IMG/VR virus record: IMGVR_UViG_3300032245_001746
Location: 255,858-319,857 of that record
Strand: one strand, 5' to 3'
DNA length: 64,000 nucleotides
In this document: piece after piece, positions 1 through 64,000 of the stretch
Numbering within the stretch: the first letter of the stretch is position 1
Layout of the letters: every line of letters begins with the position of its first letter
Notes under the pieces: model-generated
Database searches by the model: none
Seen by the model: only the letters and a program-made list of their open reading frames with translations
What the model was told of the DNA's origin: nothing
Translations under genes and position numbers: made by a program

Positions 1-6
1 TCAAAA

Positions 7-288
7 TTGTTAGATGAAATAGTAAATGATAATTCTAAAATTTTTACAGTTAAAAAAACATTCTCTGGAAAAAATCCAAATGTTGAAATAACATATAATG
101 GATTCGAACCATGTCACCTTTACTGGAATGTTATTTCAAAAGATAAATTCCAATTCTTCTACTTCGAACCAGATCAAACTATTATCTTTTCCTTCAAAGA
201 AATGATGCCAGATACACCTTGTATCCTTCTTAAAAAAGAATCAAAAGACTACATTCTCATCGAATTGTCAAACATCACTTTACCTTGA
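7..288 (+). CDS. Hypothetical protein (may be 5'-partial)
   Basis: ORF at window edge, no motif recognised. Confidence 0.6.
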   Translation: MLDEIVNDNSKIFTVKKTFSGKNPNVEITYNGFEPCHLYWNVISKDKFQFFYFEPDQTIIFSFKEMMPDTPCILLKKESKDYILIELSNITLP

Positions 289-298
289 TAAAAACTGA

Positions 299-307
299 TG
301 GTATAAT
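299..307 (+). promoter_or_regulatory. Canonical extended -10 promoter (TGGTATAAT)
   Basis: TGnTATAAT about 40 nt upstream of ORF 344. Confidence 0.5.
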
Positions 308-343
308 CTAAAATCAAAACAAACTATTTTAGAAAATATTAAC

Positions 344-769
344 ATGATAATAGGGTATAAAGGAACTTACAATTTCACTTGTCTTAGTCATAAATATGAA
401 ATTGGTAAATCTTATGAATTACCATACCATCCAATTCCTCGTCAATATGGATTTCATTATTGTAAAAATCCAAAACATGTTTTAGGTTATTATAATATCA
501 CACCTGATTTCAAATTAATTGAAATTGAAGATCTAAGTAAAGACACAAAAACAGAATACGATAAACGTGTAACAAATAAATTGCGTGTTATTAGAGAAGT
601 TTTAATAGAAGAATATTGTAAATTATTTAATCAACAAATTGAAATTAATGGAAATCAAGTTAAAATCACACGCCCAAATGGATCATGGAATATATGTGAA
701 TATCATAATAATATGATAATTAACTATGAAGATTCAAATAAAATAGTCCGTAAATATAAAAGAATATAA
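344..769 (+). CDS. Family B protein (GYKGTY..C..GFHYC..P..VL.YY..IEIEDL..TNKLRVIRE; DUF7666-like)
   Basis: Shares motifs with 8 minus-strand paralogs. Confidence 0.85.
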   Translation: MIIGYKGTYNFTCLSHKYEIGKSYELPYHPIPRQYGFHYCKNPKHVLGYYNITPDFKLIEIEDLSKDTKTEYDKRVTNKLRVIREVLIEEYCKLFNQQIEINGNQVKITRPNGSWNICEYHNNMIINYEDSNKIVRKYKRI

Positions 770-771
770 TT

Positions 772-1101
772 ATGCTATCAAATATGTCAACCTATATGGT
801 AATATGTATTTTTATTATCGGAATAATAAAAATTGTTTGTAAAAACAAATGCTATATGGATCTAGGTTTCTTCGAATTAGATGAAGAATTTAAAAAAGAA
901 CATGAACTTCAAGAAAATATTTACTTCTTCTCCTGTTTAACAATGTACATTCTAGCTTTAATGCAATTATTCATGGTAATTCTTACAAGTATATCTCAAT
1001 TGTTTTTAATAATAATAATCGTTACAATATTCTATGTGAGAAATCAAGAAAATTTTAAAAAGGAAACTACAAATGAACCACCCAGCAATAATAATACTTA
1101 A
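772..1101 (+). CDS. Hypothetical membrane protein
   Basis: Hydrophobic segments. Confidence 0.7.
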   Translation: MLSNMSTYMVICIFIIGIIKIVCKNKCYMDLGFFELDEEFKKEHELQENIYFFSCLTMYILALMQLFMVILTSISQLFLIIIIVTIFYVRNQENFKKETTNEPPSNNNT

Positions 1102-1333
1102 TGCATTACTAAATGGACAAGAAATCAAAACAAATAATATGACATACGTCATGAGTAATGATGATCAATTTGGAGTAAAAGTAATAGATGAATCTGGAGA
1201 AGAATGCGTAATGATCACAGATTACTCCATTAATTGGCTACTTAAATTCGCTAATTCACTAACTCCAGATGAAATCACACTCATTGCAGCAAACACAGCA
1301 TTTAATAAAGTAAAATTCAATGAGTCCAGATGA
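1073..1333 (+). CDS. Hypothetical protein
   Basis: RBS AAGGA, coupled ORF. Confidence 0.75.
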   Translation: MNHPAIIILNALLNGQEIKTNNMTYVMSNDDQFGVKVIDESGEECVMITDYSINWLLKFANSLTPDEITLIAANTAFNKVKFNESR

Positions 1334-1562
1334 TTTGTTAGCATATCTAGCCGCTAAACCTAAAAAAGAAAAACCAACTCTCGCAAAATCAGATAAATCC
1401 ATGTTAAAAGCATGGATCTATCTAAGAAATAATAAATACTTTATTAATGATGTTTTATGCAGACATGGTCTTTCAAGTTGCTATCAAATTGATGAAATCG
1501 AACATGAACACGCTATCGCAAATGCATGGAGCCATATATCAGATTATCTAGCTAATATTTGA
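1320..1562 (+). CDS. Hypothetical protein; last + strand gene, converges on glf
   Basis: Overlaps upstream stop. Confidence 0.7.
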   Translation: MSPDDLLAYLAAKPKKEKPTLAKSDKSMLKAWIYLRNNKYFINDVLCRHGLSSCYQIDEIEHEHAIANAWSHISDYLANI

Positions 1563-2641
1563 CTTAAATCTTTTAACGCCATTCCAAATACAGCATCCAT
1601 ATCTAAATACTTATAACTACCTAATCTGCCTCCAAATAATACATTGTCAGATTTACTCTTTTCATAATACTTTTTATATAATTCCTGATTTCTAACACTA
1701 TTTACAGGATAATATCTCTCTCCACCTAATTTATACTCAATAGGATATTCCTCAGTTATTATCGTATGTTTTAAATTTAAATTATTAACAAAATGCTTAT
1801 GCTCAATCACACGTGTATAAGGAATGTTTATGTCTGTATAATTAACCTGAGCTATCCCCTGATAATCACTAATTTCATGACGATACTCTTTAAAATTTAA
1901 ACTTCTATATTCTAAAAAACCATAACAATAATTATAATATTCGTCTATACTTCCACTGTATATCAAATTCTTAGCTATTGATTTCCAGTTTAAATCAAAC
2001 TCTTCACCTAATTTAACCTCAATACCATCCAACAATCTACTAAATATATTGGTATAACTTCCATTCATTGGTATTCCACTATACTTTGAATTATGATAAT
2101 GATCATTATCGTTATATCTAATTGGTAATCTTTTACCTATAGAACAAGGAATATTACTGCAACTCGTTCCCCACTGCTTCTCAGAATATCCCTTGTAAAA
2201 TTTTAAATATATCTCCTCACCTAATTCATTTAATACATGTTTCTCTAAATTATCCACTTTATCAAAATGTTTTTTTCTTAATTTTAATTCATTTAATACT
2301 TCTTCTTCATTATTACAACCCCATAATTGATTAAATGTTTTTAAATTTATAGGAAAACTGTAAATCTCGCCCTTATAATTTACTTTCACTTTGTGATTAT
2401 AATTATTTATAGGATATATTGAATTCACATATTCCCAAATTTTATCAGAATTAGTATTAAATATATGAGGTCCATATTTATGAACCTCTATTCCATCTAC
2501 ACTCTCAGTATAACAATTACCACCTATATGACACCTTCTATCAATTACCAAACAACTCTTACCAACTTTAGTTAACTCATATGCAAGTACACTTCCATAT
2601 ATTCCACTGCCCACAATCATATAATCATACATGCTTACCAC
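1544..2641 (-). CDS. glf: UDP-galactopyranose mutase
   Basis: N-terminal GxGxxG FAD motif, HIGGNCY, HKYGPHIF, YTRVIEHKHF, RYYPVN, GRLGSYKYLDMD; 365 aa. Confidence 0.95.
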   Translation of the reverse strand: MVSMYDYMIVGSGIYGSVLAYELTKVGKSCLVIDRRCHIGGNCYTESVDGIEVHKYGPHIFNTNSDKIWEYVNSIYPINNYNHKVKVNYKGEIYSFPINLKTFNQLWGCNNEEEVLNELKLRKKHFDKVDNLEKHVLNELGEEIYLKFYKGYSEKQWGTSCSNIPCSIGKRLPIRYNDNDHYHNSKYSGIPMNGSYTNIFSRLLDGIEVKLGEEFDLNWKSIAKNLIYSGSIDEYYNYCYGFLEYRSLNFKEYRHEISDYQGIAQVNYTDINIPYTRVIEHKHFVNNLNLKHTIITEEYPIEYKLGGERYYPVNSVRNQELYKKYYEKSKSDNVLFGGRLGSYKYLDMDAVFGMALKDLSQILAR

Positions 2642-3302
2642 CTAATAAATTAATTAATCTTAATTTTATATTATCAAAATTGTCCTCTTTATTTAATACA
2701 ATATACTCATCATTATAGTCTATTGATAAAAAATTAAACATTTTATTGATATTTTTCTTATTAATTAATTCATCATAATCGAGAATTATAAAATATCGCT
2801 CTCCTATGCCATATAAATAATTCTTCCATAAATTATCAAAATAACATACTTGATGATAACACTGTATCAACGAATAATCTCCATTTAATCTTTTATTAAT
2901 GTACATAGATACACTTTGATCTATAATGTTTCTTTTCATTACAATGTATTTTTCAACATCATAATTATTATAATCAAAACAACTTATCATTAACGTTATA
3001 TTGTTGTAATTATATTCACATAATTCATTACTTGTTAATCTGGATAAAAAAGGCACACCAGATATTAATTCATAATATTGAATAAAATTCAATTGTAAAT
3101 TATTGGGCGAATTTGATTTAAAATCATTTATATTCTTGTAAAGATAACACCATTTGCCAAAAGCAATATTGTTGATGTTATTATAGCCGCTTACAACTTC
3201 CTTGTTCTTATGAATAAAATTATTGTATTTATTTGTACTATTTAACAAATTACTGACTTCATTGCCACCATCATAATCATTTGATAATATCCAACAACTC
3301 AT
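2625..3302 (-). CDS. Putative sulfotransferase-like (Stf0-type) protein, divergent
   Basis: KYIVMKRNIIDQSVS and LDYDEL resemble the R..L.QAVS / YEDL motifs; the 5' PAPS loop is not clear. Confidence 0.4.
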   Translation of the reverse strand: MSCWILSNDYDGGNEVSNLLNSTNKYNNFIHKNKEVVSGYNNINNIAFGKWCYLYKNINDFKSNSPNNLQLNFIQYYELISGVPFLSRLTSNELCEYNYNNITLMISCFDYNNYDVEKYIVMKRNIIDQSVSMYINKRLNGDYSLIQCYHQVCYFDNLWKNYLYGIGERYFIILDYDELINKKNINKMFNFLSIDYNDEYIVLNKEDNFDNIKLRLINLLGGKHV

Positions 3303-3317
3303 AATAATTATATAGTA

Positions 3318-3509
3318 CTATTTGCTCCAAAAATCAGGATCTGCTCGCCTCGCAACCCTTAATCCTATTAATCTTTGACAATTATTAATTGATGAAAAAA
3401 AATCATTTATATTAGATTCTTTAGTCTCTAACAAAAGATACTTATCCCATGCATCAACCAATAAACTTAAAATTTCTTTTTCTTTATCCGTTAAACGCAC
3501 ATCACTCAT
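3318..3509 (-). CDS. Hypothetical protein
   Basis: Coupled ORF in operon. Confidence 0.7.
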   Translation of the reverse strand: MSDVRLTDKEKEILSLLVDAWDKYLLLETKESNINDFFSSINNCQRLIGLRVARRADPDFWSK

Positions 3510-4144
3510 TCAGAATATCTCCTAACTGTACTAATAAATGCTTCTAAAGCCGTTAAATCAATGTTTTCATCATTCTTGCAAATAGAACTGGATAACATAA
3601 AAATATCTGCATCATATATGTAATCAACAACATTAACAAAATCTAATCCACTAGCAATTGCTAATATATGAGAACCCAAGTATTCTCTCATTTCCCTTAT
3701 CTTCTTAATCTCAGGAGCAAAACCAGTAGATGGTCCACTTGTAGTTACTACATTCATACTTGTAATTGCCGCTTCACACGCACCCTTTAAATCTTTCTCA
3801 ATCGGCTGATACTTAAATGCTACTCCACCAAAATATAAACCATCATATTTAAAACTATCAAATAAATTAAATGCCTGATCTGTCCATAATCCATCCAAAA
3901 ATAACAAATCACCTAAATCATCAACCGCTCTCACACTCAAATCATTAATTCCTAACCAATAATCAGGAAATAATCTTCTACACTCTTTAGCAATTGTTAT
4001 TAACTCTTCTCTGGAAATTACATGATTAATTAAAAAACATCCATCTGCACCCGCAGATATACACGTATTAATGTTTCTAATCGCTTGATCCAAACTCTCA
4101 ACATGAATTACTGGCAACACAGCTTTTATATTAAATTCTTTCAT
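3506..4144 (-). CDS. BtpA/SgcQ-like TIM-barrel protein
   Basis: LPVIHV, AGADGCFLIN, VAFKYQ, VVTTSGPSTG, AIASG motifs. Confidence 0.7.
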   Translation of the reverse strand: MKEFNIKAVLPVIHVESLDQAIRNINTCISAGADGCFLINHVISREELITIAKECRRLFPDYWLGINDLSVRAVDDLGDLLFLDGLWTDQAFNLFDSFKYDGLYFGGVAFKYQPIEKDLKGACEAAITSMNVVTTSGPSTGFAPEIKKIREMREYLGSHILAIASGLDFVNVVDYIYDADIFMLSSSICKNDENIDLTALEAFISTVRRYSE

Positions 4145-4154
4145 AATATTCTTT

Positions 4155-4472
4155 CTAAAATTTGTCCCAAACTTTTAACGCAACATCATCAGAATCATAA
4201 TCTCCATAATGCATAACTATTTCATAACGCAAACCACATTTATTACAACAATGATTACTTGCTCTAATCCAATTCTTACATCTAGGACAAAATTCCCTCA
4301 CCCATAATGGTATACTTATTACAAATAATGCATATATCCCAAATAATACTAAAAATATAGTTGTAATTATATTTATCGCATTTTTAAGTGTTAATAATGC
4401 AATTATAGTTAATGGCAAATGAATTATAAAAACAACTATTAATGCAAATAAAAATGATTTTTTCCAACTCAT
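4155..4472 (-). CDS. Membrane protein with C-terminal zinc ribbon
   Basis: Two TM segments then CPRC..CCNKC. Confidence 0.7.
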   Translation of the reverse strand: MSWKKSFLFALIVVFIIHLPLTIIALLTLKNAINIITTIFLVLFGIYALFVISIPLWVREFCPRCKNWIRASNHCCNKCGLRYEIVMHYGDYDSDDVALKVWDKF

Positions 4473-4544
4473 ACTCTACCTTTTATAATTTGTTTAAAAC
4501 AATAATAACAAATACATAACATTAATATAATTGCAATTATATCC

Positions 4545-4889
4545 TTAATTATATTCATCTTCTTTGTCTTCCTCTACTTGTTTAAAAGTCATTGTATTAA
4601 AATCTAATTCAAAAAATTTAATAGGCTCCCAATTATTGCCATAATTTAACCTCTCCAACAAATTCTCCTTTATCTCACTATCACGCTGAATAGTAGAACC
4701 TAATAACTCAATACAAACATTATTCTTAGAAACTCCAAATCTAACCTTGCGATTATATAATGATTTATTTAATACACTCTTATCAGATGGTTTAAATACA
4801 AAGTTATCTAAAATAACACCAAGAATAAATCCCAAAATTAAAAATATAATGAATATTACAAATAAATTAAATTGAAAATTAGCAAACAT
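4545..4889 (-). CDS. Hypothetical membrane protein
   Basis: N-terminal TM helix. Confidence 0.7.
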   Translation of the reverse strand: MFANFQFNLFVIFIIFLILGFILGVILDNFVFKPSDKSVLNKSLYNRKVRFGVSKNNVCIELLGSTIQRDSEIKENLLERLNYGNNWEPIKFFELDFNTMTFKQVEEDKEDEYN

Positions 4890-4892
4890 AAA

Positions 4893-5171
4893 TTAATAAT
4901 ACCTCTTAATCTCTTTCAAAGTGACTAAATTATCTAAATATTCAATTTTAATTTTAATAAAACCTTGACATAACTCTTTTTTAACAAAATTAATTACATC
5001 AAACAAATTATAAAAAATTCTAGTAGTTATAATCTTATATGGATCAACCTCTTTAAGAGTTTCCCAAATTGGAAAAAACAATAAATACCAAGGATTAATC
5101 CTTTTATATATTATATAATAAGGCTCAAACTCTTCATCTCTAAATTGTATTATACTATATGTTGGAAACAC
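4893..5171 (-). CDS. Hypothetical protein
   Basis: First ORF after the TGGTATAAT promoter. Confidence 0.65.
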   Translation of the reverse strand: MFPTYSIIQFRDEEFEPYYIIYKRINPWYLLFFPIWETLKEVDPYKIITTRIFYNLFDVINFVKKELCQGFIKIKIEYLDNLVTLKEIKRYY

Positions 5172-5197
5172 AGTATTGCTCCTTTTAAAAAAACATT

Positions 5198-5206
5198 CTA
5201 TTATAC
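5198..5206 (-). promoter_or_regulatory. Canonical extended -10 promoter (TGGTATAAT) for the leftward AT-rich operon
   Basis: + strand attatacca upstream of ORF 4893-5171. Confidence 0.5.
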
Positions 5207-5551
5207 CAGCATGGAACCAAAAGTGTAATGAAATTACTGCAAATTACTTAATAAAAAATTTTGTAACAATTTTTTTGTAATACCCCCATGTTAATTTTAA
5301 CTCATTTACCTATTACAGATTATGTTATAATTAATCATTAAACAATTTTGTAACAATTAATAATTAAATTTGAGTTGAAAACCCTACAAAATAAAAAACA
5401 ATTTTTAATTGAAAATAAAATGACCGGGTGATAGCTGGTAAGAGGGGTATGCCCTACCAAACTTTTTTAAAGTTTTTTCAAATTAATTTCTTTATTTTTA
5501 ATTTTGCAACAATTTATTGTACAATCAAACTTCCTGTTAAGAAAATGTTAA

Positions 5552-5581
5552 GAAAGGACTGGCACCATTTCCAGTCCTTTC
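5552..5581 (-). terminator. Hairpin ending the cassette array
   Basis: GAAAGGACTGG/CCAGTCCTTTC 11-bp stem. Confidence 0.7.
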
Positions 5582-5602
5582 AAACTTCGTCAACCACCTA
5601 GA

Positions 5603-5878
5603 TCAACAACGTTTGGCAAGTTTGATGTCGACCTCGTTCGTTCGAACCCAATGATCGTAGATCTCATTACCAGCCAGTTCGATGATCAGGTCTCGCGTCT
5701 TGCCATACAATCCCTGAGAGCTTGCATCGTATGACACGAGCCATTCTTCTGCGGGTTCAGGAGAGTCGGCAGTGTTGCATACTGCAATCAATCCGAAAAG
5801 TTGAATGATTCTTCTTGCATAATCATTCAATTCGGTCTCACCATCACGATAAACAACGAGAACAGAAGGCTTTGACAT
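5603..5878 (-). CDS. Hypothetical protein
   Basis: AAGGA RBS, start trimmed to MSKPSV. Confidence 0.8.
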   Translation of the reverse strand: MSKPSVLVVYRDGETELNDYARRIIQLFGLIAVCNTADSPEPAEEWLVSYDASSQGLYGKTRDLIIELAGNEIYDHWVRTNEVDIKLAKRC

Positions 5879-5928
5879 TGTTATTCCTTTGACAAGAAGT
5901 GTTTGACTTACAACAGGATATTGTACAA

Positions 5929-6174
5929 TCAAACTAGGATGTCCCAGGTCTCACAAAGCGAATCAATTGCTTCGTTAATGGTCAGAACCATTGTCAACCA
6001 GTCATCGAAATCGAGAAGTCTTCCGACCAGAGTCTCAGCCTCCGAATAAAGCTGAGACTCTGCGAATTTCAACTGATCCACTAACTGAACAGCCGTATCG
6101 TATTCAGTACAGCGTTCTGCTTCGAACAGAACAGAGATCAGATGTGTTATCTCGTTTTTGATTGATGCTATCAT
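5929..6174 (-). CDS. Hypothetical protein
   Basis: AGGAG RBS; TGA stop lies inside the repeat. Confidence 0.8.
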   Translation of the reverse strand: MIASIKNEITHLISVLFEAERCTEYDTAVQLVDQLKFAESQLYSEAETLVGRLLDFDDWLTMVLTINEAIDSLCETWDILV

Positions 6175-6206
6175 TTGTTTTCTCCTGATAGCATCAGATT
6201 GTACAA

Positions 6207-6446
6207 TCAAACTGGAATGCTGTTGTACTCTTCAACGGCAAGTGAAAACGACGTGAATCGTTTTGGTTCCTCGTCATTGTGTTGCACCACATAATTGACG
6301 TGATCAAGTCGAGACTTATCGCAATAGTAGGGCTTCACAACAACAACCAGGGATTTTTTCCCAATTCCAGAAACCGCACAGGATGCGATTGTTGTTGAGA
6401 CTTCTTGATCCTTCGTGCTTTCCAGATCGATTTCGTGTTTTCTCAT
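6207..6446 (-). CDS. Hypothetical protein
   Basis: GGAG RBS; stop inside the repeat. Confidence 0.8.
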   Translation of the reverse strand: MRKHEIDLESTKDQEVSTTIASCAVSGIGKKSLVVVVKPYYCDKSRLDHVNYVVQHNDEEPKRFTSFSLAVEEYNSIPV

Positions 6447-6503
6447 TGTTTTCTCCAAGTTTGTGGCTGACAACGAGATATTGTACAATCAAACTTGATG
6501 GTT

Positions 6504-6686
6504 CTACTTGGAAAAATAGAACCCAAACAAGCACACAACCGCAATTCCAAATGAAATGATCATTGCAGATCGAATCAGGAAAATCATTCCTTCGCCGCCA
6601 AAATGATTTGGGTTGGTTTCTTTATGCATTTTGACAGCGAGAGCCATCAAAAACAAGTTAAAGATGAAAATGAAGACGTAGATCAC
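6504..6686 (-). CDS. Small two-TM membrane protein
   Basis: AGGAG RBS, GTG start. Confidence 0.75.
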   Translation of the reverse strand: MIYVFIFIFNLFLMALAVKMHKETNPNHFGGEGMIFLIRSAMIISFGIAVVCLFGFYFSK

Positions 6687-6756
6687 TTGTTTTCTCCTGT
6701 TGTTTGTTTCTCGTATCGTTGTATTGTACAATCAAACTTGTTGATTTGTGAATAAA

Positions 6757-6787
6757 AAAACGGGGATAATTTAATTATCCCCGTTTT
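6757..6787 (-). terminator. Intrinsic terminator
   Basis: AAAACGGGGATAAT/ATTATCCCCGTTTT stem with U-tract. Confidence 0.85.
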
Positions 6788-6869
6788 ACAACACGACTAC
6801 GTATGGAACATTTATGTCAGCTTAAAGCTGCGTTTTGTTTTTGGGTCCAATCGAGTCGGGTGTTGTATC
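6787..6869 (-). ncRNA. Candidate small structured RNA, copy A
   Basis: ORF-free promoter-to-terminator unit, near-identical to 10359-10441, ends base-pair. Confidence 0.65.
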
Positions 6870-6890
6870 GTTGAATTGTACAATCAAACT

Positions 6891-7148
6891 TCAATCGATT
6901 TTGAATTCTGATCCGTCTGGAAGTTCAACTTTTGTGACATTTGGAATAAGTCCTTGTTCGCGACTGTCAAACAGTGCGGAACGCAGATCTTGTTCGTTTG
7001 GATTTGGCCAATGAATTGAGTTTGCTCCCTCAGTATGAGAGATCAAAATACAAACTCCATCGTCTTCGTAATGAGCCTTCATCAATTCGTCGACGATATC
7101 GTCTTCAGAAGTGTAAAGTGTTCCGTCGATTGCAATTAATCGCACCAT
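6891..7148 (-). CDS. Acidic hypothetical protein
   Basis: AAGGA RBS. Confidence 0.8.
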   Translation of the reverse strand: MVRLIAIDGTLYTSEDDIVDELMKAHYEDDGVCILISHTEGANSIHWPNPNEQDLRSALFDSREQGLIPNVTKVELPDGSEFKID

Positions 7149-7204
7149 TGATCGTTTCCTTTGAGGTTGACGTGTTTTGTATCAATGGATTGTACAATCA
7201 AACT

Positions 7205-7402
7205 TCAGTCAACAATCCAGACAATTTTGCCAGTGCCTTTAACAAAAGCAACCTCTTTGCCATCCTGTTTCACACATACGGGGCATCCGTCCATGCTATT
7301 TTCGGCGGTTCGAAGTCCGTCCTGAACGCATTTTTCAACAGCTTTACGATCAGGCAGATTATTCGTTGGATGTGTGGTTCCGTTGTAATGCACTGAATAC
7401 AT
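7205..7402 (-). CDS. Hypothetical protein
   Basis: Start trimmed to MYSVH. Confidence 0.75.
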   Translation of the reverse strand: MYSVHYNGTTHPTNNLPDRKAVEKCVQDGLRTAENSMDGCPVCVKQDGKEVAFVKGTGKIVWIVD

Positions 7403-7459
7403 TGCGTTTTCCCCTGGATTACCTGTGATTGTTCTGAGAGGGGATTGTACAATCAAACT

Positions 7460-7783
7460 TCAATCCCAACTTACAAGGTCCCAGCGAACCTCACCTGTAT
7501 CTCGCAGGATTTCGAGCATTTGAATTGCTTGCAATGGAGTGGCTTGTTCTACTTTTCCACACATGTATCCATTAAATTCTGGATAAACGACACGTTCAGA
7601 TTGTCTTACAGGCACACCCGTGAAGTCGGCAAACAAATCAGGACTTATGAAATGTTCGTATTGCGGTTTGCAGACGGTTCGAATATGTCCAGCAATACAA
7701 CGTTCAAGACTCCACATGTCAAATGAGTCTTCATTAACATTCTTCAAAATGTCAATGGCTTTTTGCACATTTGGATAGATCAT
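7460..7783 (-). CDS. Hypothetical protein
   Basis: Start trimmed to MIYPNV. Confidence 0.8.
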   Translation of the reverse strand: MIYPNVQKAIDILKNVNEDSFDMWSLERCIAGHIRTVCKPQYEHFISPDLFADFTGVPVRQSERVVYPEFNGYMCGKVEQATPLQAIQMLEILRDTGEVRWDLVSWD

Positions 7784-7861
7784 TTGCTCATTCCGTTTTG
7801 TTTGGGGCTGATATCGATATCGGTTCATTGTACAATCAAAATTCATTGATTAAGTACAAGA

Positions 7862-7899
7862 GAAAACGGCAAAGATGGCGTACATCCCTACCGTTTTTC
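7862..7899 (-). terminator. Intrinsic terminator
   Basis: AAAACGG...CCGTTTT imperfect stem. Confidence 0.65.
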
Positions 7900-7922
7900 A
7901 GTTCTAAAGTTTGGGAGCTTGA

Positions 7923-7994
7923 TCAAACTGAAGAACGATTTCGATTTCGAATTTTTCGCAGGACGATTCCTGTCAGCAGGAACAATGAAATCAT
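7923..7994 (-). CDS. 23-aa hydrophobic/basic peptide MISLFLLTGIVLRKIRNRNRSSV
   Basis: GGAG RBS, own promoter at 8033; below ORF-track cutoff. Confidence 0.55.
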   Translation of the reverse strand: MISLFLLTGIVLRKIRNRNRSSV

Positions 7995-8065
7995 TTGTTT
8001 ACTCCGTTCGGGTGAAGGGCTGATACGGTTACATTGTACAATCAAACTTAATTAATTAAGTATAA

Positions 8066-8104
8066 GAAAAAACGAATGAGGTTCTTACTCTCATTCGTTT
8101 TTTC
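8066..8104 (-). terminator. Intrinsic terminator
   Basis: GAAAAAACGAATGAG/CTCATTCGTTTTTTC. Confidence 0.85.
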
Positions 8105-8266
8105 TTTTTTTCATAGAGGAGACTATGCGGCGTAGATTAGTCTCTCAGCACTCTTATTTCCCTGCAACATTTGGGTTGACCATCACCAAAATTAGGTCTT
8201 GTTGTTTAAGTACAACAAGCAAAACTAATTATTTTGTAGTACATCAACTCATTGTACAATCAAACT

Positions 8267-8458
8267 TCAACCGCCAATACTCCAATGAGATGGCTTTGTT
8301 GGTTTTTGAATGGTCACATATCGTCTTCCATCAACAATTCTGATGGTTTTGACACTTCCATCTGGCAATCTCACCGTTCCAGATCCATTCGAACAACGAG
8401 TTTGTGTGTCATGTCTGTCATGTGTGTCGTAATAGCCACCATATAGGTTTTTGCTCAT
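8267..8458 (-). CDS. Hypothetical protein
   Basis: AAGGA RBS. Confidence 0.75.
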   Translation of the reverse strand: MSKNLYGGYYDTHDRHDTQTRCSNGSGTVRLPDGSVKTIRIVDGRRYVTIQKPTKPSHWSIGG

Positions 8459-8517
8459 GTTTGTTTCCTTCTGACATCGTCATATTGTACAATCAAACTT
8501 CATTGATTAAGTATAAG

Positions 8518-8547
8518 AAAAAACAGGAATGTTTCATTCCTGTTTTT
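8518..8547 (-). terminator. Intrinsic terminator
   Basis: AAAAACAGGAATG/CATTCCTGTTTTT. Confidence 0.85.
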
Positions 8548-8652
8548 AGCGATTTTTGGATAAAATTAGTGTTTTACTCGTTACTTATACAGTAGTATAT
8601 ACTAACGTGGTATACCTTTGTATAAGAACATCGCCAAACGCTCTACACTAAT
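8548..8652 (-). ncRNA. Candidate pseudoknotted RNA motif, copy 1 of 3
   Basis: Conserved with 24954-25039 and 25529-25606, with covarying stems. Confidence 0.7.
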
Positions 8653-8696
8653 CCAGCTTTATCAATACCCTAAAGCTGGAAATCGGGATAAATTAG

Positions 8697-8769
8697 TGGT
8701 GCCGGTGGGAATCGAACCCACGACCATCGGATTAAAAGTCCGGTGCTCTACCAACTGAGCTACGACACC
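8697..8769 (-). tRNA. tRNA-Lys(UUU), no encoded CCA
   Basis: GGTGTCG/CGGCACC acceptor, CTTTTAA anticodon loop, GTTCGATTC T-loop. Confidence 0.95.
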
Positions 8770-8795
8770 AATACTGTCAGATTGTACAATCAAAC

Positions 8796-9035
8796 TTACC
8801 AGCCGTAATCGGATGGATCGAAACAAGACATGTCTGGATCTGTATCTAGTTCCAGATCTAAATCCTCATCCAGATATTCATCCAAATAGCTGTCATTACA
8901 GCAACCACATGGACAATACTGATCATATTCCAGATAGGAAAAATACAGATCTTCCAATTCGAGTTCTTCACGAACTTGTTCTTCTCTTTCGAGACGTTGT
9001 TCTTCGTTGAATTTTGCTACCAGGTTTTTTGACAT
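8796..9035 (-). CDS. Very acidic small protein with CPCGCC motif
   Basis: AGGAG RBS; about 25 D/E in 79 aa. Confidence 0.8.
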   Translation of the reverse strand: MSKNLVAKFNEEQRLEREEQVREELELEDLYFSYLEYDQYCPCGCCNDSYLDEYLDEDLDLELDTDPDMSCFDPSDYGW

Positions 9036-9069
9036 TGTTGTTCTCCTGAAGCAGGATTGTACAATCAAA

Positions 9070-9363
9070 CTAAATCATAGCAGCATTTCGAGCCGCACAT
9101 TTTCGTGCATAGTGCAATGATGGAGAATCACGTTTCAGTACAATTAAACCCTTTTTCTGAGTTTCATACATCCAGGTAACGCAGATTGCCTGGTTGACTT
9201 CTCCATTCTGATTTTCAATTTCCACTTCAGTTTCGCCAACAGGAATTTCTTCCTGTTCTTTCATGGTGGGAATGTCGTATCCCATGAAATCATTGGCTAA
9301 CGCATGGAAATAAATCCATGATACTGTGTTTTTTGGAAACGCATCGTAATGAAACAATCGCAT
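9070..9363 (-). CDS. Hypothetical protein
   Basis: TAG stop overlaps the repeat. Confidence 0.8.
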   Translation of the reverse strand: MRLFHYDAFPKNTVSWIYFHALANDFMGYDIPTMKEQEEIPVGETEVEIENQNGEVNQAICVTWMYETQKKGLIVLKRDSPSLHYARKCAARNAAMI

Positions 9364-9376
9364 TTGATTTGATCCT

Positions 9377-9440
9377 ATAGGTGGATATTACAGCAAGGTG
9401 TTTCACCTTTGTGTCTTATTTTGCTGTAATATCCACCTAT
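9377..9440. repeat. Perfect 20-bp inverted repeat in a 5' leader
   Basis: ATAGGTGGATATTACAGCAA / TTGCTGTAATATCCACCTAT, 24-nt loop. Confidence 0.9.
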
Positions 9441-9460
9441 CATCAGATTGTACAATCAAA

Positions 9461-9772
9461 CTAAGTGGTATCCCAATTTTCTTTCCAGAAAAGTGGCCAG
9501 GATTCTTCTGAATACCACGCTTCCCCCCACGATGGAGAGTCGTTTTCGTTGACTTCTTTCACTTTATCAGGATATTTTTCACATGCCTGATCAAATGAAA
9601 TTGATGTTTCATAAACGGCATCGTGCCATTTCATGGTTTGATGATCGATTTTGTTTCCAGGCAGAACCTTAGAACCGTTCGGAAAATAATATCCTCCCGG
9701 CTTGACTTCTGTCATTGCATCAGTCAATTCCTTTTCAGGATAACTACCTTGAGGCACAAGCAGAATTTTCAT
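9461..9772 (-). CDS. Hypothetical protein
   Basis: AAGGA RBS; stop overlaps the repeat. Confidence 0.8.
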   Translation of the reverse strand: MKILLVPQGSYPEKELTDAMTEVKPGGYYFPNGSKVLPGNKIDHQTMKWHDAVYETSISFDQACEKYPDKVKEVNENDSPSWGEAWYSEESWPLFWKENWDTT

Positions 9773-9818
9773 TGTGTATTCCTTGTGAAGTGATAAATCT
9801 CAATTGTACAATCAAACT

Positions 9819-9983
9819 TCATCGATCGGACTGATCTGGACCGTTTCCATATGGACCAACATATTTTGTTGATTCTGGTTTAGAAACGGGATCTGTCAAA
9901 GCTACACCGTTGCCGTATGGACCAACGTAATCAGATTTTTTCTTTTCGTCAACCTGAACGTCGATTTTAATTGTGATTGTCAT
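9819..9983 (-). CDS. Small protein with duplicated YVGPYGNG octapeptide
   Basis: Start trimmed to MTITIK. Confidence 0.7.
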   Translation of the reverse strand: MTITIKIDVQVDEKKKSDYVGPYGNGVALTDPVSKPESTKYVGPYGNGPDQSDR

Positions 9984-10048
9984 GATTGTTCTCTTTGAGA
10001 TTGTGATATCACTACATTGTACAATCAAACTTCATTGATTAAGTACGA

Positions 10049-10084
10049 CAAAAAATGCATGGATTTATTTCCATGCATTTTTTG
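10049..10084 (-). terminator. Intrinsic terminator
   Basis: CAAAAAATGCATGGA/TCCATGCATTTTTTG. Confidence 0.85.
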
Positions 10085-10326
10085 TTTTTCAATATAGGAG
10101 AAGAAATCAGATTTCAGGGGGAGCACGATTATTAATCATGGATGTGTCCAATATTGGATCGGGCTGCGGCGAATATTAGAGATGAAAAGAAAGAAATTTA
10201 TGTTTTAGGTCATGTCCTCATGGTAGTTTCTCCTTGACTAGTGGTTTTTGTTTTAGTTAAGTTTAACTTTTCTAACGTTCGTTGCATCGCAACATTGTAC
10301 AATCAAACTTCATTGATTAAGTACAT

Positions 10327-10359
10327 AAAAAAACAGAGATAAATTAATATCTCTGTTTT
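10327..10359 (-). terminator. Intrinsic terminator
   Basis: AAAACAGAGAT/ATCTCTGTTTT. Confidence 0.85.
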
Positions 10360-10441
10360 ACAACACGACTACGTATGGAACATTTATGTCAGCTTATTTG
10401 CTGGTATTGTTTTTGGGTCCAATCGAGTCGGGTGTTGTATC
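10359..10441 (-). ncRNA. Candidate small structured RNA, copy B
   Basis: Duplicate of 6787-6869 with its own promoter and terminator. Confidence 0.65.
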
Positions 10442-10461
10442 AATGGATTGTACAATCAAAC

Positions 10462-10638
10462 TCACTTCGTGAAGCTCAAAAGTGAAGCTACAAATCCAAC
10501 AAAACACCACAAAATCAACCAAATATGAGCCAATTTGATTGAAATTGGCAGTTTTTCTTTTTCTACCCAATGACCAATTGAGATGAAAATCACGAGAGAA
10601 GTCACCAACATTGCAAAAATAGCTTGGAATGTTGTCAT
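10462..10638 (-). CDS. Small two-TM membrane protein
   Basis: AAGGA RBS, MTTFQ start. Confidence 0.75.
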   Translation of the reverse strand: MTTFQAIFAMLVTSLVIFISIGHWVEKEKLPISIKLAHIWLILWCFVGFVASLLSFTK

Positions 10639-10713
10639 GTTTGTTTCCTTGTTTGATTTTTGATTCACTTCGATATCGGTTCATTGTACAATCAAACTTT
10701 TTATTGTTTTAAC

Positions 10714-10744
10714 AAAAAAAACAGGGATATTTCTATCCCTGTTT
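10714..10744 (-). terminator. Intrinsic terminator
   Basis: AAACAGGGATA/TATCCCTGTTT. Confidence 0.85.
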
Positions 10745-10769
10745 AATCGATTCTCTGAGATTTCTCAGA

Positions 10770-11180
10770 TTATGCAGCTTCTGCCGTTGTCGTCGGTTCC
10801 AGAACAACAGTTTCGACGGTTTCTTCTGCCGTTTCCGTTGTTTCGAGGACAACAGTTTCAGTTTCTTCGTCCGTTGGCAGTTCGACGTTCAGGTGTTCGC
10901 AGATCAGTTCGAGCATATCTGCGTTCTTGTCCGTCTTCGCGTCAACAATCGTGTCGATCAGAGAGGTAACAATTGTTCCCTTGAGGAACTGGAGAAGATA
11001 GTAACAGGCGAGTTCTGCGTCAGAACCCTGTTCCAGTGTCGCCATGAACTTGGCAAATACTTTTGCCATTGTCTTGTCGATTGTGCCGCCCTGTGAGTTC
11101 TTATTCTTAGAACCCTTCGGGCGTCCACGTCCACGCTTAGGAGCTTCGACGTTTACAGTTGTTTCGGCTGAATTTCCCAC
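10770..11180 (-). CDS. AT-hook protein with acidic C-terminal tail
   Basis: PKRGRGRPKGSKNKNS motif; E/T-rich tail. Confidence 0.8.
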   Translation of the reverse strand: MGNSAETTVNVEAPKRGRGRPKGSKNKNSQGGTIDKTMAKVFAKFMATLEQGSDAELACYYLLQFLKGTIVTSLIDTIVDAKTDKNADMLELICEHLNVELPTDEETETVVLETTETAEETVETVVLEPTTTAEAA

Positions 11181-11366
11181 GGCAGTAACCCTTTCAGAAT
11201 TGTTTTTGACTTGTCAACACCGTTGTTGACATCGTCATATTGTACAATCAAACTTCAAAGCCCTTCTCAACTTAGAGAAGGAAGTTTGACCTGACTCTTC
11301 CGAGTCATCTTTGAGTCATCCTTATGAGGAATCATTGTACAATCAAACTTAATTGATTTAAGGAAT

Positions 11367-11397
11367 AAAAAAAGCAGAGATGTATTATCTCTGCTTT
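11367..11397 (-). terminator. Intrinsic terminator after tRNA-Arg
   Basis: AAAGCAGAGAT/ATCTCTGCTTT. Confidence 0.85.
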
Positions 11398-11405
11398 ATA
11401 ATAAA

Positions 11406-11479
11406 TGTCCCCATCAGGGATCGAACCTGAAACCTACTGCTTAGAAGGCAGTTGCTCTATCCAATTGAGCTACGAGGAC
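11406..11479 (-). tRNA. tRNA-Arg(UCU), no CCA
   Basis: ACTGC-CTTCTAA-GCAGT anticodon arm; GTCCTCG/TGGGGAC acceptor. Confidence 0.92.
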
Positions 11480-11483
11480 AAAA

Positions 11484-11623
11484 GAAACAGACCGATTCAG
11501 CATTTCACTATCAATCAGGTGATACGCCCTTACTGGAACTGATATCCAATATTGAATATCAAAAGACGTTTTAAAGTGAAATTTTTTATTAATCCAGTTT
11601 ATCAGAATTGCTCAGTCTGTTTC
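11484..11623 (-). ncRNA. Candidate multi-stem RNA co-transcribed ahead of tRNA-Arg
   Basis: Nested stems plus a 7-bp pseudoknot, no ORF. Confidence 0.55.
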
Positions 11624-11646
11624 TAACTTCAAATTGTACAATCAAA

Positions 11647-11895
11647 CTATGCTGCGAGTCCAATTCGTTGATTCAATGAATTGAAGACACTTTCAACAAG
11701 TTGCTGTCCTGGAATCGGAAGATATTGCAACGTGAGAAGTCCATCGGTTTCAAGATCAAAAACAGACCCTACGTCTTCCATTTTGAATTCATAGGATTTC
11801 TGATTTGTGCATCTGACATAAAGTTCAACTCCTTTTTCAAAGGAAAGAAGTTTTGAACTTGTAGAATCATTTGTCAACAGAACGAAAAAAAACAT
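11647..11895 (-). CDS. Hypothetical protein
   Basis: AAGGA RBS; stop overlaps the repeat. Confidence 0.75.
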   Translation of the reverse strand: MFFFVLLTNDSTSSKLLSFEKGVELYVRCTNQKSYEFKMEDVGSVFDLETDGLLTLQYLPIPGQQLVESVFNSLNQRIGLAA

Positions 11896-11948
11896 GTTTG
11901 TTTCCTTGTGTTGTTTGAACCGACATCAACACATTGTACAATCAAACA

Positions 11949-12296
11949 TCACCAGCCGAATTCGATTTTTGACCGAACTTCATCAGACAATCCAGCTACA
12001 AAAACGGTCAAAGAAAAATCTTTGATCAATTTTCTGTAAACTTTGACACAATCAACAAAAGTTTTACAATCAATGTGAAAATCACGGAAATTGTCATTGT
12101 AGCCAAAAACATAGAATTCTGTTTTTGGTTTTGGTCTGGATTCGACACAGCCGCATTTTTCGCCATCAACACACAATGCGTCCAAAAATCCTTTTTTTGC
12201 ACGCCGATGTGCTTGCCACCATAGTGGACTTTTGTACTTTGGTGAAAAAACATCACCACAACTTTCACAAACAACATTGTACAGTGGAAGGTTCAT
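11949..12296 (-). CDS. Cys-rich putative zinc-binding protein
   Basis: CESC and further Cys; AAGGAG RBS. Confidence 0.75.
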   Translation of the reverse strand: MNLPLYNVVCESCGDVFSPKYKSPLWWQAHRRAKKGFLDALCVDGEKCGCVESRPKPKTEFYVFGYNDNFRDFHIDCKTFVDCVKVYRKLIKDFSLTVFVAGLSDEVRSKIEFGW

Positions 12297-12353
12297 CAGT
12301 GTTCTCCTTGATGACGAATCATTGTACAATCAAACTTTTTTGATTTAATCAAT

Positions 12354-12376
12354 AAAAAAGGAGGGTTTCCCCTCCT
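12354..12376 (-). terminator. Intrinsic terminator
   Basis: AGGAGGG/CCCTCCT with U-tract. Confidence 0.7.
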
Positions 12377-12405
12377 AGTAGTTTTAAATTGTAGAACGCT
12401 GTTTG

Positions 12406-12510
12406 CTAGAGTCCGAATTGATCCAGCAATTCTTCCAGACGACGCAATTCTCGTCGGTTCAAGCGATATCCAACAGACTTCAATCCGATAAGTCGGTCGA
12501 GTTCTTCCAT
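12406..12510 (-). CDS. 34-aa protein MEELDRLIGLKSVGYRLNRRELRRLEELLDQFGL
   Basis: Fills a promoter-terminator unit; below track cutoff. Confidence 0.6.
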   Translation of the reverse strand: MEELDRLIGLKSVGYRLNRRELRRLEELLDQFGL

Positions 12511-12564
12511 TTTTCTTTTTTCCAGAAGGGAGTGAAACAAATTGAACAACGTCACATTGTACAA

Positions 12565-12732
12565 TCAAACTTCTTCAGTTGAAACAACTGTAAATGAGTT
12601 GTCAACATATTGATTGTCTGAATTGTCTGGAATTTCAATGTCTTCAATGAGATCTTCTACAGTCTCACCGTCCTGGACAGTCAATTCGGTTTCAAATTTC
12701 ACCGAATATGTGACACGAATTTTCTTTGGCAT
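12565..12732 (-). CDS. Small acidic protein
   Basis: Start MPKKIR; ends EEV-TGA in the repeat. Confidence 0.75.
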   Translation of the reverse strand: MPKKIRVTYSVKFETELTVQDGETVEDLIEDIEIPDNSDNQYVDNSFTVVSTEEV

Positions 12733-12782
12733 TTTTGTTTTCCTGAGATTCACTAGATCAGAGATATGAGTACATTGTACAA

Positions 12783-13052
12783 TCAAAAACCAGAAAACGC
12801 ATCGTAGTATTTACTGAATGGTTGAGTTGTAGCAATTTCTTCAAGATTTTCGTTGGAAATCCAGCGAGAAAACGTTGAGTCGATATCGGTTGTGAATCTG
12901 ATTAAACTGCGATCTTCATCGCGATAAATCAAAACTCCCACATGATTTAACAAAGTTTCCTGATCTTCCACTTCTTCTTTTTTCATATTGTCATCAAAAT
13001 CAAAAACTGGTGCTTTTTTGATTTTGACATAAACAACATTATTTTTTGGCAT
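12783..13052 (-). CDS. Hypothetical protein
   Basis: Stop inside the repeat. Confidence 0.8.
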   Translation of the reverse strand: MPKNNVVYVKIKKAPVFDFDDNMKKEEVEDQETLLNHVGVLIYRDEDRSLIRFTTDIDSTFSRWISNENLEEIATTQPFSKYYDAFSGF

Positions 13053-13195
13053 GAAAGATCTCCGATAAGTAGAGATAGATATTAAGACACAAAGCCCGCA
13101 TTTTGTTTTGTTATTAGGTACATTACATGTGTCTTAACACTTATCCCTCGATATGAGTACATTGTACAATCAAACTTTATTGATTAAGTATAAAT

Positions 13196-13231
13196 AAAAA
13201 ACGTGAATCGTCTGGTAACGATTCACGTTTT
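13196..13231 (-). terminator. Intrinsic terminator
   Basis: AAAACGTGAATCGT/ACGATTCACGTTTT. Confidence 0.85.
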
Positions 13232-13338
13232 AATTTTAATTTTATTTAAAAATCTGAATACGCTCACATAATTCATTTTTGGTTGATTAGTCCAAAAATT
13301 GCTTTAGGAAGTCCAACCCTACTTAGACTCCTGCTAAA

Positions 13339-13506
13339 TTATGTGAGCCACCTGGGCAGTGATATAGAACACCAACGGTACTTGGCGAATTCCCGTTGGG
13401 TCTTGCTGTATTTTTCAACAGCTTCTTGAGATTCAAAATTAAGAAAGGGTTTTTCTTCAATGAATCCTACAACCACTGCCAGGATGATGAAAACCATCCT
13501 GAACAT
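13339..13506 (-). CDS. 55-aa membrane-anchored protein, paralog of 31157-31327
   Basis: AAGGAG RBS; EKYS..QR.FA..RW....WL motif. Confidence 0.75.
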   Translation of the reverse strand: MFRMVFIILAVVVGFIEEKPFLNFESQEAVEKYSKTQREFAKYRWCSISLPRWLT

Positions 13507-13546
13507 TTCTTTTTCTCCTTGATTGAGATATCAGAGAATTGTACAA

Positions 13547-13768
13547 TCAATCTTCGATAACGCCCGTACTGAATGTGTAAACGTTATCGGCATCTTCGTC
13601 ATTGTAGATCTCAAATTCATTTTCAAGAGATTCAATCTCTTCAGTATTCAACGGACGTTGAAATTGATTTTCAGCCAATTCTTTCAAGCGAATTTTTGCT
13701 TCATCCCAAGATGAAACCGCTGTACAAGCACCCAATGAATTGTTGTGAATTACACAAACAAACAACAT
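13547..13768 (-). CDS. Small acidic protein
   Basis: AAGGAG RBS; stop inside the repeat. Confidence 0.8.
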   Translation of the reverse strand: MLFVCVIHNNSLGACTAVSSWDEAKIRLKELAENQFQRPLNTEEIESLENEFEIYNDEDADNVYTFSTGVIED

Positions 13769-13814
13769 TTCTTTTTCTCCTTGATTGAGATATCAGAGAA
13801 TTGTACAATCAAAC

Positions 13815-14078
13815 TCAGAGTTCTTCCAATCCAAGACAATCAACAAAAGCCTTGACCAAATCACCATGAACACCACAATGAAGAACCTTGCCATCTGGAT
13901 TGGTAAGATCAAATCCGTCACCATCGAGACATGGAAGAATGGAAAGAACGTGATTTTCCTGTCGATCGTAAATCCGAACAACATTGTTCTGAGGAATAAC
14001 CTCAGTTGCGATATCAAATCGCTCATTAGAATCAGCAGCAGATTCCAGACGGTCCTGAACAGAATTGGAATTACACAT
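13815..14078 (-). CDS. Acidic hypothetical protein
   Basis: Start MCNSNS. Confidence 0.75.
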   Translation of the reverse strand: MCNSNSVQDRLESAADSNERFDIATEVIPQNNVVRIYDRQENHVLSILPCLDGDGFDLTNPDGKVLHCGVHGDLVKAFVDCLGLEEL

Positions 14079-14129
14079 TTTTTTGTTCCTTTGAGTTGTG
14101 TGTTGTTCCGATATCGGAAGATTGTACAA

Positions 14130-14399
14130 TCAAACTTCTTCAAGTGGCATTTCTCGTCCATATTGTTTAACATAATTAAACATATGAACATTAAAAATCA
14201 TAGATGGATCAAATGGTGTTTCATTCCATTTTATGATTTTGTAGTTTGATCTAACAGGACGATAAATACCAAGATCAATCCAACGTGATGTATCTCGATT
14301 TTCGATATTTGCTGAAATCCAATTTCCAACCACAACTCCATCCACCGCTACGAAAAAGCAATTTGGATTTATTGTGCTTTCAAGATATTGAATTTTCAT
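14130..14399 (-). CDS. Hypothetical protein
   Basis: Start MKIQYL; ends EEV-TGA in the repeat. Confidence 0.75.
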   Translation of the reverse strand: MKIQYLESTINPNCFFVAVDGVVVGNWISANIENRDTSRWIDLGIYRPVRSNYKIIKWNETPFDPSMIFNVHMFNYVKQYGREMPLEEV

Positions 14400-14634
14400 T
14401 TCGTCTCGGTAATAGAGTTTCTGCCACTGGCATTGAAACAGAATCAATTCCTTCGCCCAATGTTCCAATAGTAAACAATTTGATTCCAGTTGGAGACATT
14501 ACATCCCAATCACGACGATTGTCTGAGTTTTTCAGACAAATCAGCCCGCTGCGTTTTTCAAAACGCCGAATTGAATCTGGTTTTTGTATTGGTTTTTTCC
14601 CGGAAAATTTAGATAGCAAGTAAGTTCGGATCAT
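14380..14634 (-). CDS. Hypothetical protein
   Basis: GGAG RBS, MIRTY start. Confidence 0.75.
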   Translation of the reverse strand: MIRTYLLSKFSGKKPIQKPDSIRRFEKRSGLICLKNSDNRRDWDVMSPTGIKLFTIGTLGEGIDSVSMPVAETLLPRRNENSIS

Positions 14635-14684
14635 TGTCTCTCCAGTGTTGTTCCGATATCGAAGGATTGTACAATCAAACTTTA

Positions 14685-14873
14685 TCAATTGATTTTGAAG
14701 AACGCAATACGATACGTTTCAATCAAAATCAAAGATACAAATCCAGAAAGCACAACCATTGAAAGAGATTTAAAGTTGACTTCTGGATTCATTACCATGT
14801 TGTTAAAGAAAACTACAATCATGCCAATGAAAAAACTCATCAGAATTTGAAGAAATCGCAAAAATCGACTCAT
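14685..14873 (-). CDS. Small two-TM membrane protein
   Basis: Hydrophobic helices. Confidence 0.75.
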   Translation of the reverse strand: MSRFLRFLQILMSFFIGMIVVFFNNMVMNPEVNFKSLSMVVLSGFVSLILIETYRIAFFKIN

Positions 14874-14909
14874 GATTTTTTATGTTCCTGCATTGAAGGA
14901 ATTGTACAA

Positions 14910-15248
14910 TCAAACTTCCCAAGAGCACTCTGTTTCATGAAATTGATTCAGGCATTCTCTTGAACAAAAAGATGGATCATCAGCAAATTCTGATTTAATC
15001 CTACCATCAAGAATATGTTTTCCACAAATATGACAACAAAACATTTCTTTCAAATGATCAAGAATTGCTTGTTCAAGATTAGCAAAATGAGAAATCAGAT
15101 TGCAAGTTTCAATTCCGCCACCAGAAAAGCAACTGGAAGCTATTTCTTCAGCTTGTTTTTCAAGAGTATTGTGTCTTTTTACTTTTGACAAAGTCAATTG
15201 AAATTGTACAAAAGTATCAAGCAAAGCTCTAGCTTGAATATCGTTCAT
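14910..15248 (-). CDS. Protein with C-terminal CxxC...FCSxxC zinc finger
   Basis: CHIC and FCSREC; stop in the repeat. Confidence 0.8.
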   Translation of the reverse strand: MNDIQARALLDTFVQFQLTLSKVKRHNTLEKQAEEIASSCFSGGGIETCNLISHFANLEQAILDHLKEMFCCHICGKHILDGRIKSEFADDPSFCSRECLNQFHETECSWEV

Positions 15249-15287
15249 GTTGTTCTCCTAAGAGGAGATTGTACAATCAAACTTCAA

Positions 15288-15431
15288 TTAACTGAAATCC
15301 ATTTTCTCCAACCAATCAATGAAAACAACCAGAGCCAAGCTGAAAGCAAGAATGATTGGAAATCCAAGACAAATCAGATAATATGCAAATCCAACCCATA
15401 CTGTGGAATATGCCAAAAGAGCTTTTTTCAT
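15288..15431 (-). CDS. Small membrane protein
   Basis: AGGAG RBS, MKKALL. Confidence 0.7.
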   Translation of the reverse strand: MKKALLAYSTVWVGFAYYLICLGFPIILAFSLALVVFIDWLEKMDFS

Positions 15432-15459
15432 TGTTTTCTCCTGAAACAGGATTGTACAA

Positions 15460-15834
15460 TCAAACTTCATCAATTGATTTCAAATGATCATTAAATTGTT
15501 GCATGAGTGAACGAATGTTCTCTCTTCCAACTGTATTTGCTGAATGAACATAGAAATCAAAAGGTTTTGTGATATTTTTAACAATCCAATTGGCAACATC
15601 TTTGCCGGTTTTTGAGTTTTCACCAAGATCATGATCAAAAAAGATAAGATCATATACATTTGACGAAAGATATGCAATTGCTTCGTCATAATTGCGAGCA
15701 ATATGAACGTTTCGTCGATTTGCAGCAATGTATCTTCTTTGATCTTCATTGAAATTGGGAAGCATTGCCTTTTCGCGATATCGAAAAGAACAAACATAAC
15801 TAAAATCACGTTCATCATCAATGAAAAGAATCAT
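15460..15834 (-). CDS. Stand-alone receiver-like protein of the cyclic-phosphate-processing (cREC) type
   Basis: LFIDDER..ARNYDEA..DLIFFDHDLG..TGKDVA..HSANTVG. Confidence 0.8.
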   Translation of the reverse strand: MILFIDDERDFSYVCSFRYREKAMLPNFNEDQRRYIAANRRNVHIARNYDEAIAYLSSNVYDLIFFDHDLGENSKTGKDVANWIVKNITKPFDFYVHSANTVGRENIRSLMQQFNDHLKSIDEV

Positions 15835-15858
15835 TGTTAGCTTCCAAATTTAAGAAGA

Positions 15859-16044
15859 TTAAGTAGAAATTGATTCAATGAATTCTTGTTCGAATTCTTT
15901 GAATGACAATTCATGAACAAAAACAATTGTGCCTTTATCGATAGGCACAATTTCATATTTAGTTTTTATTCTTTGAATCAAATTCACATAATCTTCTTCG
16001 TGATCATAAATCGCAACAACGACAACATTGCTTCGAATTAACAT
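15859..16044 (-). CDS. Hypothetical protein
   Basis: Between tRNA-Leu and the cREC gene. Confidence 0.7.
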   Translation of the reverse strand: MLIRSNVVVVAIYDHEEDYVNLIQRIKTKYEIVPIDKGTIVFVHELSFKEFEQEFIESIST

Positions 16045-16063
16045 GGTTTTTATCCAAAAATAA

Positions 16064-16149
16064 TGTCGGAGACGGGAATCGAACCCGTACGCCCCTTCCA
16101 GGACCCAGGATTTTAAGTCCTGTGCGTCTGCCTATTTCGCCACTCCGAC
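16064..16149 (-). tRNA. tRNA-Leu(UAA), long variable arm, no CCA
   Basis: CAGGA-CTTAAAA-TCCTG anticodon arm; GTCGGAG/CTCCGAC acceptor. Confidence 0.95.
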
Positions 16150-16168
16150 GCATTTAATCATTGTACAA

Positions 16169-16357
16169 TCAAACTTCAGGGTTTGTTAATGGCCAAACAG
16201 AATATAACCATCTCAAACCCATTACATCAAATGCATCATCAAGTGATTTTCGAATTTTGTCAACATGCATAAAGGCTTCAGCCTCATTGAAAAATGGACC
16301 GTAAATTTGATGCACTCCATAGGGCTTTTCGACATAAATGATAAGAGTGTATTGCAT
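16169..16357 (-). CDS. Hypothetical protein
   Basis: Start MQYTL; stop in the repeat. Confidence 0.7.
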   Translation of the reverse strand: MQYTLIIYVEKPYGVHQIYGPFFNEAEAFMHVDKIRKSLDDAFDVMGLRWLYSVWPLTNPEV

Positions 16358-16430
16358 GATCAGTCCATTTTGTTTGTTGACTTCTGACATCGTCACATTG
16401 TACAATCAAACTTCATTGATTAAGTGTAAT

Positions 16431-16459
16431 AAAAAACAGGGATGTTTCCACCCCTGTTT
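16431..16459 (-). terminator. Intrinsic terminator
   Basis: AAACAGGG/CCCTGTTT. Confidence 0.8.
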
Positions 16460-16475
16460 CTCAGATCAATTGCCC

Positions 16476-16679
16476 TTAACCATTATGATCAAAATCGAAC
16501 TCAAATTCGTATTCGTCTTCAGACAAAAAGCAATCGAATTCTTCTTGAAGAATTTCATCAAAAAGAAGAATTTCTTCAATGTAATCATCAAGAAGAAGTT
16601 CGTCAAACAATTCGATTTCTTCTTCTCGATCTTCTTCAGTTGCTTCGAAGAAGTCGGGCAATGTGCTGGTACGAATCAT
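16476..16679 (-). CDS. Extremely acidic 67-aa protein (DNA-mimic candidate)
   Basis: 27 D/E versus 2 R; AAGGA RBS. Confidence 0.75.
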   Translation of the reverse strand: MIRTSTLPDFFEATEEDREEEIELFDELLLDDYIEEILLFDEILQEEFDCFLSEDEYEFEFDFDHNG

Positions 16680-16733
16680 TGGAAATTCCTTGAAGTTTTG
16701 ATTGAATTGAACCAACATCAGTCAATTGTACAA

Positions 16734-17015
16734 TCAAACTAATGTGGCACCTTCCGGAATTTGCCATTTTTCATTTTCTGATGGTTTTGGCTTAAACCAT
16801 GTTGATTCAATAGCATCAGAAGATGATTTTGCCATTGAACAAATGGCATTTAATTGCCACATTGCTTCTTTCAAATCATTCCGAGCAGACAAAAATAATC
16901 GAATCAATGTCTCAACATTATCTCGATTCGATACAATTTCATCAATAATGTGTTCAGGTACTTCATCACATTTCTCTGCTTCATCAAGCAGAGATAAAAT
17001 GTTTTGATTTGACAC
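16734..17015 (-). CDS. Hypothetical protein
   Basis: GGAG RBS, GTG start; stop in the repeat. Confidence 0.75.
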   Translation of the reverse strand: MSNQNILSLLDEAEKCDEVPEHIIDEIVSNRDNVETLIRLFLSARNDLKEAMWQLNAICSMAKSSSDAIESTWFKPKPSENEKWQIPEGATLV

Positions 17016-17017
17016 TT

Positions 17018-17302
17018 TTACTCTCCAGGTGGATACTTAGGATCAGGGGCGGGTAAATGTTCTGATGATTTTTCTTTTTTTGGCCAATCATTTTTGGCAT
17101 ATCCGATATGTTGAGCCTGACCGCTTTGAATATCGGTAATGTCAATGATGTTTGACCATGTTCCTGAAATGTGTTTTCTTTCAAAACCAAATTCTTCAGC
17201 GTAATGATCAAGAATCTGGTTTAATGAAAGAAACTCGATTCTATGGACAACAAGGACTGTAAATACCTGATTGTCATAAAATACTACAATGCCATTTTCC
17301 AT
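17018..17302 (-). CDS. Hypothetical protein
   Basis: First ORF after promoter 17325. Confidence 0.75.
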   Translation of the reverse strand: MENGIVVFYDNQVFTVLVVHRIEFLSLNQILDHYAEEFGFERKHISGTWSNIIDITDIQSGQAQHIGYAKNDWPKKEKSSEHLPAPDPKYPPGE

Positions 17303-17341
17303 TGAATTCTCTCATTGGAGACAGATTGTACAATCAAACTC

Positions 17342-17641
17342 TTACCACCAGAAAACGATTTTGTGTGGAATCTTTTTTGTGGGAAGAATGATTTCAAATT
17401 TATCGTATCGAACACGAAACAATTCAACCTCAAAATCCATACTTACAGGATTTACAGGCAAATTTAATGGAGATTCCGTGTTTTTAGCTTTGTATCTTAC
17501 TAATACTCCACGGGGTCCACTGGAGACAGATTCGACTTGATCAATACAATTTTGATCAAATGATCTTCTGAAAGCATCAAGTTTGTCAAAATCTTCTGAT
17601 GTTTTTGCAATAATGCTGATTTTTTCAAAACTCATGTGCAA
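17342..17641 (-). CDS. Hypothetical protein
   Basis: ORF in cassette. Confidence 0.75.
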   Translation of the reverse strand: MHMSFEKISIIAKTSEDFDKLDAFRRSFDQNCIDQVESVSSGPRGVLVRYKAKNTESPLNLPVNPVSMDFEVELFRVRYDKFEIILPTKKIPHKIVFWW

Positions 17642-17674
17642 CTCAGCCTTTTAATTGAGAATCGCCAATTACTG

Positions 17675-17971
17675 TCAATCCATTTTGATTTTTTGAGGGT
17701 TTCCATTTCGGATTGAAAAACGCCATTTTGCGCCAGCCCAAGAAACCACCCAACCTGATTCTGAAATCACTTTACGATTTTCATCGTAAATTTTACCTCC
17801 AATCAAATGTTGTTCCACATAAAGAAAACCCTCTGGATCACATTTTTCATGAAAATTTTCAAGTTGCTTTGCGATTTTTGATAATTGAGATGAAATCTCA
17901 AGTTTTAGTTCAGCAAGTTTTCTTGCTTCAACCAAAGTGGTATAATCATTTGCTTGTGGAAATTTGTTCAT
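17675..17971 (-). CDS. Hypothetical protein
   Basis: ORF in cassette. Confidence 0.75.
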   Translation of the reverse strand: MNKFPQANDYTTLVEARKLAELKLEISSQLSKIAKQLENFHEKCDPEGFLYVEQHLIGGKIYDENRKVISESGWVVSWAGAKWRFSIRNGNPQKIKMD

Positions 17972-18004
17972 TTGTTAGGCTTTCGACAACAAGAGATTGT
18001 ACAA

Positions 18005-18376
18005 TCAAACATTCTTTTCGTCTTGAGGCAAACCCCATGCTCTTTCAATATCAAATTCGTCAAATTGCCAGAGTTCTTCTGGAGAATGTTGCTTTAACAA
18101 TTGATGATTAGCAAAATGACGGTTTTTGATACTAATTGCTGCTCTCAAACCATTTTTCAAGCCTTGCAAATAGGCTTTTTGCCGTTCTTCTTCAATCAAT
18201 TCAAGAATTGTTTTGTTTTGATTGACAGATTCTTCAAATGGTGGTGAAAATCTTGCATCATTCAAATCGAAAAGTCGTGCATTTACAATACTTCCATCAT
18301 GATTTGCAACATGAAATCCATTTTGCTTTTCGAAAGTATCAACAATACGACCCGAACTAATCAGTTTTCTGAACAT
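18005..18376 (-). CDS. Hypothetical protein
   Basis: Start MFRKL; stop in the repeat. Confidence 0.75.
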   Translation of the reverse strand: MFRKLISSGRIVDTFEKQNGFHVANHDGSIVNARLFDLNDARFSPPFEESVNQNKTILELIEEERQKAYLQGLKNGLRAAISIKNRHFANHQLLKQHSPEELWQFDEFDIERAWGLPQDEKNV

Positions 18377-18428
18377 CGTTTTCCCCTTACCAGTTTGAGT
18401 TTGATCCGAACACTGATCAATTGTACAA

Positions 18429-18731
18429 TCAAACTGTAAATCCTGCAAATCTCATCAGATAGATAAATTTACGTTTGATTTTAATCCATAAATAATTCAG
18501 ATTAGATCTGAAATTATTTCTTTGGACCACAGAGAAAGGACTTAATTGAGTTAACACATTTGTTCTCAAGTTAACAGCCCAAAATCGTCCTAGATTTTGA
18601 AATGCATCTCTTGATGATGGAATGTAAAACACTTCACCAACAGAAAGTTGGTTAAGCGTGAAATCAAATCCATGCTTTTTACTGTTTTTTGTGAAAACTT
18701 CATTCAATTTTTGAAGGCTGTTTGATTTCAT
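18429..18731 (-). CDS. Hypothetical protein
   Basis: Start MKSNSL; stop in the repeat. Confidence 0.7.
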   Translation of the reverse strand: MKSNSLQKLNEVFTKNSKKHGFDFTLNQLSVGEVFYIPSSRDAFQNLGRFWAVNLRTNVLTQLSPFSVVQRNNFRSNLNYLWIKIKRKFIYLMRFAGFTV

Positions 18732-18786
18732 CTTGAAATTCCATGAATTGGAAGGTGTTTGTACACAAACATTGTACAATCAAACT

Positions 18787-19104
18787 TTATTTTCGTTCGA
18801 TTTCTACACAATAAATTATCGAACTTCCAGAAGATCCTTGTTCAGAAAACAACCAACCTGCTTTTTCCAACTTTACTTCATTAGCCACATGAAGTTTTTC
18901 TTTCAAATAGATCGTCATTCTTGCATTTTCATCTGCTTTGATATAAAAATCTTTCAAATGAAGAGCAATTTCAGCCAATTGTTCTTCTTCATTTTTCCTT
19001 GTCCGGTTCATGAACCAATTGAATTGTTCATTCGATGACGGAATATTCACCGATTTTTTCATTGTTCGTTGCTCAGAAGTTGTAGAACTTGTTTTCCTGA
19101 CCAT
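18787..19104 (-). CDS. Hypothetical protein
   Basis: AAGGA RBS, MVRKT. Confidence 0.75.
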   Translation of the reverse strand: MVRKTSSTTSEQRTMKKSVNIPSSNEQFNWFMNRTRKNEEEQLAEIALHLKDFYIKADENARMTIYLKEKLHVANEVKLEKAGWLFSEQGSSGSSIIYCVEIERK

Positions 19105-19115
19105 TTTGTTTTCCT

Positions 19116-19328
19116 TCAAACAGAAACCGCAGTTTCTGTAGCATGTGCAACATAAATTGTTGAATTTGGATCTTTTGGATCTTTTGGAAACTGGAAACTC
19201 ATGCCAACTTTAGTGGTTTTTGGATAAAAACCAAACTTGGTCTGAAACTTTTCCGGAGAAAGAGCACAAACTGGAATTCCATTTTCCAATACAACGATAG
19301 CAACTTCGCCTGACATCGTAAGAACCAT
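19116..19328 (-). CDS. Hypothetical protein
   Basis: AAGGA RBS. Confidence 0.75.
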   Translation of the reverse strand: MVLTMSGEVAIVVLENGIPVCALSPEKFQTKFGFYPKTTKVGMSFQFPKDPKDPNSTIYVAHATETAVSV

Positions 19329-19534
19329 GACGATTTTCCTTTGATTTTTTTTGGAAGCTAACCGATGTTGATCAATTGTACAATCAAACTAAAAAAGACA
19401 GATTTCCACGTTGCCCTTCGAAAGATAATTATCTTGATTAGTTACCAATCAAAATAATTATCTTTTCTTCTCACAGCTTCCGTTTCTTTTTAAAGTCGGT
19501 CGCATCTCTGCTTCTATCCAACTTCTGTCTTTTT

Positions 19535-20023
19535 TTAGATCATATTTGCACCAAATTCAGGATATTCAGTACCTCTCATTTCTGAAGGACCGCCATCATA
19601 TTTTGTGTGATGTGGATTTTTCAACAAATGAAATGCAAAATTCCACAACCAATTTCGTTGAAGTTTTGACATTCTTTCATGAAAAGAATGGAATCTTGCA
19701 TAAATGATTCTTTGTGCTTTTTCTTTCAATTCAGCACATTGAACCAACTGAATGTCAAAATGCGTTTTGCCAACAAATTTTCTTAACACACAAACAACTT
19801 GTTGGTCAACATATGTTGCTGGTGCAGCAATGGTTGAATAACCATTTGACAGTAAATCCGAATGTGTTTTTTCTGTGAATTCGACAAAAAAGTCGTAATC
19901 ATTTGGGTTTTTACTTCCAAAGTATCTTGACCCAGTCAGATAAAACAAGACGTTCATCTTATCCAATTCAGCTAATTCAGCTTTAATTGGATCGCACTCA
20001 GCAATTGAGCTTCCACGAATCAT
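19535..20023 (-). CDS. Pol-beta-superfamily nucleotidyltransferase
   Basis: YLTGSRYFG....DYDF (GS-x-DxD) motif. Confidence 0.75.
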   Translation of the reverse strand: MIRGSSIAECDPIKAELAELDKMNVLFYLTGSRYFGSKNPNDYDFFVEFTEKTHSDLLSNGYSTIAAPATYVDQQVVCVLRKFVGKTHFDIQLVQCAELKEKAQRIIYARFHSFHERMSKLQRNWLWNFAFHLLKNPHHTKYDGGPSEMRGTEYPEFGANMI

Positions 20024-20078
20024 CTGAAATTTCCTTGTTTTTTCGCTTTGAATCTCTCGACATCAACACATTGTACAA

Positions 20079-20195
20079 TCAAACTCTGTGAAACCAATCT
20101 TTGATTTTCCAATAACCCGAATGTAAACAAACAAACGGAACGAAAATCAAGAAGAAATAAAAAACCCAACCAGCATGTTTCAAACTTTTAATCAT
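20079..20195 (-). CDS. 38-aa membrane peptide
   Basis: MIKSLKHAGWVFYFFLIFVPF...HRV, TGA in the repeat; below cutoff. Confidence 0.55.
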   Translation of the reverse strand: MIKSLKHAGWVFYFFLIFVPFVCLHSGYWKIKDWFHRV

Positions 20196-20202
20196 AAACC
20201 CT

Positions 20203-20778
20203 CTATTCATAGATTGAAAAGATTGCATTATATGCCTTCATTTCATAGGCAAGTGCATCACTTTCCACCAGAGAATCATTTCCTTCGTTGTAGATCAGAA
20301 AAGAAAGTGTATATTTAATGAATTTTGTGTAATTCTGTCTGCTATGACGATATTCATGTGCTAATGTAACAGCAATGATACCATCAGATTCAGAAAAAAC
20401 AGATTTGTTAACATACAACTTTTTGCTGATAAAGTCGTATTTTGCAAAATACCCCTTATCGTCATTGGTAAATACCAATTCCTTGTTTTCAATCTTTTCC
20501 TTAATCCAAATTGCAATTTTTGGATTAACCTCTTCCAAAATTTGGATAGCATTTTGGAGAGATTCCAGTCTTACCGAATCTGGAGTATTGGTGAAAATAC
20601 TGTATTTGTTTGAAACAATGTGTGGATCAATGTTAATCAAACTTTTGAAGTCATCAATTTCTGAGTCTTTTTTGCAATCAAAAAGAATGAAAGCCAAAAG
20701 ACTCAGACAAATTGTTGCCAACACACTTTTCTTGCAAAAAAATTCAAACATGATTGTTCTCTTCATAAGAGTTTTCAC
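20203..20778 (-). CDS. Putative exported HExxH zinc metallopeptidase
   Basis: N-terminal hydrophobic segment; LAHEYRH ... ESDA. Confidence 0.65.
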   Translation of the reverse strand: MKTLMKRTIMFEFFCKKSVLATICLSLLAFILFDCKKDSEIDDFKSLINIDPHIVSNKYSIFTNTPDSVRLESLQNAIQILEEVNPKIAIWIKEKIENKELVFTNDDKGYFAKYDFISKKLYVNKSVFSESDGIIAVTLAHEYRHSRQNYTKFIKYTLSFLIYNEGNDSLVESDALAYEMKAYNAIFSIYE

Positions 20779-20812
20779 CTTGATTCATATGAAGAGATTG
20801 TACAATCAAACT

Positions 20813-21283
20813 TTAGTTTGTCAAAATTGACTGAATTTCAGGTGCAAACAAATTGGCATTAGTTTCTGGCAAAGTCTCAACAATATGTTTGACAAGCATT
20901 GTTTTTGCTTCTGTCAACATAAGAGACAAATATTCTTGTGTAGCCAGAAAAGAAAAATCGTCTGCAAATCTGTTGAGAAATGCCTGTTTCAGAATTAACG
21001 ATGGAAGCTGATCAGCAATAATGTGTGCAATATTAATCACCAAAATAGGTGAAATAAGCGTGAATTTTGATGATCTTGACCAACTCCAAGTAGCAACACG
21101 ACTGTTCATTCTTGGATTTTTAGTATCCAACATTTCAGTGAATTGATCACATTTTTCATCTCTTGAAATGACAATATATTCAGTTTTCAGAGTGTTTTCT
21201 CCATTATCATGTTGTAAACGCTGTGTTGGAAAAAAATACTTTGAAGTAATTGGTTTCAATGTAAGAAACTCTGAAAGCGTCAT
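20813..21283 (-). CDS. Hypothetical protein
   Basis: Start MTLSEF. Confidence 0.75.
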   Translation of the reverse strand: MTLSEFLTLKPITSKYFFPTQRLQHDNGENTLKTEYIVISRDEKCDQFTEMLDTKNPRMNSRVATWSWSRSSKFTLISPILVINIAHIIADQLPSLILKQAFLNRFADDFSFLATQEYLSLMLTEAKTMLVKHIVETLPETNANLFAPEIQSILTN

Positions 21284-21481
21284 GTTTTTATTCCTAAAAG
21301 AGTTAGTAAAGACACATTGTACAATCAAACTGAATCAAATTCTAAGATTTGTTTGACTCAATAATATCCTGCATTTTTTTGTTGTAAATATCAACTAATT
21401 GTTGATATTCTGTGTTGAAACAATGTTGATTAATTGCGGACGGCATGTTGACCAACACAACCGCCAAACAAATAATAACAA

Positions 21482-21760
21482 TTATTCCATAGATGTGTGT
21501 GAACATGGTTGGTGATCCAAATCAATCGCAGTCAAAATTTTATTCAAGTGAATCCCACAAGAATTGACATATGGTAACACAAAAACTGTGCCAGATTCAC
21601 AATTCAATAACTCTTCTTGCAATTGACTATACCAATTCAGAGTTCTGAATTTATGATCTTCTTTAGAAGCTGATTCCAATTCATCCAAAGCTTCCAACAA
21701 ATTCAGTTCTTTTGAAATTGAAAGATTTTCATCTATCAAAATGAAAAAACGCTTTGTCAT
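21482..21760 (-). CDS. Hypothetical protein
   Basis: ORF on coding strand. Confidence 0.7.
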   Translation of the reverse strand: MTKRFFILIDENLSISKELNLLEALDELESASKEDHKFRTLNWYSQLQEELLNCESGTVFVLPYVNSCGIHLNKILTAIDLDHQPCSHTSME

Positions 21761-21877
21761 GTGAAATCATTTCTTGAAAAAAAAGAATAAAAAACAGTGG
21801 TTCGGAATCGTTTTGTTTTTTACCTAATGTCAATATTATTTTAGACTCAGGTGATTCGTTCCACTGTTTTTAGTTTT

Positions 21878-22183
21878 TCAACGAATAGTTCTCTGAAGAA
21901 AAGTCAAATCAAGTTGATTTCTTTCATTCAATCCAACTGCACGAATCAAATCAATTGTTTGAAAACACAACTTGACCGCTTTGAACACTTCCCAAGGATT
22001 CATACAATTATTCAAAATTTCAACCAACGCATCAGTACGTGGAAGAATCATTCCCATACACACAACAGTTTCACCTGTTTCATCAATAACCATTTTGATC
22101 GCATGATTTCCTGGAAGCTTTTCAATTCCAATCATCGTTCCAAAAATGACATTGTTGTCAGAATCAATGTGAATAATCTGCAC
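21878..22183 (-). CDS. Hypothetical protein
   Basis: AAAGG RBS, GTG start. Confidence 0.7.
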   Translation of the reverse strand: MQIIHIDSDNNVIFGTMIGIEKLPGNHAIKMVIDETGETVVCMGMILPRTDALVEILNNCMNPWEVFKAVKLCFQTIDLIRAVGLNERNQLDLTFLQRTIR

Positions 22184-22243
22184 TTGAATTACCTTTTGTT
22201 GAAAGAATTGTTAGTTCGATGTGAAGGAATTGTACAAGCAAAC

Positions 22244-22477
22244 TCAAAACAAGTTTGTGTAAAAATACTTTGCCAAATTTACACCAGCATATCCCAACAC
22301 TGAACAAAGGAACACAATTACAATCGTTGCAATTACGAAAGCAATTCGATCTTGAATCCAATAATTCTTTGGTTTTTCAAGAAAGATTCTTACCTTATCA
22401 GTTAAAGTAAAAAATGAAGCTGCAATTAACATTCCAATTACAGCATAAAAGAAAATTGAAGTAATCGTGGTCAACAT
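22244..22477 (-). CDS. Two-TM membrane protein
   Basis: AGGAG RBS, MLTTIT. Confidence 0.75.
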   Translation of the reverse strand: MLTTITSIFFYAVIGMLIAASFFTLTDKVRIFLEKPKNYWIQDRIAFVIATIVIVFLCSVLGYAGVNLAKYFYTNLF

Positions 22478-22529
22478 GAAAATCTCCTGAGTTTTGTAAA
22501 CTAACATACACTCATTGTACAATCAAACT

Positions 22530-22808
22530 TCAATCCAGTCTAATTGTATTTCCTTTTAAAAATCCACTTGTTACCGCACCAGTAACAATATGTCCACTTG
22601 GTGATTTTGCCTTGAAACCAGTAGAAAATGTATCGCTTTTTGATTTCATCCAAGGACGCCAACCAGTAATTTCAATTTCAGTGTAACCCTGTTCAGATAA
22701 TACTCTTTTTGTATTATCAGGATCAATTGCACCACCATTTGCAATCAAAATAACAAAAAAGAGTATTATCCCACAAAAGATCATTTCAATCAAACTAATT
22801 CTTTTCAT
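22530..22808 (-). CDS. Membrane-anchored hypothetical protein
   Basis: TM helix then L..QGYT.I.ITGW domain. Confidence 0.75.
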   Translation of the reverse strand: MKRISLIEMIFCGIILFFVILIANGGAIDPDNTKRVLSEQGYTEIEITGWRPWMKSKSDTFSTGFKAKSPSGHIVTGAVTSGFLKGNTIRLD

Positions 22809-22841
22809 TTCACTTTTCCTTTTAAAAACAGACAATCAGAG

Positions 22842-23252
22842 TTAAATGAAAGTTTTCCGAATATTTCCCGTTGATACTTTCCAAGTATAACCCGAATCCT
22901 GACTGTTTTGAGTATCTGAAAATAACTCAAGAATTATTTCGCTCTCATCACATGATTTAATTAACTCTGTTTCAGTTAATAAATCACGAATGGAATTCGT
23001 CTTATTCATTTCATCTTCATCATCCCAACCCATATTTTGCAGGGCTTGACCAAAAATACAACCCTTACAATCTGGTCCAGCCAATTTATTACCATCTATT
23101 GCTGGTCCATTCCAGGAACAAAGAACAACATGGTCAGAAGTGTTATAACGAAAATCAGGGTTTTCGTCTGCCAAACGAACAACTTCTTTTCTCAATTTCT
23201 CAAAAAAATCAAGTTGAGTACCATTACTCAGAATCACTTCTGAAATCTTCAT
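22842..23252 (-). CDS. Family A protein (ENPDF.YN..C...GP..CKGCIFGQALQNMGW..Q..QD.G..W)
   Basis: Paralog motif. Confidence 0.9.
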   Translation of the reverse strand: MKISEVILSNGTQLDFFEKLRKEVVRLADENPDFRYNTSDHVVLCSWNGPAIDGNKLAGPDCKGCIFGQALQNMGWDDEDEMNKTNSIRDLLTETELIKSCDESEIILELFSDTQNSQDSGYTWKVSTGNIRKTFI

Positions 23253-23469
23253 GTTGTATCCTTGTTATTAAGAGTTGGAGTGGAATCAATTATTCCACAC
23301 GTTAATGCTATTTATTCTAAAGTGCGACTCAAAAATGAATGAATAACTACATTTCCACTTTTTCGTGTTTCATAGCAATTCAAACATTCAAATAATCCAA
23401 CACTACATGTTCGAATTAACGTACCAGCCCTTCCATTTCCTGCCTTGCAGGTTTCACACTGATTAAATG

Positions 23470-23916
23470 TCATGGATTTTTACTTGTTTCTTGAAGCAAT
23501 TTTGAAATTCTTTCAATTGCTTTACCCCAGGATGCTCCATTATCCTGATCAACTTGTGTATCCCTAAAAGATACAATCCATTTGTGAGTTCGAGGAGTTA
23601 AAATATCAGCATATTCTGTACACAGTATTTCTGATATATTGTGTCCACAATTCATTTCGTTTTCATCATCCCAACCCATATTTTGCAGGGCTTGACCAAA
23701 AATACAACCCTTACAATCTGGTCCAGCTTGAATTGGTGTCACAGATAAAGATGTTTTCAAAGTTGCTGGACCATTGTAATGGCAAGAAGCAAGCCTTTCA
23801 GAAGTATTATACTGAAAATCAGGATTTTCCGTTCCCAATTTAACTACTTCTACTGCCACTTGCTTTACAAACTCAAGTTCAGAATTGAACTTGGCAATAA
23901 TTTCTTTTAAATTCAT
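23470..23916 (-). CDS. Family A protein
   Basis: Paralog motif. Confidence 0.9.
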   Translation of the reverse strand: MNLKEIIAKFNSELEFVKQVAVEVVKLGTENPDFQYNTSERLASCHYNGPATLKTSLSVTPIQAGPDCKGCIFGQALQNMGWDDENEMNCGHNISEILCTEYADILTPRTHKWIVSFRDTQVDQDNGASWGKAIERISKLLQETSKNP

Positions 23917-23971
23917 GATGTTATCCTTGTGGTTGATGTCACTCTATTGTACAATCAAACTTGATTTGATT

Positions 23972-24151
23972 TTACCACCATTCAGGTATTTCTTGATTTT
24001 TTTGATCTTCTTGATTTACATCAGAAATAACAAAAACTGGTGTTAGATTACCGTTTTGTTTCAATTTGATGTACATGCCTTTTACGATATATTTAATTTC
24101 ACCTTGATACAACAAAACTGTATCACCTGTCTGAAGAATAACGTTTGACAT
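23972..24151 (-). CDS. 59-aa hypothetical protein
   Basis: MSNVILQTGDTV...PEWW; below cutoff. Confidence 0.6.
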   Translation of the reverse strand: MSNVILQTGDTVLLYQGEIKYIVKGMYIKLKQNGNLTPVFVISDVNQEDQKNQEIPEWW

Positions 24152-24242
24152 GATTTTTATCTCAAATGGACTATAACAGAATTGAACTGTTTCTAATCAC
24201 TATTATCGTGATCGTGCTCCGTACACTAATAATCCAGAGTTT

Positions 24243-24497
24243 TCAACCAACCAAATGAATTACCAGCGAAATGATACTGGAAATTGCACAAACAATTGTT
24301 GAAATCCAAAGACCAATAGTAACATAAAACTTCTCGAAACCAATCGAATGCAATTTGTGAGAATTCAACTTATTCAAATCCATCTTGGATACATTTCCAA
24401 AAATAGATCGCACAGCAAAAACATGCCATGCCACAGTTGCAACAAACAAAACCACAGCAGAAACAGCAAAAATAACAAACAAATTCATTGCCGTCAT
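24243..24497 (-). CDS. Two-TM membrane protein
   Basis: Hydrophobic helices. Confidence 0.75.
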   Translation of the reverse strand: MTAMNLFVIFAVSAVVLFVATVAWHVFAVRSIFGNVSKMDLNKLNSHKLHSIGFEKFYVTIGLWISTIVCAISSIISLVIHLVG

Positions 24498-24859
24498 TTT
24501 CTCAACTCCAAAAAGAAATTCAAAACATCAATCGTAAAATAAATGGGTTCATTTTTTTGATCAACACCCGTTGTGTGACCATGAATCCATTTTTCAAATT
24601 GATCAACAAGACCAAATCCATCCAAATAATCAAACAGAAATTTCTGTGTATATCCCAACGCAGTGTTGGGAAGAATATGAATTTGTGATTTGATCCGCTC
24701 AATTGCAGTATCAACAACCAAATATTTCAATTCTTCAAGAGAAATGTTGCCATGAACTGGATGGGTATATGGCTTGTTGTCTCGAAAACAAGCCAATGCA
24801 GCCTGAACTTCTTTCAAAGCTGAAAAGGAAATTGAAGACAATTGTTCTTTTTTGCTCAT
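24494..24859 (-). CDS. Hypothetical protein
   Basis: GGAG RBS, MSKKEQ. Confidence 0.75.
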   Translation of the reverse strand: MSKKEQLSSISFSALKEVQAALACFRDNKPYTHPVHGNISLEELKYLVVDTAIERIKSQIHILPNTALGYTQKFLFDYLDGFGLVDQFEKWIHGHTTGVDQKNEPIYFTIDVLNFFLELRK

Positions 24860-24922
24860 CTTATAACTCCAGAAAAGATTGATATTAACACATTGTACAA
24901 TCAAACTTCATTGTATTAAAAC

Positions 24923-24953
24923 AAAAAAAGAACAGGAAAATTTCCTGTTCTTT
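24923..24953 (-). terminator. Intrinsic terminator
   Basis: AAAGAACAGGAAA/TTTCCTGTTCTTT. Confidence 0.85.
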
Positions 24954-25039
24954 AGCGATTTTTTAATAATTAGTGTTTTACTCGTCATTAACTAGAAAGT
25001 TAATTCTAATTAATACACCGCCAAACGCTCCACACTAAT
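24954..25039 (-). ncRNA. Candidate pseudoknotted RNA motif, copy 2
   Basis: See 8548-8652. Confidence 0.7.
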
Positions 25040-25111
25040 GTTCTACTTTATACTATTGTGAGTATTAAATCCTAATCAATAAGTAGAAAAATGATTAGGT
25101 CAAAAATATGA

Positions 25112-25285
25112 TTAACAGAACAGTTGTTCCATTGCTTTGTCAAATTCTTTTTCTGACATAGAACTCAAAACACCAATTTCAGGTGCCTTAGAAACAAACT
25201 TATTCTGATTTGTCTGCAAATTCGTAATGGTAAATCCACCATTCTCAGATCGAATTCTGTATTTTTTACTTTGAACGTTCATCAT
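25112..25285 (-). CDS. 57-aa hypothetical protein
   Basis: MMNVQSKKYRIRSENGG...; follows promoter 25301. Confidence 0.6.
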   Translation of the reverse strand: MMNVQSKKYRIRSENGGFTITNLQTNQNKFVSKAPEIGVLSSMSEKEFDKAMEQLFC

Positions 25286-25320
25286 TTCTCACAATCCTTC
25301 ATTGTACAATCAAACTTCAT

Positions 25321-25445
25321 GAAGTTGAACAATTAACTAATTACCTAATAAAAGTGGCACAATTCTAATTAAATAAGTTGTACTAGGCAGATATTTTGTA
25401 CCTATTAGGTAATCCACCCTGATAATTAGTTAGTTGCTCAAACTC
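25321..25445 (-). ncRNA. Candidate rod-shaped small RNA
   Basis: ORF-free unit between two repeats; long irregular hairpin. Confidence 0.5.
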
Positions 25446-25491
25446 ACAATTCTCGTATTGTACAATCAAACTTCATTAGAAGTAAATAAAT

Positions 25492-25527
25492 AAAACAGGG
25501 AATAAGAATTCATCATTCCTATTCCCC
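25492..25527 (-). terminator. Probable intrinsic terminator
   Basis: GGGAATA/TATTCCC stem, short U-tract. Confidence 0.55.
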
Positions 25528-25528
25528 G

Positions 25529-25606
25529 AGCGATTTTTTAATACTTAACGTTTTACTCGTACGTTTGTAATAAATACAAACACATCGCTAAACGCTCCAC
25601 GTTAAG
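25529..25606 (-). ncRNA. Candidate pseudoknotted RNA motif, copy 3
   Basis: P1 changed to CTTAACGT/ACGTTAAG (compensatory). Confidence 0.7.
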
Positions 25607-25711
25607 ATAATTGACCCCCAACATCATGGTCAATTGGACTAATTTTATCTGTAATAATTACCTCAAAACAACAACAAAAATTAGTTAAAAACCATTGTTT
25701 TGAGTGATGTA

Positions 25712-26152
25712 TTAAGCCGCTACGGAAACCTCAACCGGCTCAGGAGTCAGCAAATCAATATATGTCTGACCCTTTGCGTCAACGTGCTCAGAAACCATTG
25801 CGAGCAATTTCGCAGTGATATCTACACCACGGGTGAGATCAGAATAAAGATCCACCAATTCCGGCTTTGTACAAGAAGCACGAAGCTTTTCCATAATAAC
25901 TCGGTGAGTCTTATCAACAACTGCCGTTGCTGAATTCTTATTCTTAGAACCCTTCGGACGACCACGACCAGGCTTTTCAGCCTTAATCGGAGTAAGATCC
26001 AAAACAATTCCGTACTCCACAATCTTATCAGCAATATAACTTGCTGACAAATTCGTAGAACGTGCAACCGCATTGATCAACTGCAATTCATCCTTGCAGT
26101 TTTCAAAAGATCGCACTGACAAAATTGCTGCTTCGAGACGTGTCTTTTCCAC
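25712..26152 (-). CDS. AT-hook protein, paralog of 10770-11180
   Basis: KPGRGRPKGSKNKNS; GTG start after GGAG (alternative upstream ATG at 26206). Confidence 0.8.
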   Translation of the reverse strand: MEKTRLEAAILSVRSFENCKDELQLINAVARSTNLSASYIADKIVEYGIVLDLTPIKAEKPGRGRPKGSKNKNSATAVVDKTHRVIMEKLRASCTKPELVDLYSDLTRGVDITAKLLAMVSEHVDAKGQTYIDLLTPEPVEVSVAA

Positions 26153-26337
26153 TGTACTAAACTCCAAAAAAAACTGTTTTTGACTTGTCAACACCGTTGT
26201 TGACATCGTCATATTGTACAACCAAACTTCAAAGCCCTTCTCAACTCTGAGAAGGAAGTCTGGTTTCGACTCTCCTGAGTCTTCTTCACATCACCTCATT
26301 GTACAATCAAACTTCCTGTTAAAGAAGTATGTTTCAA

Positions 26338-26553
26338 TTACAAATATGATTTTACCTTGTGAATTTGTCCAATGGTCTTTTGATCATTAAAATCCATAAT
26401 AATTAACTTATCAGCAGTAACATAAACAGATTTTGCTGATGAAAATGACGCCTTCATATCCTCAATATTGTGAAATACTCCATTGTCTTCTGGACCAATG
26501 AATGTTTCATTGTTTGTCTGGAAAATTACAACATATTTTGTTTGACGATTCAT
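26338..26553 (-). CDS. Hypothetical protein
   Basis: Coupled ORF. Confidence 0.7.
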   Translation of the reverse strand: MNRQTKYVVIFQTNNETFIGPEDNGVFHNIEDMKASFSSAKSVYVTADKLIIMDFNDQKTIGQIHKVKSYL

Positions 26554-26987
26554 GATATTTTTCCAATTGCATTAGAGATCATTTCTTTTACCGTTTTTCG
26601 TCCACTTTTCTCTCCAATATTGTAAAATGTATTAGCAAATATGGAAAGAAATGAAATCAATTGTCCTGATTCCACAATTTTCGTTAAAGCAACTTTGAAC
26701 AATCTCTCTTCCAAAACATTAGTCAATAATGTCTCTTCTGTTTCTGTTTTGTTGATAACTCCAATTACAGTTGGATCTGTAATTTCAATTCGAAGTTTCA
26801 ATCCCAAATTGGAAAAAACAATTGCACTATCCTTCGATTGATCAGAATCTCGAAAGAAAATTTCACTTTCATTAAAATCAACTGGTTTCCAAACAACAGA
26901 ACGAGTCAAAATCAAATCTGAATAATCTTCACCAATACAAATTGTGATTGAATCATTGTTGTCTTTTGTGATGTTAACTCGTGTCAT
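26550..26987 (-). CDS. Hypothetical protein
   Basis: Start MTRVN. Confidence 0.75.
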   Translation of the reverse strand: MTRVNITKDNNDSITICIGEDYSDLILTRSVVWKPVDFNESEIFFRDSDQSKDSAIVFSNLGLKLRIEITDPTVIGVINKTETEETLLTNVLEERLFKVALTKIVESGQLISFLSIFANTFYNIGEKSGRKTVKEMISNAIGKIS

Positions 26988-27031
26988 TTTAACCATCCAA
27001 AAAAATCTTTTACTTCAACACCATTGTACAA

Positions 27032-27439
27032 TCAAACTTCAAGAAGTGGTTTAATTGCTTCACCCCAAGAAGCACCAAAATCTTGTTTGCTTTGAATTTC
27101 CTGCAAAATATTAAGTTTTTGACGATCAATACCTCTGTTTTTCAGAACATAAATAATTGGACCAGCCATTTCCTCTTCAGAATTCCAACCCATATTCTGA
27201 AATGCCTGTCCAAAAATACAACCCTTGCATTCCGGTCCAATCTGGACTTTTTCAAATCCTAACTTGTCAGACCATGTTTCATTATATGATGGTCCAGAAT
27301 ATGAACAATAACGACCACCATTTTTAAGATTGTAAATAAAATCAGGATTTTCTGTTCCTAATTTAATTACTTCCGTCTTCAATACAGAAAGAAATTCATC
27401 TTCTGATGAATACTTTGCAATTAATTCACTCAGTTTCAT
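27032..27439 (-). CDS. Family A protein
   Basis: Paralog motif; ends LEV-TGA in the repeat. Confidence 0.9.
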   Translation of the reverse strand: MKLSELIAKYSSEDEFLSVLKTEVIKLGTENPDFIYNLKNGGRYCSYSGPSYNETWSDKLGFEKVQIGPECKGCIFGQAFQNMGWNSEEEMAGPIIYVLKNRGIDRQKLNILQEIQSKQDFGASWGEAIKPLLEV

Positions 27440-27482
27440 TTTATTATCCTTCAAAATTACTTGATATCATCGTATTGTACAA

Positions 27483-27893
27483 TCAAACTACTTTTCTAAA
27501 AAGTGGTTTAATTGCTTCACCCCAACTAAGCCCTTTATCTTGATCGTTTTGAATTTCCTGAAAAACATCAAGCTTTGTATAATGAAATTCATGATTTCTC
27601 AAAACTGTGGAAATTGAACCAATTAATTCCTCTTCAGGATTCCAACCCATATTTTGTAGGGCTTGACCGAAAATACAACCCTTACATTCCGGTCCAACTG
27701 TTTTCTTTATAGGATTTAACCAATCAGTATTGTTAGTACGATATGCTGGTCCATTGTAAGAACAAAGACCAAGATTTCCAGGATTGTAAATAAAATCAGG
27801 ATTTTCTGTTCCTAATTTAATTACTTCTGATTTCAATGCAGAAAGAAATTCATCTTGAGATGAATACTTTGCAATTATTTCACTCAGTTTCAT
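27483..27893 (-). CDS. Family A protein (tandem duplicate of 27032)
   Basis: Paralog motif; stop in the repeat. Confidence 0.9.
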   Translation of the reverse strand: MKLSEIIAKYSSQDEFLSALKSEVIKLGTENPDFIYNPGNLGLCSYNGPAYRTNNTDWLNPIKKTVGPECKGCIFGQALQNMGWNPEEELIGSISTVLRNHEFHYTKLDVFQEIQNDQDKGLSWGEAIKPLFRKVV

Positions 27894-28029
27894 TTTACTA
27901 TCCTTCAAAAGTGTTTTACGAACGCTTCGGATTTCCACCGAATTAACATGGAACTAATTTGTCACAGTAGTTAATCGGCAGGTCTTTAAGGTGACATTCC
28001 TCTACCCACCTAGTTTCATTCCATGATAC

Positions 28030-28344
28030 TCATTCGTTCTCATTAAATAACTTATTTTTGATCATTTCACGCAATTGTGCAAATTCAACATTTTCCAAAT
28101 TTACTGTAACCATCTTCAATATCTCGCCAGTAATTGTAAATAAATCAGCGAGTTCCTTTGTTGCTTTCAAAGATCCTTGATATGGAATTATAGCAATGCA
28201 AAGATCGTTATACTTATCTGCATTTGGTTTTTGTACAACCCAATTTCCATCAATACGACATTTGCTCTGTACATCTTGAAAAAATGTAGCAATTCGATTC
28301 ATTTCTTCTTCAAGCTTTGTTTCTGCCATTTGAATTGTCCTCAT
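28030..28344 (-). CDS. Hypothetical protein
   Basis: Coupled ORF. Confidence 0.7.
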   Translation of the reverse strand: MRTIQMAETKLEEEMNRIATFFQDVQSKCRIDGNWVVQKPNADKYNDLCIAIIPYQGSLKATKELADLFTITGEILKMVTVNLENVEFAQLREMIKNKLFNENE

Positions 28345-28598
28345 TCGTTCTCATTAAATAATTTAATTGTGGCTGGCTTATCAGTCTCAGGCTGAGAAAA
28401 AATAGGCTGAGAAAGAAATGAAAAGAAATGAAGAGATAACAATTCCCCCTCATTAATTTTAAGAACCAACCCATTATCCTCATTGGTAAAACCAACGTCA
28501 ATTCCAACCGTTTTTACATATAGGTTGTAGCCAGTAACAAAATCAAGAACTCTTGACTTTGTCAAATTGTCCGTTACATGTGTCCAAAATGCAAACAT
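28341..28598 (-). CDS. Hypothetical protein
   Basis: Coupled ORF; ends LFNENE like the next gene. Confidence 0.7.
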   Translation of the reverse strand: MFAFWTHVTDNLTKSRVLDFVTGYNLYVKTVGIDVGFTNEDNGLVLKINEGELLSLHFFSFLSQPIFSQPETDKPATIKLFNENE

Positions 28599-28807
28599 TA
28601 TTCCGTTTCCTTAACAGCATTTAATAACGCATCTTCAAGTTTGTTCAATGCTTCCATGATTTTCGCATGCTTTTCATCATACCAATTTTCATCAATTGGT
28701 TCTCTTTTAAAGAGAACTGTATTGTCCACAATACAAGAAACCCAAGCAGCATTGACATTAATTTTCAATTTACGATTTTTATCGTGAATTTCAATGTTTG
28801 CAAGCAT
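28598..28807 (-). CDS. Hypothetical protein
   Basis: Coupled ORF. Confidence 0.7.
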   Translation of the reverse strand: MLANIEIHDKNRKLKINVNAAWVSCIVDNTVLFKREPIDENWYDEKHAKIMEALNKLEDALLNAVKETE

Positions 28808-29078
28808 TATTCTGCTTTCTGAGAAAGAATTGCTTCAACTTTTCTGGATTGTTTGGAATGAAATAATAAACCTTGTAATCTATCTTTCCGTCAAATTCAA
28901 ACTCAAAATCCAATCTTCCAGAAATTAAAACCCTTTTCTTGCCAAGTTTCAAACTCAAAGTCAACTTGACAGTATTCGGAATTCTCTTATTAGAAAATCC
29001 CCAGGAACTAATATTATAACCATTTGAACTAAATGTCAAATGATCACATAAGTATTTTGAATCAAACTTTAAAATCAT
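28791..29078 (-). CDS. Hypothetical protein
   Basis: AAGGA RBS, MILKF. Confidence 0.75.
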   Translation of the reverse strand: MILKFDSKYLCDHLTFSSNGYNISSWGFSNKRIPNTVKLTLSLKLGKKRVLISGRLDFEFEFDGKIDYKVYYFIPNNPEKLKQFFLRKQNNACKH

Positions 29079-29127
29079 TGTTGTTTCCTTGATTGTATAG
29101 CCATTGTTGTTTCCTTGATTGTATAGC
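29076..29127. repeat. Exact 26-bp tandem duplication of an RBS+ATG segment
   Basis: (cattgttgtttccttgattgtatagc)x2. Confidence 0.95.
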
Positions 29128-29148
29128 CATTGTACAATCAAACTTCAA

Positions 29149-29544
29149 TTACCATTCTTGATGGTATAAAGCATCTTCAATTTTAAGCTCTTCATTTAGC
29201 ATTAACCACAAAATGATTGTAGTTAAACTAATTTCAACATATTTAAACTCACCTTGGTGAATTCTTTCTGTTGTAAACAATTTGAGCGAATCAACATATA
29301 TGCTCATGTTCTTGTAACGTCCAAAACTCAAATACTCTTCTGGATTTTTAAGAAGATAAGCATATTTGGATTCACCTGACAATACATGACCATCTGCATT
29401 TGTTGGATATGTCACGTCAAAAACAGGTTTGGTAAATTTAACATTGTAAATCCCATCTTTTGTGGATTCCCAACCTGTTAATTCACAAAATACACTTATC
29501 ACCTCATTAATGTCAATGTATTTCAATGTTTCAGCAATAATCAT
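29149..29544 (-). CDS. Hypothetical protein
   Basis: AAGGA RBS, MIIAE. Confidence 0.75.
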   Translation of the reverse strand: MIIAETLKYIDINEVISVFCELTGWESTKDGIYNVKFTKPVFDVTYPTNADGHVLSGESKYAYLLKNPEEYLSFGRYKNMSIYVDSLKLFTTERIHQGEFKYVEISLTTIILWLMLNEELKIEDALYHQEW

Positions 29545-29573
29545 TGTTGTTTCCTTGATTATACATTGTACAA

Positions 29574-29888
29574 TCAAATTTCAAGACCACTAAATAATCC
29601 CTCTTCAATTGAACCTTCATCACGAATTACTCGTGCTTTAGTAAGTTCAATGAATTTAGGTCTGTTCTTTAACCTGTTCCTAATAGGATTTGTAGCAACA
29701 ATTAATCCTAACATCATTTCAATGCAAATTGTATCAATTTCAAACAAAGTTAATAACTGATCAATTTCATCAAACTTTCTTTCACACATCATGTTATTAA
29801 TCAAGATATACATCTTGTCAATTCCACGATCCCTGCTCTCCAAACAAATATTGTTTGATGAAATTATTTCATCATAATATTGATTCAT
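29574..29888 (-). CDS. Hypothetical protein
   Basis: Ends LEI-TGA in the repeat. Confidence 0.75.
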   Translation of the reverse strand: MNQYYDEIISSNNICLESRDRGIDKMYILINNMMCERKFDEIDQLLTLFEIDTICIEMMLGLIVATNPIRNRLKNRPKFIELTKARVIRDEGSIEEGLFSGLEI

Positions 29889-30091
29889 TTTGATTGCTCA
29901 GAATACTCTTGTGTTACTTGCTTCTCAACAGGCATTGAATCAAATGCCCACATAAACAAAATAAGGGCAGCAAAAAACAAATCCTGAAATCGAATTCGAA
30001 AAGTGTAGTAATCTCGCTCGAAAACAAAAATCAAAAATCCAACCACAATCAATGAAATCGATGCCGTCTGAAAAAGATAACTCATTTTCAA
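29885..30091 (-). CDS. Small membrane protein
   Basis: Two TM helices. Confidence 0.7.
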   Translation of the reverse strand: MKMSYLFQTASISLIVVGFLIFVFERDYYTFRIRFQDLFFAALILFMWAFDSMPVEKQVTQEYSEQSK

Positions 30092-30094
30092 ATC

Positions 30095-30331
30095 CTAATC
30101 TTTTTTAAAGATTCCCTTAATAAACCCCTTCGCAAAATTCTTACTCTGCTTTCCAGTAAATTCACCCACATCCTCAGTTGTAGGTAAATTAATTCTTTTT
30201 GGTTCCTTATATGGCTTTTCAGAACTGGTGAGAATTAAACTGGTAAGCCACCAAGTTACAACTCCAAAAAGAATTAAACAAATTCCACTAAGAATGATTT
30301 TACAAATCTCTACAACTTCATTCTTTTTCAT
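30095..30331 (-). CDS. Membrane protein
   Basis: Start trimmed to MKKNEVV, coupled to the upstream stop. Confidence 0.7.
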   Translation of the reverse strand: MKKNEVVEICKIILSGICLILFGVVTWWLTSLILTSSEKPYKEPKRINLPTTEDVGEFTGKQSKNFAKGFIKGIFKKD

Positions 30332-30983
30332 AAACCAATTCCCCATTACACATATTAATTGTTTTTGTTTCCAATTCAGCCAAACAAATAAATTCACATG
30401 ATCGATATACAAATGATCTGGAAACGTGATGATGACCAAATACCCATAAATCCGGAACATGATCTCCTAACATCCACTGAAGCATATTTCTTGTAGATGT
30501 ATTGTCATATACCATTTCTCGCTTCAAAAAACGAAGAATTTCTGTAGGACAATCATGAGATATAACTACTTTCGGTTTCGTTTTTTGATATAAATCAAAT
30601 GCAGCAAATTGCTGTAATGTACTTAATTCCTCTTCCTGAAACCAATCTATTCGATCAATTAATCCAGGCTTATTAATCGAATATGCTCCACGTACATAAT
30701 AAATACCATCCTCTGTTACTCCATAATCACCTAGAGAATATGGAGAATTTGGGTAGATATTATAATCATCATGATTGCCACCAAGAATTTTGTGATTATT
30801 GGAATCAACATTTGATTCATCTAATCTTAACCAAGCATTGGTTTCAGTTTTAAATGAATAATGTCCAAAATCACCTAATTGAATTGTTTTCGCAGCTTTT
30901 GTTGGTGAAGAGGATTCGTAATTAACAATTGATCGCCAAGCATCAAAATTGTTATGAGAATCACCAATTAATGTGATATACAT
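30318..30983 (-). CDS. Calcineurin-like metallophosphoesterase
   Basis: GDSH, GDFG, GNHD, SHDCP, FGHHH motifs. Confidence 0.9.
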   Translation of the reverse strand: MYITLIGDSHNNFDAWRSIVNYESSSPTKAAKTIQLGDFGHYSFKTETNAWLRLDESNVDSNNHKILGGNHDDYNIYPNSPYSLGDYGVTEDGIYYVRGAYSINKPGLIDRIDWFQEEELSTLQQFAAFDLYQKTKPKVVISHDCPTEILRFLKREMVYDNTSTRNMLQWMLGDHVPDLWVFGHHHVSRSFVYRSCEFICLAELETKTINMCNGELVYEKE

Positions 30984-31042
30984 GTTTTTTCCTTTGGTAA
31001 CATCATCACATTGTACAATCAAACTTATATAAGTGTTTATGT

Positions 31043-31080
31043 AAAAAAAAGAGCGTGATTGTTATTATCACGCTCTTTTT
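31043..31080 (-). terminator. Intrinsic terminator
   Basis: AAAAAGAGCGTGAT/ATCACGCTCTTTTT. Confidence 0.85.
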
Positions 31081-31156
31081 ATTTATTTATTTAGAAATTC
31101 ATAAGTAGCTACTGGTTCACACATTTAATTAGTCAGGGCTTTAGCTAACTAATCTT

Positions 31157-31327
31157 TTAAAAATGTGCGAGCCAACTAGATCGTGAACTCTTAGACCAAC
31201 GAAAAATTGCGAATTTTCGTTGTACTAGACTATATTTTTCAATAGCCGTCCAGATTTTATTAAAAACAAAAGAGGGTTTTTCAACAAAACAGAGAATTAC
31301 AATCAACATAATGAATATATTGAACAT
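31157..31327 (-). CDS. 56-aa membrane-anchored protein, paralog of 13339-13506
   Basis: AAGGAG RBS; shared motif. Confidence 0.75.
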   Translation of the reverse strand: MFNIFIMLIVILCFVEKPSFVFNKIWTAIEKYSLVQRKFAIFRWSKSSRSSWLAHF

Positions 31328-31492
31328 GATTTTCTCCTTACATAAGAAATTTCTTATTCTTATGTGTAAAAATTATGTAAGACTAAATCGGGATGGATCA
31401 GGACATGTCCTTCTTATTTTTTATTAATCAAATAATTATTAATTATTAATTAAAAAATTAATAATTAATAATTTGGCGCACATGGATTTGAT

Positions 31493-31597
31493 TTAAAATC
31501 CTGATGAAATGAGATCAGAGTTTGGTTTATTTGGTTTAAGTACAATATCTGAGTCGATATCGTTAATAACTGTTGAATTTTTTGGATTTAGTTTCAT
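31493..31597 (-). CDS. 34-aa hypothetical peptide
   Basis: ATGA overlap with the upstream stop. Confidence 0.4.
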   Translation of the reverse strand: MKLNPKNSTVINDIDSDIVLKPNKPNSDLISSGF

Positions 31598-32208
31598 TTT
31601 TCACATTTTTCTTTATTCAGTTGATTTTTTACTGTGAAGATTTGTTGTACAACAAGAATCATTGCTTCGTGAGCATCTTCTTGAAAATCAAAAACTATTG
31701 AAGAGAACGAGACATTTTTGAATTTCAGAGTGAATCTGAATTTAGATGAATCTTTATACAGATATGATTGATTAAGTTCAATCATATCTGTAACTTGCAT
31801 AATATGATTTGTGTATGGAATTCTGACCATACTTTCCATTGGATTTTTTTCATCATGAAGAAACTTCAGTGTTTCAACACTTTTTGGTTTTTCAGCAATT
31901 GAAATAACATCATCATGAAGAGAATAGGTTCCATTTTCAAGAGATTTGAGTGTATTTTGAGAAATATTGTTTAAATTCATTAGAAGTTGAATTAGGCTAA
32001 GAGCCTGATCCAGTTCAATTGGTTCTGAGTAGAAATCAGCCAGATTATTTCCTGTATAAACATGTACATTATATTTTCCGGGTTCAACAAGACTTGATGA
32101 GTAGTCAATTTTGGTAATTTCTTGTAATTTAGAAATTACGATTGAGGTATTAACCTTTGGAAAGGTTAGAAAGTTTCCAGTTTTGGCAAAAGTGGCGATA
32201 GTTGTCAT
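31594..32208 (-). CDS. Hypothetical protein
   Basis: Start MTTIA. Confidence 0.75.
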   Translation of the reverse strand: MTTIATFAKTGNFLTFPKVNTSIVISKLQEITKIDYSSSLVEPGKYNVHVYTGNNLADFYSEPIELDQALSLIQLLMNLNNISQNTLKSLENGTYSLHDDVISIAEKPKSVETLKFLHDEKNPMESMVRIPYTNHIMQVTDMIELNQSYLYKDSSKFRFTLKFKNVSFSSIVFDFQEDAHEAMILVVQQIFTVKNQLNKEKCEK

Positions 32209-32271
32209 TGTTAATAATTTCTTGAAATTGAAAGGAGTTGATATCGTTGTATTGTACAATCAAACTTGGTT

Positions 32272-32433
32272 TTACTTTTTCATTTGATTGAGATCATCAA
32301 TAAAGCTTTGTATCATAGCGTATACAACCCAGATTGGACCGAGAAGTGTAGGAATGATATCTTTTCCAAGAAAAGCGAGAGCCATTGAAAATGCGAGCCA
32401 GAACAATCCGATGAAATACAGTATATCGATCAT
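32272..32433 (-). CDS. 53-aa membrane protein
   Basis: MIDILYFIGLFWLAF...; coupled, below cutoff. Confidence 0.6.
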   Translation of the reverse strand: MIDILYFIGLFWLAFSMALAFLGKDIIPTLLGPIWVVYAMIQSFIDDLNQMKK

Positions 32434-32849
32434 GAAATGATACCTCCGTTATTAATTCCCAGTTCATTTTGAATTTTTCTCAATTTACTTTTTTCACCTT
32501 CTTGAAAGGAAAGAAGGTGTCTCATTTCTTGAAAATCGGATAAGAAATTTCGAATTTGTTGTCCATTCATATTTTTGAATGTAGATTCTAAAATAAGATC
32601 TGGTGTATTTCTTTTTTCTGACAATCCAAGAATTTCAATTACGAGATTTTGGTTTGTTACCATAAAAACGCAATTTGTTGCTCTTTCGTTCATGGAAAAG
32701 AGTTTAATTTTTTGGTTATCAACATGAGTTTGTCCAAAAAAGATGGATGTTGTATCTGATTCGAAATATGGATTTCCGGACCAATTTTTGACTTTTGGAC
32801 CGAGCCACACAGTAATGGAGGTTGCATTATTTTGAATTGTTATTTCCAC
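32430..32849 (-). CDS. Hypothetical protein
   Basis: GGAG RBS, GTG start. Confidence 0.75.
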   Translation of the reverse strand: MEITIQNNATSITVWLGPKVKNWSGNPYFESDTTSIFFGQTHVDNQKIKLFSMNERATNCVFMVTNQNLVIEILGLSEKRNTPDLILESTFKNMNGQQIRNFLSDFQEMRHLLSFQEGEKSKLRKIQNELGINNGGIIS

Positions 32850-32901
32850 AGTAAAACTCCAGAATTTAGTTTATTTGGATTAACATGTTTACATTGTACA
32901 A

Positions 32902-33462
32902 TCAAACTTTGTGATCATTTTGAATAATTTCGTCATATTGTATTAAGCAACCATTTGAATCTTCAATAAAGATCAGGTTATTATTTTGATCATATTTGCG
33001 TTTTTCCCACCAACCATTTGAATCTTCAATAAAGATCAGATTATTATTTTGATCATAATCATATTTTACTGAATAATCATTTGAATTTTTATAAAGAATT
33101 AGATTATTATTTTGATCATATTTGTGTTTCATGTGAAACGAGTATGATCGTTTAATCGTCAGTTCGTTATTAACAATTCCAAATAGTTGATAATATTCTT
33201 CTTTTGGAATTTCTCTGATGACACGTAGTTTATTTGTTACAGATTTATCACAAGAATGGATACATTCGCCTAAATCTTCAATTTCGAGTAATTTGAAATT
33301 ATGTTGAATTGAATAATGGTTCAATACGTTAATTGGATTTTTACAATAGTGGAATCCATATTTGCACATAACTGGAGTTCTTGGTAATTCGTAGGTTTTT
33401 CCGATTTCGAATTTATGATTTAGACAAATGAAATCATAGGTTGCTTTGAATCCGGTTTTCAT
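32902..33462 (-). CDS. Family B protein with YD-like C-terminal repeats
   Basis: Motifs plus YDQNNNLI..EDSNG repeats; stop in the repeat. Confidence 0.9.
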   Translation of the reverse strand: MKTGFKATYDFICLNHKFEIGKTYELPRTPVMCKYGFHYCKNPINVLNHYSIQHNFKLLEIEDLGECIHSCDKSVTNKLRVIREIPKEEYYQLFGIVNNELTIKRSYSFHMKHKYDQNNNLILYKNSNDYSVKYDYDQNNNLIFIEDSNGWWEKRKYDQNNNLIFIEDSNGCLIQYDEIIQNDHKV

Positions 33463-33489
33463 TTGTTACTTTCCTTTATTTGTTAATAA

Positions 33490-34005
33490 CTATTTTTGAC
33501 CAAATTTGGCATCGATTAACTTATTATTTTGATCATATTCATATTTTGACCACAAGCCATTTGCGGATTCACAATAAGTTTCATTATTATTTTCATTAAA
33601 TTCGTATTTGGTCCAATCACCAAATGAATCTTCATAACGAATACGATTATTATTTTCATCAAATGTTTGTTTTGTCCAATAACCAGCTTCATAATTAGTT
33701 GTCAATTGATTGTTAATAATTCCAAATAGTTGATAATATTCTTCTTTTGGAATTTCTCTGATGACACGTAGTTTATTTGTTACAGATTTATCGTATTTGG
33801 TGATTGATATGCCAAGATCTTCAATTTCGAGCAAACGAAAAGTGTGTTTAATTGGATAATAACCAAGAACATCGATTGGATTTTTACAATAATGAAATCC
33901 ATATTTACAAGGAATTGGAGTTCCTGATAATTCGTAGGTTTTTCCGATTTCGAATTTATGATTTCTGCAAGAGAAATCGTAGGTTGCTTTGAGTCCAGTT
34001 TTCAT
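33490..34005 (-). CDS. Family B protein
   Basis: Paralog motifs and repeats. Confidence 0.9.
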   Translation of the reverse strand: MKTGLKATYDFSCRNHKFEIGKTYELSGTPIPCKYGFHYCKNPIDVLGYYPIKHTFRLLEIEDLGISITKYDKSVTNKLRVIREIPKEEYYQLFGIINNQLTTNYEAGYWTKQTFDENNNRIRYEDSFGDWTKYEFNENNNETYCESANGLWSKYEYDQNNKLIDAKFGQK

Positions 34006-34008
34006 TTG

Positions 34009-34539
34009 TTACTTTCTATCTTTTTGTTTGTGATAAGAGAAATAACTAGTTACATTGTTATTTTGATCATATGTACGAATTGAATGATAACCAGATGAAT
34101 CTTCAATATATGTTAGATTATTTCTTTCATCATATTCATATTTTAGCCAAGCACCATATGAGTTTTCAAGATAAATCAGATTATTATTTTGATCATATTT
34201 GTGTTTTACCCAAATACCATTTAGTCCATTAATAGTCAGTTCATTATTAATCATACCAAATAATTCATAATATTCTTCTTTTGGAATTTCTCTTACAACA
34301 CGTAATTTATTTGTTGCAATTTTATCTTCATGATAGATTGATATGCCAATATCTTCAATTTCCAATAGATGGAAATCATTTTGAATTGGATAATATCCAA
34401 GAACATCAATTGGTTTGACGCAATAATGAAAACCATATTCGCAAGGAATTGGAGTTCCTGGTAATTCATAGGTTTTTCCGATTTCGAATTTGTGATCTCT
34501 GCAATAGAAATCGCGTGTAGCTTTGAATCCGATTTTCAT
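34009..34539 (-). CDS. Family B protein
   Basis: Paralog motifs and repeats. Confidence 0.9.
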   Translation of the reverse strand: MKIGFKATRDFYCRDHKFEIGKTYELPGTPIPCEYGFHYCVKPIDVLGYYPIQNDFHLLEIEDIGISIYHEDKIATNKLRVVREIPKEEYYELFGMINNELTINGLNGIWVKHKYDQNNNLIYLENSYGAWLKYEYDERNNLTYIEDSSGYHSIRTYDQNNNVTSYFSYHKQKDRK

Positions 34540-34928
34540 GATTTTTTCTTTACTGCATTTAGACAATGGTGGAAATTATTTGCATCACAGCGTTTATTTG
34601 GATTCGGATAATATTTTTCGAACCAATTTTCAATCATTTTATGATCAATGAGTTCTGATGTTGGATTCCAAAAACAAACGACACAACCGTCTAAAATGCA
34701 CCAATTAAGGGAGATACAAACTGATCTATCGTCATATTTTCCTACAGTTATTAGGAATCCATTAATTTGGTCCCAATTTTCAATTTCTGGATATTGGCAA
34801 TAACTGCTTTTTTTGCAAAATTTTGACCATAATTCATGGTAAGCAAAATCATCTGCTTCAACAAGAAATTGTGTAACAGCAATACGACTTTCTGGGTTAT
34901 TATATTTTTCAAAAAATTCGCGATTCAT
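34536..34928 (-). CDS. Hypothetical protein
   Basis: Coupled ORF. Confidence 0.75.
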   Translation of the reverse strand: MNREFFEKYNNPESRIAVTQFLVEADDFAYHELWSKFCKKSSYCQYPEIENWDQINGFLITVGKYDDRSVCISLNWCILDGCVVCFWNPTSELIDHKMIENWFEKYYPNPNKRCDANNFHHCLNAVKKKS

Positions 34929-34949
34929 AATTTTCCCTTTAAATCGAAT

Positions 34950-35189
34950 TTAGTTGCAAGATTGAATTTCGAAATATGAAGAGCAGCAATCGCAACCTGG
35001 TTCAATTCTTACAACTTGTACTTTTCTGAGTTTAGATCTTTTTGATCCATGAGGTTTATAGGATTGGACGAATTTTTTTCTTCCGAATTTTTCCAGAGCA
35101 TCCCAGGGATGATCAATTTTAGAAATTGGAAGATTTTTTGGATTTACAGCACCTGGAATTCCGTAGTCGATAAGTTTTACCAATTTCAA
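34950..35189 (-). CDS. Basic hypothetical protein with CDCC
   Basis: TTG start. Confidence 0.65.
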   Translation of the reverse strand: MKLVKLIDYGIPGAVNPKNLPISKIDHPWDALEKFGRKKFVQSYKPHGSKRSKLRKVQVVRIEPGCDCCSSYFEIQSCN

Positions 35190-35258
35190 ACTTATAACCT
35201 CGGCACACGAAATTATAAGTGGCTTTAAATCCTGTTTTCATTTGAAATGCTTTCATGT

Positions 35259-35657
35259 TTAGGCAGCTTTTTGCTCATAAGAGCAAGTTAGACAATATTT
35301 ATTGTCATTAATAGATATTGTCCAGTCAACACCAACTTTGTTATTTCTTGGAGAAAAGAAACAAACTGAATCTGTCAAATGGTTGTCATTAATTCCAGCG
35401 TGAATTAATAATCCTTTTAGAGTTCTTGGACCTTGACCAAAATAACCCCAACAAACGCCATCGAAAATGCAAAATCCATTTTCTCCAACGAATTTAACTC
35501 TTTCATGAAAGTTAGAATAAGTTACACCATTAGATGTTCTTTTGCTATACCATCGGTATCCAATAATTTCATGAATTTTTCCGAGACGATCAATATGTTT
35601 TGGAGCATTTTCTTCAACTTTTGAAGAAGATCCATATTCGTAGCGATATTTAACCAT
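35259..35657 (-). CDS. Hypothetical protein
   Basis: GGAG RBS, MVKYR. Confidence 0.75.
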   Translation of the reverse strand: MVKYRYEYGSSSKVEENAPKHIDRLGKIHEIIGYRWYSKRTSNGVTYSNFHERVKFVGENGFCIFDGVCWGYFGQGPRTLKGLLIHAGINDNHLTDSVCFFSPRNNKVGVDWTISINDNKYCLTCSYEQKAA

Positions 35658-35710
35658 TATTAAATACTCCAAAAACACAATAAAAGTGAAGACGTATTTA
35701 TATTGTACAA

Positions 35711-35734
35711 TCAAACTTTGAATCCAGTTTTCAT
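35711..35734 (-). pseudogene. 7-codon remnant MKTGFKV* of a family B gene truncated at the repeat
   Basis: ATGAAAACTGGATTCAAA fused to GTTTGA of the repeat; intact paralogs start MKTGFKA. Confidence 0.7.
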
Positions 35735-35759
35735 GATGTATTTTCTTTGTTTGATTATA

Positions 35760-36332
35760 CTATAGATCAGTAAAAACTATTCCATCAGGATTAATTTTCA
35801 AGTTTGCCAGATTTGATGATGGATGTTTGAAATAAAACATTTCCCACAAATTATTGTTAAACACTAATTTCATGATTAGTTCTTTATTTTCATTATAGAA
35901 ATATTCTTGGCATGGTTTTCCTTCGTAAAAAACTTTACGATTTAAGATATTTCCGTTTTCAAAATAAATTGAGATTTCCATTATCTCAATTTCATTTCGA
36001 ATAATAAGTGTTCGATTTGATGAATCATAAGAAAAATTTCTTCCCAATAGATTCATGATTTCATCAGGATTAGTTATTTCTCTTACAATTCGAATGTGAT
36101 TAGAAAAAGAATAAGATTGATAATGTTCAGTAACTTTGGATAAGTCTTCGATTTGTAACAATTTAAATGTTGGACAAATCGAGACATAATTAAACATATC
36201 TTTTGGATTACGAAAATAAAGTAATCCATTTTTAAATCGTTCAATTTTACCTGATACTTGATATTCTTTTCCAATTGACCATTTTGATTCAAAACATTCT
36301 TCATTTACTGTTGCTAAATAACCTTTTGACAT
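35760..36332 (-). CDS. Divergent family B protein
   Basis: GY...W.IGKEY..GLLYF.NP.D..LLQIEDL..IRIVREI. Confidence 0.75.
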   Translation of the reverse strand: MSKGYLATVNEECFESKWSIGKEYQVSGKIERFKNGLLYFRNPKDMFNYVSICPTFKLLQIEDLSKVTEHYQSYSFSNHIRIVREITNPDEIMNLLGRNFSYDSSNRTLIIRNEIEIMEISIYFENGNILNRKVFYEGKPCQEYFYNENKELIMKLVFNNNLWEMFYFKHPSSNLANLKINPDGIVFTDL

Positions 36333-36361
36333 AATTTTCTCAGTTTGAAAAATTTTGTTGA

Positions 36362-36895
36362 TTACATTTTCCTATTAATGCCATTTAAAGCATCTTGCCA
36401 ATAAGAAAGTGAGGTGGTTAATCTTTTGTTTTCTGTAGAACAGATTAATTTGTTTAGAAAATCAAACAATTTTTGAGCAAGTTTTTCTTGACCAAGAATT
36501 GTAGCAGAAGCTAAAAATCTTGTAATTCTTAGTGAATTGTGATTAAATTCTGCCCATGTGTATAATTGTTTATCCAAATTTGGAAGAATTTGAATGTTGT
36601 CATTTTCAAATGAAAGACCAAGAAATTTCAAAAATCTTTTTGATGCTTTTTCGAAATTTCGAATTAATTCAAGATCTGTTCGAAATAGTTCGATAGTTTC
36701 TCGATCTAACAATGGAGCATCTTTATTAAAAGCGCTTGCTTTTTCTAAAGGAAAAATAACTTGAATGAAGTTATGGCATTCTTCGAACCAATCATCATTT
36801 TGATTCAAAACTTGATCAAAAGTTAAGTTGTAAACTTGTTCATTTTTATAAAATGAAATCAATCTTTTATTCAAGCTATTCTCCTTTTTCTTCAA
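36362..36895 (-). CDS. Opioid-growth-factor-receptor (OGFr_N)-like protein
   Basis: E.CHNFIQVIFPL...N..AP.L ... NHNSLRITR ... SLSYW. Confidence 0.8.
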   Translation of the reverse strand: MKKKENSLNKRLISFYKNEQVYNLTFDQVLNQNDDWFEECHNFIQVIFPLEKASAFNKDAPLLDRETIELFRTDLELIRNFEKASKRFLKFLGLSFENDNIQILPNLDKQLYTWAEFNHNSLRITRFLASATILGQEKLAQKLFDFLNKLICSTENKRLTTSLSYWQDALNGINRKM

Positions 36896-37131
36896 TACAT
36901 GAGTTCTTCATTTTTTTCTTCTTCTGCAAATTTAGATAAGCATCTAGGGCAATCTGCATGTGCTTTAATATGCAAAGAATCAATAATTGAACAAATTTGT
37001 TCAATTATTGATTCTTCAACGCCTTCTTTTTCCAATATTGCCCAAGCTTTTTCTGCATCGGGACTCATTACATTATCTTCTGGTGGACCAGAGCAACCGG
37101 GAGGATATGACCAGCCAAACATTCCTGACAT
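36892..37131 (-). CDS. Hypothetical protein (FGWSYPPGCSGPP)
   Basis: Coupled ORF. Confidence 0.75.
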   Translation of the reverse strand: MSGMFGWSYPPGCSGPPEDNVMSPDAEKAWAILEKEGVEESIIEQICSIIDSLHIKAHADCPRCLSKFAEEEKNEELMY

Positions 37132-37149
37132 TTTTAATATTCCTGTTTT

Positions 37150-37356
37150 TTAGTAAAGTTTTTCAATTTCTCTGTATACTCCAGTAATAATGTTATTGTT
37201 TTTCAATTTCAAACTGTCATGAACTAGATCAGCAAGTTCTTTTGTTTCAAACTTCAAAACAATTGAATGAATTGCATTGCCAGATTTATGAGTCGTTGTT
37301 ACGAAAATTTGATACATTGTTTGACTTTCTGAAAAGAGAGAATACTTGTATATCAT
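37150..37356 (-). CDS. Hypothetical protein
   Basis: ORF on coding strand. Confidence 0.65.
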   Translation of the reverse strand: MIYKYSLFSESQTMYQIFVTTTHKSGNAIHSIVLKFETKELADLVHDSLKLKNNNIITGVYREIEKLY

Positions 37357-37484
37357 TGGTAATTACTGTTGTAATGACCAACCATTCACTATAACAGCAT
37401 AGTTACTTTACAAGTGTTGATTTTCGTGTCGTTTAATTTAGACACTGCTTTCTCAACACTAATAAGTGTGTTGAGTTTTGCCTG

Positions 37485-37679
37485 TTAGTTCACATTGTTA
37501 GTAGCATGTGGCTTTGATCGCCATGAAGGAATTTTCTTCATAGCAATTCCTTCATTCATTGCTTGGCGATCAAATTCATCCAGTACAATTGTTGCATTTG
37601 CTGGAATCGTTCCATATCCGCCACCAGAAGTTCTTGCAATTGGTTTACGTCTTACTGTATTACGATTGCGAGGCATCAT
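37485..37679 (-). CDS. Basic hypothetical protein
   Basis: GGAG RBS. Confidence 0.7.
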   Translation of the reverse strand: MMPRNRNTVRRKPIARTSGGGYGTIPANATIVLDEFDRQAMNEGIAMKKIPSWRSKPHATNNVN

Positions 37680-37728
37680 TAATCTCCAAAGAATTATTGT
37701 TTAGAACCAACACTCACAGATTGTACAA

Positions 37729-38016
37729 TCAAACTTCTGGACGGATTGTTGAAAACGATACTGGTATAATTTCCTGAAAACAAAGTATCCAATTTTCACT
37801 TATAGCTTGTTCAAGCACATCATAATGAACAAGTGCTTGTTCAGCTTCCGAAACCGTATTAAAAATAAAATCAAACGCAAATTCGTAAACTTCAGGATCG
37901 GAGTTTGGAACAATCAGTCTTTTATTTTTGCTTTCATCTTCAACAAGAATTCGCCACACATAATTCTTTTCTGAACTTAATTCCATTATGTGGAATTCAT
38001 TAATTTTTTTAAGCAT
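37729..38016 (-). CDS. Hypothetical protein
   Basis: Stop in the repeat. Confidence 0.75.
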   Translation of the reverse strand: MLKKINEFHIMELSSEKNYVWRILVEDESKNKRLIVPNSDPEVYEFAFDFIFNTVSEAEQALVHYDVLEQAISENWILCFQEIIPVSFSTIRPEV

Positions 38017-38081
38017 GTTGTTTTTCTTAAAAAGTTGGAAGAAAAAAAAGACATAACACTTATGTCATCAATGATCAATTG

Positions 38082-38402
38082 TTAAGGAATGTTTTTCATA
38101 AGCTTCCAGACTTGTAATTCTACAAATCCAGATGCAATTCGTTTTTGTGTATCACGAAAAACATCAGGAAGCAAATTCAGCAATTGGAGAACCCATTCAT
38201 TTTCTGAATGAACTTTTACAATAATTTCATTCTCTTCGAGAGGAATTTCTGGCACATTAACTGTAACCTTTCCCCAAGATTCAATTAATTGATTATCTTC
38301 AACAACATAAGCGATAATACACAATCGTTTAGATTGATGATAAAGATCGGTCTTCAACTCAATTTCAACATTTTCATTAAATGCTTTAATTGTTGTTCTC
38401 AT
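38082..38402 (-). CDS. DUF4313-like phage protein
   Basis: Y...RLCI..E.WG.VTVN.P...L...N..SEN...TG..SGF pattern. Confidence 0.55.
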   Translation of the reverse strand: MRTTIKAFNENVEIELKTDLYHQSKRLCIIAYVVEDNQLIESWGKVTVNVPEIPLEENEIIVKVHSENEWVLQLLNLLPDVFRDTQKRIASGFVELQVWKLMKNIP

Positions 38403-38458
38403 TTTATGATCCAAAAAAGAAAGTTTTGTTTCAACATCAACACATTGTACAATCAAAC

Positions 38459-39103
38459 TTAAAAAGCTTGAATGTTTTCAGAGTTATTATTTCTCCAATG
38501 AGCCAAGCAAAAATGTTGTTTTAATTCTGCATTATAACCAATTACGGCACAAGGAGAATTTTCTTGAATATTGTTGGGATACAAAATCGCAACATATTCA
38601 AATGGATTATCTGTAGTGTGGAAATTAACAATTTCTCGTACAGTTTTTGGTAAAAGAACAAATGTTGTTGGAATATATTTTTCATCTTCTTCAATATGAA
38701 AGATAACTCCAGATCTGAAGTTTGAATACGTATTTTTGTAACATGGAATTTTATAAACTCCAAATTCATTAATTGAGTGTTCTGTTAGAACAAAGTGTGG
38801 ATTTACCAATGACCATTTTGGTAAACCATCATTATTCTTCATTGAGAGCAACAATTGCAAATTAATTAATTTGCCATTAAATTTTAGAACGCCACCACTA
38901 CTTGCTTTTAACAAAGCAGCATATTGCATTTCAGCAATAGTTCCAGATTCAAGTTGATCAATTAATTTTTGATTAATTGATGCTTTGGTTTCTTCTGAAA
39001 CCAAAGCATCAACAATTGGATTTTCTGAATTTTGCAGTGGATGTACAGATTTAGTATGACGCTTAAAGAGATTAAACATAAATTGCTTTACTTTCTTTAT
39101 CAA
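38459..39103 (-). CDS. Hypothetical protein
   Basis: 214-aa ORF. Confidence 0.8.
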   Translation of the reverse strand: MIKKVKQFMFNLFKRHTKSVHPLQNSENPIVDALVSEETKASINQKLIDQLESGTIAEMQYAALLKASSGGVLKFNGKLINLQLLLSMKNNDGLPKWSLVNPHFVLTEHSINEFGVYKIPCYKNTYSNFRSGVIFHIEEDEKYIPTTFVLLPKTVREIVNFHTTDNPFEYVAILYPNNIQENSPCAVIGYNAELKQHFCLAHWRNNNSENIQAF

Positions 39104-39117
39104 AATTTATTTTAAGG

Positions 39118-39429
39118 TCAGTGAGACATTTGTACAAATTTTACAACATTTTGTTGTGCAATATACAGAGAATACAAAAGTGTGAAATTGTGATCTCCAT
39201 AACGGCAACGTGCAATAATTCTGTTTTCAGGAACTGTCAAAACGGCTTCATTTAGTGCTTGTGGATGACGATATTTAACTTGTTCTACAACAGAAAGAAC
39301 AAGTTCAACTTCACCAAATCCAACTACTTCTTTTTCATTTGATGAAATGTGAAATCCAAGAATATTTCCATATCCAACAGGATTTTCCATTGAATTAACA
39401 AAGGCACATGGAATGAAATTTTCAGTCAT
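39118..39429 (-). CDS. Hypothetical protein
   Basis: Leader shared with 38082 gene. Confidence 0.75.
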   Translation of the reverse strand: MTENFIPCAFVNSMENPVGYGNILGFHISSNEKEVVGFGEVELVLSVVEQVKYRHPQALNEAVLTVPENRIIARCRYGDHNFTLLYSLYIAQQNVVKFVQMSH

Positions 39430-39486
39430 TTTGTGATCCAAAAAAGAAAGTTTTGTTTTACATCATTACATCAACACATTGTACAA

Positions 39487-39999
39487 TCAAACTTTACTTA
39501 CATATTTGCGGTCAATTTCATTATTGTTTTCATCAAATTTTTGCCAATAGCCATTCGAGTTTTCAAAATAAATTTCATTATTATTTTCATCATATTCGTA
39601 TTTCATCCAATAATTATCTGAATCTTCATAACGAATACGATTATTTCTTTCATCAAATGTTCGTTTTGCCCAATAACCAAATTCATCAGTAGTTGTTAAT
39701 TGATTATTAACAATTCCAAACAAAGAATAATATTCTTCTTTTGGTACTTCTCTTACAATTCGGATTTTATTTGTTACTGTTTTATTTCCTTCGGTGATTG
39801 ATTCACCCAAATCTTCAATTTCCAATAATCGAAAATTATGTTTAATTGGGTAATAACCAATAACATCAATTGGTTTGATGCAATAATGAAAACCATAATT
39901 GCAAGGAATTGGAGTTCCTGGTAATTCGTAAGTTTGACCAATTTCAAACTTATGATCTATACACATAAAATCGTAGGTAGCTTTAAATCCGGTTTTCAT
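39487..39999 (-). CDS. Family B protein
   Basis: Paralog motifs; stop in the repeat. Confidence 0.9.
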   Translation of the reverse strand: MKTGFKATYDFMCIDHKFEIGQTYELPGTPIPCNYGFHYCIKPIDVIGYYPIKHNFRLLEIEDLGESITEGNKTVTNKIRIVREVPKEEYYSLFGIVNNQLTTTDEFGYWAKRTFDERNNRIRYEDSDNYWMKYEYDENNNEIYFENSNGYWQKFDENNNEIDRKYVSKV

Positions 40000-40250
40000 T
40001 CTCTTTTAAGAGTTAAGTTCACAAGATAAAATCCATCTAGATTTTCATCAAAATTAGACGTATCCATTGGAATTGCATAAAATGTTGGAATATCGTTAAT
40101 AACTTCGCCAATGCAAGCGAATGCAACTTTTCCATTAAAAATGGAAGGAATTGTTGCAGAAAAACCATTTCCACCATCTTTATCAGATCTTACATACAAA
40201 TGATTTTTGTATGAAATCAATTTATTACATGGAACGTCTTTGCACAACAT
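39996..40250 (-). CDS. Hypothetical protein
   Basis: Coupled ORF. Confidence 0.7.
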   Translation of the reverse strand: MLCKDVPCNKLISYKNHLYVRSDKDGGNGFSATIPSIFNGKVAFACIGEVINDIPTFYAIPMDTSNFDENLDGFYLVNLTLKRE

Positions 40251-40453
40251 TATTGTAATTTACCTTTAAAGAATCTTGAAAAGATAATTTTGGTTACTTT
40301 TTTAGAACCAGAATTATAAGAATCACCAAAAATGGATTTTCCCCAAAATTTGTTTTCTTTAATGCTACTTGGACAGACAGTGAGCATTTCTCCATTATGC
40401 TCAACTGTATCTCCAATTACAATTTCATTAATGTTAACTTGTTTTTTAATCAT
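40250..40453 (-). CDS. Hypothetical protein
   Basis: Coupled ORF. Confidence 0.7.
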   Translation of the reverse strand: MIKKQVNINEIVIGDTVEHNGEMLTVCPSSIKENKFWGKSIFGDSYNSGSKKVTKIIFSRFFKGKLQ

Positions 40454-40474
40454 TTTTGATCTTATCAGTAATTT

Positions 40475-41071
40475 TCAATTAACCCAAATTTGGTTATTTA
40501 CTACATGAACAACACAAGGAACTTTGCCTTTTACGCCTGTTTCTGTTTCTGTAACAAATGATCTTTCGCCCACAGAAAATTTTACTTCAAAGCTTGACCA
40601 AACTCCAGGATATTTTCCGTCTGGAATAGGATTTGGATTGGTTTCTACAAATTCTCTTGTGTTTACGCATTTTTTCATTTGTTTATTTCCTTTATGGAGA
40701 TTGACAATCAAACTAAAACTTGGATAAATTTTAAGTAATCTTTCTTTCCGCCAATCAGGTTTTTCATTATACCAAATACAAATGTATTCTTTTGTAGCGT
40801 TATCAATTTCAATATTTCTGTGATACGGACGTTCAATTCCTGTATCGCCATTGCAATAATTAATAAGCTTGTACCCGCATTTTTTCAATTGATTAGCAAT
40901 TGAATCCCAGTAAATTCCATTAATTACTCGAACGGATCTGTAATCTGAATAACGGCATAATTCAAGTTCCATAATGAAATTAGGCAGTTCGGCAATTTGC
41001 CATTTTTCTTCTCGACCCCAATAAACATTACAACTTTCTAGTAGAAACGAATCACTATCAATTTTGAACAT
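40475..41071 (-). CDS. Probable fusion of two cassettes across a 1-nt-deleted repeat
   Basis: Degenerate repeat at 40700-40714; internal AAAGGA RBS + ATG at 40678. Confidence 0.6.
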   Translation of the reverse strand: MFKIDSDSFLLESCNVYWGREEKWQIAELPNFIMELELCRYSDYRSVRVINGIYWDSIANQLKKCGYKLINYCNGDTGIERPYHRNIEIDNATKEYICIWYNEKPDWRKERLLKIYPSFSLIVNLHKGNKQMKKCVNTREFVETNPNPIPDGKYPGVWSSFEVKFSVGERSFVTETETGVKGKVPCVVHVVNNQIWVN

Positions 41072-41090
41072 TTTTAATATTCCTAAAAAG

Positions 41091-41163
41091 TGGTGCGGGT
41101 GGGAATTGAACCCACGACCAATAGATTAAAAGTCTAGTGCTCTACCAACTGAGCTACCACACC
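41091..41163 (-). tRNA. tRNA-Lys(UUU), second copy, no CCA
   Basis: GGTGTGG/CCGCACC acceptor, CTTTTAA loop. Confidence 0.95.
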
Positions 41164-41169
41164 ATTTAT

Positions 41170-41421
41170 TTACTTAATATTAGCAATTGCTTTCAATTCT
41201 TTTTTCAATCGTTTAGCTGAATCACCACGAAATGATGATGCGTTACTCAAAAAATACAAAATAATAGATTTTGCACTATCCATTAGATAGTTATCATTAA
41301 TTGAATTCAGTGAAAACATTGCCGAAAGATATGGTGCGGCAGCGAAATTGACATTTTTCCATTCTTTTTGAATTTCGCGTGCAACTTCACAAATTGGACG
41401 TGTTGAAATTACTTCAGCCAT
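41170..41421 (-). CDS. Hypothetical phage protein (AREI..EW..V.FAA.PYL.AM..L)
   Basis: AAGGA RBS, MAEVI. Confidence 0.75.
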   Translation of the reverse strand: MAEVISTRPICEVAREIQKEWKNVNFAAAPYLSAMFSLNSINDNYLMDSAKSIILYFLSNASSFRGDSAKRLKKELKAIANIK

Positions 41422-41491
41422 TGCGGAAATCCTTTTTAATTTTTTTAAGTTATCACTAACTAACATTGTACAATCAAACTTAAACAAGTAA

Positions 41492-42001
41492 TTATTTATT
41501 GTTTAATACTGTTTGAATATATCTTTTTGCATCGTCATAAGACCAAGCATGAATAAGATGTTTTTCTTTTGTAACATCTTCATTTGGGAATATCTGTCTG
41601 GCATCTGGTGGATTAGATATATTTTCCCATTCAATTGAAATAACTCTTTTTCTCCATCCAATAACAAAATATCCTCTTGGTGTTTTTACTTTAATCCAAG
41701 GCGAACTTAGATAAACTGGATGGTTTGAATATTGGTTTGGCATTTCTTGAAAAGAAATGTATTCAGAAAAACATTCCAGTAAGTTTTGAATTACTTGTTT
41801 TTTCTGAATTTCTACATTTGGATCTTTTGCTTTTTCTGATCTCAATAATTCTTCTACAATTTGAGAACAATGTTGTGAAATACGATTTTGTTGTTCGTCA
41901 TTAAATTCTTCAATCCCTGCCACATCAATTTTAACAGAGATATTCATTCCCATAGTACATACTGAATGAATAGCAACATTTTTAAAATTTTTATTAAACA
42001 T
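41492..42001 (-). CDS. Hypothetical protein (GWRKRVISIEW)
   Basis: 169-aa ORF. Confidence 0.8.
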   Translation of the reverse strand: MFNKNFKNVAIHSVCTMGMNISVKIDVAGIEEFNDEQQNRISQHCSQIVEELLRSEKAKDPNVEIQKKQVIQNLLECFSEYISFQEMPNQYSNHPVYLSSPWIKVKTPRGYFVIGWRKRVISIEWENISNPPDARQIFPNEDVTKEKHLIHAWSYDDAKRYIQTVLNNK

Positions 42002-42031
42002 TTAATTTTCTTTGTTAAATTTTAGAATTGT

Positions 42032-42832
42032 TTATTGAGCTTTTGGAATTGGACCTTTTCCTTCGATCCATTGTTCTAATTCTTCGACAGTAAACCATCC
42101 GTAATTATTTTTATTTTGATTAATTGGATTTAGCCAGAATACAACATCATATTTTGATGTTTGATTTTTCTTCCATGCTGGTGATAGAGCATAGTATGGT
42201 TTAAAAAAATCAGTTTTGATATTTTCACAAATTTTCTTTTCAATACCTGTTTCTTCGGCAGTTTTAACAAGTTTAAGACAATCTTCGTCTGCTTCTTTCA
42301 TTTCTGTTGCACTTTTTTCTGGAAAAGTATCAAGAAGTGCAACGATTAATCCTGAATTGCGATAGGATCTTTTTCCTTCGGTTGAGCAATTACCTAGAAA
42401 TACAGCGACATTATTTGACTTAATTGCTTCATGAATCATGCTCAATTTATTGATGTTTTCTTGACCTTTAACAAGGATACCGAAATCTTTTTCGGACCAA
42501 GCAGATGTGATAAAATCATTATCATTATTTTTTTTAGAATAATATTTCAGTTCGCTCGGAATAGAGTCAAACAATCCTTTATCACTATAATAAATTCGGT
42601 ATCCTATCGTTAGGATAGCCATATTGTCTTTTTGTTCATAACGAAGAGAAGTTGGAACATTTCTTGCTGTTCTTGCTTCAATTCCAACAAGATTTTCGTG
42701 TTGAATTCCAAATGAATTTGTTAGAGTTTTAATGCCCCATTCATGTTCTGCACAAAAATCAGCAGCCATGAAAATTCCATAGAAAACATTATTATCATCA
42801 ACAACAAATTGTGTTTCACTACTACGTCGCAT
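42032..42832 (-). CDS. Hypothetical protein (ADFCAEHEWG)
   Basis: 266-aa ORF, AAGGA RBS. Confidence 0.85.
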   Translation of the reverse strand: MRRSSETQFVVDDNNVFYGIFMAADFCAEHEWGIKTLTNSFGIQHENLVGIEARTARNVPTSLRYEQKDNMAILTIGYRIYYSDKGLFDSIPSELKYYSKKNNDNDFITSAWSEKDFGILVKGQENINKLSMIHEAIKSNNVAVFLGNCSTEGKRSYRNSGLIVALLDTFPEKSATEMKEADEDCLKLVKTAEETGIEKKICENIKTDFFKPYYALSPAWKKNQTSKYDVVFWLNPINQNKNNYGWFTVEELEQWIEGKGPIPKAQ

Positions 42833-42884
42833 TGTATTTTTCCTTTGTTTGAACCTTATTGTACAATCAAACTACTTTTTTTCA

Positions 42885-43274
42885 TTATTCATTATCAAAA
42901 ATATTTCTTAGTGTTTCAATATCGAAAGGAACTACGCGATTTTCAACGTGAATTCCATATTCTGGACCCCAGCCCATATCTCTTTCTTCATTTGAGCACA
43001 TGATATTTGCTACTTTGATTGCATCATCTTTATTATCTGCAACAATTGGATCAAATGCACACATACTGGAATCTTCCAGAAATGTTTCCATTGAGATTGG
43101 ACTATAATTACGAATAAAGTATCTGTAAATTGCATTTAAGTTGTAATAACATTCAGATCCATTTACTGGAACAACATTTGGCTCAAATGTTAGATTTTCT
43201 GCCGCTTGAACGTTTTTAACATAGAATTTTCCATTTACACATGGAATTACAATGACCGTATTATCTTTTGACAT
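42885..43274 (-). CDS. Hypothetical protein
   Basis: AAGGA RBS. Confidence 0.75.
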   Translation of the reverse strand: MSKDNTVIVIPCVNGKFYVKNVQAAENLTFEPNVVPVNGSECYYNLNAIYRYFIRNYSPISMETFLEDSSMCAFDPIVADNKDDAIKVANIMCSNEERDMGWGPEYGIHVENRVVPFDIETLRNIFDNE

Positions 43275-43277
43275 ATT

Positions 43278-43460
43278 TTATCCTTTAGTAATCATAGAAA
43301 TGAATAATACCAACCAAAACACAAATGTTGAAATAGCAACAGCTAATGTTTCAAATATTTGTCGATTTTTGCTAATTCGAACACTTGGTATATCACAAGT
43401 GATGCAAATTGCACAAAATGAAAAGATATACATCATGATAAATATAGCGATTTCTTCCAT
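43278..43460 (-). CDS. Small two-TM protein
   Basis: Hydrophobic. Confidence 0.7.
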   Translation of the reverse strand: MEEIAIFIMMYIFSFCAICITCDIPSVRISKNRQIFETLAVAISTFVFWLVLFISMITKG

Positions 43461-43473
43461 GATTTGTTATCTT

Positions 43474-43683
43474 TTAGAATAATTCTGATTGTTTGGATGC
43501 GTGAATATGGGTTTTGATTTTTGGATTTTTTGCTGAGTTCAATATAGTTTCAGCAATATTTTTAGCATGTTCGTGATTTGTAATTCCTTGAATATCTTCA
43601 TTTAGAATGAATGTTGGAATTTGTCGAGTGATAGATCCATCTTCTGTTTCTTCGGTAACAGAAGCAGTAATTACATAAAACAT
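43474..43683 (-). CDS. Hypothetical protein
   Basis: After promoter 43733. Confidence 0.7.
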   Translation of the reverse strand: MFYVITASVTEETEDGSITRQIPTFILNEDIQGITNHEHAKNIAETILNSAKNPKIKTHIHASKQSELF

Positions 43684-43756
43684 TTTTTTTGTTTTCCGTT
43701 AAATTTTAGTTTAATTGATTCAGTTTAATACTATTGTACAATCAAACTTTGTAATA

Positions 43757-43939
43757 TTATTGGTGTGCAAGAAACCAAATAATAATTCCGAAAAAGACAA
43801 ACATTGCGATAAAATAAACAGCACAACCAGCAGCTTGCTGTGCATTAATTGGTTCTTTTTCGCATTTTTCGCACAAAATGCCTAATGGACCATAATCGTT
43901 TGTTGCGAATTTACCACATCTTGTGCATGAATTTTTCAT
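43757..43939 (-). CDS. Zinc-finger plus TM small protein
   Basis: CTRC..CEKC then TM helix. Confidence 0.75.
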   Translation of the reverse strand: MKNSCTRCGKFATNDYGPLGILCEKCEKEPINAQQAAGCAVYFIAMFVFFGIIIWFLAHQ

Positions 43940-44052
43940 AAATTATTTATTCCTTTTCATTAAAGAGGTGTCAGTCATGATCCCTGTAAATTTATCTCCA
44001 AAAGCATTACATTTTCGACAAACAAATGTAATTTGCAAACTAATTCCAACTT

Positions 44053-44484
44053 TCACCAATTTGGATTATACTCATTTTCGCCTTCTCTTTCAACTATTTT
44101 AAGGTATCCAGCTTCTTTCAATCTTTGTGCCGATTTTCTTTCTGAGATATTTAAACTTGAAATACTTATGAAACATAAATTGTATGCTAGTTGTCTAAGT
44201 AACACTTTCATATTATGAATAATATCATTTGAAGAAGCAGCAGCAAATCCTTGCCACGCTGAAACAAATGATTTCCAATCCCACGTTGCATCATCGCCTT
44301 GACGAATAATCTCCAATACTTGGTCTCTATTGACTTTTTCTACTTCATCAGTCAATAAATTTTTAAGAATCATTCCATCGGCAATTTTCAATTCATATTT
44401 TTGGTGCGTAAAATTCGTTTCAAAAACGATTGAACCAGTCATGAGACATGAAGTGGCACTATGAATTTTAATGTTACCAGTCAT
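44053..44484 (-). CDS. Hypothetical protein
   Basis: AAGGA RBS. Confidence 0.75.
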   Translation of the reverse strand: MTGNIKIHSATSCLMTGSIVFETNFTHQKYELKIADGMILKNLLTDEVEKVNRDQVLEIIRQGDDATWDWKSFVSAWQGFAAASSNDIIHNMKVLLRQLAYNLCFISISSLNISERKSAQRLKEAGYLKIVEREGENEYNPNW

Positions 44485-44596
44485 ATTTGAATCCTTTTTG
44501 GATCATTGTACAATCAAACACTGACTATTATCTTGAGAACTTTGAACTTCTCTTAATAAGAAAAAATATTCATTGTCTTTATTGGAATCTTTATTT

Positions 44597-44926
44597 TTAA
44601 GAAACTTGTTGATTCCAAATATTTTTATTTTGTTTTTCTTTTTTAATTGAATTAAATTTTCGATAGTAATTTACCACTTCATCTCCGATACATACTGGAA
44701 TTATGTAGAAAATTAAAGTGAGTAAAAAAAATATAATAGCACAAACCAAAACAACAAGTACACAAGAAGTAACTAGGTAAAATCCAATAATGGGATATTC
44801 AATTAAATCTGGAATTGAATCAAACTCTGGCATAATTGCCGAGTAATAATTCATTAACATTCCTAGCAAACCAAGAAAAACAATGAACACTGTCAGAATA
44901 ATTGCTCCAATAGACCATGATTTCAT
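44597..44926 (-). CDS. Membrane protein
   Basis: TM helices. Confidence 0.75.
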   Translation of the reverse strand: MKSWSIGAIILTVFIVFLGLLGMLMNYYSAIMPEFDSIPDLIEYPIIGFYLVTSCVLVVLVCAIIFFLLTLIFYIIPVCIGDEVVNYYRKFNSIKKEKQNKNIWNQQVS

Positions 44927-45309
44927 TTTAATTTTCCTGACAAAAGTGTTTTAATTGCTTCACCCCAAGAATGACCTTCATCTTGTAGTTGCTGAACAAC
45001 CAAAAAATGACTATCATATGTAATGATGTTATCAGATATGAGGTTTGTAAATAATCGAACCAAATTCATTTCAATGAATAATTCGTATTTATCATCCCAA
45101 CCCATATTTTGGAGTGCTTGACCAAAGATACATCCTTTGCATCCTGGTCCTGTATCTGATCCGCGATTATAATAACACCGCCCAACACCACTGGTGTTAT
45201 ACACAAAATCAGGATTTTCCGTTCCTAATTTAATTACTTCTTGCTTTAGTGCATCAAAAAACGCATCAGCATTTTCGTTGTATTTTTTATAAACATCAAT
45301 TAATTTCAT
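44923..45309 (-). CDS. Family A protein
   Basis: Paralog motif. Confidence 0.9.
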   Translation of the reverse strand: MKLIDVYKKYNENADAFFDALKQEVIKLGTENPDFVYNTSGVGRCYYNRGSDTGPGCKGCIFGQALQNMGWDDKYELFIEMNLVRLFTNLISDNIITYDSHFLVVQQLQDEGHSWGEAIKTLLSGKLK

Positions 45310-45311
45310 GA

Positions 45312-45713
45312 TTAATTGCTCCATCTATTTAGTGGTTCAATTGCTTCTTGCCATGATTTTCCATGATCTTGATTAGTTTGAACTTCGCTCAAAATATTTA
45401 AGTATATACTGTTTTCTGTTTTTGAAACACAACCTTTTACGTTAGCATCTACGTCAAGAATGTAAGCGATAGAATCGCGACTTTCTAATTCATCTGAATC
45501 ATTCCAACCCATATTTTGGAGTGCTTGACCAAAAATGCATCCTTTACTTTCTTTGCCACCTTCTGGACCTCGATTATAATAGCACTGACCAATGCTATTT
45601 GAATTGTAAATAAAATCGGGATTTTCAACAGCAAGTGTTTGAACTTTTTCTTTAATCTTTGTAAGAAAAGAAAGATCAGATTCAAATTGACTACGAATTT
45701 CAGCAAGTTTCAT
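45312..45713 (-). CDS. Family A protein (first Cys of CKGC replaced, SKGC)
   Basis: Paralog motif. Confidence 0.9.
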   Translation of the reverse strand: MKLAEIRSQFESDLSFLTKIKEKVQTLAVENPDFIYNSNSIGQCYYNRGPEGGKESKGCIFGQALQNMGWNDSDELESRDSIAYILDVDANVKGCVSKTENSIYLNILSEVQTNQDHGKSWQEAIEPLNRWSN

Positions 45714-45765
45714 ATTTGTTTTTCCTTTATTGTATCATTGTGCAATCAAACTTAGATTTCTTACT

Positions 45766-45981
45766 TCAAGTTAAGGCATTTTCGAAAAATGGAGTATTAA
45801 TCCATTTTAAATATTCAGCACAGCCGAAAAGTTCTTGAGATACCATGCCAATTCCAGATTGCCAAACTTGAAATTTTACAACAGATTTACTGTCTTCAAA
45901 AAAGCTTGACCAAAAATCAATATCAGAAACAACTACTTCTTGAACTTTTTGTCTATCACACAGCAATCGAATTGTGTACAT
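45766..45981 (-). CDS. Hypothetical protein
   Basis: ORF on coding strand. Confidence 0.7.
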   Translation of the reverse strand: MYTIRLLCDRQKVQEVVVSDIDFWSSFFEDSKSVVKFQVWQSGIGMVSQELFGCAEYLKWINTPFFENALT

Positions 45982-46046
45982 TTTTATACCTAATAAAAAA
46001 AATTGTCACACCTGATAGCTCCATGCTACCTATGCTTTTTACACCA

Positions 46047-46084
46047 AACTTAAATTAAAGTCCCACTCAACTTTAATTTAAGTT
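46047..46084. terminator. Perfect 15-bp inverted repeat, terminator-like
   Basis: AACTTAAATTAAAGT/ACTTTAATTTAAGTT directly after a family A stop. Confidence 0.55.
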
Positions 46085-46088
46085 GTGA

Positions 46089-46463
46089 CTAAGTGGTTTC
46101 GAATAATGGCTGAATTGCTTTTCCCCAAGTAAATCCACTATCTTGATAAGCTTGAACAGTAATAAACGCACTATCTTCAGACATAAAGTCTGATCTAATC
46201 AGACTATTAAACAAATCATCAACAGTTGATTTATTTGCCAATTCATCTGGATCATTCCACCCCATATTTTGGAGGGCTTGACCAATAATACATCCTTTAC
46301 ATTCTGGACCATTTTCTACACCAGAATTGTAATGACACATTTGTTGATTAGGATTGTAAACAAAATCGGGATTTTCCGCTCCCAATTTAACTAGTTGATA
46401 TCTGAATGAATCAAAAAATTCAACTTCATTTTTGTATTTTTTTACAACATCATTTAATTTCAT
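46089..46463 (-). CDS. Family A protein
   Basis: Paralog motif (CKGCIIGQAL). Confidence 0.9.
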   Translation of the reverse strand: MKLNDVVKKYKNEVEFFDSFRYQLVKLGAENPDFVYNPNQQMCHYNSGVENGPECKGCIIGQALQNMGWNDPDELANKSTVDDLFNSLIRSDFMSEDSAFITVQAYQDSGFTWGKAIQPLFETT

Positions 46464-46505
46464 GTTTAAATCCCATTTAGAGGTTGATGACTCATCATTG
46501 TACAA

Positions 46506-46664
46506 TCAAACTTGATTTAGGTGTTTAATTGCATTTCCCCAAGAATGACCTGAATCTTGACTATTTTGAACTCTTGACAAAGACTGAATTATTTCGCTAT
46601 AAATGCCATAATTGTGAAACATAGTTGTTACTCCAATTTGTTTTTTAAGTTCAATTAAATTCAT
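46506..46664 (-). pseudogene. Internally deleted family A copy (52 aa)
   Basis: MNLIELKKQ N-terminus and QNSQDSGHSWGNAI C-terminus, core missing; stop in the repeat. Confidence 0.65.
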
Positions 46665-46679
46665 GATTTAATCCTTTGA

Positions 46680-47225
46680 TTAGACTGGCAATTCAATACC
46701 CAGAAATTTAATTATTTCTGATAATTCAATAACGGCAGATGATTTGAAATTATGTTTCAAAATCTGATTAATTCCCATATCATTTTTAAAATGAGCTAAT
46801 TGTAATGCAAATAATCCTTGTGTTTCAGATAAAAAGTGTGGTGAATCAACAGAATCAGAAATAATATTTCTGATTTCTTGTTCGGAACTTTCGATTCTAT
46901 ATGAGTGAATATTTCTGGAATTTCCATCCGTTAAAGATACTAGATGTTCAAATCTATGTTTTTGACAATGAAAATTAATTTCTTCAATTAATTCTCTTTG
47001 CAATGCATCAACGAGATTTTCGCCAGGATCAACATTTCCTCCTGGAAATCCCAAACAACCATCCCATCTTGTTAACATTAAAACCAGAGGAATATTAATT
47101 CCTCTTTGTTCTTTTTCAACATGAGTATAACTAACATATGGTTTTGCGTTTGGTGTGTAAATTACACCAAAAACCATTTGTCTCATATTTGGTTGAATTT
47201 CACATGGTTCTATTTTAGAGTACAT
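46680..47225 (-). CDS. Nudix hydrolase, NUDT16-like
   Basis: MLTRWDGCLGFPGGNVDPGE..ALQRELIEE Nudix box. Confidence 0.85.
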   Translation of the reverse strand: MYSKIEPCEIQPNMRQMVFGVIYTPNAKPYVSYTHVEKEQRGINIPLVLMLTRWDGCLGFPGGNVDPGENLVDALQRELIEEINFHCQKHRFEHLVSLTDGNSRNIHSYRIESSEQEIRNIISDSVDSPHFLSETQGLFALQLAHFKNDMGINQILKHNFKSSAVIELSEIIKFLGIELPV

Positions 47226-47234
47226 AAAAAACTT

Positions 47235-47885
47235 TCAATTATTTTTGACAAAAGATTCAGCAAATTCTTTTACTTTTTGATGTGTTGTTTGTAAAATTGG
47301 GTTAATTATTTGATATAAAGCTTCCAATTTTGGTGGACGTGTCCAAAGTTTATCTTCATGAAACATGATAATATAATCATTCTCATAAAATGCAATTTCA
47401 AATATTGCGTTTTCTTTTTCATATGGAAATCGATTGATTGGCAATTCTACATTGCCATAAACAATTTTACCATCAATTAATTTAGCAATTACACAATACG
47501 CAATTCCGCTTTCTATGTTGGATATTCTTCCTGGATTCCATTGAGTTATTTTGGAGTTATTCCATTGTTTTGGAAAAGATAAATGTGGACCATTCCACCA
47601 ATTTCTGTATGGTACAATTAATGGAAAAATTCCATAGAAATTATTTGCTTCCATTACTGCTTGATAAAAATCATTTAGACACAGATAAGTTTCATCATTT
47701 TTATTATCGCACATATTCATTAGTTGTTCTGCTTTTTCAAGCATTACAAAATGAATATGATAGCATATTAATGGATAATGAATTTCTGGATCAAATTTGA
47801 TTTGAATCAATTTATGAAAAAGTTCATTTATATCTTTTCCAGATTGATTTTTGCAGTAAATATTAATTATTTCTTCGATTTTCAT
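47235..47885 (-). CDS. Hypothetical protein
   Basis: Long ORF. Confidence 0.75.
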   Translation of the reverse strand: MKIEEIINIYCKNQSGKDINELFHKLIQIKFDPEIHYPLICYHIHFVMLEKAEQLMNMCDNKNDETYLCLNDFYQAVMEANNFYGIFPLIVPYRNWWNGPHLSFPKQWNNSKITQWNPGRISNIESGIAYCVIAKLIDGKIVYGNVELPINRFPYEKENAIFEIAFYENDYIIMFHEDKLWTRPPKLEALYQIINPILQTTHQKVKEFAESFVKNN

Positions 47886-48475
47886 CACAAATACCATGAA
47901 GCATTGAATGGTTGAGTAAGTTTCTCAGATTTAAACTTTTCAATTCTTCTCAAGGTTTCAATATCTTTTAAAACAGATTCTACGTGGTTGTGAATTTGCA
48001 GATAGGCTTTTGTACTTAATGTGATATGACCATCTACAAATAAAGAACTATTTCCATTCAAAGAATGGTATAGAATTCTTTCTCCACCGTATTTTTGATT
48101 ATCATTTTTGTAAAGATTAGAAGTTTGAACATCAAAATATTCTGAATGTGTTTTATCGTTTACTACGATTGTTTCATAATAAATAAATATTGCAGAACCT
48201 GCATCCATTCTGGAATGAGTCGACCATTCTTCGTATTCATGAAGATTTTCTCTATCAATTGGAATGCAACATAGAAATTTATGTTTAGTTCCTGGTTTTT
48301 TATCAAATGTTTCATAAGGTTCAAATTTGTAGTATGTTTGCACATAGAATTTGTTTAAAACAAACTCATCTTTAAACGCTTCAGACAAATAAAACATTAC
48401 TTCTGCACACGTTCGAGTAAAATTACTTAATCGAACATCAATAATTGGTTCAAGTTTTGCCTCTGTGATATTCAT
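47885..48475 (-). CDS. Hypothetical protein
   Basis: GGAG RBS. Confidence 0.75.
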   Translation of the reverse strand: MNITEAKLEPIIDVRLSNFTRTCAEVMFYLSEAFKDEFVLNKFYVQTYYKFEPYETFDKKPGTKHKFLCCIPIDRENLHEYEEWSTHSRMDAGSAIFIYYETIVVNDKTHSEYFDVQTSNLYKNDNQKYGGERILYHSLNGNSSLFVDGHITLSTKAYLQIHNHVESVLKDIETLRRIEKFKSEKLTQPFNASWYL

Positions 48476-48526
48476 TTTTATCTCCAGTTGTTTTTAACAA
48501 CATTGTACAATCAAACTTAATATTGT

Positions 48527-48706
48527 TTATTCTTGTTTTTCTACAACAAAGAATTTATGATGTCCATTTGGATTTTCCTCAAGATATTGTTGTTCACAAA
48601 AATCTTTCCAATCATCACATTGTTGTTTTTCCTTTATTCCTCTGGACATTACTTTCCACAATTGTTGTTTATCTGTATGACTGTGCGTTCGAATTACATA
48701 AAACAT
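48527..48706 (-). CDS. 59-aa hypothetical protein
   Basis: MFYVIRTHSH...; below cutoff. Confidence 0.55.
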   Translation of the reverse strand: MFYVIRTHSHTDKQQLWKVMSRGIKEKQQCDDWKDFCEQQYLEENPNGHHKFFVVEKQE

Positions 48707-48721
48707 TTTTACACCTGATTA

Positions 48722-49189
48722 TTAACAAGCATATTTAACAACACCATAAATAATTTGAATATCAAACCATTGTTTCATGTATTCAATTTCATCTTTGAAT
48801 AAAGTTTCAAATTGATCTAAAGATTTTTGAATCTTTTCTGGAGTAATTTCAAATTTAAGATAATCATCACAAGAATCTATGAATGAAATTTCATTTTGAA
48901 ATTTGTTTGGAAAGTAGAATTGTAATGATTTTTCTTTTGAAGCATATTCAATGTGATGATTAGGTAACAAAAAATCATCTAAATGACCTTTTGGATAATC
49001 TTCTTCCCAAAAATCTGGAGTGTCAGATACGGTTTGTTTCACATATCTTTGACTTTTACTTCTTCCACATTTTGGGCAAAAATTCGCATCTTTTGGAAAA
49101 TTATGCTTTTCACACAAATCAGTTTCAACTTCTTTGATATTTACTGTTGCGATAATATATGGACCAATATAAGTATATTTATCACTCAT
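48722..49189 (-). CDS. Zinc-ribbon protein
   Basis: C..H and FCPKCG. Confidence 0.75.
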   Translation of the reverse strand: MSDKYTYIGPYIIATVNIKEVETDLCEKHNFPKDANFCPKCGRSKSQRYVKQTVSDTPDFWEEDYPKGHLDDFLLPNHHIEYASKEKSLQFYFPNKFQNEISFIDSCDDYLKFEITPEKIQKSLDQFETLFKDEIEYMKQWFDIQIIYGVVKYAC

Positions 49190-49191
49190 TT

Positions 49192-49650
49192 TCAAACACT
49201 TTCTAATAGATTTTCTACGCAATTACTCCAGGAGTTTCCAGAATCTTGTAAATTTTGTGTTTCTCGAAAAGAAGATAATAAAACATCAATTTGGTCATCA
49301 ACAAATTCTAGTTGAAAAACTCCAGCAAAATTTCTTAAAATAGTCTTAATATTGTAAGTCACATTCATTTGTTGTGAATCAGTCCAGCCCATATTTTGGA
49401 GTGCTTGACCAAAAATGCAGCCTTTACAATCTGGACCTACAACTTCTTGAATTTTATTTTCTTTATCAACTGAAACAACTGGACCATTATATTTACATTT
49501 TGTTCTTATTTTTAACGCTTTATTTTGTTCATAGTTTGGATTATAAACAAAATTTGGATTTTCACTTGCTAGTTTCAAAACTTGTTTTTTAAGTTCAATT
49601 AAAAAATCTTGATGTGATTCGAATTTATTAACAATTTGTTTTAAGTTCAT
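49192..49650 (-). CDS. Family A protein
   Basis: Paralog motif. Confidence 0.9.
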   Translation of the reverse strand: MNLKQIVNKFESHQDFLIELKKQVLKLASENPNFVYNPNYEQNKALKIRTKCKYNGPVVSVDKENKIQEVVGPDCKGCIFGQALQNMGWTDSQQMNVTYNIKTILRNFAGVFQLEFVDDQIDVLLSSFRETQNLQDSGNSWSNCVENLLESV

Positions 49651-50042
49651 GAATGTTCCTCTAATTTTCCAATACAAAATCTTACAAATGACTGTTCTGT
49701 TTCATAGTCTAGAACCAATCCAGTAGTTTTATCAAATATCTTACGATATTCTGGCGTTCCGTAGAAATCATCATAATATAGATTGTGAGAAGTTATTAGG
49801 TTCAGTTCAATTAGTGGCAATAAATGTTTTTCAAAAGAATATTCTTCTCCAACAAATTTTTCGAATTTTTCTTTTTCAATGTGAAATGGACGAACATATT
49901 CCACGAAACATTTTAGAGAAATTTTGTCTTCACCACTGATAAAATCATTTGCGGCTTTTTCAATTTCTCCATCAGTAGTTTCTGATTCATAATAGAAACA
50001 GTTTCTTACCATCCAATTAAATAATTCATCTGGATTAACCAT
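49647..50042 (-). CDS. Acidic hypothetical protein
   Basis: Coupled ORF. Confidence 0.75.
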   Translation of the reverse strand: MVNPDELFNWMVRNCFYYESETTDGEIEKAANDFISGEDKISLKCFVEYVRPFHIEKEKFEKFVGEEYSFEKHLLPLIELNLITSHNLYYDDFYGTPEYRKIFDKTTGLVLDYETEQSFVRFCIGKLEEHS

Positions 50043-50445
50043 TGTTTACTCTCAAAAGTTTAATGCAATCACCCCAAGATGGTCCAACATCTTGTGTTCT
50101 TTGAACTAAAAGAAGTTGTTCAGGCACTTTTAATTCTTCGCTAACACAAGAATATAACAAATCTTCTATATCTACTCTTAACTTCATTTCTTTTTCATCA
50201 TCCCACCCCATATTTTGTAGGGCTTGACCAAAAATACAACCCTTACATTCTGGACCTGTGATTTCATATTCTTGAGTTGAATTATTATAAACCTTTGCAG
50301 GACCGTTATAAAAGCATACTGATGCTGCTGAATTTGTATATTTAAAATCAGGTTTTTCTTTTCCAAGTTTAATGACTTCTTGAATTAAAGCTTTTACAAA
50401 ATCATCACAAGATGGAAATTGACTGGCTATTTGTTGCAAATTCAT
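50035..50445 (-). CDS. Family A protein
   Basis: Paralog motif. Confidence 0.9.
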   Translation of the reverse strand: MNLQQIASQFPSCDDFVKALIQEVIKLGKEKPDFKYTNSAASVCFYNGPAKVYNNSTQEYEITGPECKGCIFGQALQNMGWDDEKEMKLRVDIEDLLYSCVSEELKVPEQLLLVQRTQDVGPSWGDCIKLLRVNNG

Positions 50446-50475
50446 TTTTTAATTCTTTATAAGTTTTTTAGTAAA

Positions 50476-50549
50476 TGGGACTTCTCGGACTTGAACCGAG
50501 AACCAACGAATTATGAGTTCGCTGCTCTAACCTATTGAGCTAAAGTCCC
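50476..50549 (-). tRNA. tRNA with CAU anticodon, probably Ile2 (lysidine) type, no CCA
   Basis: GGTTAGAGCAG..CTCATAA pattern like bacterial tRNA-Ile2; GGGACTT/AAGTCCC acceptor. Confidence 0.85.
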
Positions 50550-50559
50550 TTAAAATTAT

Positions 50560-51117
50560 TCATCTTACAGACATTACTGTTCCGTCGCTGTTTAAATATT
50601 CTGTTGTTTTGCTTGTAAGACAACCACTCGAACAATATTCCATTGTGGTGCGAAATCCAGAAGAACATTCTTCATAAGTCATGTCGTTATTTTCATTAAA
50701 CTTGCGTTTAACCCATCTTCCTGTTGAAGATTCAAAGTAAATTCTATTTCTTTGTTTATCAAATTGATGTTTTTCCCAGTGACCATCTGGGTCTGTAATT
50801 TTAACTTCATTTTCAAAAATTTCAATTTGTTTATTAAATATTTTTTCGCATTCTTCTATTGGAACTTCTCGAATAACTCTCAATTTGTTTGTTACTGACT
50901 TATTCCATCTTGAATAAGATTCACCTAGATCTTCAATTTCCAATAACTTGAAGTCAGGCATAATTGGATAATAAGTTAAAACATTAATTGCATTAGTGCA
51001 ATAATGAAATCCATAATGGCACATAATTGGTATGCCTGGTAATTCATAAGTTTCTCCAATTTCGAATTTATGATTAATACAAGTAAAATTGTAAGTGCCT
51101 TTATATCCAATAATCAT
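50560..51117 (-). CDS. Family B protein
   Basis: Paralog motifs and repeats. Confidence 0.9.
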   Translation of the reverse strand: MIIGYKGTYNFTCINHKFEIGETYELPGIPIMCHYGFHYCTNAINVLTYYPIMPDFKLLEIEDLGESYSRWNKSVTNKLRVIREVPIEECEKIFNKQIEIFENEVKITDPDGHWEKHQFDKQRNRIYFESSTGRWVKRKFNENNDMTYEECSSGFRTTMEYCSSGCLTSKTTEYLNSDGTVMSVR

Positions 51118-51132
51118 TTTTATTCCTTAAAA

Positions 51133-51504
51133 TTACATCATTGTACATTGTTTTTGTGTTCCTTTAAAGAACACAAGTGATTTTAAGTTGTTGAAAGGAA
51201 ACTTATCATCTGCTTTCATTTTTATTTCATTTATTTCAACATGACCGTCATTCAATGTTCTTCTTCTTTCTGAATTAGAAGAAAACATTCCTTTTACACA
51301 AAGATTTTCGATCATCCACTCTAACACTGAATCTTCTTTAATGGAAAGATCATCTTTCAAAAATACTGGCTTTTCTCCAGTATTTTTGAAATGTTCAATT
51401 TGTTCTTGACTCCATGTTTTGGAGTTTTTCAAAATTTCTCCAACTTTTTTGCCAGAGAAACCGTGTTTCATTACATCTTGTGCTGAAAGCATTTTACACC
51501 ACAT
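51133..51504 (-). CDS. Hypothetical protein with possible CCA-enzyme-tail-like and S4-like segments
   Basis: LSAQDVMKHGFSGKKVGEIL and SNSERRRTLNDGHVEIN. Confidence 0.5.
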   Translation of the reverse strand: MWCKMLSAQDVMKHGFSGKKVGEILKNSKTWSQEQIEHFKNTGEKPVFLKDDLSIKEDSVLEWMIENLCVKGMFSSNSERRRTLNDGHVEINEIKMKADDKFPFNNLKSLVFFKGTQKQCTMM

Positions 51505-51539
51505 TGTTGAAATAAGTTTGTTTTCAACAAATTGTACAA

Positions 51540-51758
51540 TCAAACTTGTTGAAGTTTTGTGCAAATATCTTTCATAGATGATCTTTCCATCAAAGAATCA
51601 TTTAGTTCATATGAATGAACTTCAAGTTTTGAATCATAAGTACACATATAACTGTGTAATATGATTTTTTTTCCAAAAATTTCAACCAAACTCCACGATT
51701 CATAAATCCAGCAATCATTTCCTTCTCTGGATTCATCAATTTGATTAATAATTTTCAT
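51540..51758 (-). CDS. Hypothetical protein
   Basis: Stop in the repeat. Confidence 0.7.
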   Translation of the reverse strand: MKIINQIDESREGNDCWIYESWSLVEIFGKKIILHSYMCTYDSKLEVHSYELNDSLMERSSMKDICTKLQQV

Positions 51759-52005
51759 TTGATTCCTTAATCATTCCGTAAAAAGTTCGAACAATTTCAG
51801 TAATTGTCAAATTACTAATTGGTAACTCGCCAAGATAAATTTTAAACTTATTAAGAACTTCATTTTCTCTCAAAGAATCATCTGCGATAACAATAAATTT
51901 TGGAATTCCATTTTCAGAAATAACAAATCGATTTTGTCGAGAATAATCAATATCCTTAAAGCAGATGCCAATAACAATACCATCAATATTCATTACGAAT
52001 TCCAC
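51745..52005 (-). CDS. Hypothetical protein
   Basis: AGGAG RBS, GTG start. Confidence 0.7.
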   Translation of the reverse strand: MEFVMNIDGIVIGICFKDIDYSRQNRFVISENGIPKFIVIADDSLRENEVLNKFKIYLGELPISNLTITEIVRTFYGMIKESNENY

Positions 52006-52014
52006 TTGTTTCTC

Positions 52015-52518
52015 CTAAATTACTTCTCGGTAAATAATAAAGTGATCAACAAGTTGCAATAATTCCTCATCGTTTGATGTTGTATTGCTGGAAATAAGCA
52101 GATCAGTTAATTGTTGACGATTTACATTGCACAATTTAATAAATTTTTTAATTGTTACAATGTTAGTTTGTTCATCTGACCAATCAATTTTAACCATGCT
52201 TGATTTGGGAAACTTAATTTGCCAAGCATTTTCAAAAATATGAAGAGTAACATCAATTTCAAATTCAGACAAATCGCCATCGTTTTCTTTGTTAAACGAA
52301 GTGTATACAGCATTTGGAAGTTTTGCAACCAATCGAAGATTGACTTTTTTTGATCTTGTATATTTTCCGGTTGAAAGAATATCTTCTTCTGAAATTACAT
52401 GATTTTTTCCAGAAACAAAATAAAGTTCTTTTGTTACTATTTTTGTGATAGTATGTTCAACAAGCATCAGGTTATCGTCAATTGTGAATACTTTTTGACC
52501 AACTTTGAATTTTGACAT
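52015..52518 (-). CDS. Hypothetical protein
   Basis: AAGGA RBS, MSKFKVG. Confidence 0.75.
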   Translation of the reverse strand: MSKFKVGQKVFTIDDNLMLVEHTITKIVTKELYFVSGKNHVISEEDILSTGKYTRSKKVNLRLVAKLPNAVYTSFNKENDGDLSEFEIDVTLHIFENAWQIKFPKSSMVKIDWSDEQTNIVTIKKFIKLCNVNRQQLTDLLISSNTTSNDEELLQLVDHFIIYREVI

Positions 52519-52591
52519 TTCAAAAATCCTTTTTGAGTTTAAAAAACCAGATACAATCACACTGTACAATCAAACTTGGTTGTAATGTCTT

Positions 52592-53086
52592 TTAAACCAA
52601 AAATTCTTTAATATCTTTTAATTCAGGAAAAAATTCTATGATTTTATCTAAATTATTAGATTCTAATGCGGAAATTCGAGCCAACTTTGTTTCTTCCACT
52701 GAATAATCTGCTCTTGGAATATAAATTGCAATTGATCCAACATTATCAGATTTTAATGTTGGATCAAATTTATAACTAAATAAACCATAGCATTTTACTC
52801 CAATTGCATAAGCGGTACGTTGTTCTATAAGATCATTAAAATCATGAAGGATTCTAGATTTTGTTTGAATAGAATTCAAAGTACAAGAATGAACCAAGCC
52901 TTGACCTACAATTTGTCCATAATAGAACGATCTTTTTTTAAGATTTTTTGCAACAATAAGACCGTTTGATTTTATATCTGCATAATAATATGGAGTAAGC
53001 AATCTGCCACTAACATATTTAAGATATTTTTTTACTTTAAGAGTAATGTTGTTTTCAGTTGGTACATGAGTTACAAACATACACAT
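52592..53086 (-). CDS. Hypothetical protein
   Basis: 164-aa ORF. Confidence 0.75.
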   Translation of the reverse strand: MCMFVTHVPTENNITLKVKKYLKYVSGRLLTPYYYADIKSNGLIVAKNLKKRSFYYGQIVGQGLVHSCTLNSIQTKSRILHDFNDLIEQRTAYAIGVKCYGLFSYKFDPTLKSDNVGSIAIYIPRADYSVEETKLARISALESNNLDKIIEFFPELKDIKEFLV

Positions 53087-53246
53087 AACATAAGCCTTTC
53101 AATTTTCTCGCACATATGGCATTTTATAAGTGCGATAAGGAAGCAAATCTTGAATTTTCAATATCAAACAAAGTGAAAAAATAAAAATTCCAAAACAAAA
53201 AACCAATATTATAATTGCAATTTCAAATAAATTTTCGAAAATCTTT

Positions 53247-53624
53247 TCAAGATAATACAACATTTCTATCTCCTGTTGGAATTTGAATTTCTGTTGAATC
53301 TACTTCGAATTTTTTATTTTCTTGGATACATTTAAGTCCAGCACTAATCATCATTTCTTCGATTTGTAATTTATACATTGGAATAAATGAGCGATTCATA
53401 CTAATTGCATTTTTTATTCTTGGAATATGCTCCTCAACAACCACCTTTATTCTTTCCTTCATCGTTGGAGATTTCCATTCCCAACGTTTGAATAAGAATA
53501 ATATATAATCAATTCTCCACGAACAACACATCATTCCACTTTTATCAGAATAATGTTTTTCTATTTTAGGAATTATTTCATAAGCTTGCATGTTTGTTTT
53601 CTTTATTTTACAAAAATGACGCAT
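53247..53624 (-). CDS. Hypothetical protein
   Basis: Coupled ORF. Confidence 0.7.
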   Translation of the reverse strand: MRHFCKIKKTNMQAYEIIPKIEKHYSDKSGMMCCSWRIDYILFLFKRWEWKSPTMKERIKVVVEEHIPRIKNAISMNRSFIPMYKLQIEEMMISAGLKCIQENKKFEVDSTEIQIPTGDRNVVLS

Positions 53625-53986
53625 TAAACTTTAATTAATTTTGAATAATTTTCAAGTGCTATGCTCGCTTCATAGCTTGATTTATATTTTTCTTTTTCGT
53701 TAATAATCAAAACTTTTGATTTTTTGTTAACATCATAATTAAGAATTATAAAACTATCCTCGGTTTTAATTATTTTTGATGTATTCCTAATAGACATTGA
53801 TCTACCAATAAGTTTGTCATTCCTTCCAAATGCGAAATATTGGTATTCTACATAATGGTTGTTACCATCTGTCCATTTATCTGGACCTCTTTGATTTATT
53901 GGCGTCCAAATATTGATTCCAGATATTGATGTGTATCCATCAATATAGCCGTTAATCATTTTGTCATAAAAATCATCTGAGTTCAT
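53624..53986 (-). CDS. Hypothetical protein
   Basis: Coupled ORF. Confidence 0.7.
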   Translation of the reverse strand: MNSDDFYDKMINGYIDGYTSISGINIWTPINQRGPDKWTDGNNHYVEYQYFAFGRNDKLIGRSMSIRNTSKIIKTEDSFIILNYDVNKKSKVLIINEKEKYKSSYEASIALENYSKLIKV

Positions 53987-54000
53987 ATGATCGCTTTATA

Positions 54001-54438
54001 TCAGAGACCGGAAATGTGTTTTGCCATTAATTCAAGGTCGGAATAATTATTTCTTCTTTTGATGAAATCAGGAAGTGTTCCAAATTCTGTTATTGGATCA
54101 ATTGAGACAATCTCTCGCCACCATGTTTCTTTTTCAACTAAAGAAATAGATTCTGTTTCTTTTCTTGTAACTGGTTCTAGATTTCGTCTTATTAGTTTAA
54201 AGTAAAGTGAATTATATTCACCTCCAAATATTCTTGTGTTAAATCCGTTTCCACCATGTCCAGCAAAAAAGGCAATAACTGTCGAATTAACAGGAGGACC
54301 ATTTTCTCCAAATTGTTCGAAAGAAGCTTTTGCTAATTGATAATAAGCTAACCAAGAAGTAGCTTTCATCAATTTAATTGTGAATTTATCTTGATTTTCT
54401 TGAATCAAGAATTGTTCTAAAGATGGAAATTTTTTCAT
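54001..54438 (-). CDS. Hypothetical protein
   Basis: 145-aa ORF. Confidence 0.75.
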   Translation of the reverse strand: MKKFPSLEQFLIQENQDKFTIKLMKATSWLAYYQLAKASFEQFGENGPPVNSTVIAFFAGHGGNGFNTRIFGGEYNSLYFKLIRRNLEPVTRKETESISLVEKETWWREIVSIDPITEFGTLPDFIKRRNNYSDLELMAKHISGL

Positions 54439-54440
54439 TA

Positions 54441-54623
54441 TTAGTTCTTTTTAAATAAGTCAATTAATACAGCGCCATATTTTTTTGCTGCTTCTTGTGC
54501 TTTTAATTTTTCTCTTTCTGTGAAATATAATGGAGTGTGACTAACCCATGCTGGTAAATGTTCTGGTTTTGGCGTATTTACCACATATCTCATATATACC
54601 GAATTACTTTTTGTCATGACCAC
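54441..54623 (-). CDS. Hypothetical protein
   Basis: GGAG RBS. Confidence 0.65.
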   Translation of the reverse strand: MVMTKSNSVYMRYVVNTPKPEHLPAWVSHTPLYFTEREKLKAQEAAKKYGAVLIDLFKKN

Positions 54624-54760
54624 TCCAGTTTAAAAAAATCGTTTCCGTGCTTTTTACGTTCCCACCAAACGATAAAAGTAAACGTCTGGCACCGAATTAA
54701 TTGCAGGGTTAATTCCTGTGGCAGATAACTTTTACATTGTACAATCAAACTAAAAGTATT

Positions 54761-55543
54761 TTAAATGAGAAGTCCATGATCATTATAATCTGTATCATCT
54801 TTTGATGATGATTTAATCAAACGATTGTTTTCGTCATATATGTTCTTTTGCCAATAACCGTCTGAACTCTTATAATAGGTCACATTTCCAAACATGTTAT
54901 ATTCAACATAAAATCCAATAAGATTCAACAATTCATTTTGATCAGTAATTTCTCTTACAATACGAATTTTATTTGTTACTGTTTTATCATATTCTGTTTC
55001 TGAATCGCCCAAATCTTCAATTTCAAGCAATTTAAAGTTATATTGATGAGGGTAATATTTCAACACATCTTTAGCATTTTTGCAATAATGAAAGCCATAA
55101 AAACATGGAAGTGGCTTTCCTGATAATTCATAAGTTTCCCCGATTTTAAACTCATGTCCACGACAAACATAGTTATATGTACCTTTATATCCTTTTTTTT
55201 CTTCTTTATAATTTGTCACTTGATTATCTAGCAATTTTTGCATTTTATTTGTTGTTTCGATTGCATCTTGTTTTGCTAAATTCATAGCTTTTTCATCGGT
55301 TCCATAAAACACTTCTGTATTTGACATAGAACCAGATGAAAGTTTAAATCTCACACAACCCATAAAACCTTTGCCGTGAAATGCACGAACATGTGCAATA
55401 AAAGCATAATAATATTCTGTTTCGTAAAAAACAGAACCTTTGTGATGATAAACCACTGTGTTAATTGTTGGATGTTCATTCATTTTTTCAGGATGAAGAG
55501 TGTTTTGCCACAAATTTTCATTATCATAGAAGTTGTCAGACAT
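54761..55543 (-). CDS. Family B domain fused to an unrelated N-terminal domain
   Basis: KGYKGTYNYVC motif starts at about residue 117. Confidence 0.85.
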   Translation of the reverse strand: MSDNFYDNENLWQNTLHPEKMNEHPTINTVVYHHKGSVFYETEYYYAFIAHVRAFHGKGFMGCVRFKLSSGSMSNTEVFYGTDEKAMNLAKQDAIETTNKMQKLLDNQVTNYKEEKKGYKGTYNYVCRGHEFKIGETYELSGKPLPCFYGFHYCKNAKDVLKYYPHQYNFKLLEIEDLGDSETEYDKTVTNKIRIVREITDQNELLNLIGFYVEYNMFGNVTYYKSSDGYWQKNIYDENNRLIKSSSKDDTDYNDHGLLI

Positions 55544-55591
55544 TTTATTTTACCTTCATGTTAAACAGCCAGTTTCTACTTGCTTATTTTT

Positions 55592-55789
55592 TCAACTCAA
55601 CAAATAATTAATATTGTAAAGAATACATGAAACTATAATAAGACTAGTAATTAAAAATGACCAAGCGGTTATTTTACCGATGTTTTTACTTGTTCCAGTA
55701 AACATAATAATTAATACATTAAAAGCAAGATATGCAAAAACAAATGAGAAATAATTTGAAACCGAGTTCCAGAATAGATTCCAATTCAT
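55592..55789 (-). CDS. Two-TM membrane protein
   Basis: Hydrophobic. Confidence 0.75.
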   Translation of the reverse strand: MNWNLFWNSVSNYFSFVFAYLAFNVLIIMFTGTSKNIGKITAWSFLITSLIIVSCILYNINYLLS

Positions 55790-55836
55790 GATTGTGCTTT
55801 CTACAAAAATTTTAGAAAATTGTATTTTGTCTGTTT

Positions 55837-56082
55837 TCAGATAATAGAAATTGCCAACACTTCATTTGCTTGTGGAGAATAATCATCTGCTTTATCTCCA
55901 ACGATTGTGCCACACATATCAATGTAAACCACATTTAACATATTTACTTCATCAATAAACTGAACATCTTTTGAATCATTATCATTTTGATGAAGACCAA
56001 TATATGTGTTTTCGCCATATTTTTCAATTAACAAATTGACTGCATCTCTTAGAGTTCTAAGAGTGTTGAAATTATAGTGCAT
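55837..56082 (-). CDS. Hypothetical protein
   Basis: ORF on coding strand. Confidence 0.7.
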   Translation of the reverse strand: MHYNFNTLRTLRDAVNLLIEKYGENTYIGLHQNDNDSKDVQFIDEVNMLNVVYIDMCGTIVGDKADDYSPQANEVLAISII

Positions 56083-56223
56083 GTTTTTGATCTTTCAATT
56101 TTTGAAGAATAGTCAATTCGCTATATGTGAATAAAAAATATAAATGATGACCGTTTTCGGTAAACAAAATGGCATCAGCAGGAGAAACATGTTTATCTAA
56201 TGTTTGAATTAAATCTCTAATTT

Positions 56224-56772
56224 TCATGATGCAATTTTTTCTAATTCTTGAATTCTTAAATTAAAATCATCTAACAATTTTTGAAAATTAAAAGTTTTAG
56301 ATAATCTTTCAACATGTTTGGCAAGATAATATAAAGCTTTTTTATCTGAATGATTATTAAATGAATATTTGTAATAACAAAATGCTGGAAGCCACACGGC
56401 AGATTTAACTAATTCCTGAGCAGAATCGTTCAAATTAAAATGTTTTTCAGCAGATAGTTGAAATGCCCAAACTCTAGCTTCTCGTTTTACCTGATCTGAT
56501 GTTTGTGGTTCATATCCCCAACTTGTTCCAACTTGCCAGAATTTACCATAATAAAATCCCCAATTTCTTGATGGGAATTTTTTCAATCGTCTGATATCTA
56601 ATTCAGCAAAATGGCATATTTCGTGAAATAAATTAGATAAATTTAAACTTGGACCAGCAGCCGCACCAACAAAATAAGACTTTTCTTCACAAATTTGTCC
56701 TTCCATTTTACTTCTTAGTTGAAAAATGGGGCTTTGAAAGAATGTCTTTTTTATTTCATGTGCAATCGACAT
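56224..56772 (-). CDS. HExxH protein (loose resemblance to EF-P hydroxylase EpmC family)
   Basis: LFHEICHF...RR...GY.P...Q...E...WAFQ. Confidence 0.45.
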   Translation of the reverse strand: MSIAHEIKKTFFQSPIFQLRSKMEGQICEEKSYFVGAAAGPSLNLSNLFHEICHFAELDIRRLKKFPSRNWGFYYGKFWQVGTSWGYEPQTSDQVKREARVWAFQLSAEKHFNLNDSAQELVKSAVWLPAFCYYKYSFNNHSDKKALYYLAKHVERLSKTFNFQKLLDDFNLRIQELEKIAS

Positions 56773-56912
56773 TGTTTTCTTTCAATTTCTAAGTTAACAT
56801 AAAATTCTTTTCCATTAATCATGGAAATACATGTTTTAGTTATGTAAATGCCATCATGGGGATCAAGAGTTTAGTTATTGAAGAAATGTGATAGATATTA
56901 ATAACACCAGAT

Positions 56913-57362
56913 TCAACATGAATGAACAGAGGTTTTTGATTTGTCATAATCATTTTGGTTTTTTCTTTCCTTTAAAGGAAAAATTGCTTCACCCCAAGAT
57001 TGACCTGCATCTTGATTCATTTGAACTGGATTTAAATAGTAAAAATTAAAAGAAGTTTCTCCAAAATCAGCAAGCAATGCCGAAATTGTTTTATCGCTTT
57101 TCATTTCATAATCATCATCCCAACCCATATTTTGTAAAGCCTGACCAAAAATGCATCCTTTGCATTCTGGACCAAGAATTATATTTACATTTGATTTGGA
57201 TTTTGCTGATCCATTATAATAACATTGAGCATCTAGTTTTCGATAGGCTGTATTGTAAATAAAATCGGGATTTTCTGTTCCCAACTTAATTACTTCTGCA
57301 TTTAATGAATCAGCAAATTCATTAACAGATGAATGTTTCCCAATAACTTCTTTTAAATTCAT
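56913..57362 (-). CDS. Family A protein
   Basis: Paralog motif. Confidence 0.9.
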   Translation of the reverse strand: MNLKEVIGKHSSVNEFADSLNAEVIKLGTENPDFIYNTAYRKLDAQCYYNGSAKSKSNVNIILGPECKGCIFGQALQNMGWDDDYEMKSDKTISALLADFGETSFNFYYLNPVQMNQDAGQSWGEAIFPLKERKNQNDYDKSKTSVHSC

Positions 57363-57388
57363 TTTTTTCTCCAATTAATATTATGTAA

Positions 57389-57730
57389 TTACCAATTATA
57401 TTTTTGAAATGAATCAACTTTGTATGCATCTGCATCGAATTCAATTATAACGGCAGATACTGAATTTGCGTATTCAATAATTGGTTTAAACCAATCAGGA
57501 GTGTCTTCTGTCATATCTGTTACCCAAACGATCCAGCCATATTCAGATTCAACAACGCGATATGATCCAAATTTTGGTGCCGGTCCTGGAACGTGGACTG
57601 TTGATAATTGCAACATATTATTCACAATACGTTCTTGGTGTCCACAATTGTTGCAATATCCGTTAGCATCACAACTCATTAAATGAGTTCCAAACATCGT
57701 ACATTGTTCAATATTTGAATGGTTAGGCAT
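57389..57730 (-). CDS. Hypothetical protein with N-terminal Cys/His cluster
   Basis: HLMSCD..GYCNNCGH. Confidence 0.7.
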   Translation of the reverse strand: MPNHSNIEQCTMFGTHLMSCDANGYCNNCGHQERIVNNMLQLSTVHVPGPAPKFGSYRVVESEYGWIVWVTDMTEDTPDWFKPIIEYANSVSAVIIEFDADAYKVDSFQKYNW

Positions 57731-57796
57731 TTGAGTTCCTTAAATTAAACAAATAAATTTTAATTTTTTTGATTCTTATGTAAGTTCATTGTACAA

Positions 57797-58405
57797 TCAA
57801 ACTTTTGAATATGTTTCACGTTTTGTTATTTCATATCCATTTTCATCATATGTTGATTCAGAAAAATATCCACTTGAATTTTTGTGTGTCAACCGACATC
57901 CATTGTGATCATATGTTGATTCAGAAAAATATCCATTTGAATCCTTATAGTTAAGAAGAGAACCATTTTCATTGTGTGTTTGTTCATACGAAAATCCTCT
58001 GGAATGTTTGTATGTCGACACATTGCCATTTTTGTCATATGTATATTCATACCAATATCCATAAGAATCTTTACATCTAAACAATTTACCATTTTCATTA
58101 TAAATTCTATGACATCCAATTAATTGAATTAATTCATCTGGATCATTAATTTCTCGAATAATTCTTATCTTGTCTGTACAAGATTTATCATTTTCTTCAA
58201 TTGTGAATAAACCTAAATCTTCAATTTCCAATAATTTGAATCGCCTTGTATATGAATAATGTTTCAATGTATTTCTAGCATTTTTGCAATAATGAAATCC
58301 ACGTGAACACATAATTGGCTTTTCTGACAATTCATAAGTTTGACCAATTTCAAATTTAAAATCGCGACAAACAAAATCGTAGGTAGCTTTATATCCAATT
58401 TTCAT
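57797..58405 (-). CDS. Family B protein with 24-aa tandem repeats
   Basis: Paralog motifs; SSGYFSESTYD repeats 72 bp apart; stop in the repeat. Confidence 0.9.
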   Translation of the reverse strand: MKIGYKATYDFVCRDFKFEIGQTYELSEKPIMCSRGFHYCKNARNTLKHYSYTRRFKLLEIEDLGLFTIEENDKSCTDKIRIIREINDPDELIQLIGCHRIYNENGKLFRCKDSYGYWYEYTYDKNGNVSTYKHSRGFSYEQTHNENGSLLNYKDSNGYFSESTYDHNGCRLTHKNSSGYFSESTYDENGYEITKRETYSKV

Positions 58406-58444
58406 TTTATTATTTTCTATTTTAAATGTAAAAAGTTATTTAAC

Positions 58445-58633
58445 TTATGATGCTAAAAAATAGCAAATTGCAAAATAAACAGCCCAGATGAAACCAATGG
58501 GTATAAGCCAAAAAAACCTATAAATTGATCCAAAATCATAATGACTTGTTCTATGATAAGGTCTAAACAACATAATTAAACAGAACAATGTTGCAGCGAT
58601 TGGAATAAAGATTGCATTAATTGTAATTGACAT
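58445..58633 (-). CDS. Two-TM membrane protein
   Basis: Hydrophobic. Confidence 0.75.
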   Translation of the reverse strand: MSITINAIFIPIAATLFCLIMLFRPYHRTSHYDFGSIYRFFWLIPIGFIWAVYFAICYFLAS

Positions 58634-58643
58634 AAATTTTTTT

Positions 58644-59042
58644 CTAAGAAATTAGTTCACTAATAGATTTTTTCCAAGATCCACCTAAATCCTGGCAAGC
58701 CTGAGTTCGTCTGAACTTTTCAAGCAAATCCTGATATTTTATTTCATAATTAAGAATTAAAGTATTTAAATACGTGTCAATTCTAAGTGACATTCCTAAT
58801 TCATCATAATTATTGCATCCCATATTTTGTAGGGCTTGACCGAAAATACAACCATTACATTTTGGACCTACAATAGATCCTATTTTGTTTTTTGCTGGAC
58901 CGTAGTATGTACAAAATCCTTCTCTATTAGGATTATAAACAAAATCAGGATTGCTTGTTCCTAATTTAATTACTTCTTGCTTTAAAGCTTCAAGAAATTC
59001 AAGTTTTGAATTAAACTTATTGCAAATATCAATTAACTTCAT
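58644..59042 (-). CDS. Family A protein
   Basis: Paralog motif (CNGCIFGQAL); start trimmed to MKLID. Confidence 0.9.
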   Translation of the reverse strand: MKLIDICNKFNSKLEFLEALKQEVIKLGTSNPDFVYNPNREGFCTYYGPAKNKIGSIVGPKCNGCIFGQALQNMGCNNYDELGMSLRIDTYLNTLILNYEIKYQDLLEKFRRTQACQDLGGSWKKSISELIS

Positions 59043-59076
59043 CGTTATTAATCTTTTCTTGAATAGGACATTATAA

Positions 59077-59376
59077 CTAGAAATTTGTAACACACAAATT
59101 GTGTCGTTCAATCTTTTTTGATAAAAGCAAACAGATTTTGTCCAATAAGACAAAATCTGTTTTTTCTTTTGAATTTAAAGAGGCACATTCAATATTAAAT
59201 GCACAGTTTGAATTCATAACACAATTAATACGAAATAATTGTTTTCCATATCTGAATTGATAATAAAAATTCTTAGAACGCAAATTTAATATTCCAAAAA
59301 TTTTAGGATTGGAATATCCACTTATCAATAAAGTATCTTTTTCTCGTATCCAATTGTACAATGTTATTAAATTCAT
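59077..59376 (-). CDS. Hypothetical protein
   Basis: Coupled to the 576-aa gene. Confidence 0.65.
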   Translation of the reverse strand: MNLITLYNWIREKDTLLISGYSNPKIFGILNLRSKNFYYQFRYGKQLFRINCVMNSNCAFNIECASLNSKEKTDFVLLDKICLLLSKKIERHNLCVTNF

Positions 59377-61106
59377 TATTGCTCCTTGAATAAATTAACA
59401 AATGTATCCTTGTTTACTTTATTCACAGATAAATCAATATCTGCTTCGGCTACATCAGAAACAATTTCTGCTCCAGCATCTGATAAAATTGTTTTCAAAC
59501 CGACTTGAAACAATGAGTTTTCAACTAATGCAGTTAATCCATTAGCCTTAGATGAAACTCTAGCATTTCCACTTCCGCCATTTACTACTACAAAATAATT
59601 AGATCCCAATATTCCCAGCGTTGTTTGTTTCTGAGAAGAAACTACATATTCATCAATAATAACATTATTTGGGTCCATTAAATATTGTTTTGAAATATCT
59701 TCTCCATCTCCAACAATTAACTTAAATTTAGTGTTTTCTTGACCATAGAATATATTTGCTGTAACTAAACTAAATTGATCACCACGATTATTATCGCAAT
59801 GAATGTATTCTACAGCACCATTAACTGCATTCGTAATATCTCCACTGTATGTTAATCCATTTCTCGTCCATGATGAATTCCATCCCACCTTAGAATTATT
59901 AATATCCATTGATGACAAATCAATATCATGAGCACCCCAACTATTTTCCCAATAAATCCCAACTACAAGTCGTTTGCCATAAATTTTAGTGCCCACAGGT
60001 ATATTGCCAACAAACATTTTTTCCGAAGTTGGCAACGCATAATCTACATTAGATGGAATATAGATTCGCTTACCAGAAAGATTAAATCTCTTGCGTAGAT
60101 ATTGTGTTAAAAATGAATAATTATTCAGACACACATCTGTATTTGGATTGGTATTGTTTTCAACAAATGTTTTTCCATTTCTTACTCTATAACTAAAGCT
60201 TTTTTGACCATTAACACGTGTAGCAACAGCGTTAATAGCTTTAAATAAAGAAAAAATTGTTGCATTATCAAGCCAATGAATATCATTTTCAGTAAGTTTA
60301 GTTGTTGTTACACAATTTAAAGCATTTACTGGAATAGGTTTGTGATACTTCTTAGATAGTTTTGACAACTTGTTGATTAATGCTGGACAAAAAGATTTCA
60401 TTGCCAAAAACAATGGTTTATATCGATTGAAAATCGATGATACTTTGTCCAATCCAAATCGTTCAAACAATTCGGTTGGATCATAATATGATTTCTTCAT
60501 TAATTCAATTGATGATTGATTAACAATAAGAAGTGTAGAACCAGTTTTCTTAAAAAACACATAACGAAATAAATCCATCACATTACTTGGAACAATTCCG
60601 TATCGGTCCATAATACGAATTGTTGCTTCTTTATTTTTGACGGAAAAACCATCATTAAACTTAACATTTAACTCTTGCAATAAATCAAGAATTAAATTAA
60701 TTGTTTCTTCTTTGAGTGCCAATCCAGAATTGAGCATGTTCATACATTTATTTTTCAATTCTTCAGAGGTACACGCTTTAATCACACGTACTTTTAATTT
60801 TTGATCAGGAATATTATGAACTTCTTCTGGAATATACATTTCTCCCTCGAACATATTTCCATATGTCGAAATGTAATGCAAAACTTGATCCATCAATCGC
60901 TTTAGTGTATCACCAGAACTTGCAAATGATTTGTAAAATCCTGCATTCAATTGCTTTGGTGTCAAATTTTTAGAATTGAAATATGTTTCAACTGCTCTTT
61001 GTGCATAAAGAGTATTTGGCATAAATACATAGCCATCGTTATTTACGATAATATCTTTGTTTGATTCTTTTGCCAAAACAACACCAAATAATTCAAGGCT
61101 TTTCAT
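59376..61106 (-). CDS. 576-aa protein with helical N-terminal region and TerD-like C-terminal domain
   Basis: GIYW...DIDLS...VGWN...YSGDIT.A..GA.EYI resembles TerD-type beta-sandwich motifs. Confidence 0.6.
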   Translation of the reverse strand: MKSLELFGVVLAKESNKDIIVNNDGYVFMPNTLYAQRAVETYFNSKNLTPKQLNAGFYKSFASSGDTLKRLMDQVLHYISTYGNMFEGEMYIPEEVHNIPDQKLKVRVIKACTSEELKNKCMNMLNSGLALKEETINLILDLLQELNVKFNDGFSVKNKEATIRIMDRYGIVPSNVMDLFRYVFFKKTGSTLLIVNQSSIELMKKSYYDPTELFERFGLDKVSSIFNRYKPLFLAMKSFCPALINKLSKLSKKYHKPIPVNALNCVTTTKLTENDIHWLDNATIFSLFKAINAVATRVNGQKSFSYRVRNGKTFVENNTNPNTDVCLNNYSFLTQYLRKRFNLSGKRIYIPSNVDYALPTSEKMFVGNIPVGTKIYGKRLVVGIYWENSWGAHDIDLSSMDINNSKVGWNSSWTRNGLTYSGDITNAVNGAVEYIHCDNNRGDQFSLVTANIFYGQENTKFKLIVGDGEDISKQYLMDPNNVIIDEYVVSSQKQTTLGILGSNYFVVVNGGSGNARVSSKANGLTALVENSLFQVGLKTILSDAGAEIVSDVAEADIDLSVNKVNKDTFVNLFKEQ

Positions 61107-61131
61107 GATTTTTCTTTTCTTTTTAAAAAAT

Positions 61132-61297
61132 GGGCGAGAAGTAATTGAATTTAGAAAATTTTTTTATAGGAACTTCTTTTGCCCTAAAACTAAAAGAGAC
61201 GAAGAGTAAATTGCATAGTCGTTTAATAGGAACTCTTTTTGTCTCAAATTAAGATGAAGAGTAATTTACCAAAAAAATAGGAACTCTTTTTATCTTA
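61132..61297 (-). ncRNA. Three tandem covarying hairpins in the 5' leader of the 576-aa gene
   Basis: Units 61132-61184, 61196-61245, 61250-61297. Confidence 0.75.
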
Positions 61298-61352
61298 ATC
61301 ATCTATCCATTGTACAACCAAACTTGATAAATGGTAACACTTTTTTTAGAAC

Positions 61353-61682
61353 TTACATGTTATCATTATTTTTTTTAATGAAATTTGATTCATCTAACAC
61401 GTGAATCATAATTACTACTAAATCATCAATTTTAAATTCATTTAATGGTGACGTACATAAACCACCACTCCAACTATCTGTTGATGCCCAATTTTCTCCA
61501 ATTATATCACACTTTTCATCACAAGATGAAAGTTTGACAGGTTTAATTTTTGCAAGTTTTAATAATTCTCCACTTTTATTATCATCGACATAACCAGAAC
61601 GATAAAGATGAGGAATCACACATTTGTTTATGTGTGCAATTATTTTCTTGCGTGCTTTTCTAATTGAAGAAATTTCGCTCAT
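61353..61682 (-). CDS. Hypothetical protein
   Basis: After tRNA-Lys. Confidence 0.75.
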   Translation of the reverse strand: MSEISSIRKARKKIIAHINKCVIPHLYRSGYVDDNKSGELLKLAKIKPVKLSSCDEKCDIIGENWASTDSWSGGLCTSPLNEFKIDDLVVIMIHVLDESNFIKKNNDNM

Positions 61683-61710
61683 AATTACTTTCTAAATCAA
61701 GTTAATGAAG

Positions 61711-61783
61711 TGGTGCCGGTGGGAATCGAACCCACGACCATTGGATTAAAAGTCCAGTGCTCTACCAACTGAGCTACAACACC
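61711..61783 (-). tRNA. tRNA-Lys(UUU), third copy, no CCA
   Basis: GGTGTTG/CGGCACC acceptor, CTTTTAA loop. Confidence 0.95.
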
Positions 61784-61802
61784 ATATTTAAACATTGTAC
61801 AA

Positions 61803-62162
61803 TCAAACTTCAAATTTACATAAATGTCTATATAATTCAATATTTATTAAAATTTGATGTACGTGAATATCATTTGCTACAATTTCTAATTTTTTAATTT
61901 CTTTAAGATAATAATTACATCTATATTCTGCCCATTTTTTGGGAGATAAATCAAAATTTTCTGGTTTGCGTTCCCACAGTTCTTTTGCTTTTTCTAAAGT
62001 AATTATTTCTCCAAATAGCCATCCAGTTTTTTTACCAACATTATTTTCAATAAATTTCTCAAATTCTTTTTGAATTTCTTTAGGTGTTGATTCATAATAT
62101 TTTTCAATACACGAAAGAATTCTTTGCTTTGTTACTTGTACATAACCTATTGGATTATTCAT
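61803..62162 (-). CDS. Hypothetical protein
   Basis: Ends FEV-TGA in the repeat. Confidence 0.75.
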   Translation of the reverse strand: MNNPIGYVQVTKQRILSCIEKYYESTPKEIQKEFEKFIENNVGKKTGWLFGEIITLEKAKELWERKPENFDLSPKKWAEYRCNYYLKEIKKLEIVANDIHVHQILINIELYRHLCKFEV

Positions 62163-62703
62163 TTTCTTCTTTCAATTGTTTTCTAACATTTATTAAGGAA
62201 AAACCTAAAAGATTTTTTCCTTTCCAATTTTTGGGATTTTTTACCAAATTGTTTTCTTCTTTTAATCCAATTCCCCAAATTTTATCGTATGGACTTGCTT
62301 CAACAAGGATTAAATCATTTGTTGAAATTAAAAATTCTTTTAAAGAAGAGTTTTGTTTGAATTTTTCCAAATTACCTTTAGTTACAATTTTTACGCATTC
62401 TTGCTCCCAAATTGTTTCATTAAAATTTTCAACTTTTCTTCCAAATGATTTTGCTTCTTTTGGATCGGTTGAGTTAATAATTTTTTCAAATGATTTTTGA
62501 TCATTAAACAATTTAGCCTTTGATGCCATCATCCAATGTTCTGCTGTTGCATATGAAACATTATCTACTACAAATTTTGAAGGATACCATTGACTTAAAC
62601 ATGCTTTTGTAATAGACAAGCCTGATTCAAAATGCATCCAGAAATATAAATAATCAAATTTAGTTCCACTTTCACATTCATTAATAAGTGTGTGTAAATC
62701 CAT
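62155..62703 (-). CDS. NADAR family (YbiA-like) protein
   Basis: LSQWY..F......TAEH.MMA.KA.LF.D; EASPYD.IWGIG; G.NLLG..L..VR. Confidence 0.92.
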   Translation of the reverse strand: MDLHTLINECESGTKFDYLYFWMHFESGLSITKACLSQWYPSKFVVDNVSYATAEHWMMASKAKLFNDQKSFEKIINSTDPKEAKSFGRKVENFNETIWEQECVKIVTKGNLEKFKQNSSLKEFLISTNDLILVEASPYDKIWGIGLKEENNLVKNPKNWKGKNLLGFSLINVRKQLKEENE

Positions 62704-63203
62704 TAAATTGACCACCAATCTTTATGAAGAAAATCAACATTGTTTTTTGAATACAACATTTCCCATTCTGGACTTGTTTCTGCATCATCATACAAATATT
62801 TGATTTTTGCTTTCAATCCACGATGTTTATTTGCGTGCGACCTGAAATATTGATCTTTATCTTTCATTTCCAGTAGTAATTTAACATATGGATTATTCAT
62901 CCCATAATTCTTGGAAATTTCATCAAGTGCTTTTTTAGCTGCAATTTTAATTGCAATATGAGTATTTGACACTCTTTCTTCAGGAGTTATTCGCACCAAT
63001 ACTGGATTAATTTGATATTCATAATATTTGTTTTCCAATGGCATCAAGCTTTCGAAATATACAGCGAATAAATCATTGCAAAAATGTTCTTGTTGTGGTT
63101 TATGATTCACTTTAATTTCAGATGGTTGATGTTTTTTGTTGTAAAAGTGATTAATTAATGCAACAGAAATTAATAGTGCAAAAACAGAAAGTGCTACCAA
63201 CAT
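62703..63203 (-). CDS. Membrane-anchored hypothetical protein
   Basis: N-terminal TM. Confidence 0.75.
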   Translation of the reverse strand: MLVALSVFALLISVALINHFYNKKHQPSEIKVNHKPQQEHFCNDLFAVYFESLMPLENKYYEYQINPVLVRITPEERVSNTHIAIKIAAKKALDEISKNYGMNNPYVKLLLEMKDKDQYFRSHANKHRGLKAKIKYLYDDAETSPEWEMLYSKNNVDFLHKDWWSI

Positions 63204-63238
63204 AAAATTTCCTTTAATAAATTTGTTTCAAAATAATA

Positions 63239-63424
63239 TTATCTTTTTAAAAATTCCCTTGCAGATGTGACTGCATATTCAAATCTTCTGAGATTTTCAA
63301 GTTCTTTTAAGTAATACAAAAGCATGTGAATGTCATTAACATCTGGAGCTACTCTGGCTTGGAGAGATTTAATTGTTTCATTTAAACTCAGATTTTTGTA
63401 TGGCATTTTCTTTGAAAAATCCAT
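63239..63424 (-). CDS. Hypothetical protein
   Basis: AAGGA RBS. Confidence 0.7.
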   Translation of the reverse strand: MDFSKKMPYKNLSLNETIKSLQARVAPDVNDIHMLLYYLKELENLRRFEYAVTSAREFLKR

Positions 63425-63554
63425 TATTATTTCCTTTTTAATAAACCCTAGATATTTACAGGCTTTTGTACGTTTACCAAACGATTCTGAACCATCTGCT
63501 CTAGTCTTTTAGTTTTCAGACACTACTATCTTCAAGCAGTTTTTTATGCAAATA

Positions 63555-63830
63555 TCACTGACCAGCAGAAAATACCAACTTTTTATTCAAAGTGTATTTT
63601 CCATCTGTGCAGTTTAGGTTAATTTGACCTGTTCCAATATAACCGTTTGTGTATGGATCATACTCAAATAAAATTTGTTTTTTGAGTTTTTCAGATTTTT
63701 CAATATCTGAATTTTTAAATTTTGGATGATCTGCTATCAATTCTTCATTGTTATTATAAACATAAAGTGTATAACCGCCATCCCCATTATCTTGAAGACG
63801 TGTAACAACTGGAATTGTAATTTCACTCAT
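63555..63830 (-). CDS. Hypothetical protein
   Basis: ORF on coding strand. Confidence 0.75.
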   Translation of the reverse strand: MSEITIPVVTRLQDNGDGGYTLYVYNNNEELIADHPKFKNSDIEKSEKLKKQILFEYDPYTNGYIGTGQINLNCTDGKYTLNKKLVFSAGQ

Positions 63831-63860
63831 GTTTTATTTCTTTTTGAATTGTTTTTTCTC

Positions 63861-63897
63861 AAAAAACAAAATTAGCTAGTTTTCTAGCTAATTTTGT
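63861..63897 (-). terminator. Intrinsic terminator
   Basis: ACAAAATTAGCTAG/CTAGCTAATTTTGT with U-tract. Confidence 0.75.
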
Positions 63898-63900
63898 AAT

Positions 63901-64000
<100 letters not shown>

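What the first reader, a model, noticed from the sequence alone, without database searches (positions are those of the whole stretch)
8548..25606. Three copies of an unrecognised pseudoknotted RNA with compensatory changes, each directly before a terminator
Seen at 8548-8652, 24954-25039 and 25529-25606. Minus-strand consensus: P1 - RGAGCGU - UURGCGRUG - variable hairpin - ACGAGUAAA - P1' - A-rich linker - AUCGCU. P1 is AUUAGUGU/ACACUAAU in two copies and CUUAACGU/ACGUUAAG in the third, a fully compensatory change. The middle hairpin differs in sequence and length but stays paired (CUUAUACA/UGUAUAAG; AUUAAUUAGAA/UUCUAGUUAAU; GUUUGUA/UACAAAC). The 3' AUCGCU can pair with loop RGCGRU, and G-U wobbles only work on the minus strand. 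Copies follow a tRNA, a small ORF and an AT-hook gene. Inference: a mobile 3'-end RNA module such as a self-cleaving ribozyme, nuclease-blocking element or ligand/protein binder. The AGUA/RGAG internal loop resembles a bulged-G motif. It did not match twister, pistol, hammerhead, HDV/theta or SAH consensus by eye.
Basis: partly seen in the sequence, partly recalled or inferred. Interest (0 to 1): 0.83.

Follow-up and report, generated by a model that had tools for sequence, protein, structure and literature searches.

The report
New pseudoknotted RNA at megaphage transcript ends
Three copies of a previously undescribed, strongly conserved folded RNA sit at the very end of three early transcripts of an uncultured freshwater giant phage, each touching a transcription terminator; the RNA is real and matches no known RNA family, but what it does is not yet known.

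Summary
Three minus-strand copies (8652-8548, 25039-24954, 25606-25529) share an invariant core, an 8-bp closing helix P1 with three compensatory pairs, and a variable hairpin P2 that always pairs. Each ends in AUCGCU, and a terminator-like stem starts at the next base.

No Rfam 15 family matches, even at E<=10. Scans of viral, metagenome and genome collections and of cultured phages found the motif only in one phage lineage. That lineage comes from lake metagenomes, shows three haplotypes, and has contigs up to 531 kb.

Between haplotypes the core changed at 1 of 177 positions. Third codon positions changed at 10.9%, and the P2 apex was replaced in every copy with pairing kept. This shows selection on an RNA made from the minus strand. 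The pseudoknot (RGCGRU with AUCGCU) and the 3-bp CGU/ACG helix fit the data but lack covariation.

It is not HDV-like/theta (two copies lack the catalytic C), not ZTP, and not a conventional riboswitch (no terminator overlap, and it lies at the 3' end). "Mobile" is unsupported.

My best guess, at low confidence, is an autonomous 3'-terminal recognition and stability domain that persists as a small RNA. Rivals are a new self-cleaving ribozyme, an exonuclease block and a termination-control element.

The parts
8548..8652 (-). Copy A of the RNA motif. P1 5' strand 8652-8645; AGAG 8644-8641; CGU 8640-8638; pseudoknot 5' strand GGCGAU 8635-8630; P2 hairpin 8626-8584; ACGAGUAAA 8581-8573; P1 3' strand 8572-8565; linker 8564-8554; AUCGCU 8553-8548.
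   Evidence: model R1 scores 82.1 bits; pair counts.
8519..8547 (-). Intrinsic-terminator-like hairpin (13 pairs) plus T run. It starts at the base after AUCGCU of copy A.
   Evidence: A G-C to A-U compensatory change is seen in the relative.
24954..25039 (-). Copy B. P1 25039-25032; pseudoknot 5' strand GGCGGU 25022-25017; P2 hairpin of 11 bp; ACGAGUAAA 24985-24977; P1 3' strand 24976-24969; AUCGCU 24959-24954.
   Evidence: 101.8 bits.
24927..24953 (-). Terminator-like hairpin (12 pairs) plus T run, directly abutting copy B.
25529..25606 (-). Copy C. P1 25606-25599 (CUUAACGU, the compensated version); pseudoknot 5' strand AGCGAU 25589-25584; P2 hairpin of 7 bp; ACGAGUAAA 25560-25552; P1 3' strand 25551-25544; AUCGCU 25534-25529.
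   Evidence: 88.8 bits.
25496..25528 (-). Terminator-like hairpin (14 pairs) plus T run, directly abutting copy C.
   Evidence: Compensatory stem changes are seen in the relative.
8696..8800 (-). Transcription unit that ends in copy A: promoter-like 20-mer 8800-8781, then tRNA-Lys(UUU) 8769-8696, with no ORF. An 8-bp hairpin (CCAGCUUU/AAAGCUGG) fills most of the 43 nt between the tRNA and P1.
25112..25285 (-). 57-aa ORF whose 3' untranslated region (72 nt with two small hairpins) leads into copy B.
25712..26212 (-). 166-aa ORF with an AT-hook-like GRGRPKGSKNK. Its 3' untranslated region (105 nt with hairpins) leads into copy C.
8484..8503 (-). Perfect copy of the promoter-like 20-mer ATGAAGTTTGATTGTACAAT just downstream of terminator A. 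Equivalent perfect copies follow B (24892-24911) and C (25457-25476), so each downstream unit has its own promoter.

Best explanation
The three elements are paralogous copies of a new structured RNA domain. Each is transcribed as the last folded element of an early transcription unit of a freshwater giant phage.

Shown:
- An 8-bp closing helix P1.
- A purine-rich asymmetric internal loop (RGAG opposite AGUAAA).
- A junction carrying a variable but always paired hairpin P2.
- An invariant AUCGCU 9-11 nt after P1, with a terminator stem starting at the next base.
- Purifying selection on the core that is stronger than on codon positions 1 and 2.

Inferred:
- The junction strand RGCGRU pairs with AUCGCU to give an H-type pseudoknot.
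- The A-rich linker runs along P1.
- The pseudoknot helix stacks on the terminator hairpin, making one compact 3'-terminal domain.

Proposed mechanism (inferred, low confidence): the domain is not a switch for neighbouring genes. It is an autonomous recognition and stability module. After termination, and in copy A after tRNA processing, it persists as a stable small RNA or 3' end of about 110-135 nt including the terminator. Its invariant core would be bound by one common partner, a phage or host protein or possibly a small ligand. P2 would be only a structural spacer.

I put the claim that it is a functional structured RNA at about 0.85. I put this particular mechanism at about 0.3-0.35.
For: - P1 and P2 are supported by compensatory changes, by the slide control and by an independent RNAalifold prediction.
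- Wobble pairs work only on the transcribed minus strand.
- The core shows 1 change in 177 aligned positions between haplotypes. Third codon positions of 31 shared ORFs show 10.9% and second positions 4.6%. The binomial P values are 3e-8 and 2e-3.
- The P2 apex was replaced in all three orthologous pairs with pairing kept. A third haplotype shows G-C where another has G.U.
- The two variable positions in the 16-nt 5' block are exactly two of the three sites where a transition keeps the pseudoknot paired.
- The P1+P2 fold plus the pseudoknot duplex (-5.7 to -6.3 kcal/mol) competes with the nested minimum-free-energy fold, with pseudoknot loop penalties left out.
- The terminator stem starts at the base after AUCGCU in all copies.
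- The transcript of copy A contains only a tRNA and the motif, with no mRNA. This argues that the RNA itself, not regulation of an upstream ORF, is the product.
- Each downstream unit has its own perfect promoter copy. This argues against read-through control.
Against: - There are no expression or end-mapping data.
- No partner has been identified. Neighbouring small proteins have no Pfam or PHROG match.
- The pseudoknot and CGU/ACG helix have no two-sided covariation.
- Only three haplotypes of one phage lineage exist, so the number of independent evolutionary events is small.
- Gene conversion among paralogues could contribute to core identity within a genome.
- An ordinary terminator hairpin already stabilises 3' ends, so it is unexplained why only three of the roughly 69 promoter-marked units in the window need more.
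- No antisense targets for the conserved single strands were found in the window. This is neutral for a protein-binding role but removes one easy trans-acting mechanism.
Confidence: 0.33

Rival explanations
1. It is a new class of small self-cleaving ribozyme. It would cut the transcript near the motif and separate the upstream tRNA or mRNA from the terminator domain, for tRNA 3' maturation or for self-limiting early mRNA stability.
For: - It fits the general profile of phage ribozymes: several copies per genome, intergenic, on the sense strand, one copy next to a tRNA, an invariant junction core with a peripheral stem of free length and sequence, and a pseudoknot.
- The order of strands (P1 5', pseudoknot 5', hairpin, P1 3', linker, pseudoknot 3') is the nested double-pseudoknot order of HDV-like ribozymes. 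tRNA-linked theta ribozymes are common in phages (PMC10879173).
Against: - No Rfam ribozyme model matches at E<=10.
- The linker of copies B and C (UAUUAAAAA) has no cytosine, yet HDV-like and theta ribozymes need a catalytic C at the first J4/2 position (PMC10879173).
- Copy A starts 43 nt after the tRNA, not within 5 nt.
- Cutting mRNAs off their terminator has no obvious benefit.
- About 45 invariant nucleotides is more than small ribozymes usually need, although sampling is narrow.
Confidence: 0.2
2. It is an exonuclease-resistant element. A compact pseudoknotted fold would stall processive RNases. Stalling a 5'-to-3' enzyme, as with viral xrRNAs, would leave a stable 3' fragment. Stalling a 3'-to-5' enzyme after the terminator is breached would protect the upstream RNA.
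For: - It sits in 3' untranslated regions, with several copies per genome.
- It has a junction plus a pseudoknot to a 3' tail, with linker plus tail of 15-17 nt.
- xrRNAs are built from junctions and pseudoknots, form a ring of about 15 nt, and also stop bacterial RNase J1 (PMC8374639).
Against: - There is no sequence or covariance-model similarity to any xrRNA family in Rfam.
- An H-type pseudoknot of this geometry need not thread the 5' end through a ring.
- The host is unknown, so whether it has a 5'-to-3' exonuclease is unknown.
- Protecting only the last 100 nt has no evident use unless that fragment is itself functional, in which case this merges with the best explanation.
Confidence: 0.13
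3. It is a cis-acting termination-control RNA in the manner of lambda nutR or HK022 put. Made just before a terminator, it would load a factor onto RNA polymerase or act on it directly, changing termination at the abutting terminator and those beyond. Alternatively it would stack on the terminator stem and strengthen termination.
For: - The invariant order is gene, then RNA element, then terminator, with zero spacing between AUCGCU and the terminator stem in all copies.
- There are several copies, all in the early region and all on the sense strand.
- This is the arrangement of cro-nutR-tR1 in lambda (my own knowledge, not tested here).
Against: - Every downstream unit has its own perfect promoter copy 20-50 nt after the terminator, so read-through is not needed for expression.
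- Only 3 of the roughly 69 promoter-marked units in the window carry the element.
- No boxA/boxB-like or put-like two-hairpin form is visible.
- No segment of the motif can pair with either terminator arm, so no antiterminator alternative exists (read).
Confidence: 0.1
4. It is a metabolite- or ion-sensing riboswitch aptamer.
For: - It has a large invariant core of unpaired nucleotides around a junction and a pseudoknot.
- The overall layout is P1, junction, P2, variable linker, then a downstream strand pairing to the junction. This recalls the ZTP aptamer, whose pseudoknot strand is followed by terminator sequence (bioRxiv 10.1101/521930).
Against: - It lies at the 3' end of units, and a promoter stands between it and the next gene.
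- The terminator does not overlap the aptamer, and there is no alternative pairing.
- No Rfam riboswitch model matches.
- The three neighbouring gene sets share no function.
Confidence: 0.05
5. It is a DNA-level repeat (duplicated segment, protein-binding inverted repeat or single-strand DNA recombination site) with no RNA function.
For: - P1 is an 8-bp inverted repeat flanking the element.
- In copy C the P1 arms read CTTAAC...GTTAAG(T), which resembles integron attC R boxes (my own knowledge).
- Template-switch mutation can keep hairpins complementary without selection.
Against: - Copies A and B lack GTT in P1.
- All mismatches are G.U on the transcribed strand and would be A.C on the other strand.
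- The long invariant non-palindromic core shows 1/177 changes.
- No integrase or transposase lies nearby.
- The copies are at the same places in all haplotypes.
Confidence: 0.04

Closest known systems
HDV-like / theta self-cleaving ribozymes (phage, tRNA-linked)
   Same: The strand order is that of a nested double pseudoknot: closing helix, second helix to a 3' tail, and a hairpin between. The setting is also similar: phage, intergenic, several copies, one copy downstream of a tRNA.
   Different: - There is no catalytic C in the linker of two copies.
- There is no P3/L3 or P1.1 core.
- 10-11 conserved nucleotides lie between the hairpin and the P1 3' strand.
- Copy A lies 43 nt from the tRNA.
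- No covariance-model match.
ZTP (pfl) riboswitch aptamer
   Same: A helix-junction-helix unit whose junction strand pairs with a downstream segment across a variable linker. P1 has a non-Watson-Crick extension, and terminator sequence lies next to the pseudoknot strand.
   Different: - There is no small P3 hairpin.
- The terminator does not overlap the pseudoknot strand.
- The consensus nucleotides do not match, and there is no RF01750 hit.
- It lies at 3' ends rather than in 5' leaders, with no purine or folate genes nearby.
Viral exoribonuclease-resistant RNAs (xrRNA)
   Same: A 3' untranslated region element of a virus, in several copies, built from a junction plus a pseudoknot involving the 3' flank.
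   Different: xrRNAs are known only from eukaryotic RNA viruses. There is no sequence or model similarity here, and the ring topology and nuclease resistance are untested.
Lambda nutR / HK022 put antitermination RNAs
   Same: The RNA element is placed between an early gene and a terminator, in more than one copy per phage (my own knowledge).
   Different: The size and fold are different, and the downstream genes have their own promoters. No factor is known.

Membership tests
Any Rfam 15 family (4227 covariance models) | Score at or above the family gathering threshold. | tested here: not met
   Only tRNAs pass in the window. At E<=10 on short stretches around all three copies, only chance-level hits appear, at 7-22 bits against thresholds of 38-221, mostly on the terminator hairpins.
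HDV-like / theta ribozyme | Catalytic cytosine at the first position of J4/2, the strand before the 3' strand of P2. | tested here: not met
   The linker of copies B and C is UAUUAAAAA, with no C at all. Only copy A has CC. The requirement is taken from PMC10879173.
HDV-like / theta ribozyme | Nested double-pseudoknot strand order. | tested here: inconclusive
   The order P1 5', PK 5', hairpin, P1 3', linker, PK 3' is present. However, the second helix has no covariation, and the junction lengths differ from HDV.
HDV-like / theta ribozyme | Theta subtype: cleavage site within about 5 nt of a tRNA end. | tested here: not met
   Copy A starts 43 nt after tRNA-Lys. Copies B and C follow ORFs.
ZTP riboswitch | P1-J1/2-P2 plus a P3 hairpin with a J1/2:P3 pseudoknot, and a terminator that overlaps P3 and the pseudoknot. 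| tested here: not met
   There is no P3, and the terminator stem begins after AUCGCU and shares no bases with it. There is no RF01750 match. The definition is taken from 10.1101/521930.
Riboswitch (generic) | Aptamer upstream of the regulated gene, with an expression platform that competes with it. | tested here: not met
   The motif lies after the gene or tRNA, and a promoter copy separates it from the next gene. No alternative pairing with the terminator arms is visible in the sequences.
xrRNA | A ring of about 15 nt around the 5' end that stalls 5'-to-3' exonucleases. | not testable with these tools
   Only the ingredients (junction, pseudoknot to the 3' flank, 15-17 nt linker plus tail) can be seen. 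The definition is taken from PMC8374639.
nut/put-type antitermination RNA | Downstream genes depend on read-through of the terminator that follows the element. | tested here: not met
   Perfect promoter 20-mers follow all three terminators, at 8484-8503, 24892-24911 and 25457-25476.
Integron attC-like single-strand DNA site | R''/R' boxes RYYYAAC...GTTRRRY in every site, and little conserved sequence between them. | tested here: not met
   Only copy C has GTTAAGT. Copies A and B have ACACTAAT. The interior is highly conserved. The consensus is from my own knowledge.

The most novel reading that the evidence does not exclude
The motif founds a new functional RNA class specific to giant phages. 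It would be either a new self-cleaving ribozyme fold, or an abundant early RNA decoy whose invariant pseudoknotted core captures a host protein such as a defence nuclease or an RNA-decay factor. The phage carries three tRNA-Lys(UUU) genes, and a sister contig that shares its promoter carries a Pnkp-like enzyme. I read these as hints of an arms race with tRNA-cleaving defences (my own knowledge; not tested here).
Probability: 0.25. Interest if true: 0.85.

Novelty: categorically new. Interest (0 to 1): 0.62.

Why it matters
Giant phages are known almost entirely from metagenomes, and their non-coding RNAs are essentially unexplored. This motif is an RNA fold with no known relative. Its core changed more slowly between haplotypes than the surrounding protein-coding positions did. 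Its position is fixed relative to a terminator.

Whatever it binds or catalyses, it is a compact element of about 80 nt that can be tested at the bench. It could turn out to be a new ribozyme or aptamer fold, or a new way for phages to shape RNA 3' ends or neutralise host factors.

The narrow distribution limits both the evidence and the generality. The motif occurs in one lineage with three haplotypes.

Tried and rejected
- Rfam at gathering threshold and in E-value mode: nothing.
- Megablast and blastn against 50,697 cultured-phage records: only chance fragments.
- Pattern scans of IMG/VR with five designs, from a strict core to a relaxed pseudoknot and 5'-block or 3'-block only. Only the source contig matched. 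All other matches lack P1 and score 21 bits or less with the model.
- Metagenome and genome scans: only close relatives of the same phage. The remaining matches are chance hits.
- Promoter-based retrieval of related phage DNA, followed by a model search: a sister contig with the same promoter has no copy in the roughly 38 kb fetched.
- Homologues of the upstream AT-hook protein: only one 90% cluster and one partial hit. Its members gave more strains but no new motif diversity.
- A search for antisense targets of the conserved single strands in the window: none.
- A sigma-70-like promoter just upstream of the motif: none that would include P1.
- Stop-codon recoding that might place the motif inside an ORF: TAA stops occur in all three frames across each copy. 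The apparent same-frame ORF pair at 33490-34566 is two DUF7666 paralogues.
- An upstream 8-bp hairpin as part of the motif: its spacing to P1 is 0, 2 and 31 nt, and one arm mutates to a mismatch in the relative, so I do not count it as core.
- Host identification by tblastn of two large proteins: uninformative.

Full report
**What is there.** On the minus strand the window holds three copies of one element: A 8652-8548, B 25039-24954 and C 25606-25529. The elements run in this order:
- an 8-nt strand, P1;
- RGAG;
- CGU;
- UU;
- RGCGRU;
- GU;
- a hairpin of 7-11 bp or more with a free loop, P2;
- 1-2 nt;
- ACG, then AGUAAA;
- the complement of P1;
- a 9-11 nt A-rich linker;
- AUCGCU.

The blocks GAGCGTTTRGCGRTG and ACGAGTAAAAC each occur exactly three times in 64 kb, only at these places. 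A terminator-like stem with a T run starts at the base after AUCGCU in all three copies: 8547-8519, 24953-24927 and 25528-25496. Each terminator is followed within about 15-20 nt by a perfect copy of ATGAAGTTTGATTGTACAAT. Its 16-nt core occurs 69 times in the window, always on the minus strand and ahead of an ORF or tRNA. I read it as the phage's early promoter, because it contains TGnTACAAT, an extended -10 look. That reading is an inference.

The units that end in the motif are:
- promoter, tRNA-Lys(UUU), then 43 nt, with no ORF at all;
- a 57-aa ORF;
- a 166-aa ORF with an AT-hook-like GRGRPKGSKNK.

**Is it more than chance?** Yes. On a MAFFT alignment of the window copies and their orthologues (A2), P1 is paired in every sequence and 3 of its 8 pairs change on both sides. 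Nine of the 11 P2 pairs change on both sides. Overall 95-96% of cells are paired, against 32-45% when the partners are slid by 1-3 columns. RNAalifold, given only the alignment, returns P1 and P2. All non-Watson-Crick pairs inside helices are G.U on the minus strand. A covariance model (R1), run over the whole window without filters, scores the three copies at 82-102 bits and nothing else above 19 bits.

**Where it occurs.** The window is part of IMG/VR contig 3300032245_001746, which is 319,857 bp. The same lineage appears in several other records:
- a 530,789-bp scaffold;
- a 68-kb contig from a Canadian lake survey;
- 31-kb and smaller ENA, JGI and NCBI contigs;
- a contig binned into a bacterial MAG.

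These give three haplotypes, and all carry the same copies at the same places. Nothing else has the motif:
- Five pattern designs over IMG/VR found only the source contig.
- One scan each of the metagenome and genome collections found only this lineage.
- blastn against cultured phages gave only chance fragments.
- Model searches of all fetched loci gave no other real match.

**Selection.** The relatives are about 90% identical to the window. Across 31 shared ORFs, codon positions 1, 2 and 3 differ at 6.0%, 4.6% and 10.9%. The motif core, meaning everything except P2, differs at 1 of 177 positions. That gives P=3e-8 against the third-position rate and P=2e-3 against the second-position rate. 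By contrast, P2 differs at 18 of 76 aligned positions and has 27 indel columns. Its apex is replaced in all three pairs while pairing is kept, and a third haplotype shows G-C where another has G.U. The terminator stems also carry compensatory changes. This is the signature of an RNA whose core sequence and helices are both under selection, with P2 as a spacer of free sequence.

**What is not proven.** The pseudoknot RGCGRU:AUCGCU is 6 bp in every copy, at -5.7 to -6.3 kcal/mol. It varies only by A-U to G.U. Both variable positions of the 16-nt 5' block fall on two of the three sites where a transition is pairing-neutral, which has roughly a 0.03 chance. That estimate is post hoc. A 6-bp match with wobbles allowed is not rare between two short segments, so the helix rests on conservation rather than covariation. 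The same applies to CGU:ACG. The purine-rich internal loop could be a loop-E or UAA/GAN-type motif, but that is recalled knowledge and was not tested.

**What it is not.**
- No Rfam 15 family matches.
- It is not HDV-like or theta. The strand order is similar, but the catalytic C that defines J4/2 (PMC10879173) is absent from the linker of copies B and C, and copy A lies 43 nt from the tRNA.
- It is not ZTP. The layout is reminiscent, but there is no P3, no aptamer-terminator overlap and no model match.
- It is not a conventional riboswitch or read-through switch. It sits at 3' ends, no segment can pair with a terminator arm, and each downstream unit has its own promoter.
- It is not coding. 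TAA stops lie in all frames, and the standard genetic code applies.
- It is not shown to be mobile.

**How it most likely works.** The fixed zero-nucleotide junction between AUCGCU and the terminator stem suggests that the pseudoknot helix and the terminator hairpin form one stacked 3'-terminal domain. Copy A's transcript contains only a tRNA and this domain. The domain is therefore probably the product, and not a regulator of an upstream ORF. The three paralogues share an identical core but have unrelated P2 sequences, which points to one common partner that recognises the core. I therefore favour an autonomous 3'-terminal recognition and stability module that persists as a small RNA and is bound by a protein, or less likely by a ligand. 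I put this at about 0.33. The rivals and my estimates are:
- a new self-cleaving ribozyme, 0.2;
- an exonuclease block, 0.13;
- a nut/put-like or terminator-strengthening element, 0.1;
- a riboswitch, 0.05;
- a DNA-level repeat, 0.04.

No computation available here can separate these. The experiments that would are listed under next steps.

**Verdict.** This is a real and strongly constrained structured RNA with no known family, seen in one lineage of freshwater giant phage. The pseudoknot and every functional reading remain hypotheses.

Noticed in passing
window 5516-61813, minus strand (69 sites): There are 69 copies (3 or fewer mismatches) of AGTTTGATTGTACAAT, all on the coding strand. Each follows a terminator and precedes an ORF or tRNA. 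It is probably the phage's early promoter and contains TGnTACAAT. Within IMG/VR the exact 17-mer recurs only in this contig and in a 102-kb contig of the same sample.
   Followed up: partly
window 25318-25456, minus strand: A 139-nt stretch between two promoter copies has no ORF. It folds into a long closing helix with internal hairpins, with z-score -5.2, so it is a possible second non-coding RNA. In the relatives the same slot holds a gene for a small hydrophobic protein, called as 76 aa, instead.
   Followed up: partly
window 8696-8769, 41090-41163, 61710-61783; L049:9558-10508: The 64-kb window has three tRNA-Lys(UUU) genes, plus Arg(UCU), Leu(UAA) twice and Met. A sister contig with the same promoter encodes a polynucleotide kinase/phosphatase-like protein and an ADP-ribosylglycohydrolase. 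This could reflect counter-measures against anticodon nucleases that cut tRNA-Lys. That is my inference only.
   Followed up: no
window 8584-8626, 24986-25015 and 25561-25582 (P2 of the three copies): The apex of the variable hairpin is replaced by substitutions plus 5-16 nt indels in every orthologous pair, although flanking sequence differs by only a few percent. This could be relaxed constraint combined with hairpin slippage, or diversifying selection. I could not decide between them.
   Followed up: partly
window 8653-8695, 25040-25111, 25607-25711, minus strand: Each motif is preceded by one or more extra hairpins of 8-10 bp with unrelated sequence: CCAGCUUU/AAAGCUGG, CCUAAUCA/UGAUUAGG and AAUUGACC/GGUCAAUU. 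Their spacing to P1 is 0, 31 and 2 nt. They are well conserved between haplotypes but are not clearly part of the motif.
   Followed up: partly
window 33490-34566, 35760-36332, 54761-55543: There are at least four paralogous genes with the Pfam domain DUF7666, two of them adjacent and in the same frame, separated by TAA plus one codon. More copies occur in the relatives.
   Followed up: partly
window about 10770-11250, minus strand: A paralogue of the AT-hook gene (RGRGRPKGSKNKN) lies downstream of the tRNA-Arg unit. It ends in an ordinary short 3' region without the RNA motif.
   Followed up: no
L191 (ERZ28594238 KRAE22-1 scaffold_3, 530,789 bp); L196 (Ga0372598_1306711): The same phage lineage exists as a 531-kb scaffold and in a Canadian lake metagenome. 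The window therefore comes from a freshwater phage whose genome may exceed 500 kb.
   Followed up: partly
L071/L080 (CALMMZ010000241.1): A 25.7-kb contig deposited as part of an "uncultured bacterium" MAG carries the three motif copies. These are identical to those of the phage relative, so the contig is most likely a mis-binned phage contig.
   Followed up: no
window 24166-24236, minus strand: A second tRNA-Leu(UAA) is called by ARAGORN only, at 71 nt with the anticodon at position 32. The Rfam tRNA model does not report it at gathering score, so it may be an atypical or degenerate tRNA.
   Followed up: no

What the first reader, a model, noticed from the sequence alone, without database searches (positions are those of the whole stretch)
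10770..26298. Two AT-hook proteins, one HMGA-like, behind a duplicated regulatory unit
Seen: both carry GRGRPKGSKNKNS. The first also has an acidic tail. 11201-11272 and 26175-26246 match at 71 of 72 bp, including a GTCAACA/TGTTGAC leader hairpin. Each is preceded by a short ORF-free unit (11255-11333, 26229-26297) with two hairpins whose stems (CCTTCTC/GAGAAGG, GACTC/GAGTC) are kept while loops vary. Known: AT-hooks plus an acidic tail define eukaryotic HMGA and Myxococcus CarD and bind AT-rich minor grooves. Inference: phage chromatin or transcription factors that may act on the AT-rich element or displace H-NS-like silencers.
Basis: partly seen in the sequence, partly recalled or inferred. 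Interest (0 to 1): 0.6.

Follow-up and report, generated by a model that had tools for sequence, protein, structure and literature searches.

The report
Megaphage AT-hook proteins behind tandem promoters
Two related small genes in the early-gene block of an uncultivated giant phage each carry one AT-hook DNA-binding motif identical in its core to a human HMGA1 hook, and both sit behind an unusual double promoter with conserved RNA hairpins, so they are probably abundant, tightly controlled DNA-binding proteins of a new small family, though nothing has been tested at the bench.

Summary
Gene A (10770-11180, minus strand, 136 aa) and gene B (25712-26152, minus strand, 146 aa) both encode GRGRPKGSKNKNS. 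A also has a C-terminal tail of net charge -12. The 72-bp repeat matches at 71 of 72 positions.

The proteins are paralogs, 37% identical over the hook plus a shared helical domain. Relatives occur only in a few related metagenomic phage contigs. All of them keep G-x-G-R-P-K-G-S-x-N and a C-terminal Ala-Ala, and dN/dS is 0.17-0.36. The only match among solved structures is AT-hook 2 of human HMG-I(Y). They are not HMGA or CarD homologs: each has one hook and a predicted folded domain, and nothing beyond the hook matches.

The "regulatory unit" is two copies of a 17-nt promoter-like motif. The motif's 14-nt core occurs 72 times exactly, all on the minus strand and all inside this window. The two AT-hook genes have the closest promoter pairs (85 and 95 nt) and by far the most stable leader hairpin. 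Their non-coding upstream DNA is about 30 times more conserved than synonymous sites.

DNA binding, any chromatin or H-NS role, and the function of the hairpin unit remain inference. I rate this a new variant of a known kind, of moderate interest.

The parts
10770..11180 (-). Gene A, 136 aa, GTG start. Residues 1-34 are basic and disordered and carry the AT-hook. Residues 35-98 form a predicted four-helix domain. Residues 99-136 are the acidic Thr/Glu/Val-rich tail, ending in Ala-Ala.
   Evidence: ORF. Orthologs are 78-92% identical with dN/dS 0.17-0.36. AF2 gives helices 36-47, 54-66, 71-81 and 84-96 at pLDDT 60-76, with the rest below 50.
11094..11138 (-). AT-hook of A (KRGRGRPKGSKNKNS, residues 15-29).
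   Evidence: G-x-G-R-P-K-G-S-x-N is invariant in 7 family members.
10773..10886 (-). Acidic tail of A, net charge -12, with imperfect ETVVLE-type repeats and a terminal AEAA.
   Evidence: The tail and the terminal AA are kept in P0004-P0007 and P0009.
10719..10744 (-). Intrinsic terminator after gene A.
   Evidence: 11-bp stem followed by a T-run.
11181..11238 (-). 5' leader of A. The hairpin spans 11207-11237 (core TGTCAACA / TGTTGACA), followed by an A5 tract and a weak RBS.
   Evidence: -14.9 kcal/mol; strongest of 77 leaders. The first 41 nt (11198-11238), through the A5 tract, are identical in B, L046, L077 and L078; L071 differs at one base (A to G at the first nt).
11239..11255 (-). Proximal promoter copy P2 of A (AAG + TTTGATTGTACAAT).
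11246..11291 (-). Extended stem-loop of unit A. A 10-bp outer stem carries the CCTTCTC/GAGAAGG hairpin (11262-11281) on top. The 3' arm of the outer stem is the first half of P2.
   Evidence: All cells pair, with one compensatory pair.
11293..11306 (-). Hairpin GACTC-GGAA-GAGTC of unit A.
11334..11350 (-). Distal promoter copy P1 of A, 95 nt upstream of P2. It is preceded by the terminator of tRNA-Arg (11371-11397).
25712..26152 (-). Gene B, 146 aa, GTG start after a T-run and GGAG. Residues 1-52 form a predicted three-helix, possibly HTH-like, domain. Residues 53-74 are a basic linker with the AT-hook. Residues 75-146 are a helical domain homologous to that of A, ending in VAA.
   Evidence: (37% identity to A, E 1e-11). 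The start is fixed by the ortholog indel. The HTH lead is weak.
25931..25975 (-). AT-hook of B (KPGRGRPKGSKNKNS, residues 60-74).
26153..26212 (-). 5' leader of B. The hairpin at 26181-26211 is identical to that of A, followed by A5, T8 and GGAG.
26213..26229 (-). Proximal promoter copy P2 of B, carrying the rare variant TTTGGTTG (2 of 77 copies).
   Evidence: The G is matched by a C in the upstream arm, here and in ortholog L077.
26220..26265 (-). Extended stem-loop of unit B (inner hairpin 26236-26255).
26268..26281 (-). Hairpin GACTC-AGGA-GAGTC of unit B.
26298..26314 (-). Distal promoter copy P1 of B, 85 nt upstream of P2.
25496..25528 (-). First intrinsic terminator downstream of gene B, after about 185 nt of untranslated sequence.

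Best explanation
**What they are.** A and B are paralogous products of the presumed early-gene block of an uncultivated myovirus-type megaphage. The record is 320 kb, about 63% complete and 28% GC.

**How the proteins most likely work (inferred).**
- Each protein uses a single canonical AT-hook in a disordered basic segment to sit in the minor groove of A/T-rich DNA. Such DNA makes up most of the phage genome and perhaps much of the host's.
- The helical domain shared by A and B supplies the second activity that a lone hook needs. That could be self-association or binding to another protein.
- A adds an HMGA-style acidic tail that can fold back on the hook or bind basic partners.
- B adds an N-terminal three-helix domain that may read DNA sequence.
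- The invariant C-terminal Ala-Ala is proposed to be an ssrA-like ClpXP degron that limits the proteins to a time window.

**How the genes are expressed (partly shown, partly inferred).**
- Both genes are transcribed from two tandem copies of the block-wide promoter. This is the only such close pair arrangement in the block and implies high output.
- The inferred start is the A located 7 nt after TACAAT.
- The proximal transcript then begins with a very stable 5'-terminal hairpin that probably stabilises the mRNA.
- The distal transcript carries a conserved two-hairpin leader whose long stem pairs with the RNA copy of the proximal promoter. Its role is unknown; it could be an attenuator, a small RNA or a processing site.

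**Shown:** motif, paralogy, conservation, purifying selection, promoter-like array, tandem arrangement, hairpin stability and conservation.

**Inferred:** DNA binding, early timing, transcription start site, mRNA stabilisation, degron, partner binding.
For: - **Hook.** RGRPKGSKNK aligns with HMG-I(Y) hook 2, the only PDB hit. It is invariant across three diverged lineages: the A type, P0009 at 43% identity, and the B type.
- **Real genes.** dN/dS is 0.17-0.36.
- **Shared domain.** A and B align through the region after the hook at E 1e-11. AF2 predicts helices there, at low confidence.
- **The motif is a promoter.**
  - There are 72 exact 14-mers (77 with a one-base variant), all on the minus strand and all within window 5.5-62 kb. 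None occurs in the other 256 kb.
  - The copies lie 20-50 nt before an RBS and start codon, 8-11 nt before three tRNAs, and directly after intrinsic terminators.
  - The motif contains TACAAT, and a conserved G-A-T-R-T-C follows at the expected start site.
- **Tandem arrangement.** The spacings of 85 and 95 nt are the two smallest of 76; the next is 152.
- **Leader hairpin.** At -13.3 kcal/mol it is the strongest of 77 leaders. Leaders in general are no more structured than random segments. P0007-type and P0009-type genes keep a hairpin at the same place with different stem tops.
- **Constraint on the upstream DNA.** Between the window and L046 there are 4 differences in 226 non-coding nt, while dS in the adjoining gene is 0.58.
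- **Structure counts.** All 170 cells of 34 proposed pairs form standard pairs in 5 variants, with one compensatory pair and four one-sided changes.
Against:
- A is strongly acidic overall (net -11). A single hook binds DNA weakly on its own, so DNA may not be the main ligand.
- The structure models are poor (mean pLDDT 54 and 45) and no fold match was found.
- The covariation support is not significant: 44 of 500 shuffles reach the observed score, and only 5 closely related variants exist.
- The distal unit is absent upstream of three family members, including an A-type gene with the same leader on L078. It is therefore not required.
- Its second hairpin fails the intrinsic-terminator scan.
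- The near-identity of the 72 bp could reflect recent gene conversion between promoter-flanked cassettes rather than selection.
Confidence: 0.55

Rival explanations
1. The upstream similarity has no function of its own. Promoter-flanked gene cassettes recombine at the 17-nt promoter repeats, and the 72-bp identity and the distal unit are recent gene-conversion or duplication products carried along with the genes.
For: - Cassette order differs between relatives. On L078 the small membrane-protein gene lies upstream of an A-type gene, whereas in the window it lies downstream.
- The related contig NODE_341 carries two A-type copies and one B-type copy with different upstream contexts.
- The identity is mosaic: the proximal promoter and leader are 98.6% identical, while the 5' part of the unit is much less similar and has an 11-nt indel.
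- The unit is missing before three family members.
Against: - The unit differs by 1 of 81 nt between A orthologs whose synonymous sites differ by 0.58 per site.
- Every change inside the proposed stems preserves pairing, while loops and linkers vary.
- The rare promoter variant G is matched by C in the upstream arm in two B-type lineages.
Confidence: 0.3
2. The distal promoter and hairpin unit form a small-RNA gene or attenuator. P1 makes a structured RNA of about 75-90 nt that ends at the extended stem overlapping P2, either as a trans-acting RNA or as a switch that sets read-through into the AT-hook gene.
For: - The unit has its own full promoter copy and no conserved ORF.
- Both hairpins are kept.
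- The second hairpin is followed by a U-rich stretch, which is longer in L077 (GGGGUUUUGAAGUUUG).
- Folding z-scores are -3.1 to -3.5 for the read-through form.
Against: - It is not called as an intrinsic terminator.
- It has no Rfam match.
- Unit B folded alone is not unusually stable (z -0.66).
- No expression data are available.
Confidence: 0.3
3. The proteins act mainly on proteins rather than DNA. A is an acidic decoy or DNA mimic that captures host nucleoid proteins or polymerase, and the hook only tethers it or serves as an internal partner of the tail.
For: - A has pI 4.5 and net charge -11, and its tail of 38 residues has no basic residue.
- The tail is kept, though variable in length, in the A-type relatives and P0009.
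- In HMGA2 the acidic tail contacts the hooks (PMC4482583, abstract).
Against: - B lacks such a tail and is near neutral, yet it keeps the hook exactly.
- The hook is the most conserved segment of the family, which is expected if it has an external ligand.
Confidence: 0.15
4. The proteins serve replication or genome tethering rather than transcription or chromatin, as proposed for AT-hook proteins of PM2-like elements and known for EBNA1 and fission-yeast Orc4.
For: There is precedent for AT-hook ORFs in phage-like elements interpreted in this way (PMC1950889). The phage genome is 72% A+T.
Against: The genes lie among roughly a hundred small, promoter-driven ORFan genes, not next to the replication genes (gyrase, DnaE and helicase lie 130-240 kb away). 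No origin-like element was linked to them.
Confidence: 0.1

Closest known systems
Eukaryotic HMGA1/HMGA2 (HMG-I/Y)
   Same: The AT-hook core is identical over ten residues to HMGA1 hook 2. The hook sits in a disordered basic segment. Protein A has an acidic C-terminal tail, as HMGA does (PMC4482583).
   Different: There is one hook instead of three. A conserved predicted helical domain lies between hook and tail, whereas HMGA has no folded domain. No sequence similarity exists outside the hook. B has no acidic tail. The organism is a phage, so convergence or motif shuffling is far more likely than descent.
Myxococcus xanthus CarD
   Same: It is a prokaryotic protein that combines AT-hooks with an acidic region and a second, protein-binding domain (PMC2919716, PMC4374960).
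   Different: CarD has an N-terminal CarD_CdnL_TRCF RNAP-binding domain, an acidic region before the hooks, and four hooks. Here there is no such Pfam domain, only one hook, and the acidic region comes after it.
Xenogeneic silencers with AT-hook-like motifs (H-NS, Lsr2, and phage-encoded Lsr2-like proteins such as CgpS)
   Same: They are small proteins pairing a minor-groove (Q/R)GR-type element for A/T-rich DNA with a helical protein-interaction domain. Some are encoded by phages or prophages (PMC8476142, PMC5137423).
   Different: There is no Pfam match to H-NS or Lsr2 families. The hook here is the full canonical R-G-R-P type in a disordered linker, not a loop of a folded DNA-binding domain. 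Oligomerisation is not shown.
AT-hook ORFs noted in PM2-like prophages and Ralstonia filamentous phages
   Same: They are phage-borne proteins annotated by an AT-hook only (PMC1950889).
   Different: There is no detectable homology. Those were proposed as replication proteins of small elements. The present genes belong to a promoter-array block of a megaphage.
Multi-AT-hook proteins of metagenomes (for example P0010 and P0019)
   Same: They carry the same hook variant, KRGRGRPKGS(K/L)NK.
   Different: In those proteins the hook is repeated 3-10 times with no other shared domain. The present family has one hook plus a private helical domain.

Membership tests
AT-hook motif (SMART SM00384 / Pfam PF02178; Aravind and Landsman definition, from my own knowledge) | Core Arg-Gly-Arg-Pro with an invariant Gly-Arg-Pro, flanked by basic residues. 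| tested here: met
   GRGRPKGSKNK is present in A and B. A profile aligns it to HMG-I(Y) hook 2 of entries 2EZD/2EZE at E 0.01, the only PDB hit. G-R-P-K-G-S is invariant in 7 family members. The Pfam scan itself gave no hit, as expected for a 13-residue model.
AT-hook motif | Binds the minor groove of A/T-rich DNA. | not testable with these tools
   Needs EMSA or footprinting with minor-groove competitors.
HMGA family | Three AT-hooks per polypeptide. | tested here: not met
   There is one hook in A and one in B.
HMGA family | Acidic C-terminal tail. | tested here: met
   Met for A (net -12 over residues 99-136) and for its orthologs and P0009. Not met for B, whose residues 75-146 have net charge -3.
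HMGA family | No folded domain; intrinsically disordered throughout. | tested here: inconclusive
   AF2 predicts four helices in A (36-96) at pLDDT 60-76, and six helices in B at pLDDT below 65. This stretch is well conserved among A-type orthologs, but the models are of low confidence.
HMGA family | Sequence homology beyond the hook. | tested here: not met
   A profile search of 1.84 billion representatives found only 5 full-length matches, all from this phage group. The other 43 hits cover the hook only.
CarD (Myxococcus) type | N-terminal CarD_CdnL_TRCF RNAP-interacting domain. | tested here: not met
   No Pfam family matched at E up to 1, and none in NCBIfam.
CarD (Myxococcus) type | Acidic region followed by four AT-hooks at the C-terminus. 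| tested here: not met
   There is a single hook near the N-terminus of A, with the acidic region after it.
H-NS / Lsr2-like xenogeneic silencers | Homology to H-NS or Lsr2 domains. | tested here: not met
   No Pfam, NCBIfam or PHROG family match of significance.
H-NS / Lsr2-like xenogeneic silencers | Oligomerisation domain that allows filament or bridge formation. | not testable with these tools
   Needs SEC-MALS or cross-linking of the helical domain.
Sigma-70-type promoter (for the 17-nt motif) | A -10 hexamer close to TATAAT at a fixed distance from the start. | tested here: met
   TACAAT is invariant in 75 of 77 copies. A conserved purine lies 7 nt downstream. tRNAs begin 8-11 nt after the motif.
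Sigma-70-type promoter (for the 17-nt motif) | A -35 hexamer close to TTGACA 16-18 nt upstream. | tested here: not met
   Information content is about 0 upstream of position -5 relative to the motif. The conserved block instead abuts the -10 (AAGTTTGATTG). Recognition by a modified host polymerase or by the phage sigma-like ORF is possible but untested.
Intrinsic terminator (for the CCTTCTC hairpin) | GC-rich stem followed directly by a T-run. | tested here: not met
   It is not reported by the scan, although neighbouring true terminators are. The tail is GCTTTGAAGTTTG.

The most novel reading that the evidence does not exclude
The two genes and their upstream RNA elements form a self-contained timing circuit for a phage-made, HMGA-like nucleoid protein. 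Double promoters and a 5'-terminal hairpin give a burst of protein. The distal structured RNA, which pairs with the RNA copy of the proximal promoter, tunes that burst. A C-terminal Ala-Ala degron then removes the protein. The proteins coat or remodel A/T-rich DNA, either the phage's own 72% A+T genome or the host nucleoid, to counter silencing or to switch from early to later transcription. This would be the first functional HMGA analogue described in a bacterial virus.
Probability: 0.15. Interest if true: 0.7.

Novelty: new variant of a known kind. Interest (0 to 1): 0.45.

Why it matters
AT-hooks are well understood in eukaryotic chromatin proteins and in a few bacterial regulators, but I found no functional study of one in a phage. 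The literature search returned only annotations.

A giant phage with 72% A+T DNA must protect, organise and time the reading of DNA that host silencers target. A small, highly expressed protein with an HMGA-type hook is a plausible tool for that, and it is easy to test.

The surrounding array is a ready-made system for studying phage-specific promoter recognition. It holds 72 exact copies of one promoter-like motif, confined to a 57-kb block. The two AT-hook genes are the only ones in it with tandem promoters, an exceptional leader hairpin and hyper-conserved non-coding DNA.

Tried and rejected
- **Family libraries.** Pfam, PHROGs, NCBIfam and PADLOC scans of A and B gave no significant family.
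- **Phage records.** tblastn of B against 50,697 phage records found no match. megablast of 18 kb matched only tRNA genes.
- **IMG/VR.** The scan with B found no relative.
- **Related phage record G001.** It shares the promoter motif (12 copies), but its held 102 kb contains no relative of B.
- **Structure prediction.** The models were too poor to use (pLDDT 54 and 45). Foldseek against the PDB found nothing at E below 1.
- **ESM Atlas.** Whole B gave nothing. The N-terminal 56 residues gave only low-score HTH-type leads at 0.76-0.79, a level that shuffled sequences often reach.
- **Homodimer test.** The run on A residues 30-100 returned no verdict (collected). It counts neither for nor against self-association.
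- **Rfam.** The region contains only tRNAs above threshold.
- **Idea rejected: recoded TGA.** Reading TGA as sense raises long-ORF coverage in this block. However, TGA sits as the stop directly in front of many promoter copies, so it is simply the commonest stop.
- **Idea rejected: B starts at the leader ATG.** The public gene call of 164 aa uses that start, but the ortholog frameshift in the T-run rules it out.
- **Idea rejected: 5' hairpins are general to these transcripts.** Leaders are no more stable than random segments (p = 0.57).
- **P0002.** This hit is a glycosyltransferase N-terminus joined to the C-terminal half of B on a 2-kb contig. It is almost certainly an assembly chimera and was used only as a source of B-type DNA.
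- **Literature.** The promoter motif was not found in any paper.

Full report
**Setting.** The window is the last 64 kb of a 319,857-bp IMG/VR virus record, estimated 63% complete and 28% GC.

- Elsewhere the record encodes a T4-type portal, a tail sheath, gyrase A and B, a DnaE-type polymerase, RecA, helicases, several inteins, 21 tRNAs, a tmRNA and one sigma-70-region-2 ORF.
- It is therefore an uncultivated myovirus-type megaphage that reads the standard genetic code.
- No similar phage is present in the GenBank phage collection.

**The observation.**

- Gene A (10770-11180, minus strand, 136 aa) and gene B (listed as 25712-26221) both encode GRGRPKGSKNKNS.
- A degenerate DNA pattern for the hook finds only these two sites in the window, with none expected by chance.
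- The tail of A (residues 99-136) has net charge -12 and no basic residue.
- The stems GACTC/GAGTC and CCTTCTC/GAGAAGG are identical in both upstream units, and the loops differ.

**Start of gene B.** In a B-type ortholog (L077) the leader has seven T instead of eight. This puts the upstream ATG out of frame but leaves the ORF from GTG 26152 intact. B therefore starts at that GTG, behind a T-run and GGAG as in several neighbouring genes, and is 146 aa long.

**The proteins.**

- A and B are paralogs, 37% identical over 84 residues covering the hook and the region after it (E 1e-11).
- A word-based search of 5.8 billion proteins and an exhaustive profile search of 1.84 billion cluster representatives found full-length relatives only in a handful of metagenomic contigs:
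  - four A-type proteins at 78-92% identity;
  - one distant relative, P0009, at 43% identity, with the same hook, helical domain and acidic tail layout;
  - B-type copies.
- The other 43 significant hits of the profile search match the hook alone, mostly in proteins with 3-10 tandem hooks of the same variant.
- Across the family G-x-G-R-P-K-G-S-x-N is invariant, and so is a C-terminal Ala-Ala.
- dN/dS between orthologs is 0.17-0.36, so these are real genes under purifying selection.
- The only hit of the family profile among solved structures is hook 2 of human HMG-I(Y) bound to DNA (2EZD/2EZE). Ten consecutive residues are identical.
- AlphaFold models are poor. They place four helices at residues 36-96 of A. 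In B they place three helices on each side of a disordered hook linker.
- Foldseek found nothing.
- Language-model neighbours of the N-terminal 56 residues of B are all helix-turn-helix families, but at scores that carry little weight.
- A third, unrelated ORF with an AT-hook-like KKGGRPKKDKK lies elsewhere in the genome.

**The upstream region.**

- The 14-mer TTTGATTGTACAAT occurs 72 times exactly, and 77 times with a one-base variant. Every copy is on the minus strand between window positions 5.5 and 62 kb. None lies in the remaining 256 kb of the genome.
- With the preceding AAG it forms a nearly invariant 17-mer. Nothing further upstream is conserved. Downstream there is a weaker G-A-T-R-T-C.
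- Copies lie 20-50 nt before an RBS and start codon of almost every small gene and 8-11 nt before three tRNA genes. Many follow directly after intrinsic terminators.
- This is the signature of a promoter. The hexamer TACAAT is a good -10 element, and the conserved A seven nucleotides later is the inferred start.
- The absence of a -35 element and the conserved block abutting the -10 suggest recognition by a modified host polymerase or a phage factor. This was not resolved.
- The same motif marks related contigs from other samples.

**What sets the two AT-hook genes apart within this array.**

- *Tandem promoters.* Their promoter pairs are the two most closely spaced of all, at 85 and 95 nt; the next is 152 nt.
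- *Leader hairpin.*
  - The leader after the proximal promoter folds into a hairpin of -13.3 kcal/mol, the strongest of 77 leaders; the next is -8.8. Leaders in general are no more structured than random segments of the block.
  - With the inferred start, the hairpin begins at the second nucleotide of the mRNA. From general knowledge of bacterial mRNA decay, a 5'-terminal hairpin protects against 5'-end-dependent decay.
  - P0007-type and P0009-type genes have a hairpin at the same place with the same base (TGTCA ... TGACA or TGATA) but different stem tops, followed by an A-tract. The hairpin therefore looks ancestral to the family.
- *Extended stem.*
  - The unit between the promoters contains the GACTC hairpin and an extended stem. 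Ten outer pairs join a segment upstream of the CCTTCTC hairpin to the first half of the proximal promoter.
  - B carries the rare promoter variant TTTGGTTG, found in 2 of 77 copies. The G is matched by a C in the upstream arm, here and in the ortholog L077.
  - Over five variants all 170 cells of 34 pairs are standard pairs, with one compensatory pair and four one-sided changes. Loops and linkers vary.
  - With so few and so similar sequences this is not statistically significant: 44 of 500 shuffles reach the observed score.
- *Conservation.* The non-coding 226 nt upstream of A differs at 4 positions from the ortholog on L046, whereas synonymous sites of the adjoining gene differ by 0.58 per site.

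**Caveats on the unit.**

- It is absent before the P0007-type and P0009-type genes, and before an A-type gene on L078 that has the same leader.
- The second hairpin is not a canonical terminator.
- Gene order around these cassettes differs between relatives, so recombination at promoter repeats could have spread the segment.
- No RNA data could be obtained.

**Interpretation.**

- The hook, its conservation and its disordered basic context make minor-groove binding to A/T-rich DNA the most likely activity.
- A single hook is weak on its own. The conserved helical domain is therefore expected to provide oligomerisation or a partner contact. The one complex-prediction run gave no verdict and is not used as evidence.
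- The acidic tail of A parallels the tail of HMGA, which contacts the hooks in HMGA2 (PMC4482583). Alternatively it may mimic DNA towards host proteins.
- The invariant terminal Ala-Ala resembles the end of the ssrA tag. The phage's own tmRNA tag ends in LAA. By analogy with ClpXP recognition of ssrA-like C-termini, known to me from the literature, this suggests programmed turnover. That is inference only.
- Tandem promoters and a stabilising leader fit a protein needed in large amounts, as architectural DNA-binding proteins are.
- The genes are 44-49% GC in a 28% GC genome, and the whole distal part of the promoter block is GC-enriched. I cannot explain this.

**Comparison with known families.**

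- The proteins work like AT-hook proteins, and A resembles HMGA in charge layout. They still fail the HMGA membership tests for three hooks, lack of a folded domain and homology beyond the hook.
- They fail the CarD tests for the CarD_CdnL_TRCF domain and for four hooks after the acidic region (PMC2919716, PMC4374960).
- They show no homology to H-NS or Lsr2-type silencers, although the logic of a minor-groove element plus a helical interaction domain is similar (PMC8476142, PMC5137423).
- AT-hook ORFs have been noted in PM2-like prophages and Ralstonia filamentous phages, where they were proposed as replication proteins (PMC1950889). I found no functional study of a phage AT-hook protein.

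**Verdict.** This is a real, conserved, small family of phage AT-hook proteins with an unusual and strongly conserved expression module. The proposed chromatin or anti-silencing function is plausible but untested.

Noticed in passing
window 5516-61807, minus strand: There are 72 exact copies (77 with a one-base variant) of TTTGATTGTACAAT, usually preceded by AAG. All are on one strand and none lies in the other 256 kb of the genome. The core ATTGTACAAT is a perfect 10-bp palindrome. Copy density falls from 30 per 10 kb at the 5.5-15 kb end to 3 per 10 kb near 60 kb. The motif was not found in the literature.
   Followed up: partly
window 6000-62000: GC falls steadily along the promoter block, from 41% at 6-8 kb to 28% at 62 kb. 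The AT-hook genes are 44-49% GC in a 28% GC genome. This is unexplained.
   Followed up: no
window 8696-8769, 16064-16149, 61710-61783: Three tRNA genes (Lys, Leu, Lys) start 8-11 nt after a promoter copy. This helps place the transcription start within a few nucleotides of TACAAT.
   Followed up: partly
window 22842-23252, 23470-23916, 27032-27454, 27483-27938: Four or more paralogs of a roughly 140-aa protein share GP(D/E)CKGCIFGQA(L/F)QNMGW. They have no Pfam family, and each has its own promoter copy.
   Followed up: no
window 15460-15834: A stand-alone cREC_REC (cyclic-phosphate processing receiver) domain protein matches PF20274 at E 2e-23. A relative sits in the same block on another contig.
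   Followed up: no
window 5242-5514: Three direct repeats of a 30-nt A/T-rich unit ending in TTTTGTAACAATT lie in the non-coding stretch just beyond the last promoter copy. The neighbouring 2.6-5.2 kb is 18-22% GC but coding.
   Followed up: no
window 11194-11238; L046 15306-15360; L050 464-517: Each A-type, P0007-type and P0009-type leader holds a short ORF of 5-14 codons starting at an ATG at or near the inferred transcript start. The A-type and P0007-type short ORFs end at a TGA 13 nt before the real start codon; the P0009-type one ends 32 nt before it. In B the same ATG runs into the gene, but the ortholog indel shows it is not conserved in frame.
   Followed up: partly
window 25301-25470: Another promoter pair, 156 nt apart, has no ORF of 40 aa or more between the copies. 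It lies just downstream of the terminator of gene B.
   Followed up: no
L078 1-1258 versus window 10462-11180: In a related contig the 68-aa membrane-protein gene lies directly upstream of an A-type gene, whereas in the window it lies downstream of A. Promoter-flanked cassettes appear to be reshuffled between relatives. L004 is a likely assembly chimera joining a glycosyltransferase gene to the 3' half of a B-type gene.
   Followed up: partly
genome G000:C1:158122-158589 (outside the window): A 155-aa ORF ends with an AT-hook-like KKGGRPKKDKK. It is unrelated to A and B.
   Followed up: no
genome G000:C1:29678-30043 and several large genes (outside the window): The phage encodes a tmRNA (Rfam 76.6 bits; tag GETVRLAA by ARAGORN). 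Inteins or LAGLIDADG insertions occur in gyrase B, DnaE, the portal, RecA and a helicase. A sigma-70 region-2 ORF lies at 121.7 kb.
   Followed up: partly

What the first reader, a model, noticed from the sequence alone, without database searches (positions are those of the whole stretch)
11484..11623. 140-nt multi-stem, pseudoknotted RNA co-transcribed immediately upstream of tRNA-Arg(UCU)
Seen (given as + strand arms): GAAACAGAC/GTCTGTTTC closes the unit; nested AGCA/TGCT, TGATA/TATCA and ACTGGA/TCCAGT; hairpin TGATAT-CAAT/ATTG-ATATCA; and a crossing 7-bp pair TTTCACT/AGTGAAA. It starts about 10 nt after the promoter and ends 4 nt before the tRNA. Other tRNAs here have leaders of only about 5 nt. 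Inference: an independent ncRNA released by RNase P cleavage of the tRNA, or a regulator of tRNA maturation.
Basis: partly seen in the sequence, partly recalled or inferred. Interest (0 to 1): 0.6.

Follow-up and report, generated by a model that had tools for sequence, protein, structure and literature searches.

The report
Structured small RNA preceding phage tRNA-Arg
A 140-nt folded, non-coding RNA lies between an early promoter and a tRNA-Arg gene of an uncultured giant phage, its few close relatives keep it with compensating base changes, and it is probably a small RNA cut free when the tRNA is processed, though its job is unknown.

Summary
The RNA folds better than all 200 shuffles (z -3.8). 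It sits in a single unit: phage promoter motif, 9 nt, leader, UUUU, tRNA-Arg(UCU), terminator.

The window is the end of a 320-kb IMG/VR phage record. Close relatives from ENA, Logan, JGI and NCBI assemblies all carry the leader, in three sequence variants. All five substitutions in the most distant variant fall in the closing helix and keep it paired, two of them as double compensatory changes. The hairpin tip holds a 22-nt insert predicted to extend the hairpin. The interior never varies.

In those relatives the tRNA-Arg(UCU) behind the leader is a different allele (about 75% identical), usually followed by an HNH homing endonuclease. The leader is therefore a separate module from the tRNA. 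More distant relatives have tRNA-Arg(UCU) without it.

There is no Rfam family, no paralogue, no likeness to T4 rnaC/rnaD and no ORF. The pseudoknot is plausible (shuffle p about 0.006) but cannot be tested by covariation.

Best reading: one of several early small-RNA genes in this phage, released by RNase P at the tRNA 5' end. Its function is unknown and no transcript evidence was obtained.

The parts
11633..11647 (-). Phage-specific promoter-like motif GTTTGATTGTACAAT. It is one of 69 identical, co-oriented copies. The predicted transcription start is about 11624-11627.
   Evidence: the start site is inferred from the usual 7-nt spacing after a -10-like TACAAT
11484..11623 (-). The 140-nt structured leader RNA (nt 1 = 11623, nt 140 = 11484).
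   Evidence: no ORF longer than 20 codons in the unit; no Rfam family
11613..11623 (-). P1 5' arm (nt 1-11). It pairs with 11484-11494 and can extend by one pair (11624 with U 11483).
   Evidence: two double compensatory changes (A-U to G-C, G-C to A-U) and two wobble-compatible changes among three variants
11484..11494 (-). P1 3' arm (nt 130-140), followed directly by the U run.
11610..11612 (-). P1b 5' arm (nt 12-14). It pairs with 11499-11501 across a 4-nt bulge.
   Evidence: MFE; invariant, so untested
11575..11582 (-). P2 5' arm (nt 42-49, AUUUCACU). It pairs with 11502-11509.
   Evidence: invariant
11562..11569 (-). P3 5' arm (nt 55-62). It pairs with 11524-11531. It contains three G-U pairs that are possible only on the minus-strand RNA.
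   Evidence: invariant
11540..11561 (-). P4 hairpin (nt 63-84).
   Evidence: U-G to U-A change. The tip carries a 1-nt insert or a 22-nt insert in relatives, and the 22-nt insert is predicted to extend the hairpin.
11510..11523 (-). P5 small hairpin (nt 101-114).
   Evidence: MFE only; invariant
11593..11598 (-). Candidate pseudoknot arm ACUGGA (nt 26-31). It is complementary to UCCAGU at 11532-11537 (nt 87-92), which lies in an MFE internal loop.
   Evidence: shuffle p about 0.006, post hoc; invariant, so there is no covariation test
11480..11483 (-). U4 spacer between P1 and the tRNA 5' end (U7-U8 in relatives). The predicted RNase P site is 11479/11480.
   Evidence: the cleavage site is inferred from the tRNA model boundaries
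11406..11479 (-). tRNA-Arg(UCU), with no encoded CCA.
11371..11397 (-). Intrinsic terminator hairpin plus U7 that closes the unit. It is shared with the relatives and lies outside the swapped tRNA/HNH cassette.

Best explanation
The leader is a phage small-RNA gene. It specifies a compact, structured RNA of about 145 nt. It is transcribed from one of the phage's many identical promoter-like motifs as a dicistronic precursor with tRNA-Arg(UCU). Host RNase P cleavage at the tRNA 5' end would release it, with its 5' and 3' ends locked together in an 11-12 bp helix (P1) and a short 3' U tail. The helix needs only to pair, whereas the interior is constrained in sequence. That pattern fits an RNA that binds a specific partner, either a protein or another RNA, rather than a passive spacer. 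The link to the tRNA is modular. The tRNA, with or without an HNH homing endonuclease, is an exchangeable cassette sitting between the RNA body and the shared terminator, and it serves at most as the 3'-end processing signal.

Shown: the anatomy, the conservation, the P1 and hairpin covariation, and the modularity.

Inferred: transcription, RNase P release, stability and action in trans. The partner and the biological role are unknown.
For: **Unit anatomy.**
- The unit runs promoter motif, leader, tRNA, terminator.
- The fold has z -3.84, and all variants give the same MFE topology.

**Conservation and covariation.**
- Three leader variants come from samples held in four archives.
- In the most distant variant, all 5 substitutions lie in P1 and keep it paired. 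The other 118 interior nt have none, although neighbouring ORFs differ by 7-15%.
- G-U pairs exist only on the transcribed strand, and the minus strand folds better than the plus strand.
- The 22-nt insert at the hairpin tip is predicted to extend the hairpin.

**Modularity.**
- The tRNA allele behind the leader differs, at about 75% identity over the part that aligns.
- Precursors of both alleles fold as two separate domains.

**Non-coding context.**
- The unit has no ORF longer than 20 codons.
- At least 7 further promoter-bounded ORF-less structured units lie in the window, most of them nearby at 6.7-11.4 kb. Five of them also occur in the relatives. One lies directly behind tRNA-Lys in the same unit.
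- T4 gives a precedent for stable small RNAs of 119-139 nt in one cluster with tRNA-Arg and a homing endonuclease.
Against: - There is no transcript evidence. RNA-library contigs cover the locus but cannot show ends, strand or level.
- Only three closely related variants exist, so P2, P3, P5 and the pseudoknot have no covariation support.
- Other non-coding DNA around the cassette is equally conserved (98% downstream), so recent recombination could explain part of the interior invariance.
- P1 followed by U4-U8 could instead act in cis as a terminator or attenuator.
- No target was found by complementarity within the phage genome.
- More distant relatives manage without the element.
Confidence: 0.5

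Rival explanations
1. Cis-acting leader. The folded domain controls how much tRNA-Arg is made, and in relatives also how much of the downstream HNH endonuclease. P1 plus the U run would act as a conditional terminator (an attenuator or riboswitch-like device), or the domain would shape or delay RNase P processing or the stability of the precursor.
For: The 3' arm of P1 is followed at once by U4 (window) or U7-U8 (relatives). The architecture resembles an aptamer: a multi-helix core with an invariant interior, closed by a P1 that covaries. No separate promoter serves the tRNA.
Against: The P1 arms are about 120 nt apart, unlike the compact hairpins that end every neighbouring unit. The U run varies from 4 to 8. 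No alternative anti-terminator pairing was seen. No riboswitch or T-box family matches. Three other tRNAs in the same region are expressed with almost no leader, and the tRNA body is exchangeable.
Confidence: 0.2
2. Incidental linkage. A stand-alone small-RNA gene (promoter, body, terminator, like its neighbours) was split from its terminator when a mobile tRNA-Arg(UCU)/HNH cassette inserted. The RNA is functional, but its position before a tRNA has no meaning.
For: The swapped segment is exactly the tRNA (with or without HNH), lying between the leader's U run and the shared terminator. HNH relatives at 54-59% identity sit right behind tRNA-Arg(UCU) in unrelated contigs that lack the leader. 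Neighbouring non-coding units are promoter-plus-terminator cassettes.
Against: Every locus found with the leader also has a tRNA-Arg(UCU) behind it. No leader-plus-terminator locus without a tRNA was found. This reading explains the origin rather than the function, and it is compatible with the best explanation.
Confidence: 0.15
3. No RNA function. The element would be a spacer, a decayed gene, or a DNA-level element such as a protein-binding inverted repeat or a recombination or homing flank. Its conservation would reflect recent gene conversion around the tRNA/HNH cassette.
For: Identity to the most distant variant rises toward the cassette on both sides: 85-89% in outer ORFs, 93% in the adjacent ORF, 96% in the leader, 98% downstream. 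The plus strand also folds well, z -3.3.
Against: Five of five substitutions fall in the 22-24 nt of P1 and all preserve pairing, including two double changes. Wobble pairs exist only on the transcribed strand. Inserts are tolerated only at a hairpin tip, and the larger one is predicted to extend the hairpin.
Confidence: 0.1
4. Self-cleaving ribozyme that trims the precursor next to the tRNA. This would resemble the HDV-like ribozymes that flank some phage tRNAs (from my own knowledge of the field).
For: The RNA is compact and possibly pseudoknotted, has an invariant core, and abuts a tRNA.
Against: No ribozyme family matches. The best hit is Hammerhead HH10 at 14 bits against a gathering score of 75, E = 4. 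Known classes that flank tRNAs cut at their own 5' end and lie 3' of the tRNA.
Confidence: 0.03

Closest known systems
Phage T4 small stable RNAs rnaC (species 1, 139 nt) and rnaD (species 2, 119 nt)
   Same: These are phage RNAs of the same size and unknown function. They lie in one transcription cluster with tRNA-Arg(UCU), and a homing endonuclease gene (segB) is next to that tRNA. They come from a tRNA-containing precursor (established T4 knowledge).
   Different: The T4 RNAs lie downstream of tRNA-Arg, not upstream. rnaC carries a T-arm-like GGTTCGAATCC segment that the leader lacks. Local alignment scores to the leader are no better than shuffles.
GOLLD and ROOL RNAs
   Same: These are structured non-coding RNAs often found beside tRNA genes in phages and prophages. 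Their authors suggest the proximity may reflect co-transcription (PMC5737381).
   Different: By my recollection they are several hundred nt long and widespread across bacteria. The leader is 140 nt, matches no Rfam family, and is confined to one narrow phage clade.
Functional RNAs cut out of tRNA precursors (E. coli 3'ETS-leuZ sponge; tRNA-linked small RNAs such as MALAT1/mascRNA or herpesvirus tRNA-miRNA units). From my own knowledge, not tested here.
   Same: A tRNA fold serves as the processing signal that defines the end of a neighbouring functional RNA.
   Different: Those RNAs are short unstructured spacers, or they are released by RNase Z or RNase E at the tRNA 3' side. Here a large folded domain would be released at the tRNA 5' side by RNase P.
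Riboswitch aptamers
   Same: The architecture is shared: a multi-helix core closed by a covarying P1, an invariant interior, a possible pseudoknot, and a U run after P1.
   Different: No family matches. The downstream gene is a tRNA. No expression platform or alternative pairing was found.

Membership tests
Any Rfam 15 family | Score at or above the family's gathering threshold | tested here: not met
   Only tRNAs pass in the window. With E up to 10 on 11350-11680, the sole hit inside the leader is Hammerhead HH10 at 14.2 bits against a threshold of 75.
T4 rnaC / rnaD | Sequence similarity to the T4 RNAs | tested here: not met
   Local alignment scores of 14 and 15 against shuffle means of 15.5 and 14.7.
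T4 rnaC / rnaD | tRNA-like T-arm at the 3' part (seen in rnaC) | tested here: not met
   The tRNA model finds nothing in the leader even at E up to 10, and the leader has no GGTTCGA-type loop.
T4 rnaC / rnaD | Co-transcription with a tRNA cluster and release by tRNA-processing enzymes | not testable with these tools
   The layout fits: one promoter, one terminator. The available RNA-run data were contigs only.
Intrinsic terminator / attenuator | Compact G+C-rich hairpin immediately followed by a U run | tested here: inconclusive
   A U4-U8 run follows P1, but the P1 arms are about 120 nt apart and the scan does not call it.
Y RNA / YrlA with Ro (Rsr) | Rfam YrlA match and a TROVE-domain protein in the genome | tested here: not met
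   No Rfam match. No TROVE hit in the 320-kb record, which is estimated 63% complete.
   A 6-bp perfect complement links two MFE-unpaired stretches, shuffle p about 0.006. All 12 positions are invariant in the three variants.
Protein-coding gene / leader peptide | Conserved ORF with a start codon | tested here: not met
   The longest ORF in the unit is 20 codons; by my reading of the sequence it runs from the leader into the tRNA. The alleles diverge downstream of the leader.

The most novel reading that the evidence does not exclude
The leader is a new aptamer-type sensor. A ligand- or protein-stabilised P1, backed by the U run, would decide whether the polymerase reads on into tRNA-Arg(UCU), and in relatives into the HNH homing endonuclease. 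That would be a riboswitch-like gate on a phage tRNA gene.
Probability: 0.07. Interest if true: 0.8.

Novelty: new variant of a known kind. Interest (0 to 1): 0.4.

Why it matters
Large phages carry many tRNAs, and a few (T4, and phages with GOLLD or ROOL) carry unexplained structured RNAs beside them. This element is small, well delimited and structurally constrained, and its ends would be defined by the promoter and by RNase P, so it is easy to synthesise and probe. It sits in an early region that appears packed with similar promoter-to-terminator non-coding units. That suggests this phage group deploys several small RNAs, which may be worth studying as a set. The locus also shows a tRNA gene behaving as an exchangeable cassette together with a homing endonuclease. 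The element is rare, with three near-identical variants, and has no demonstrated function, so its immediate reach is modest.

Tried and rejected
**Searches for relatives of the leader.**
- GenBank phages by blastn matched only the tRNA.
- Eight IMG/VR scans found no leader. The one 19-mer hit was chance.
- One metagenome scan and one genome scan each returned the known variant plus a chance hit.
- The flanking 136-aa protein led only to a paralogue elsewhere in the same phages.

**More distant phages.**
- Those sharing a 576-aa protein (G001-G005) or the promoter motif (G006) have tRNA-Arg(UCU) without the leader.

**Covariance model R1.**
- R1 was run over 618 kb: the whole own genome, G006 and other loci.
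- It found only the known copies. The best extra hit (25.7 bits) lies across two ORFs and is rejected.

**Other tests.**
- HNH homologues were followed into other contigs. They have a tRNA-Arg in front but no leader.
- T4 rnaC/rnaD show no similarity.
- No Ro/TROVE partner was found.
- Antisense targets in the phage genome were sought. The longest complement is 14 nt, the same as for shuffled leaders.

**Misleading first reading, corrected.**
- Read laying first suggested that the tRNA is 'replaced by 765 letters' in relatives.
- Reading the contigs showed this to be another tRNA-Arg(UCU) allele plus an HNH gene.

**Expression.**
- The RNA-library run gave contigs only, so it carries no evidence of expression.

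- Read laying was given 4,001 letters.
- No alternative genetic code was used.

Full report
**Where we are.** The window is the last 64 kb of a 319,857-bp IMG/VR virus record, estimated 63% complete. It is a tailed jumbo phage: it has a tape-measure protein and a topoisomerase II, 20 tRNA genes and a tmRNA-like gene called by ARAGORN, and a CCA-adding-enzyme-family ORF. From window position 5.5 kb to 61.8 kb almost all genes lie on the minus strand. The 15-mer GTTTGATTGTACAAT occurs 69 times exactly, always in that orientation, and nowhere else in the record. It contains a -10-like TACAAT and precedes most short genes, so I treat it as the promoter of this region. Calling the region 'early' is my inference from its terminal position and its many short genes.

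**The observation.**
- tRNA-Arg(UCU) lies on the minus strand at 11406-11479.
- Upstream of it, one copy of the motif ends at 11633. Nine nt later the 140-nt element starts at 11623. It ends at 11484, and UUUU separates it from the tRNA.
- A canonical terminator at 11397-11371 follows the tRNA.
- The minus-strand RNA folds to -37.3 kcal/mol, z -3.84, with no shuffle of 200 as good. The plus strand is weaker, -30.8 kcal/mol, z -3.28.
- Three other tRNAs start 10-11 nt after a motif copy, so the long leader is peculiar to tRNA-Arg. Three further tRNAs follow ORFs.
- The unit has no ORF longer than 20 codons.

**Fold.** The MFE has the same topology in all variants.
- P1 pairs nt 1-11 with nt 130-140 and continues, after a 4-nt bulge, as a 3-bp P1b.
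- P2 is AUUUCACU/AGUGAAAU.
- P3 is 8 bp and includes three G-U pairs.
- P4 is a 9-bp hairpin.
- P5 is a small hairpin.
- Shuffling the joining region gives an equally long match to any unpaired loop in 0.6% of trials. That is suggestive, but the test was made post hoc.

**Relatives.**
- GenBank phages and IMG/VR hold no copy of the leader.
- The Logan index showed near-identical sequence in wastewater, river and freshwater runs.
- Laying contigs on the locus showed conserved flanks, with the tRNA 'replaced'.
- Through the 82-aa upstream ORF I fetched 13 loci from ENA, Logan, JGI and NCBI assemblies. Two more came from the metagenome and genome scans.
- All of them carry motif, leader and a tRNA-Arg(UCU), but the tRNA is a different allele, about 75% identical over the part that aligns.
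- In most loci the tRNA is followed by a strong hairpin and a 207-aa HNH homing endonuclease (PHROG 2255, E = 1e-29). One locus, L036, keeps only a remnant of that gene.
- Homology to the window resumes exactly at the terminator. The exchangeable unit is therefore the tRNA, with or without HNH. The leader and the terminator are the constant frame.

**Evidence for structure.** There are three distinct leader sequences.
- In the most distant variant all five substitutions lie in P1. A3G pairs with U138C, G7A pairs with C134U, and G131A turns U-G into U-A. In addition, the base before nt 1 changes from A to G opposite U141.
- The hairpin tip carries a 22-nt insert that is predicted to extend the hairpin.
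- The nearer variant has G78A (U-G to U-A in P4), G131A, one change in an unpaired stretch, and one extra loop base.
- In the formal count, 100% of 150 cells are paired, two pairs show double changes, and three show one-sided compatible changes. With the 3' partners slid by 1-3 columns, only 37-43% of cells pair.
- With three sequences the shuffle statistics carry little weight. The placement of changes does matter: none in 118 interior nt, while the adjacent ORFs differ by 7-15%.
- Caveat: non-coding DNA on the other side of the cassette is 98% identical too, and identity rises toward the cassette. Recent recombination may therefore contribute to the interior invariance.
- The G-U pairs and the energy difference between strands argue for an RNA-level structure on the transcribed strand rather than a DNA-level one.

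**Limits of distribution.**
- Phages sharing a 576-aa protein at 37-48% identity, and one IMG/VR record that shares the promoter motif (11 copies, 31 tRNAs), have tRNA-Arg(UCU) in other contexts without the leader.
- Covariance model R1 found no paralogue or distant homologue in 618 kb, which included the whole own genome. The best extra hit lies inside ORFs.
- HNH relatives at 54-59% identity sit right behind tRNA-Arg(UCU) in unrelated contigs, again without the leader.

**Context that bears on function.**
- Besides this unit, at least seven further promoter-bounded units in the window have no ORF above 32 codons and fold with z from -3.6 to -6.7. Six lie at 6.7-11.4 kb and one at 25.3 kb. 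Part of each z-score comes from the terminator hairpin.
- Two of these units are paralogues with compensatory changes in the terminator stem.
- One lies directly behind tRNA-Lys within the same unit.
- Five of the seven are found in the relatives at 86-99% identity.
- G+C is raised at 6-12 kb.
- The Arg leader is therefore one of a set of probable small-RNA genes. It differs from the others only in having a tRNA between its body and the terminator.
- Precursors of both alleles fold as two independent domains.

**Mechanism.** I commit, at about 0.5, to the following reading. The element is a small RNA transcribed with the tRNA and released by RNase P at 11479/11480. P1 locks both of its ends together, and the invariant interior binds an unknown partner. 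The anatomy, conservation and modularity are shown. Transcription, cleavage, stability and action in trans are inferred.

Rivals:
- A cis-acting attenuator built from P1 plus the U run (0.2).
- Incidental linkage after insertion of a mobile tRNA/HNH cassette into a stand-alone small-RNA gene (0.15). This explains origin rather than function and is compatible with the main reading.
- No RNA function, with conservation due to gene conversion (0.1).
- A self-cleaving ribozyme (0.03).

**Comparison with known systems.**
- The nearest parallel is T4. There tRNA-Arg, the stable RNAs rnaD (119 nt) and rnaC (139 nt), and the homing endonuclease segB are neighbours. The order differs, rnaC is partly tRNA-like, and there is no sequence similarity to the leader.
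- GOLLD and ROOL RNAs are also found near tRNAs in phages, possibly because they are co-transcribed (PMC5737381). They are far larger and do not match.
- No Rfam family matches.
- No Ro-type protein is encoded in the record.
- No antisense target stands out in the phage genome.

**Verdict.** Its independence from the tRNA is supported. The pseudoknot, RNase P release and function remain open. It is a new variant of a known kind, namely phage small RNAs linked to tRNA genes. It is rare and narrowly distributed. Interest is 0.4.

Noticed in passing
window 5516-61808 (genome 261,373-317,651): There are 69 exact, co-oriented copies of GTTTGATTGTACAAT on the minus strand. The extended logo is AAGTTTGATTGTACAAT, with a weak GATAT 6-10 nt downstream. 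The copies occur only in the terminal 58 kb of the record and precede most short genes. This looks like a phage-specific promoter class. The IMG/VR record 3300032245_001763 shares it (11 copies), while relatives at 37-48% protein identity do not.
   Followed up: partly
window 11254-11327, 10309-10440, 6738-6868, 10031-10287, 8499-8695, 8048-8244, 7842-8026, 25316-25450 (all minus strand): These promoter-bounded units have no ORF above 32 codons and fold with z from -3.6 to -6.7. Most end in a terminator hairpin. 10309-10440 and 6738-6868 are paralogues with compensatory changes in the terminator stem. 8499-8695 follows tRNA-Lys in the same unit. Five of them occur in the relatives at 86-99% identity, and none matches Rfam. 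They are probably a battery of phage small RNAs.
   Followed up: partly
L025 5577-6200 and the equivalent in L026-L035, L037; L142 3001-3630; L146 1209-1844; L145 3001-3624: A 207-aa HNH homing endonuclease sits directly behind tRNA-Arg(UCU) in the relatives, and L036 keeps only a remnant. Homologues at 54-59% identity are also directly behind tRNA-Arg(UCU) in unrelated contigs, and behind tRNA-Ala in one at 52% identity. The window phage has a different tRNA-Arg allele and no HNH gene, as if the tRNA allele and the endonuclease travel together.
   Followed up: partly
relatives, e.g. L028 about 3775-3825, between tRNA-Arg and the HNH start codon: A perfect inverted repeat of roughly 15 bp ends a few nt before the ATG of the HNH gene. 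It may limit endonuclease expression.
   Followed up: no
window 24166-24236 (minus strand): ARAGORN calls a 71-nt tRNA-Leu(taa) here that the Rfam tRNA model does not report at gathering score. It may be a degenerate tRNA.
   Followed up: no
genome 29,678-30,043; 82.6-84.9 kb; 246.7-247.2 kb (outside the window): There is a tmRNA-like gene (tag GETVRLAA), a second cluster of 13 tRNAs on the plus strand, and an ORF of the PolyA_pol / CCA-adding enzyme family. The ORF fits the fact that the window's tRNA-Arg lacks an encoded CCA.
   Followed up: no
window 1-5500: G+C is lower here (0.27-0.29), strands are mixed, and no promoter motif occurs. The region includes a UDP-galactopyranose mutase homologue at 1544-2641 (Pfam GLF, E = 2e-63). 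The motif-bearing region starts abruptly at about 5.5 kb.
   Followed up: no
L100 513-590 (G006): Directly after a copy of the promoter motif lies a tRNA-like sequence with a T-arm-like GGTTCGAATCC and a CAT anticodon-like loop. ARAGORN did not call it.
   Followed up: no
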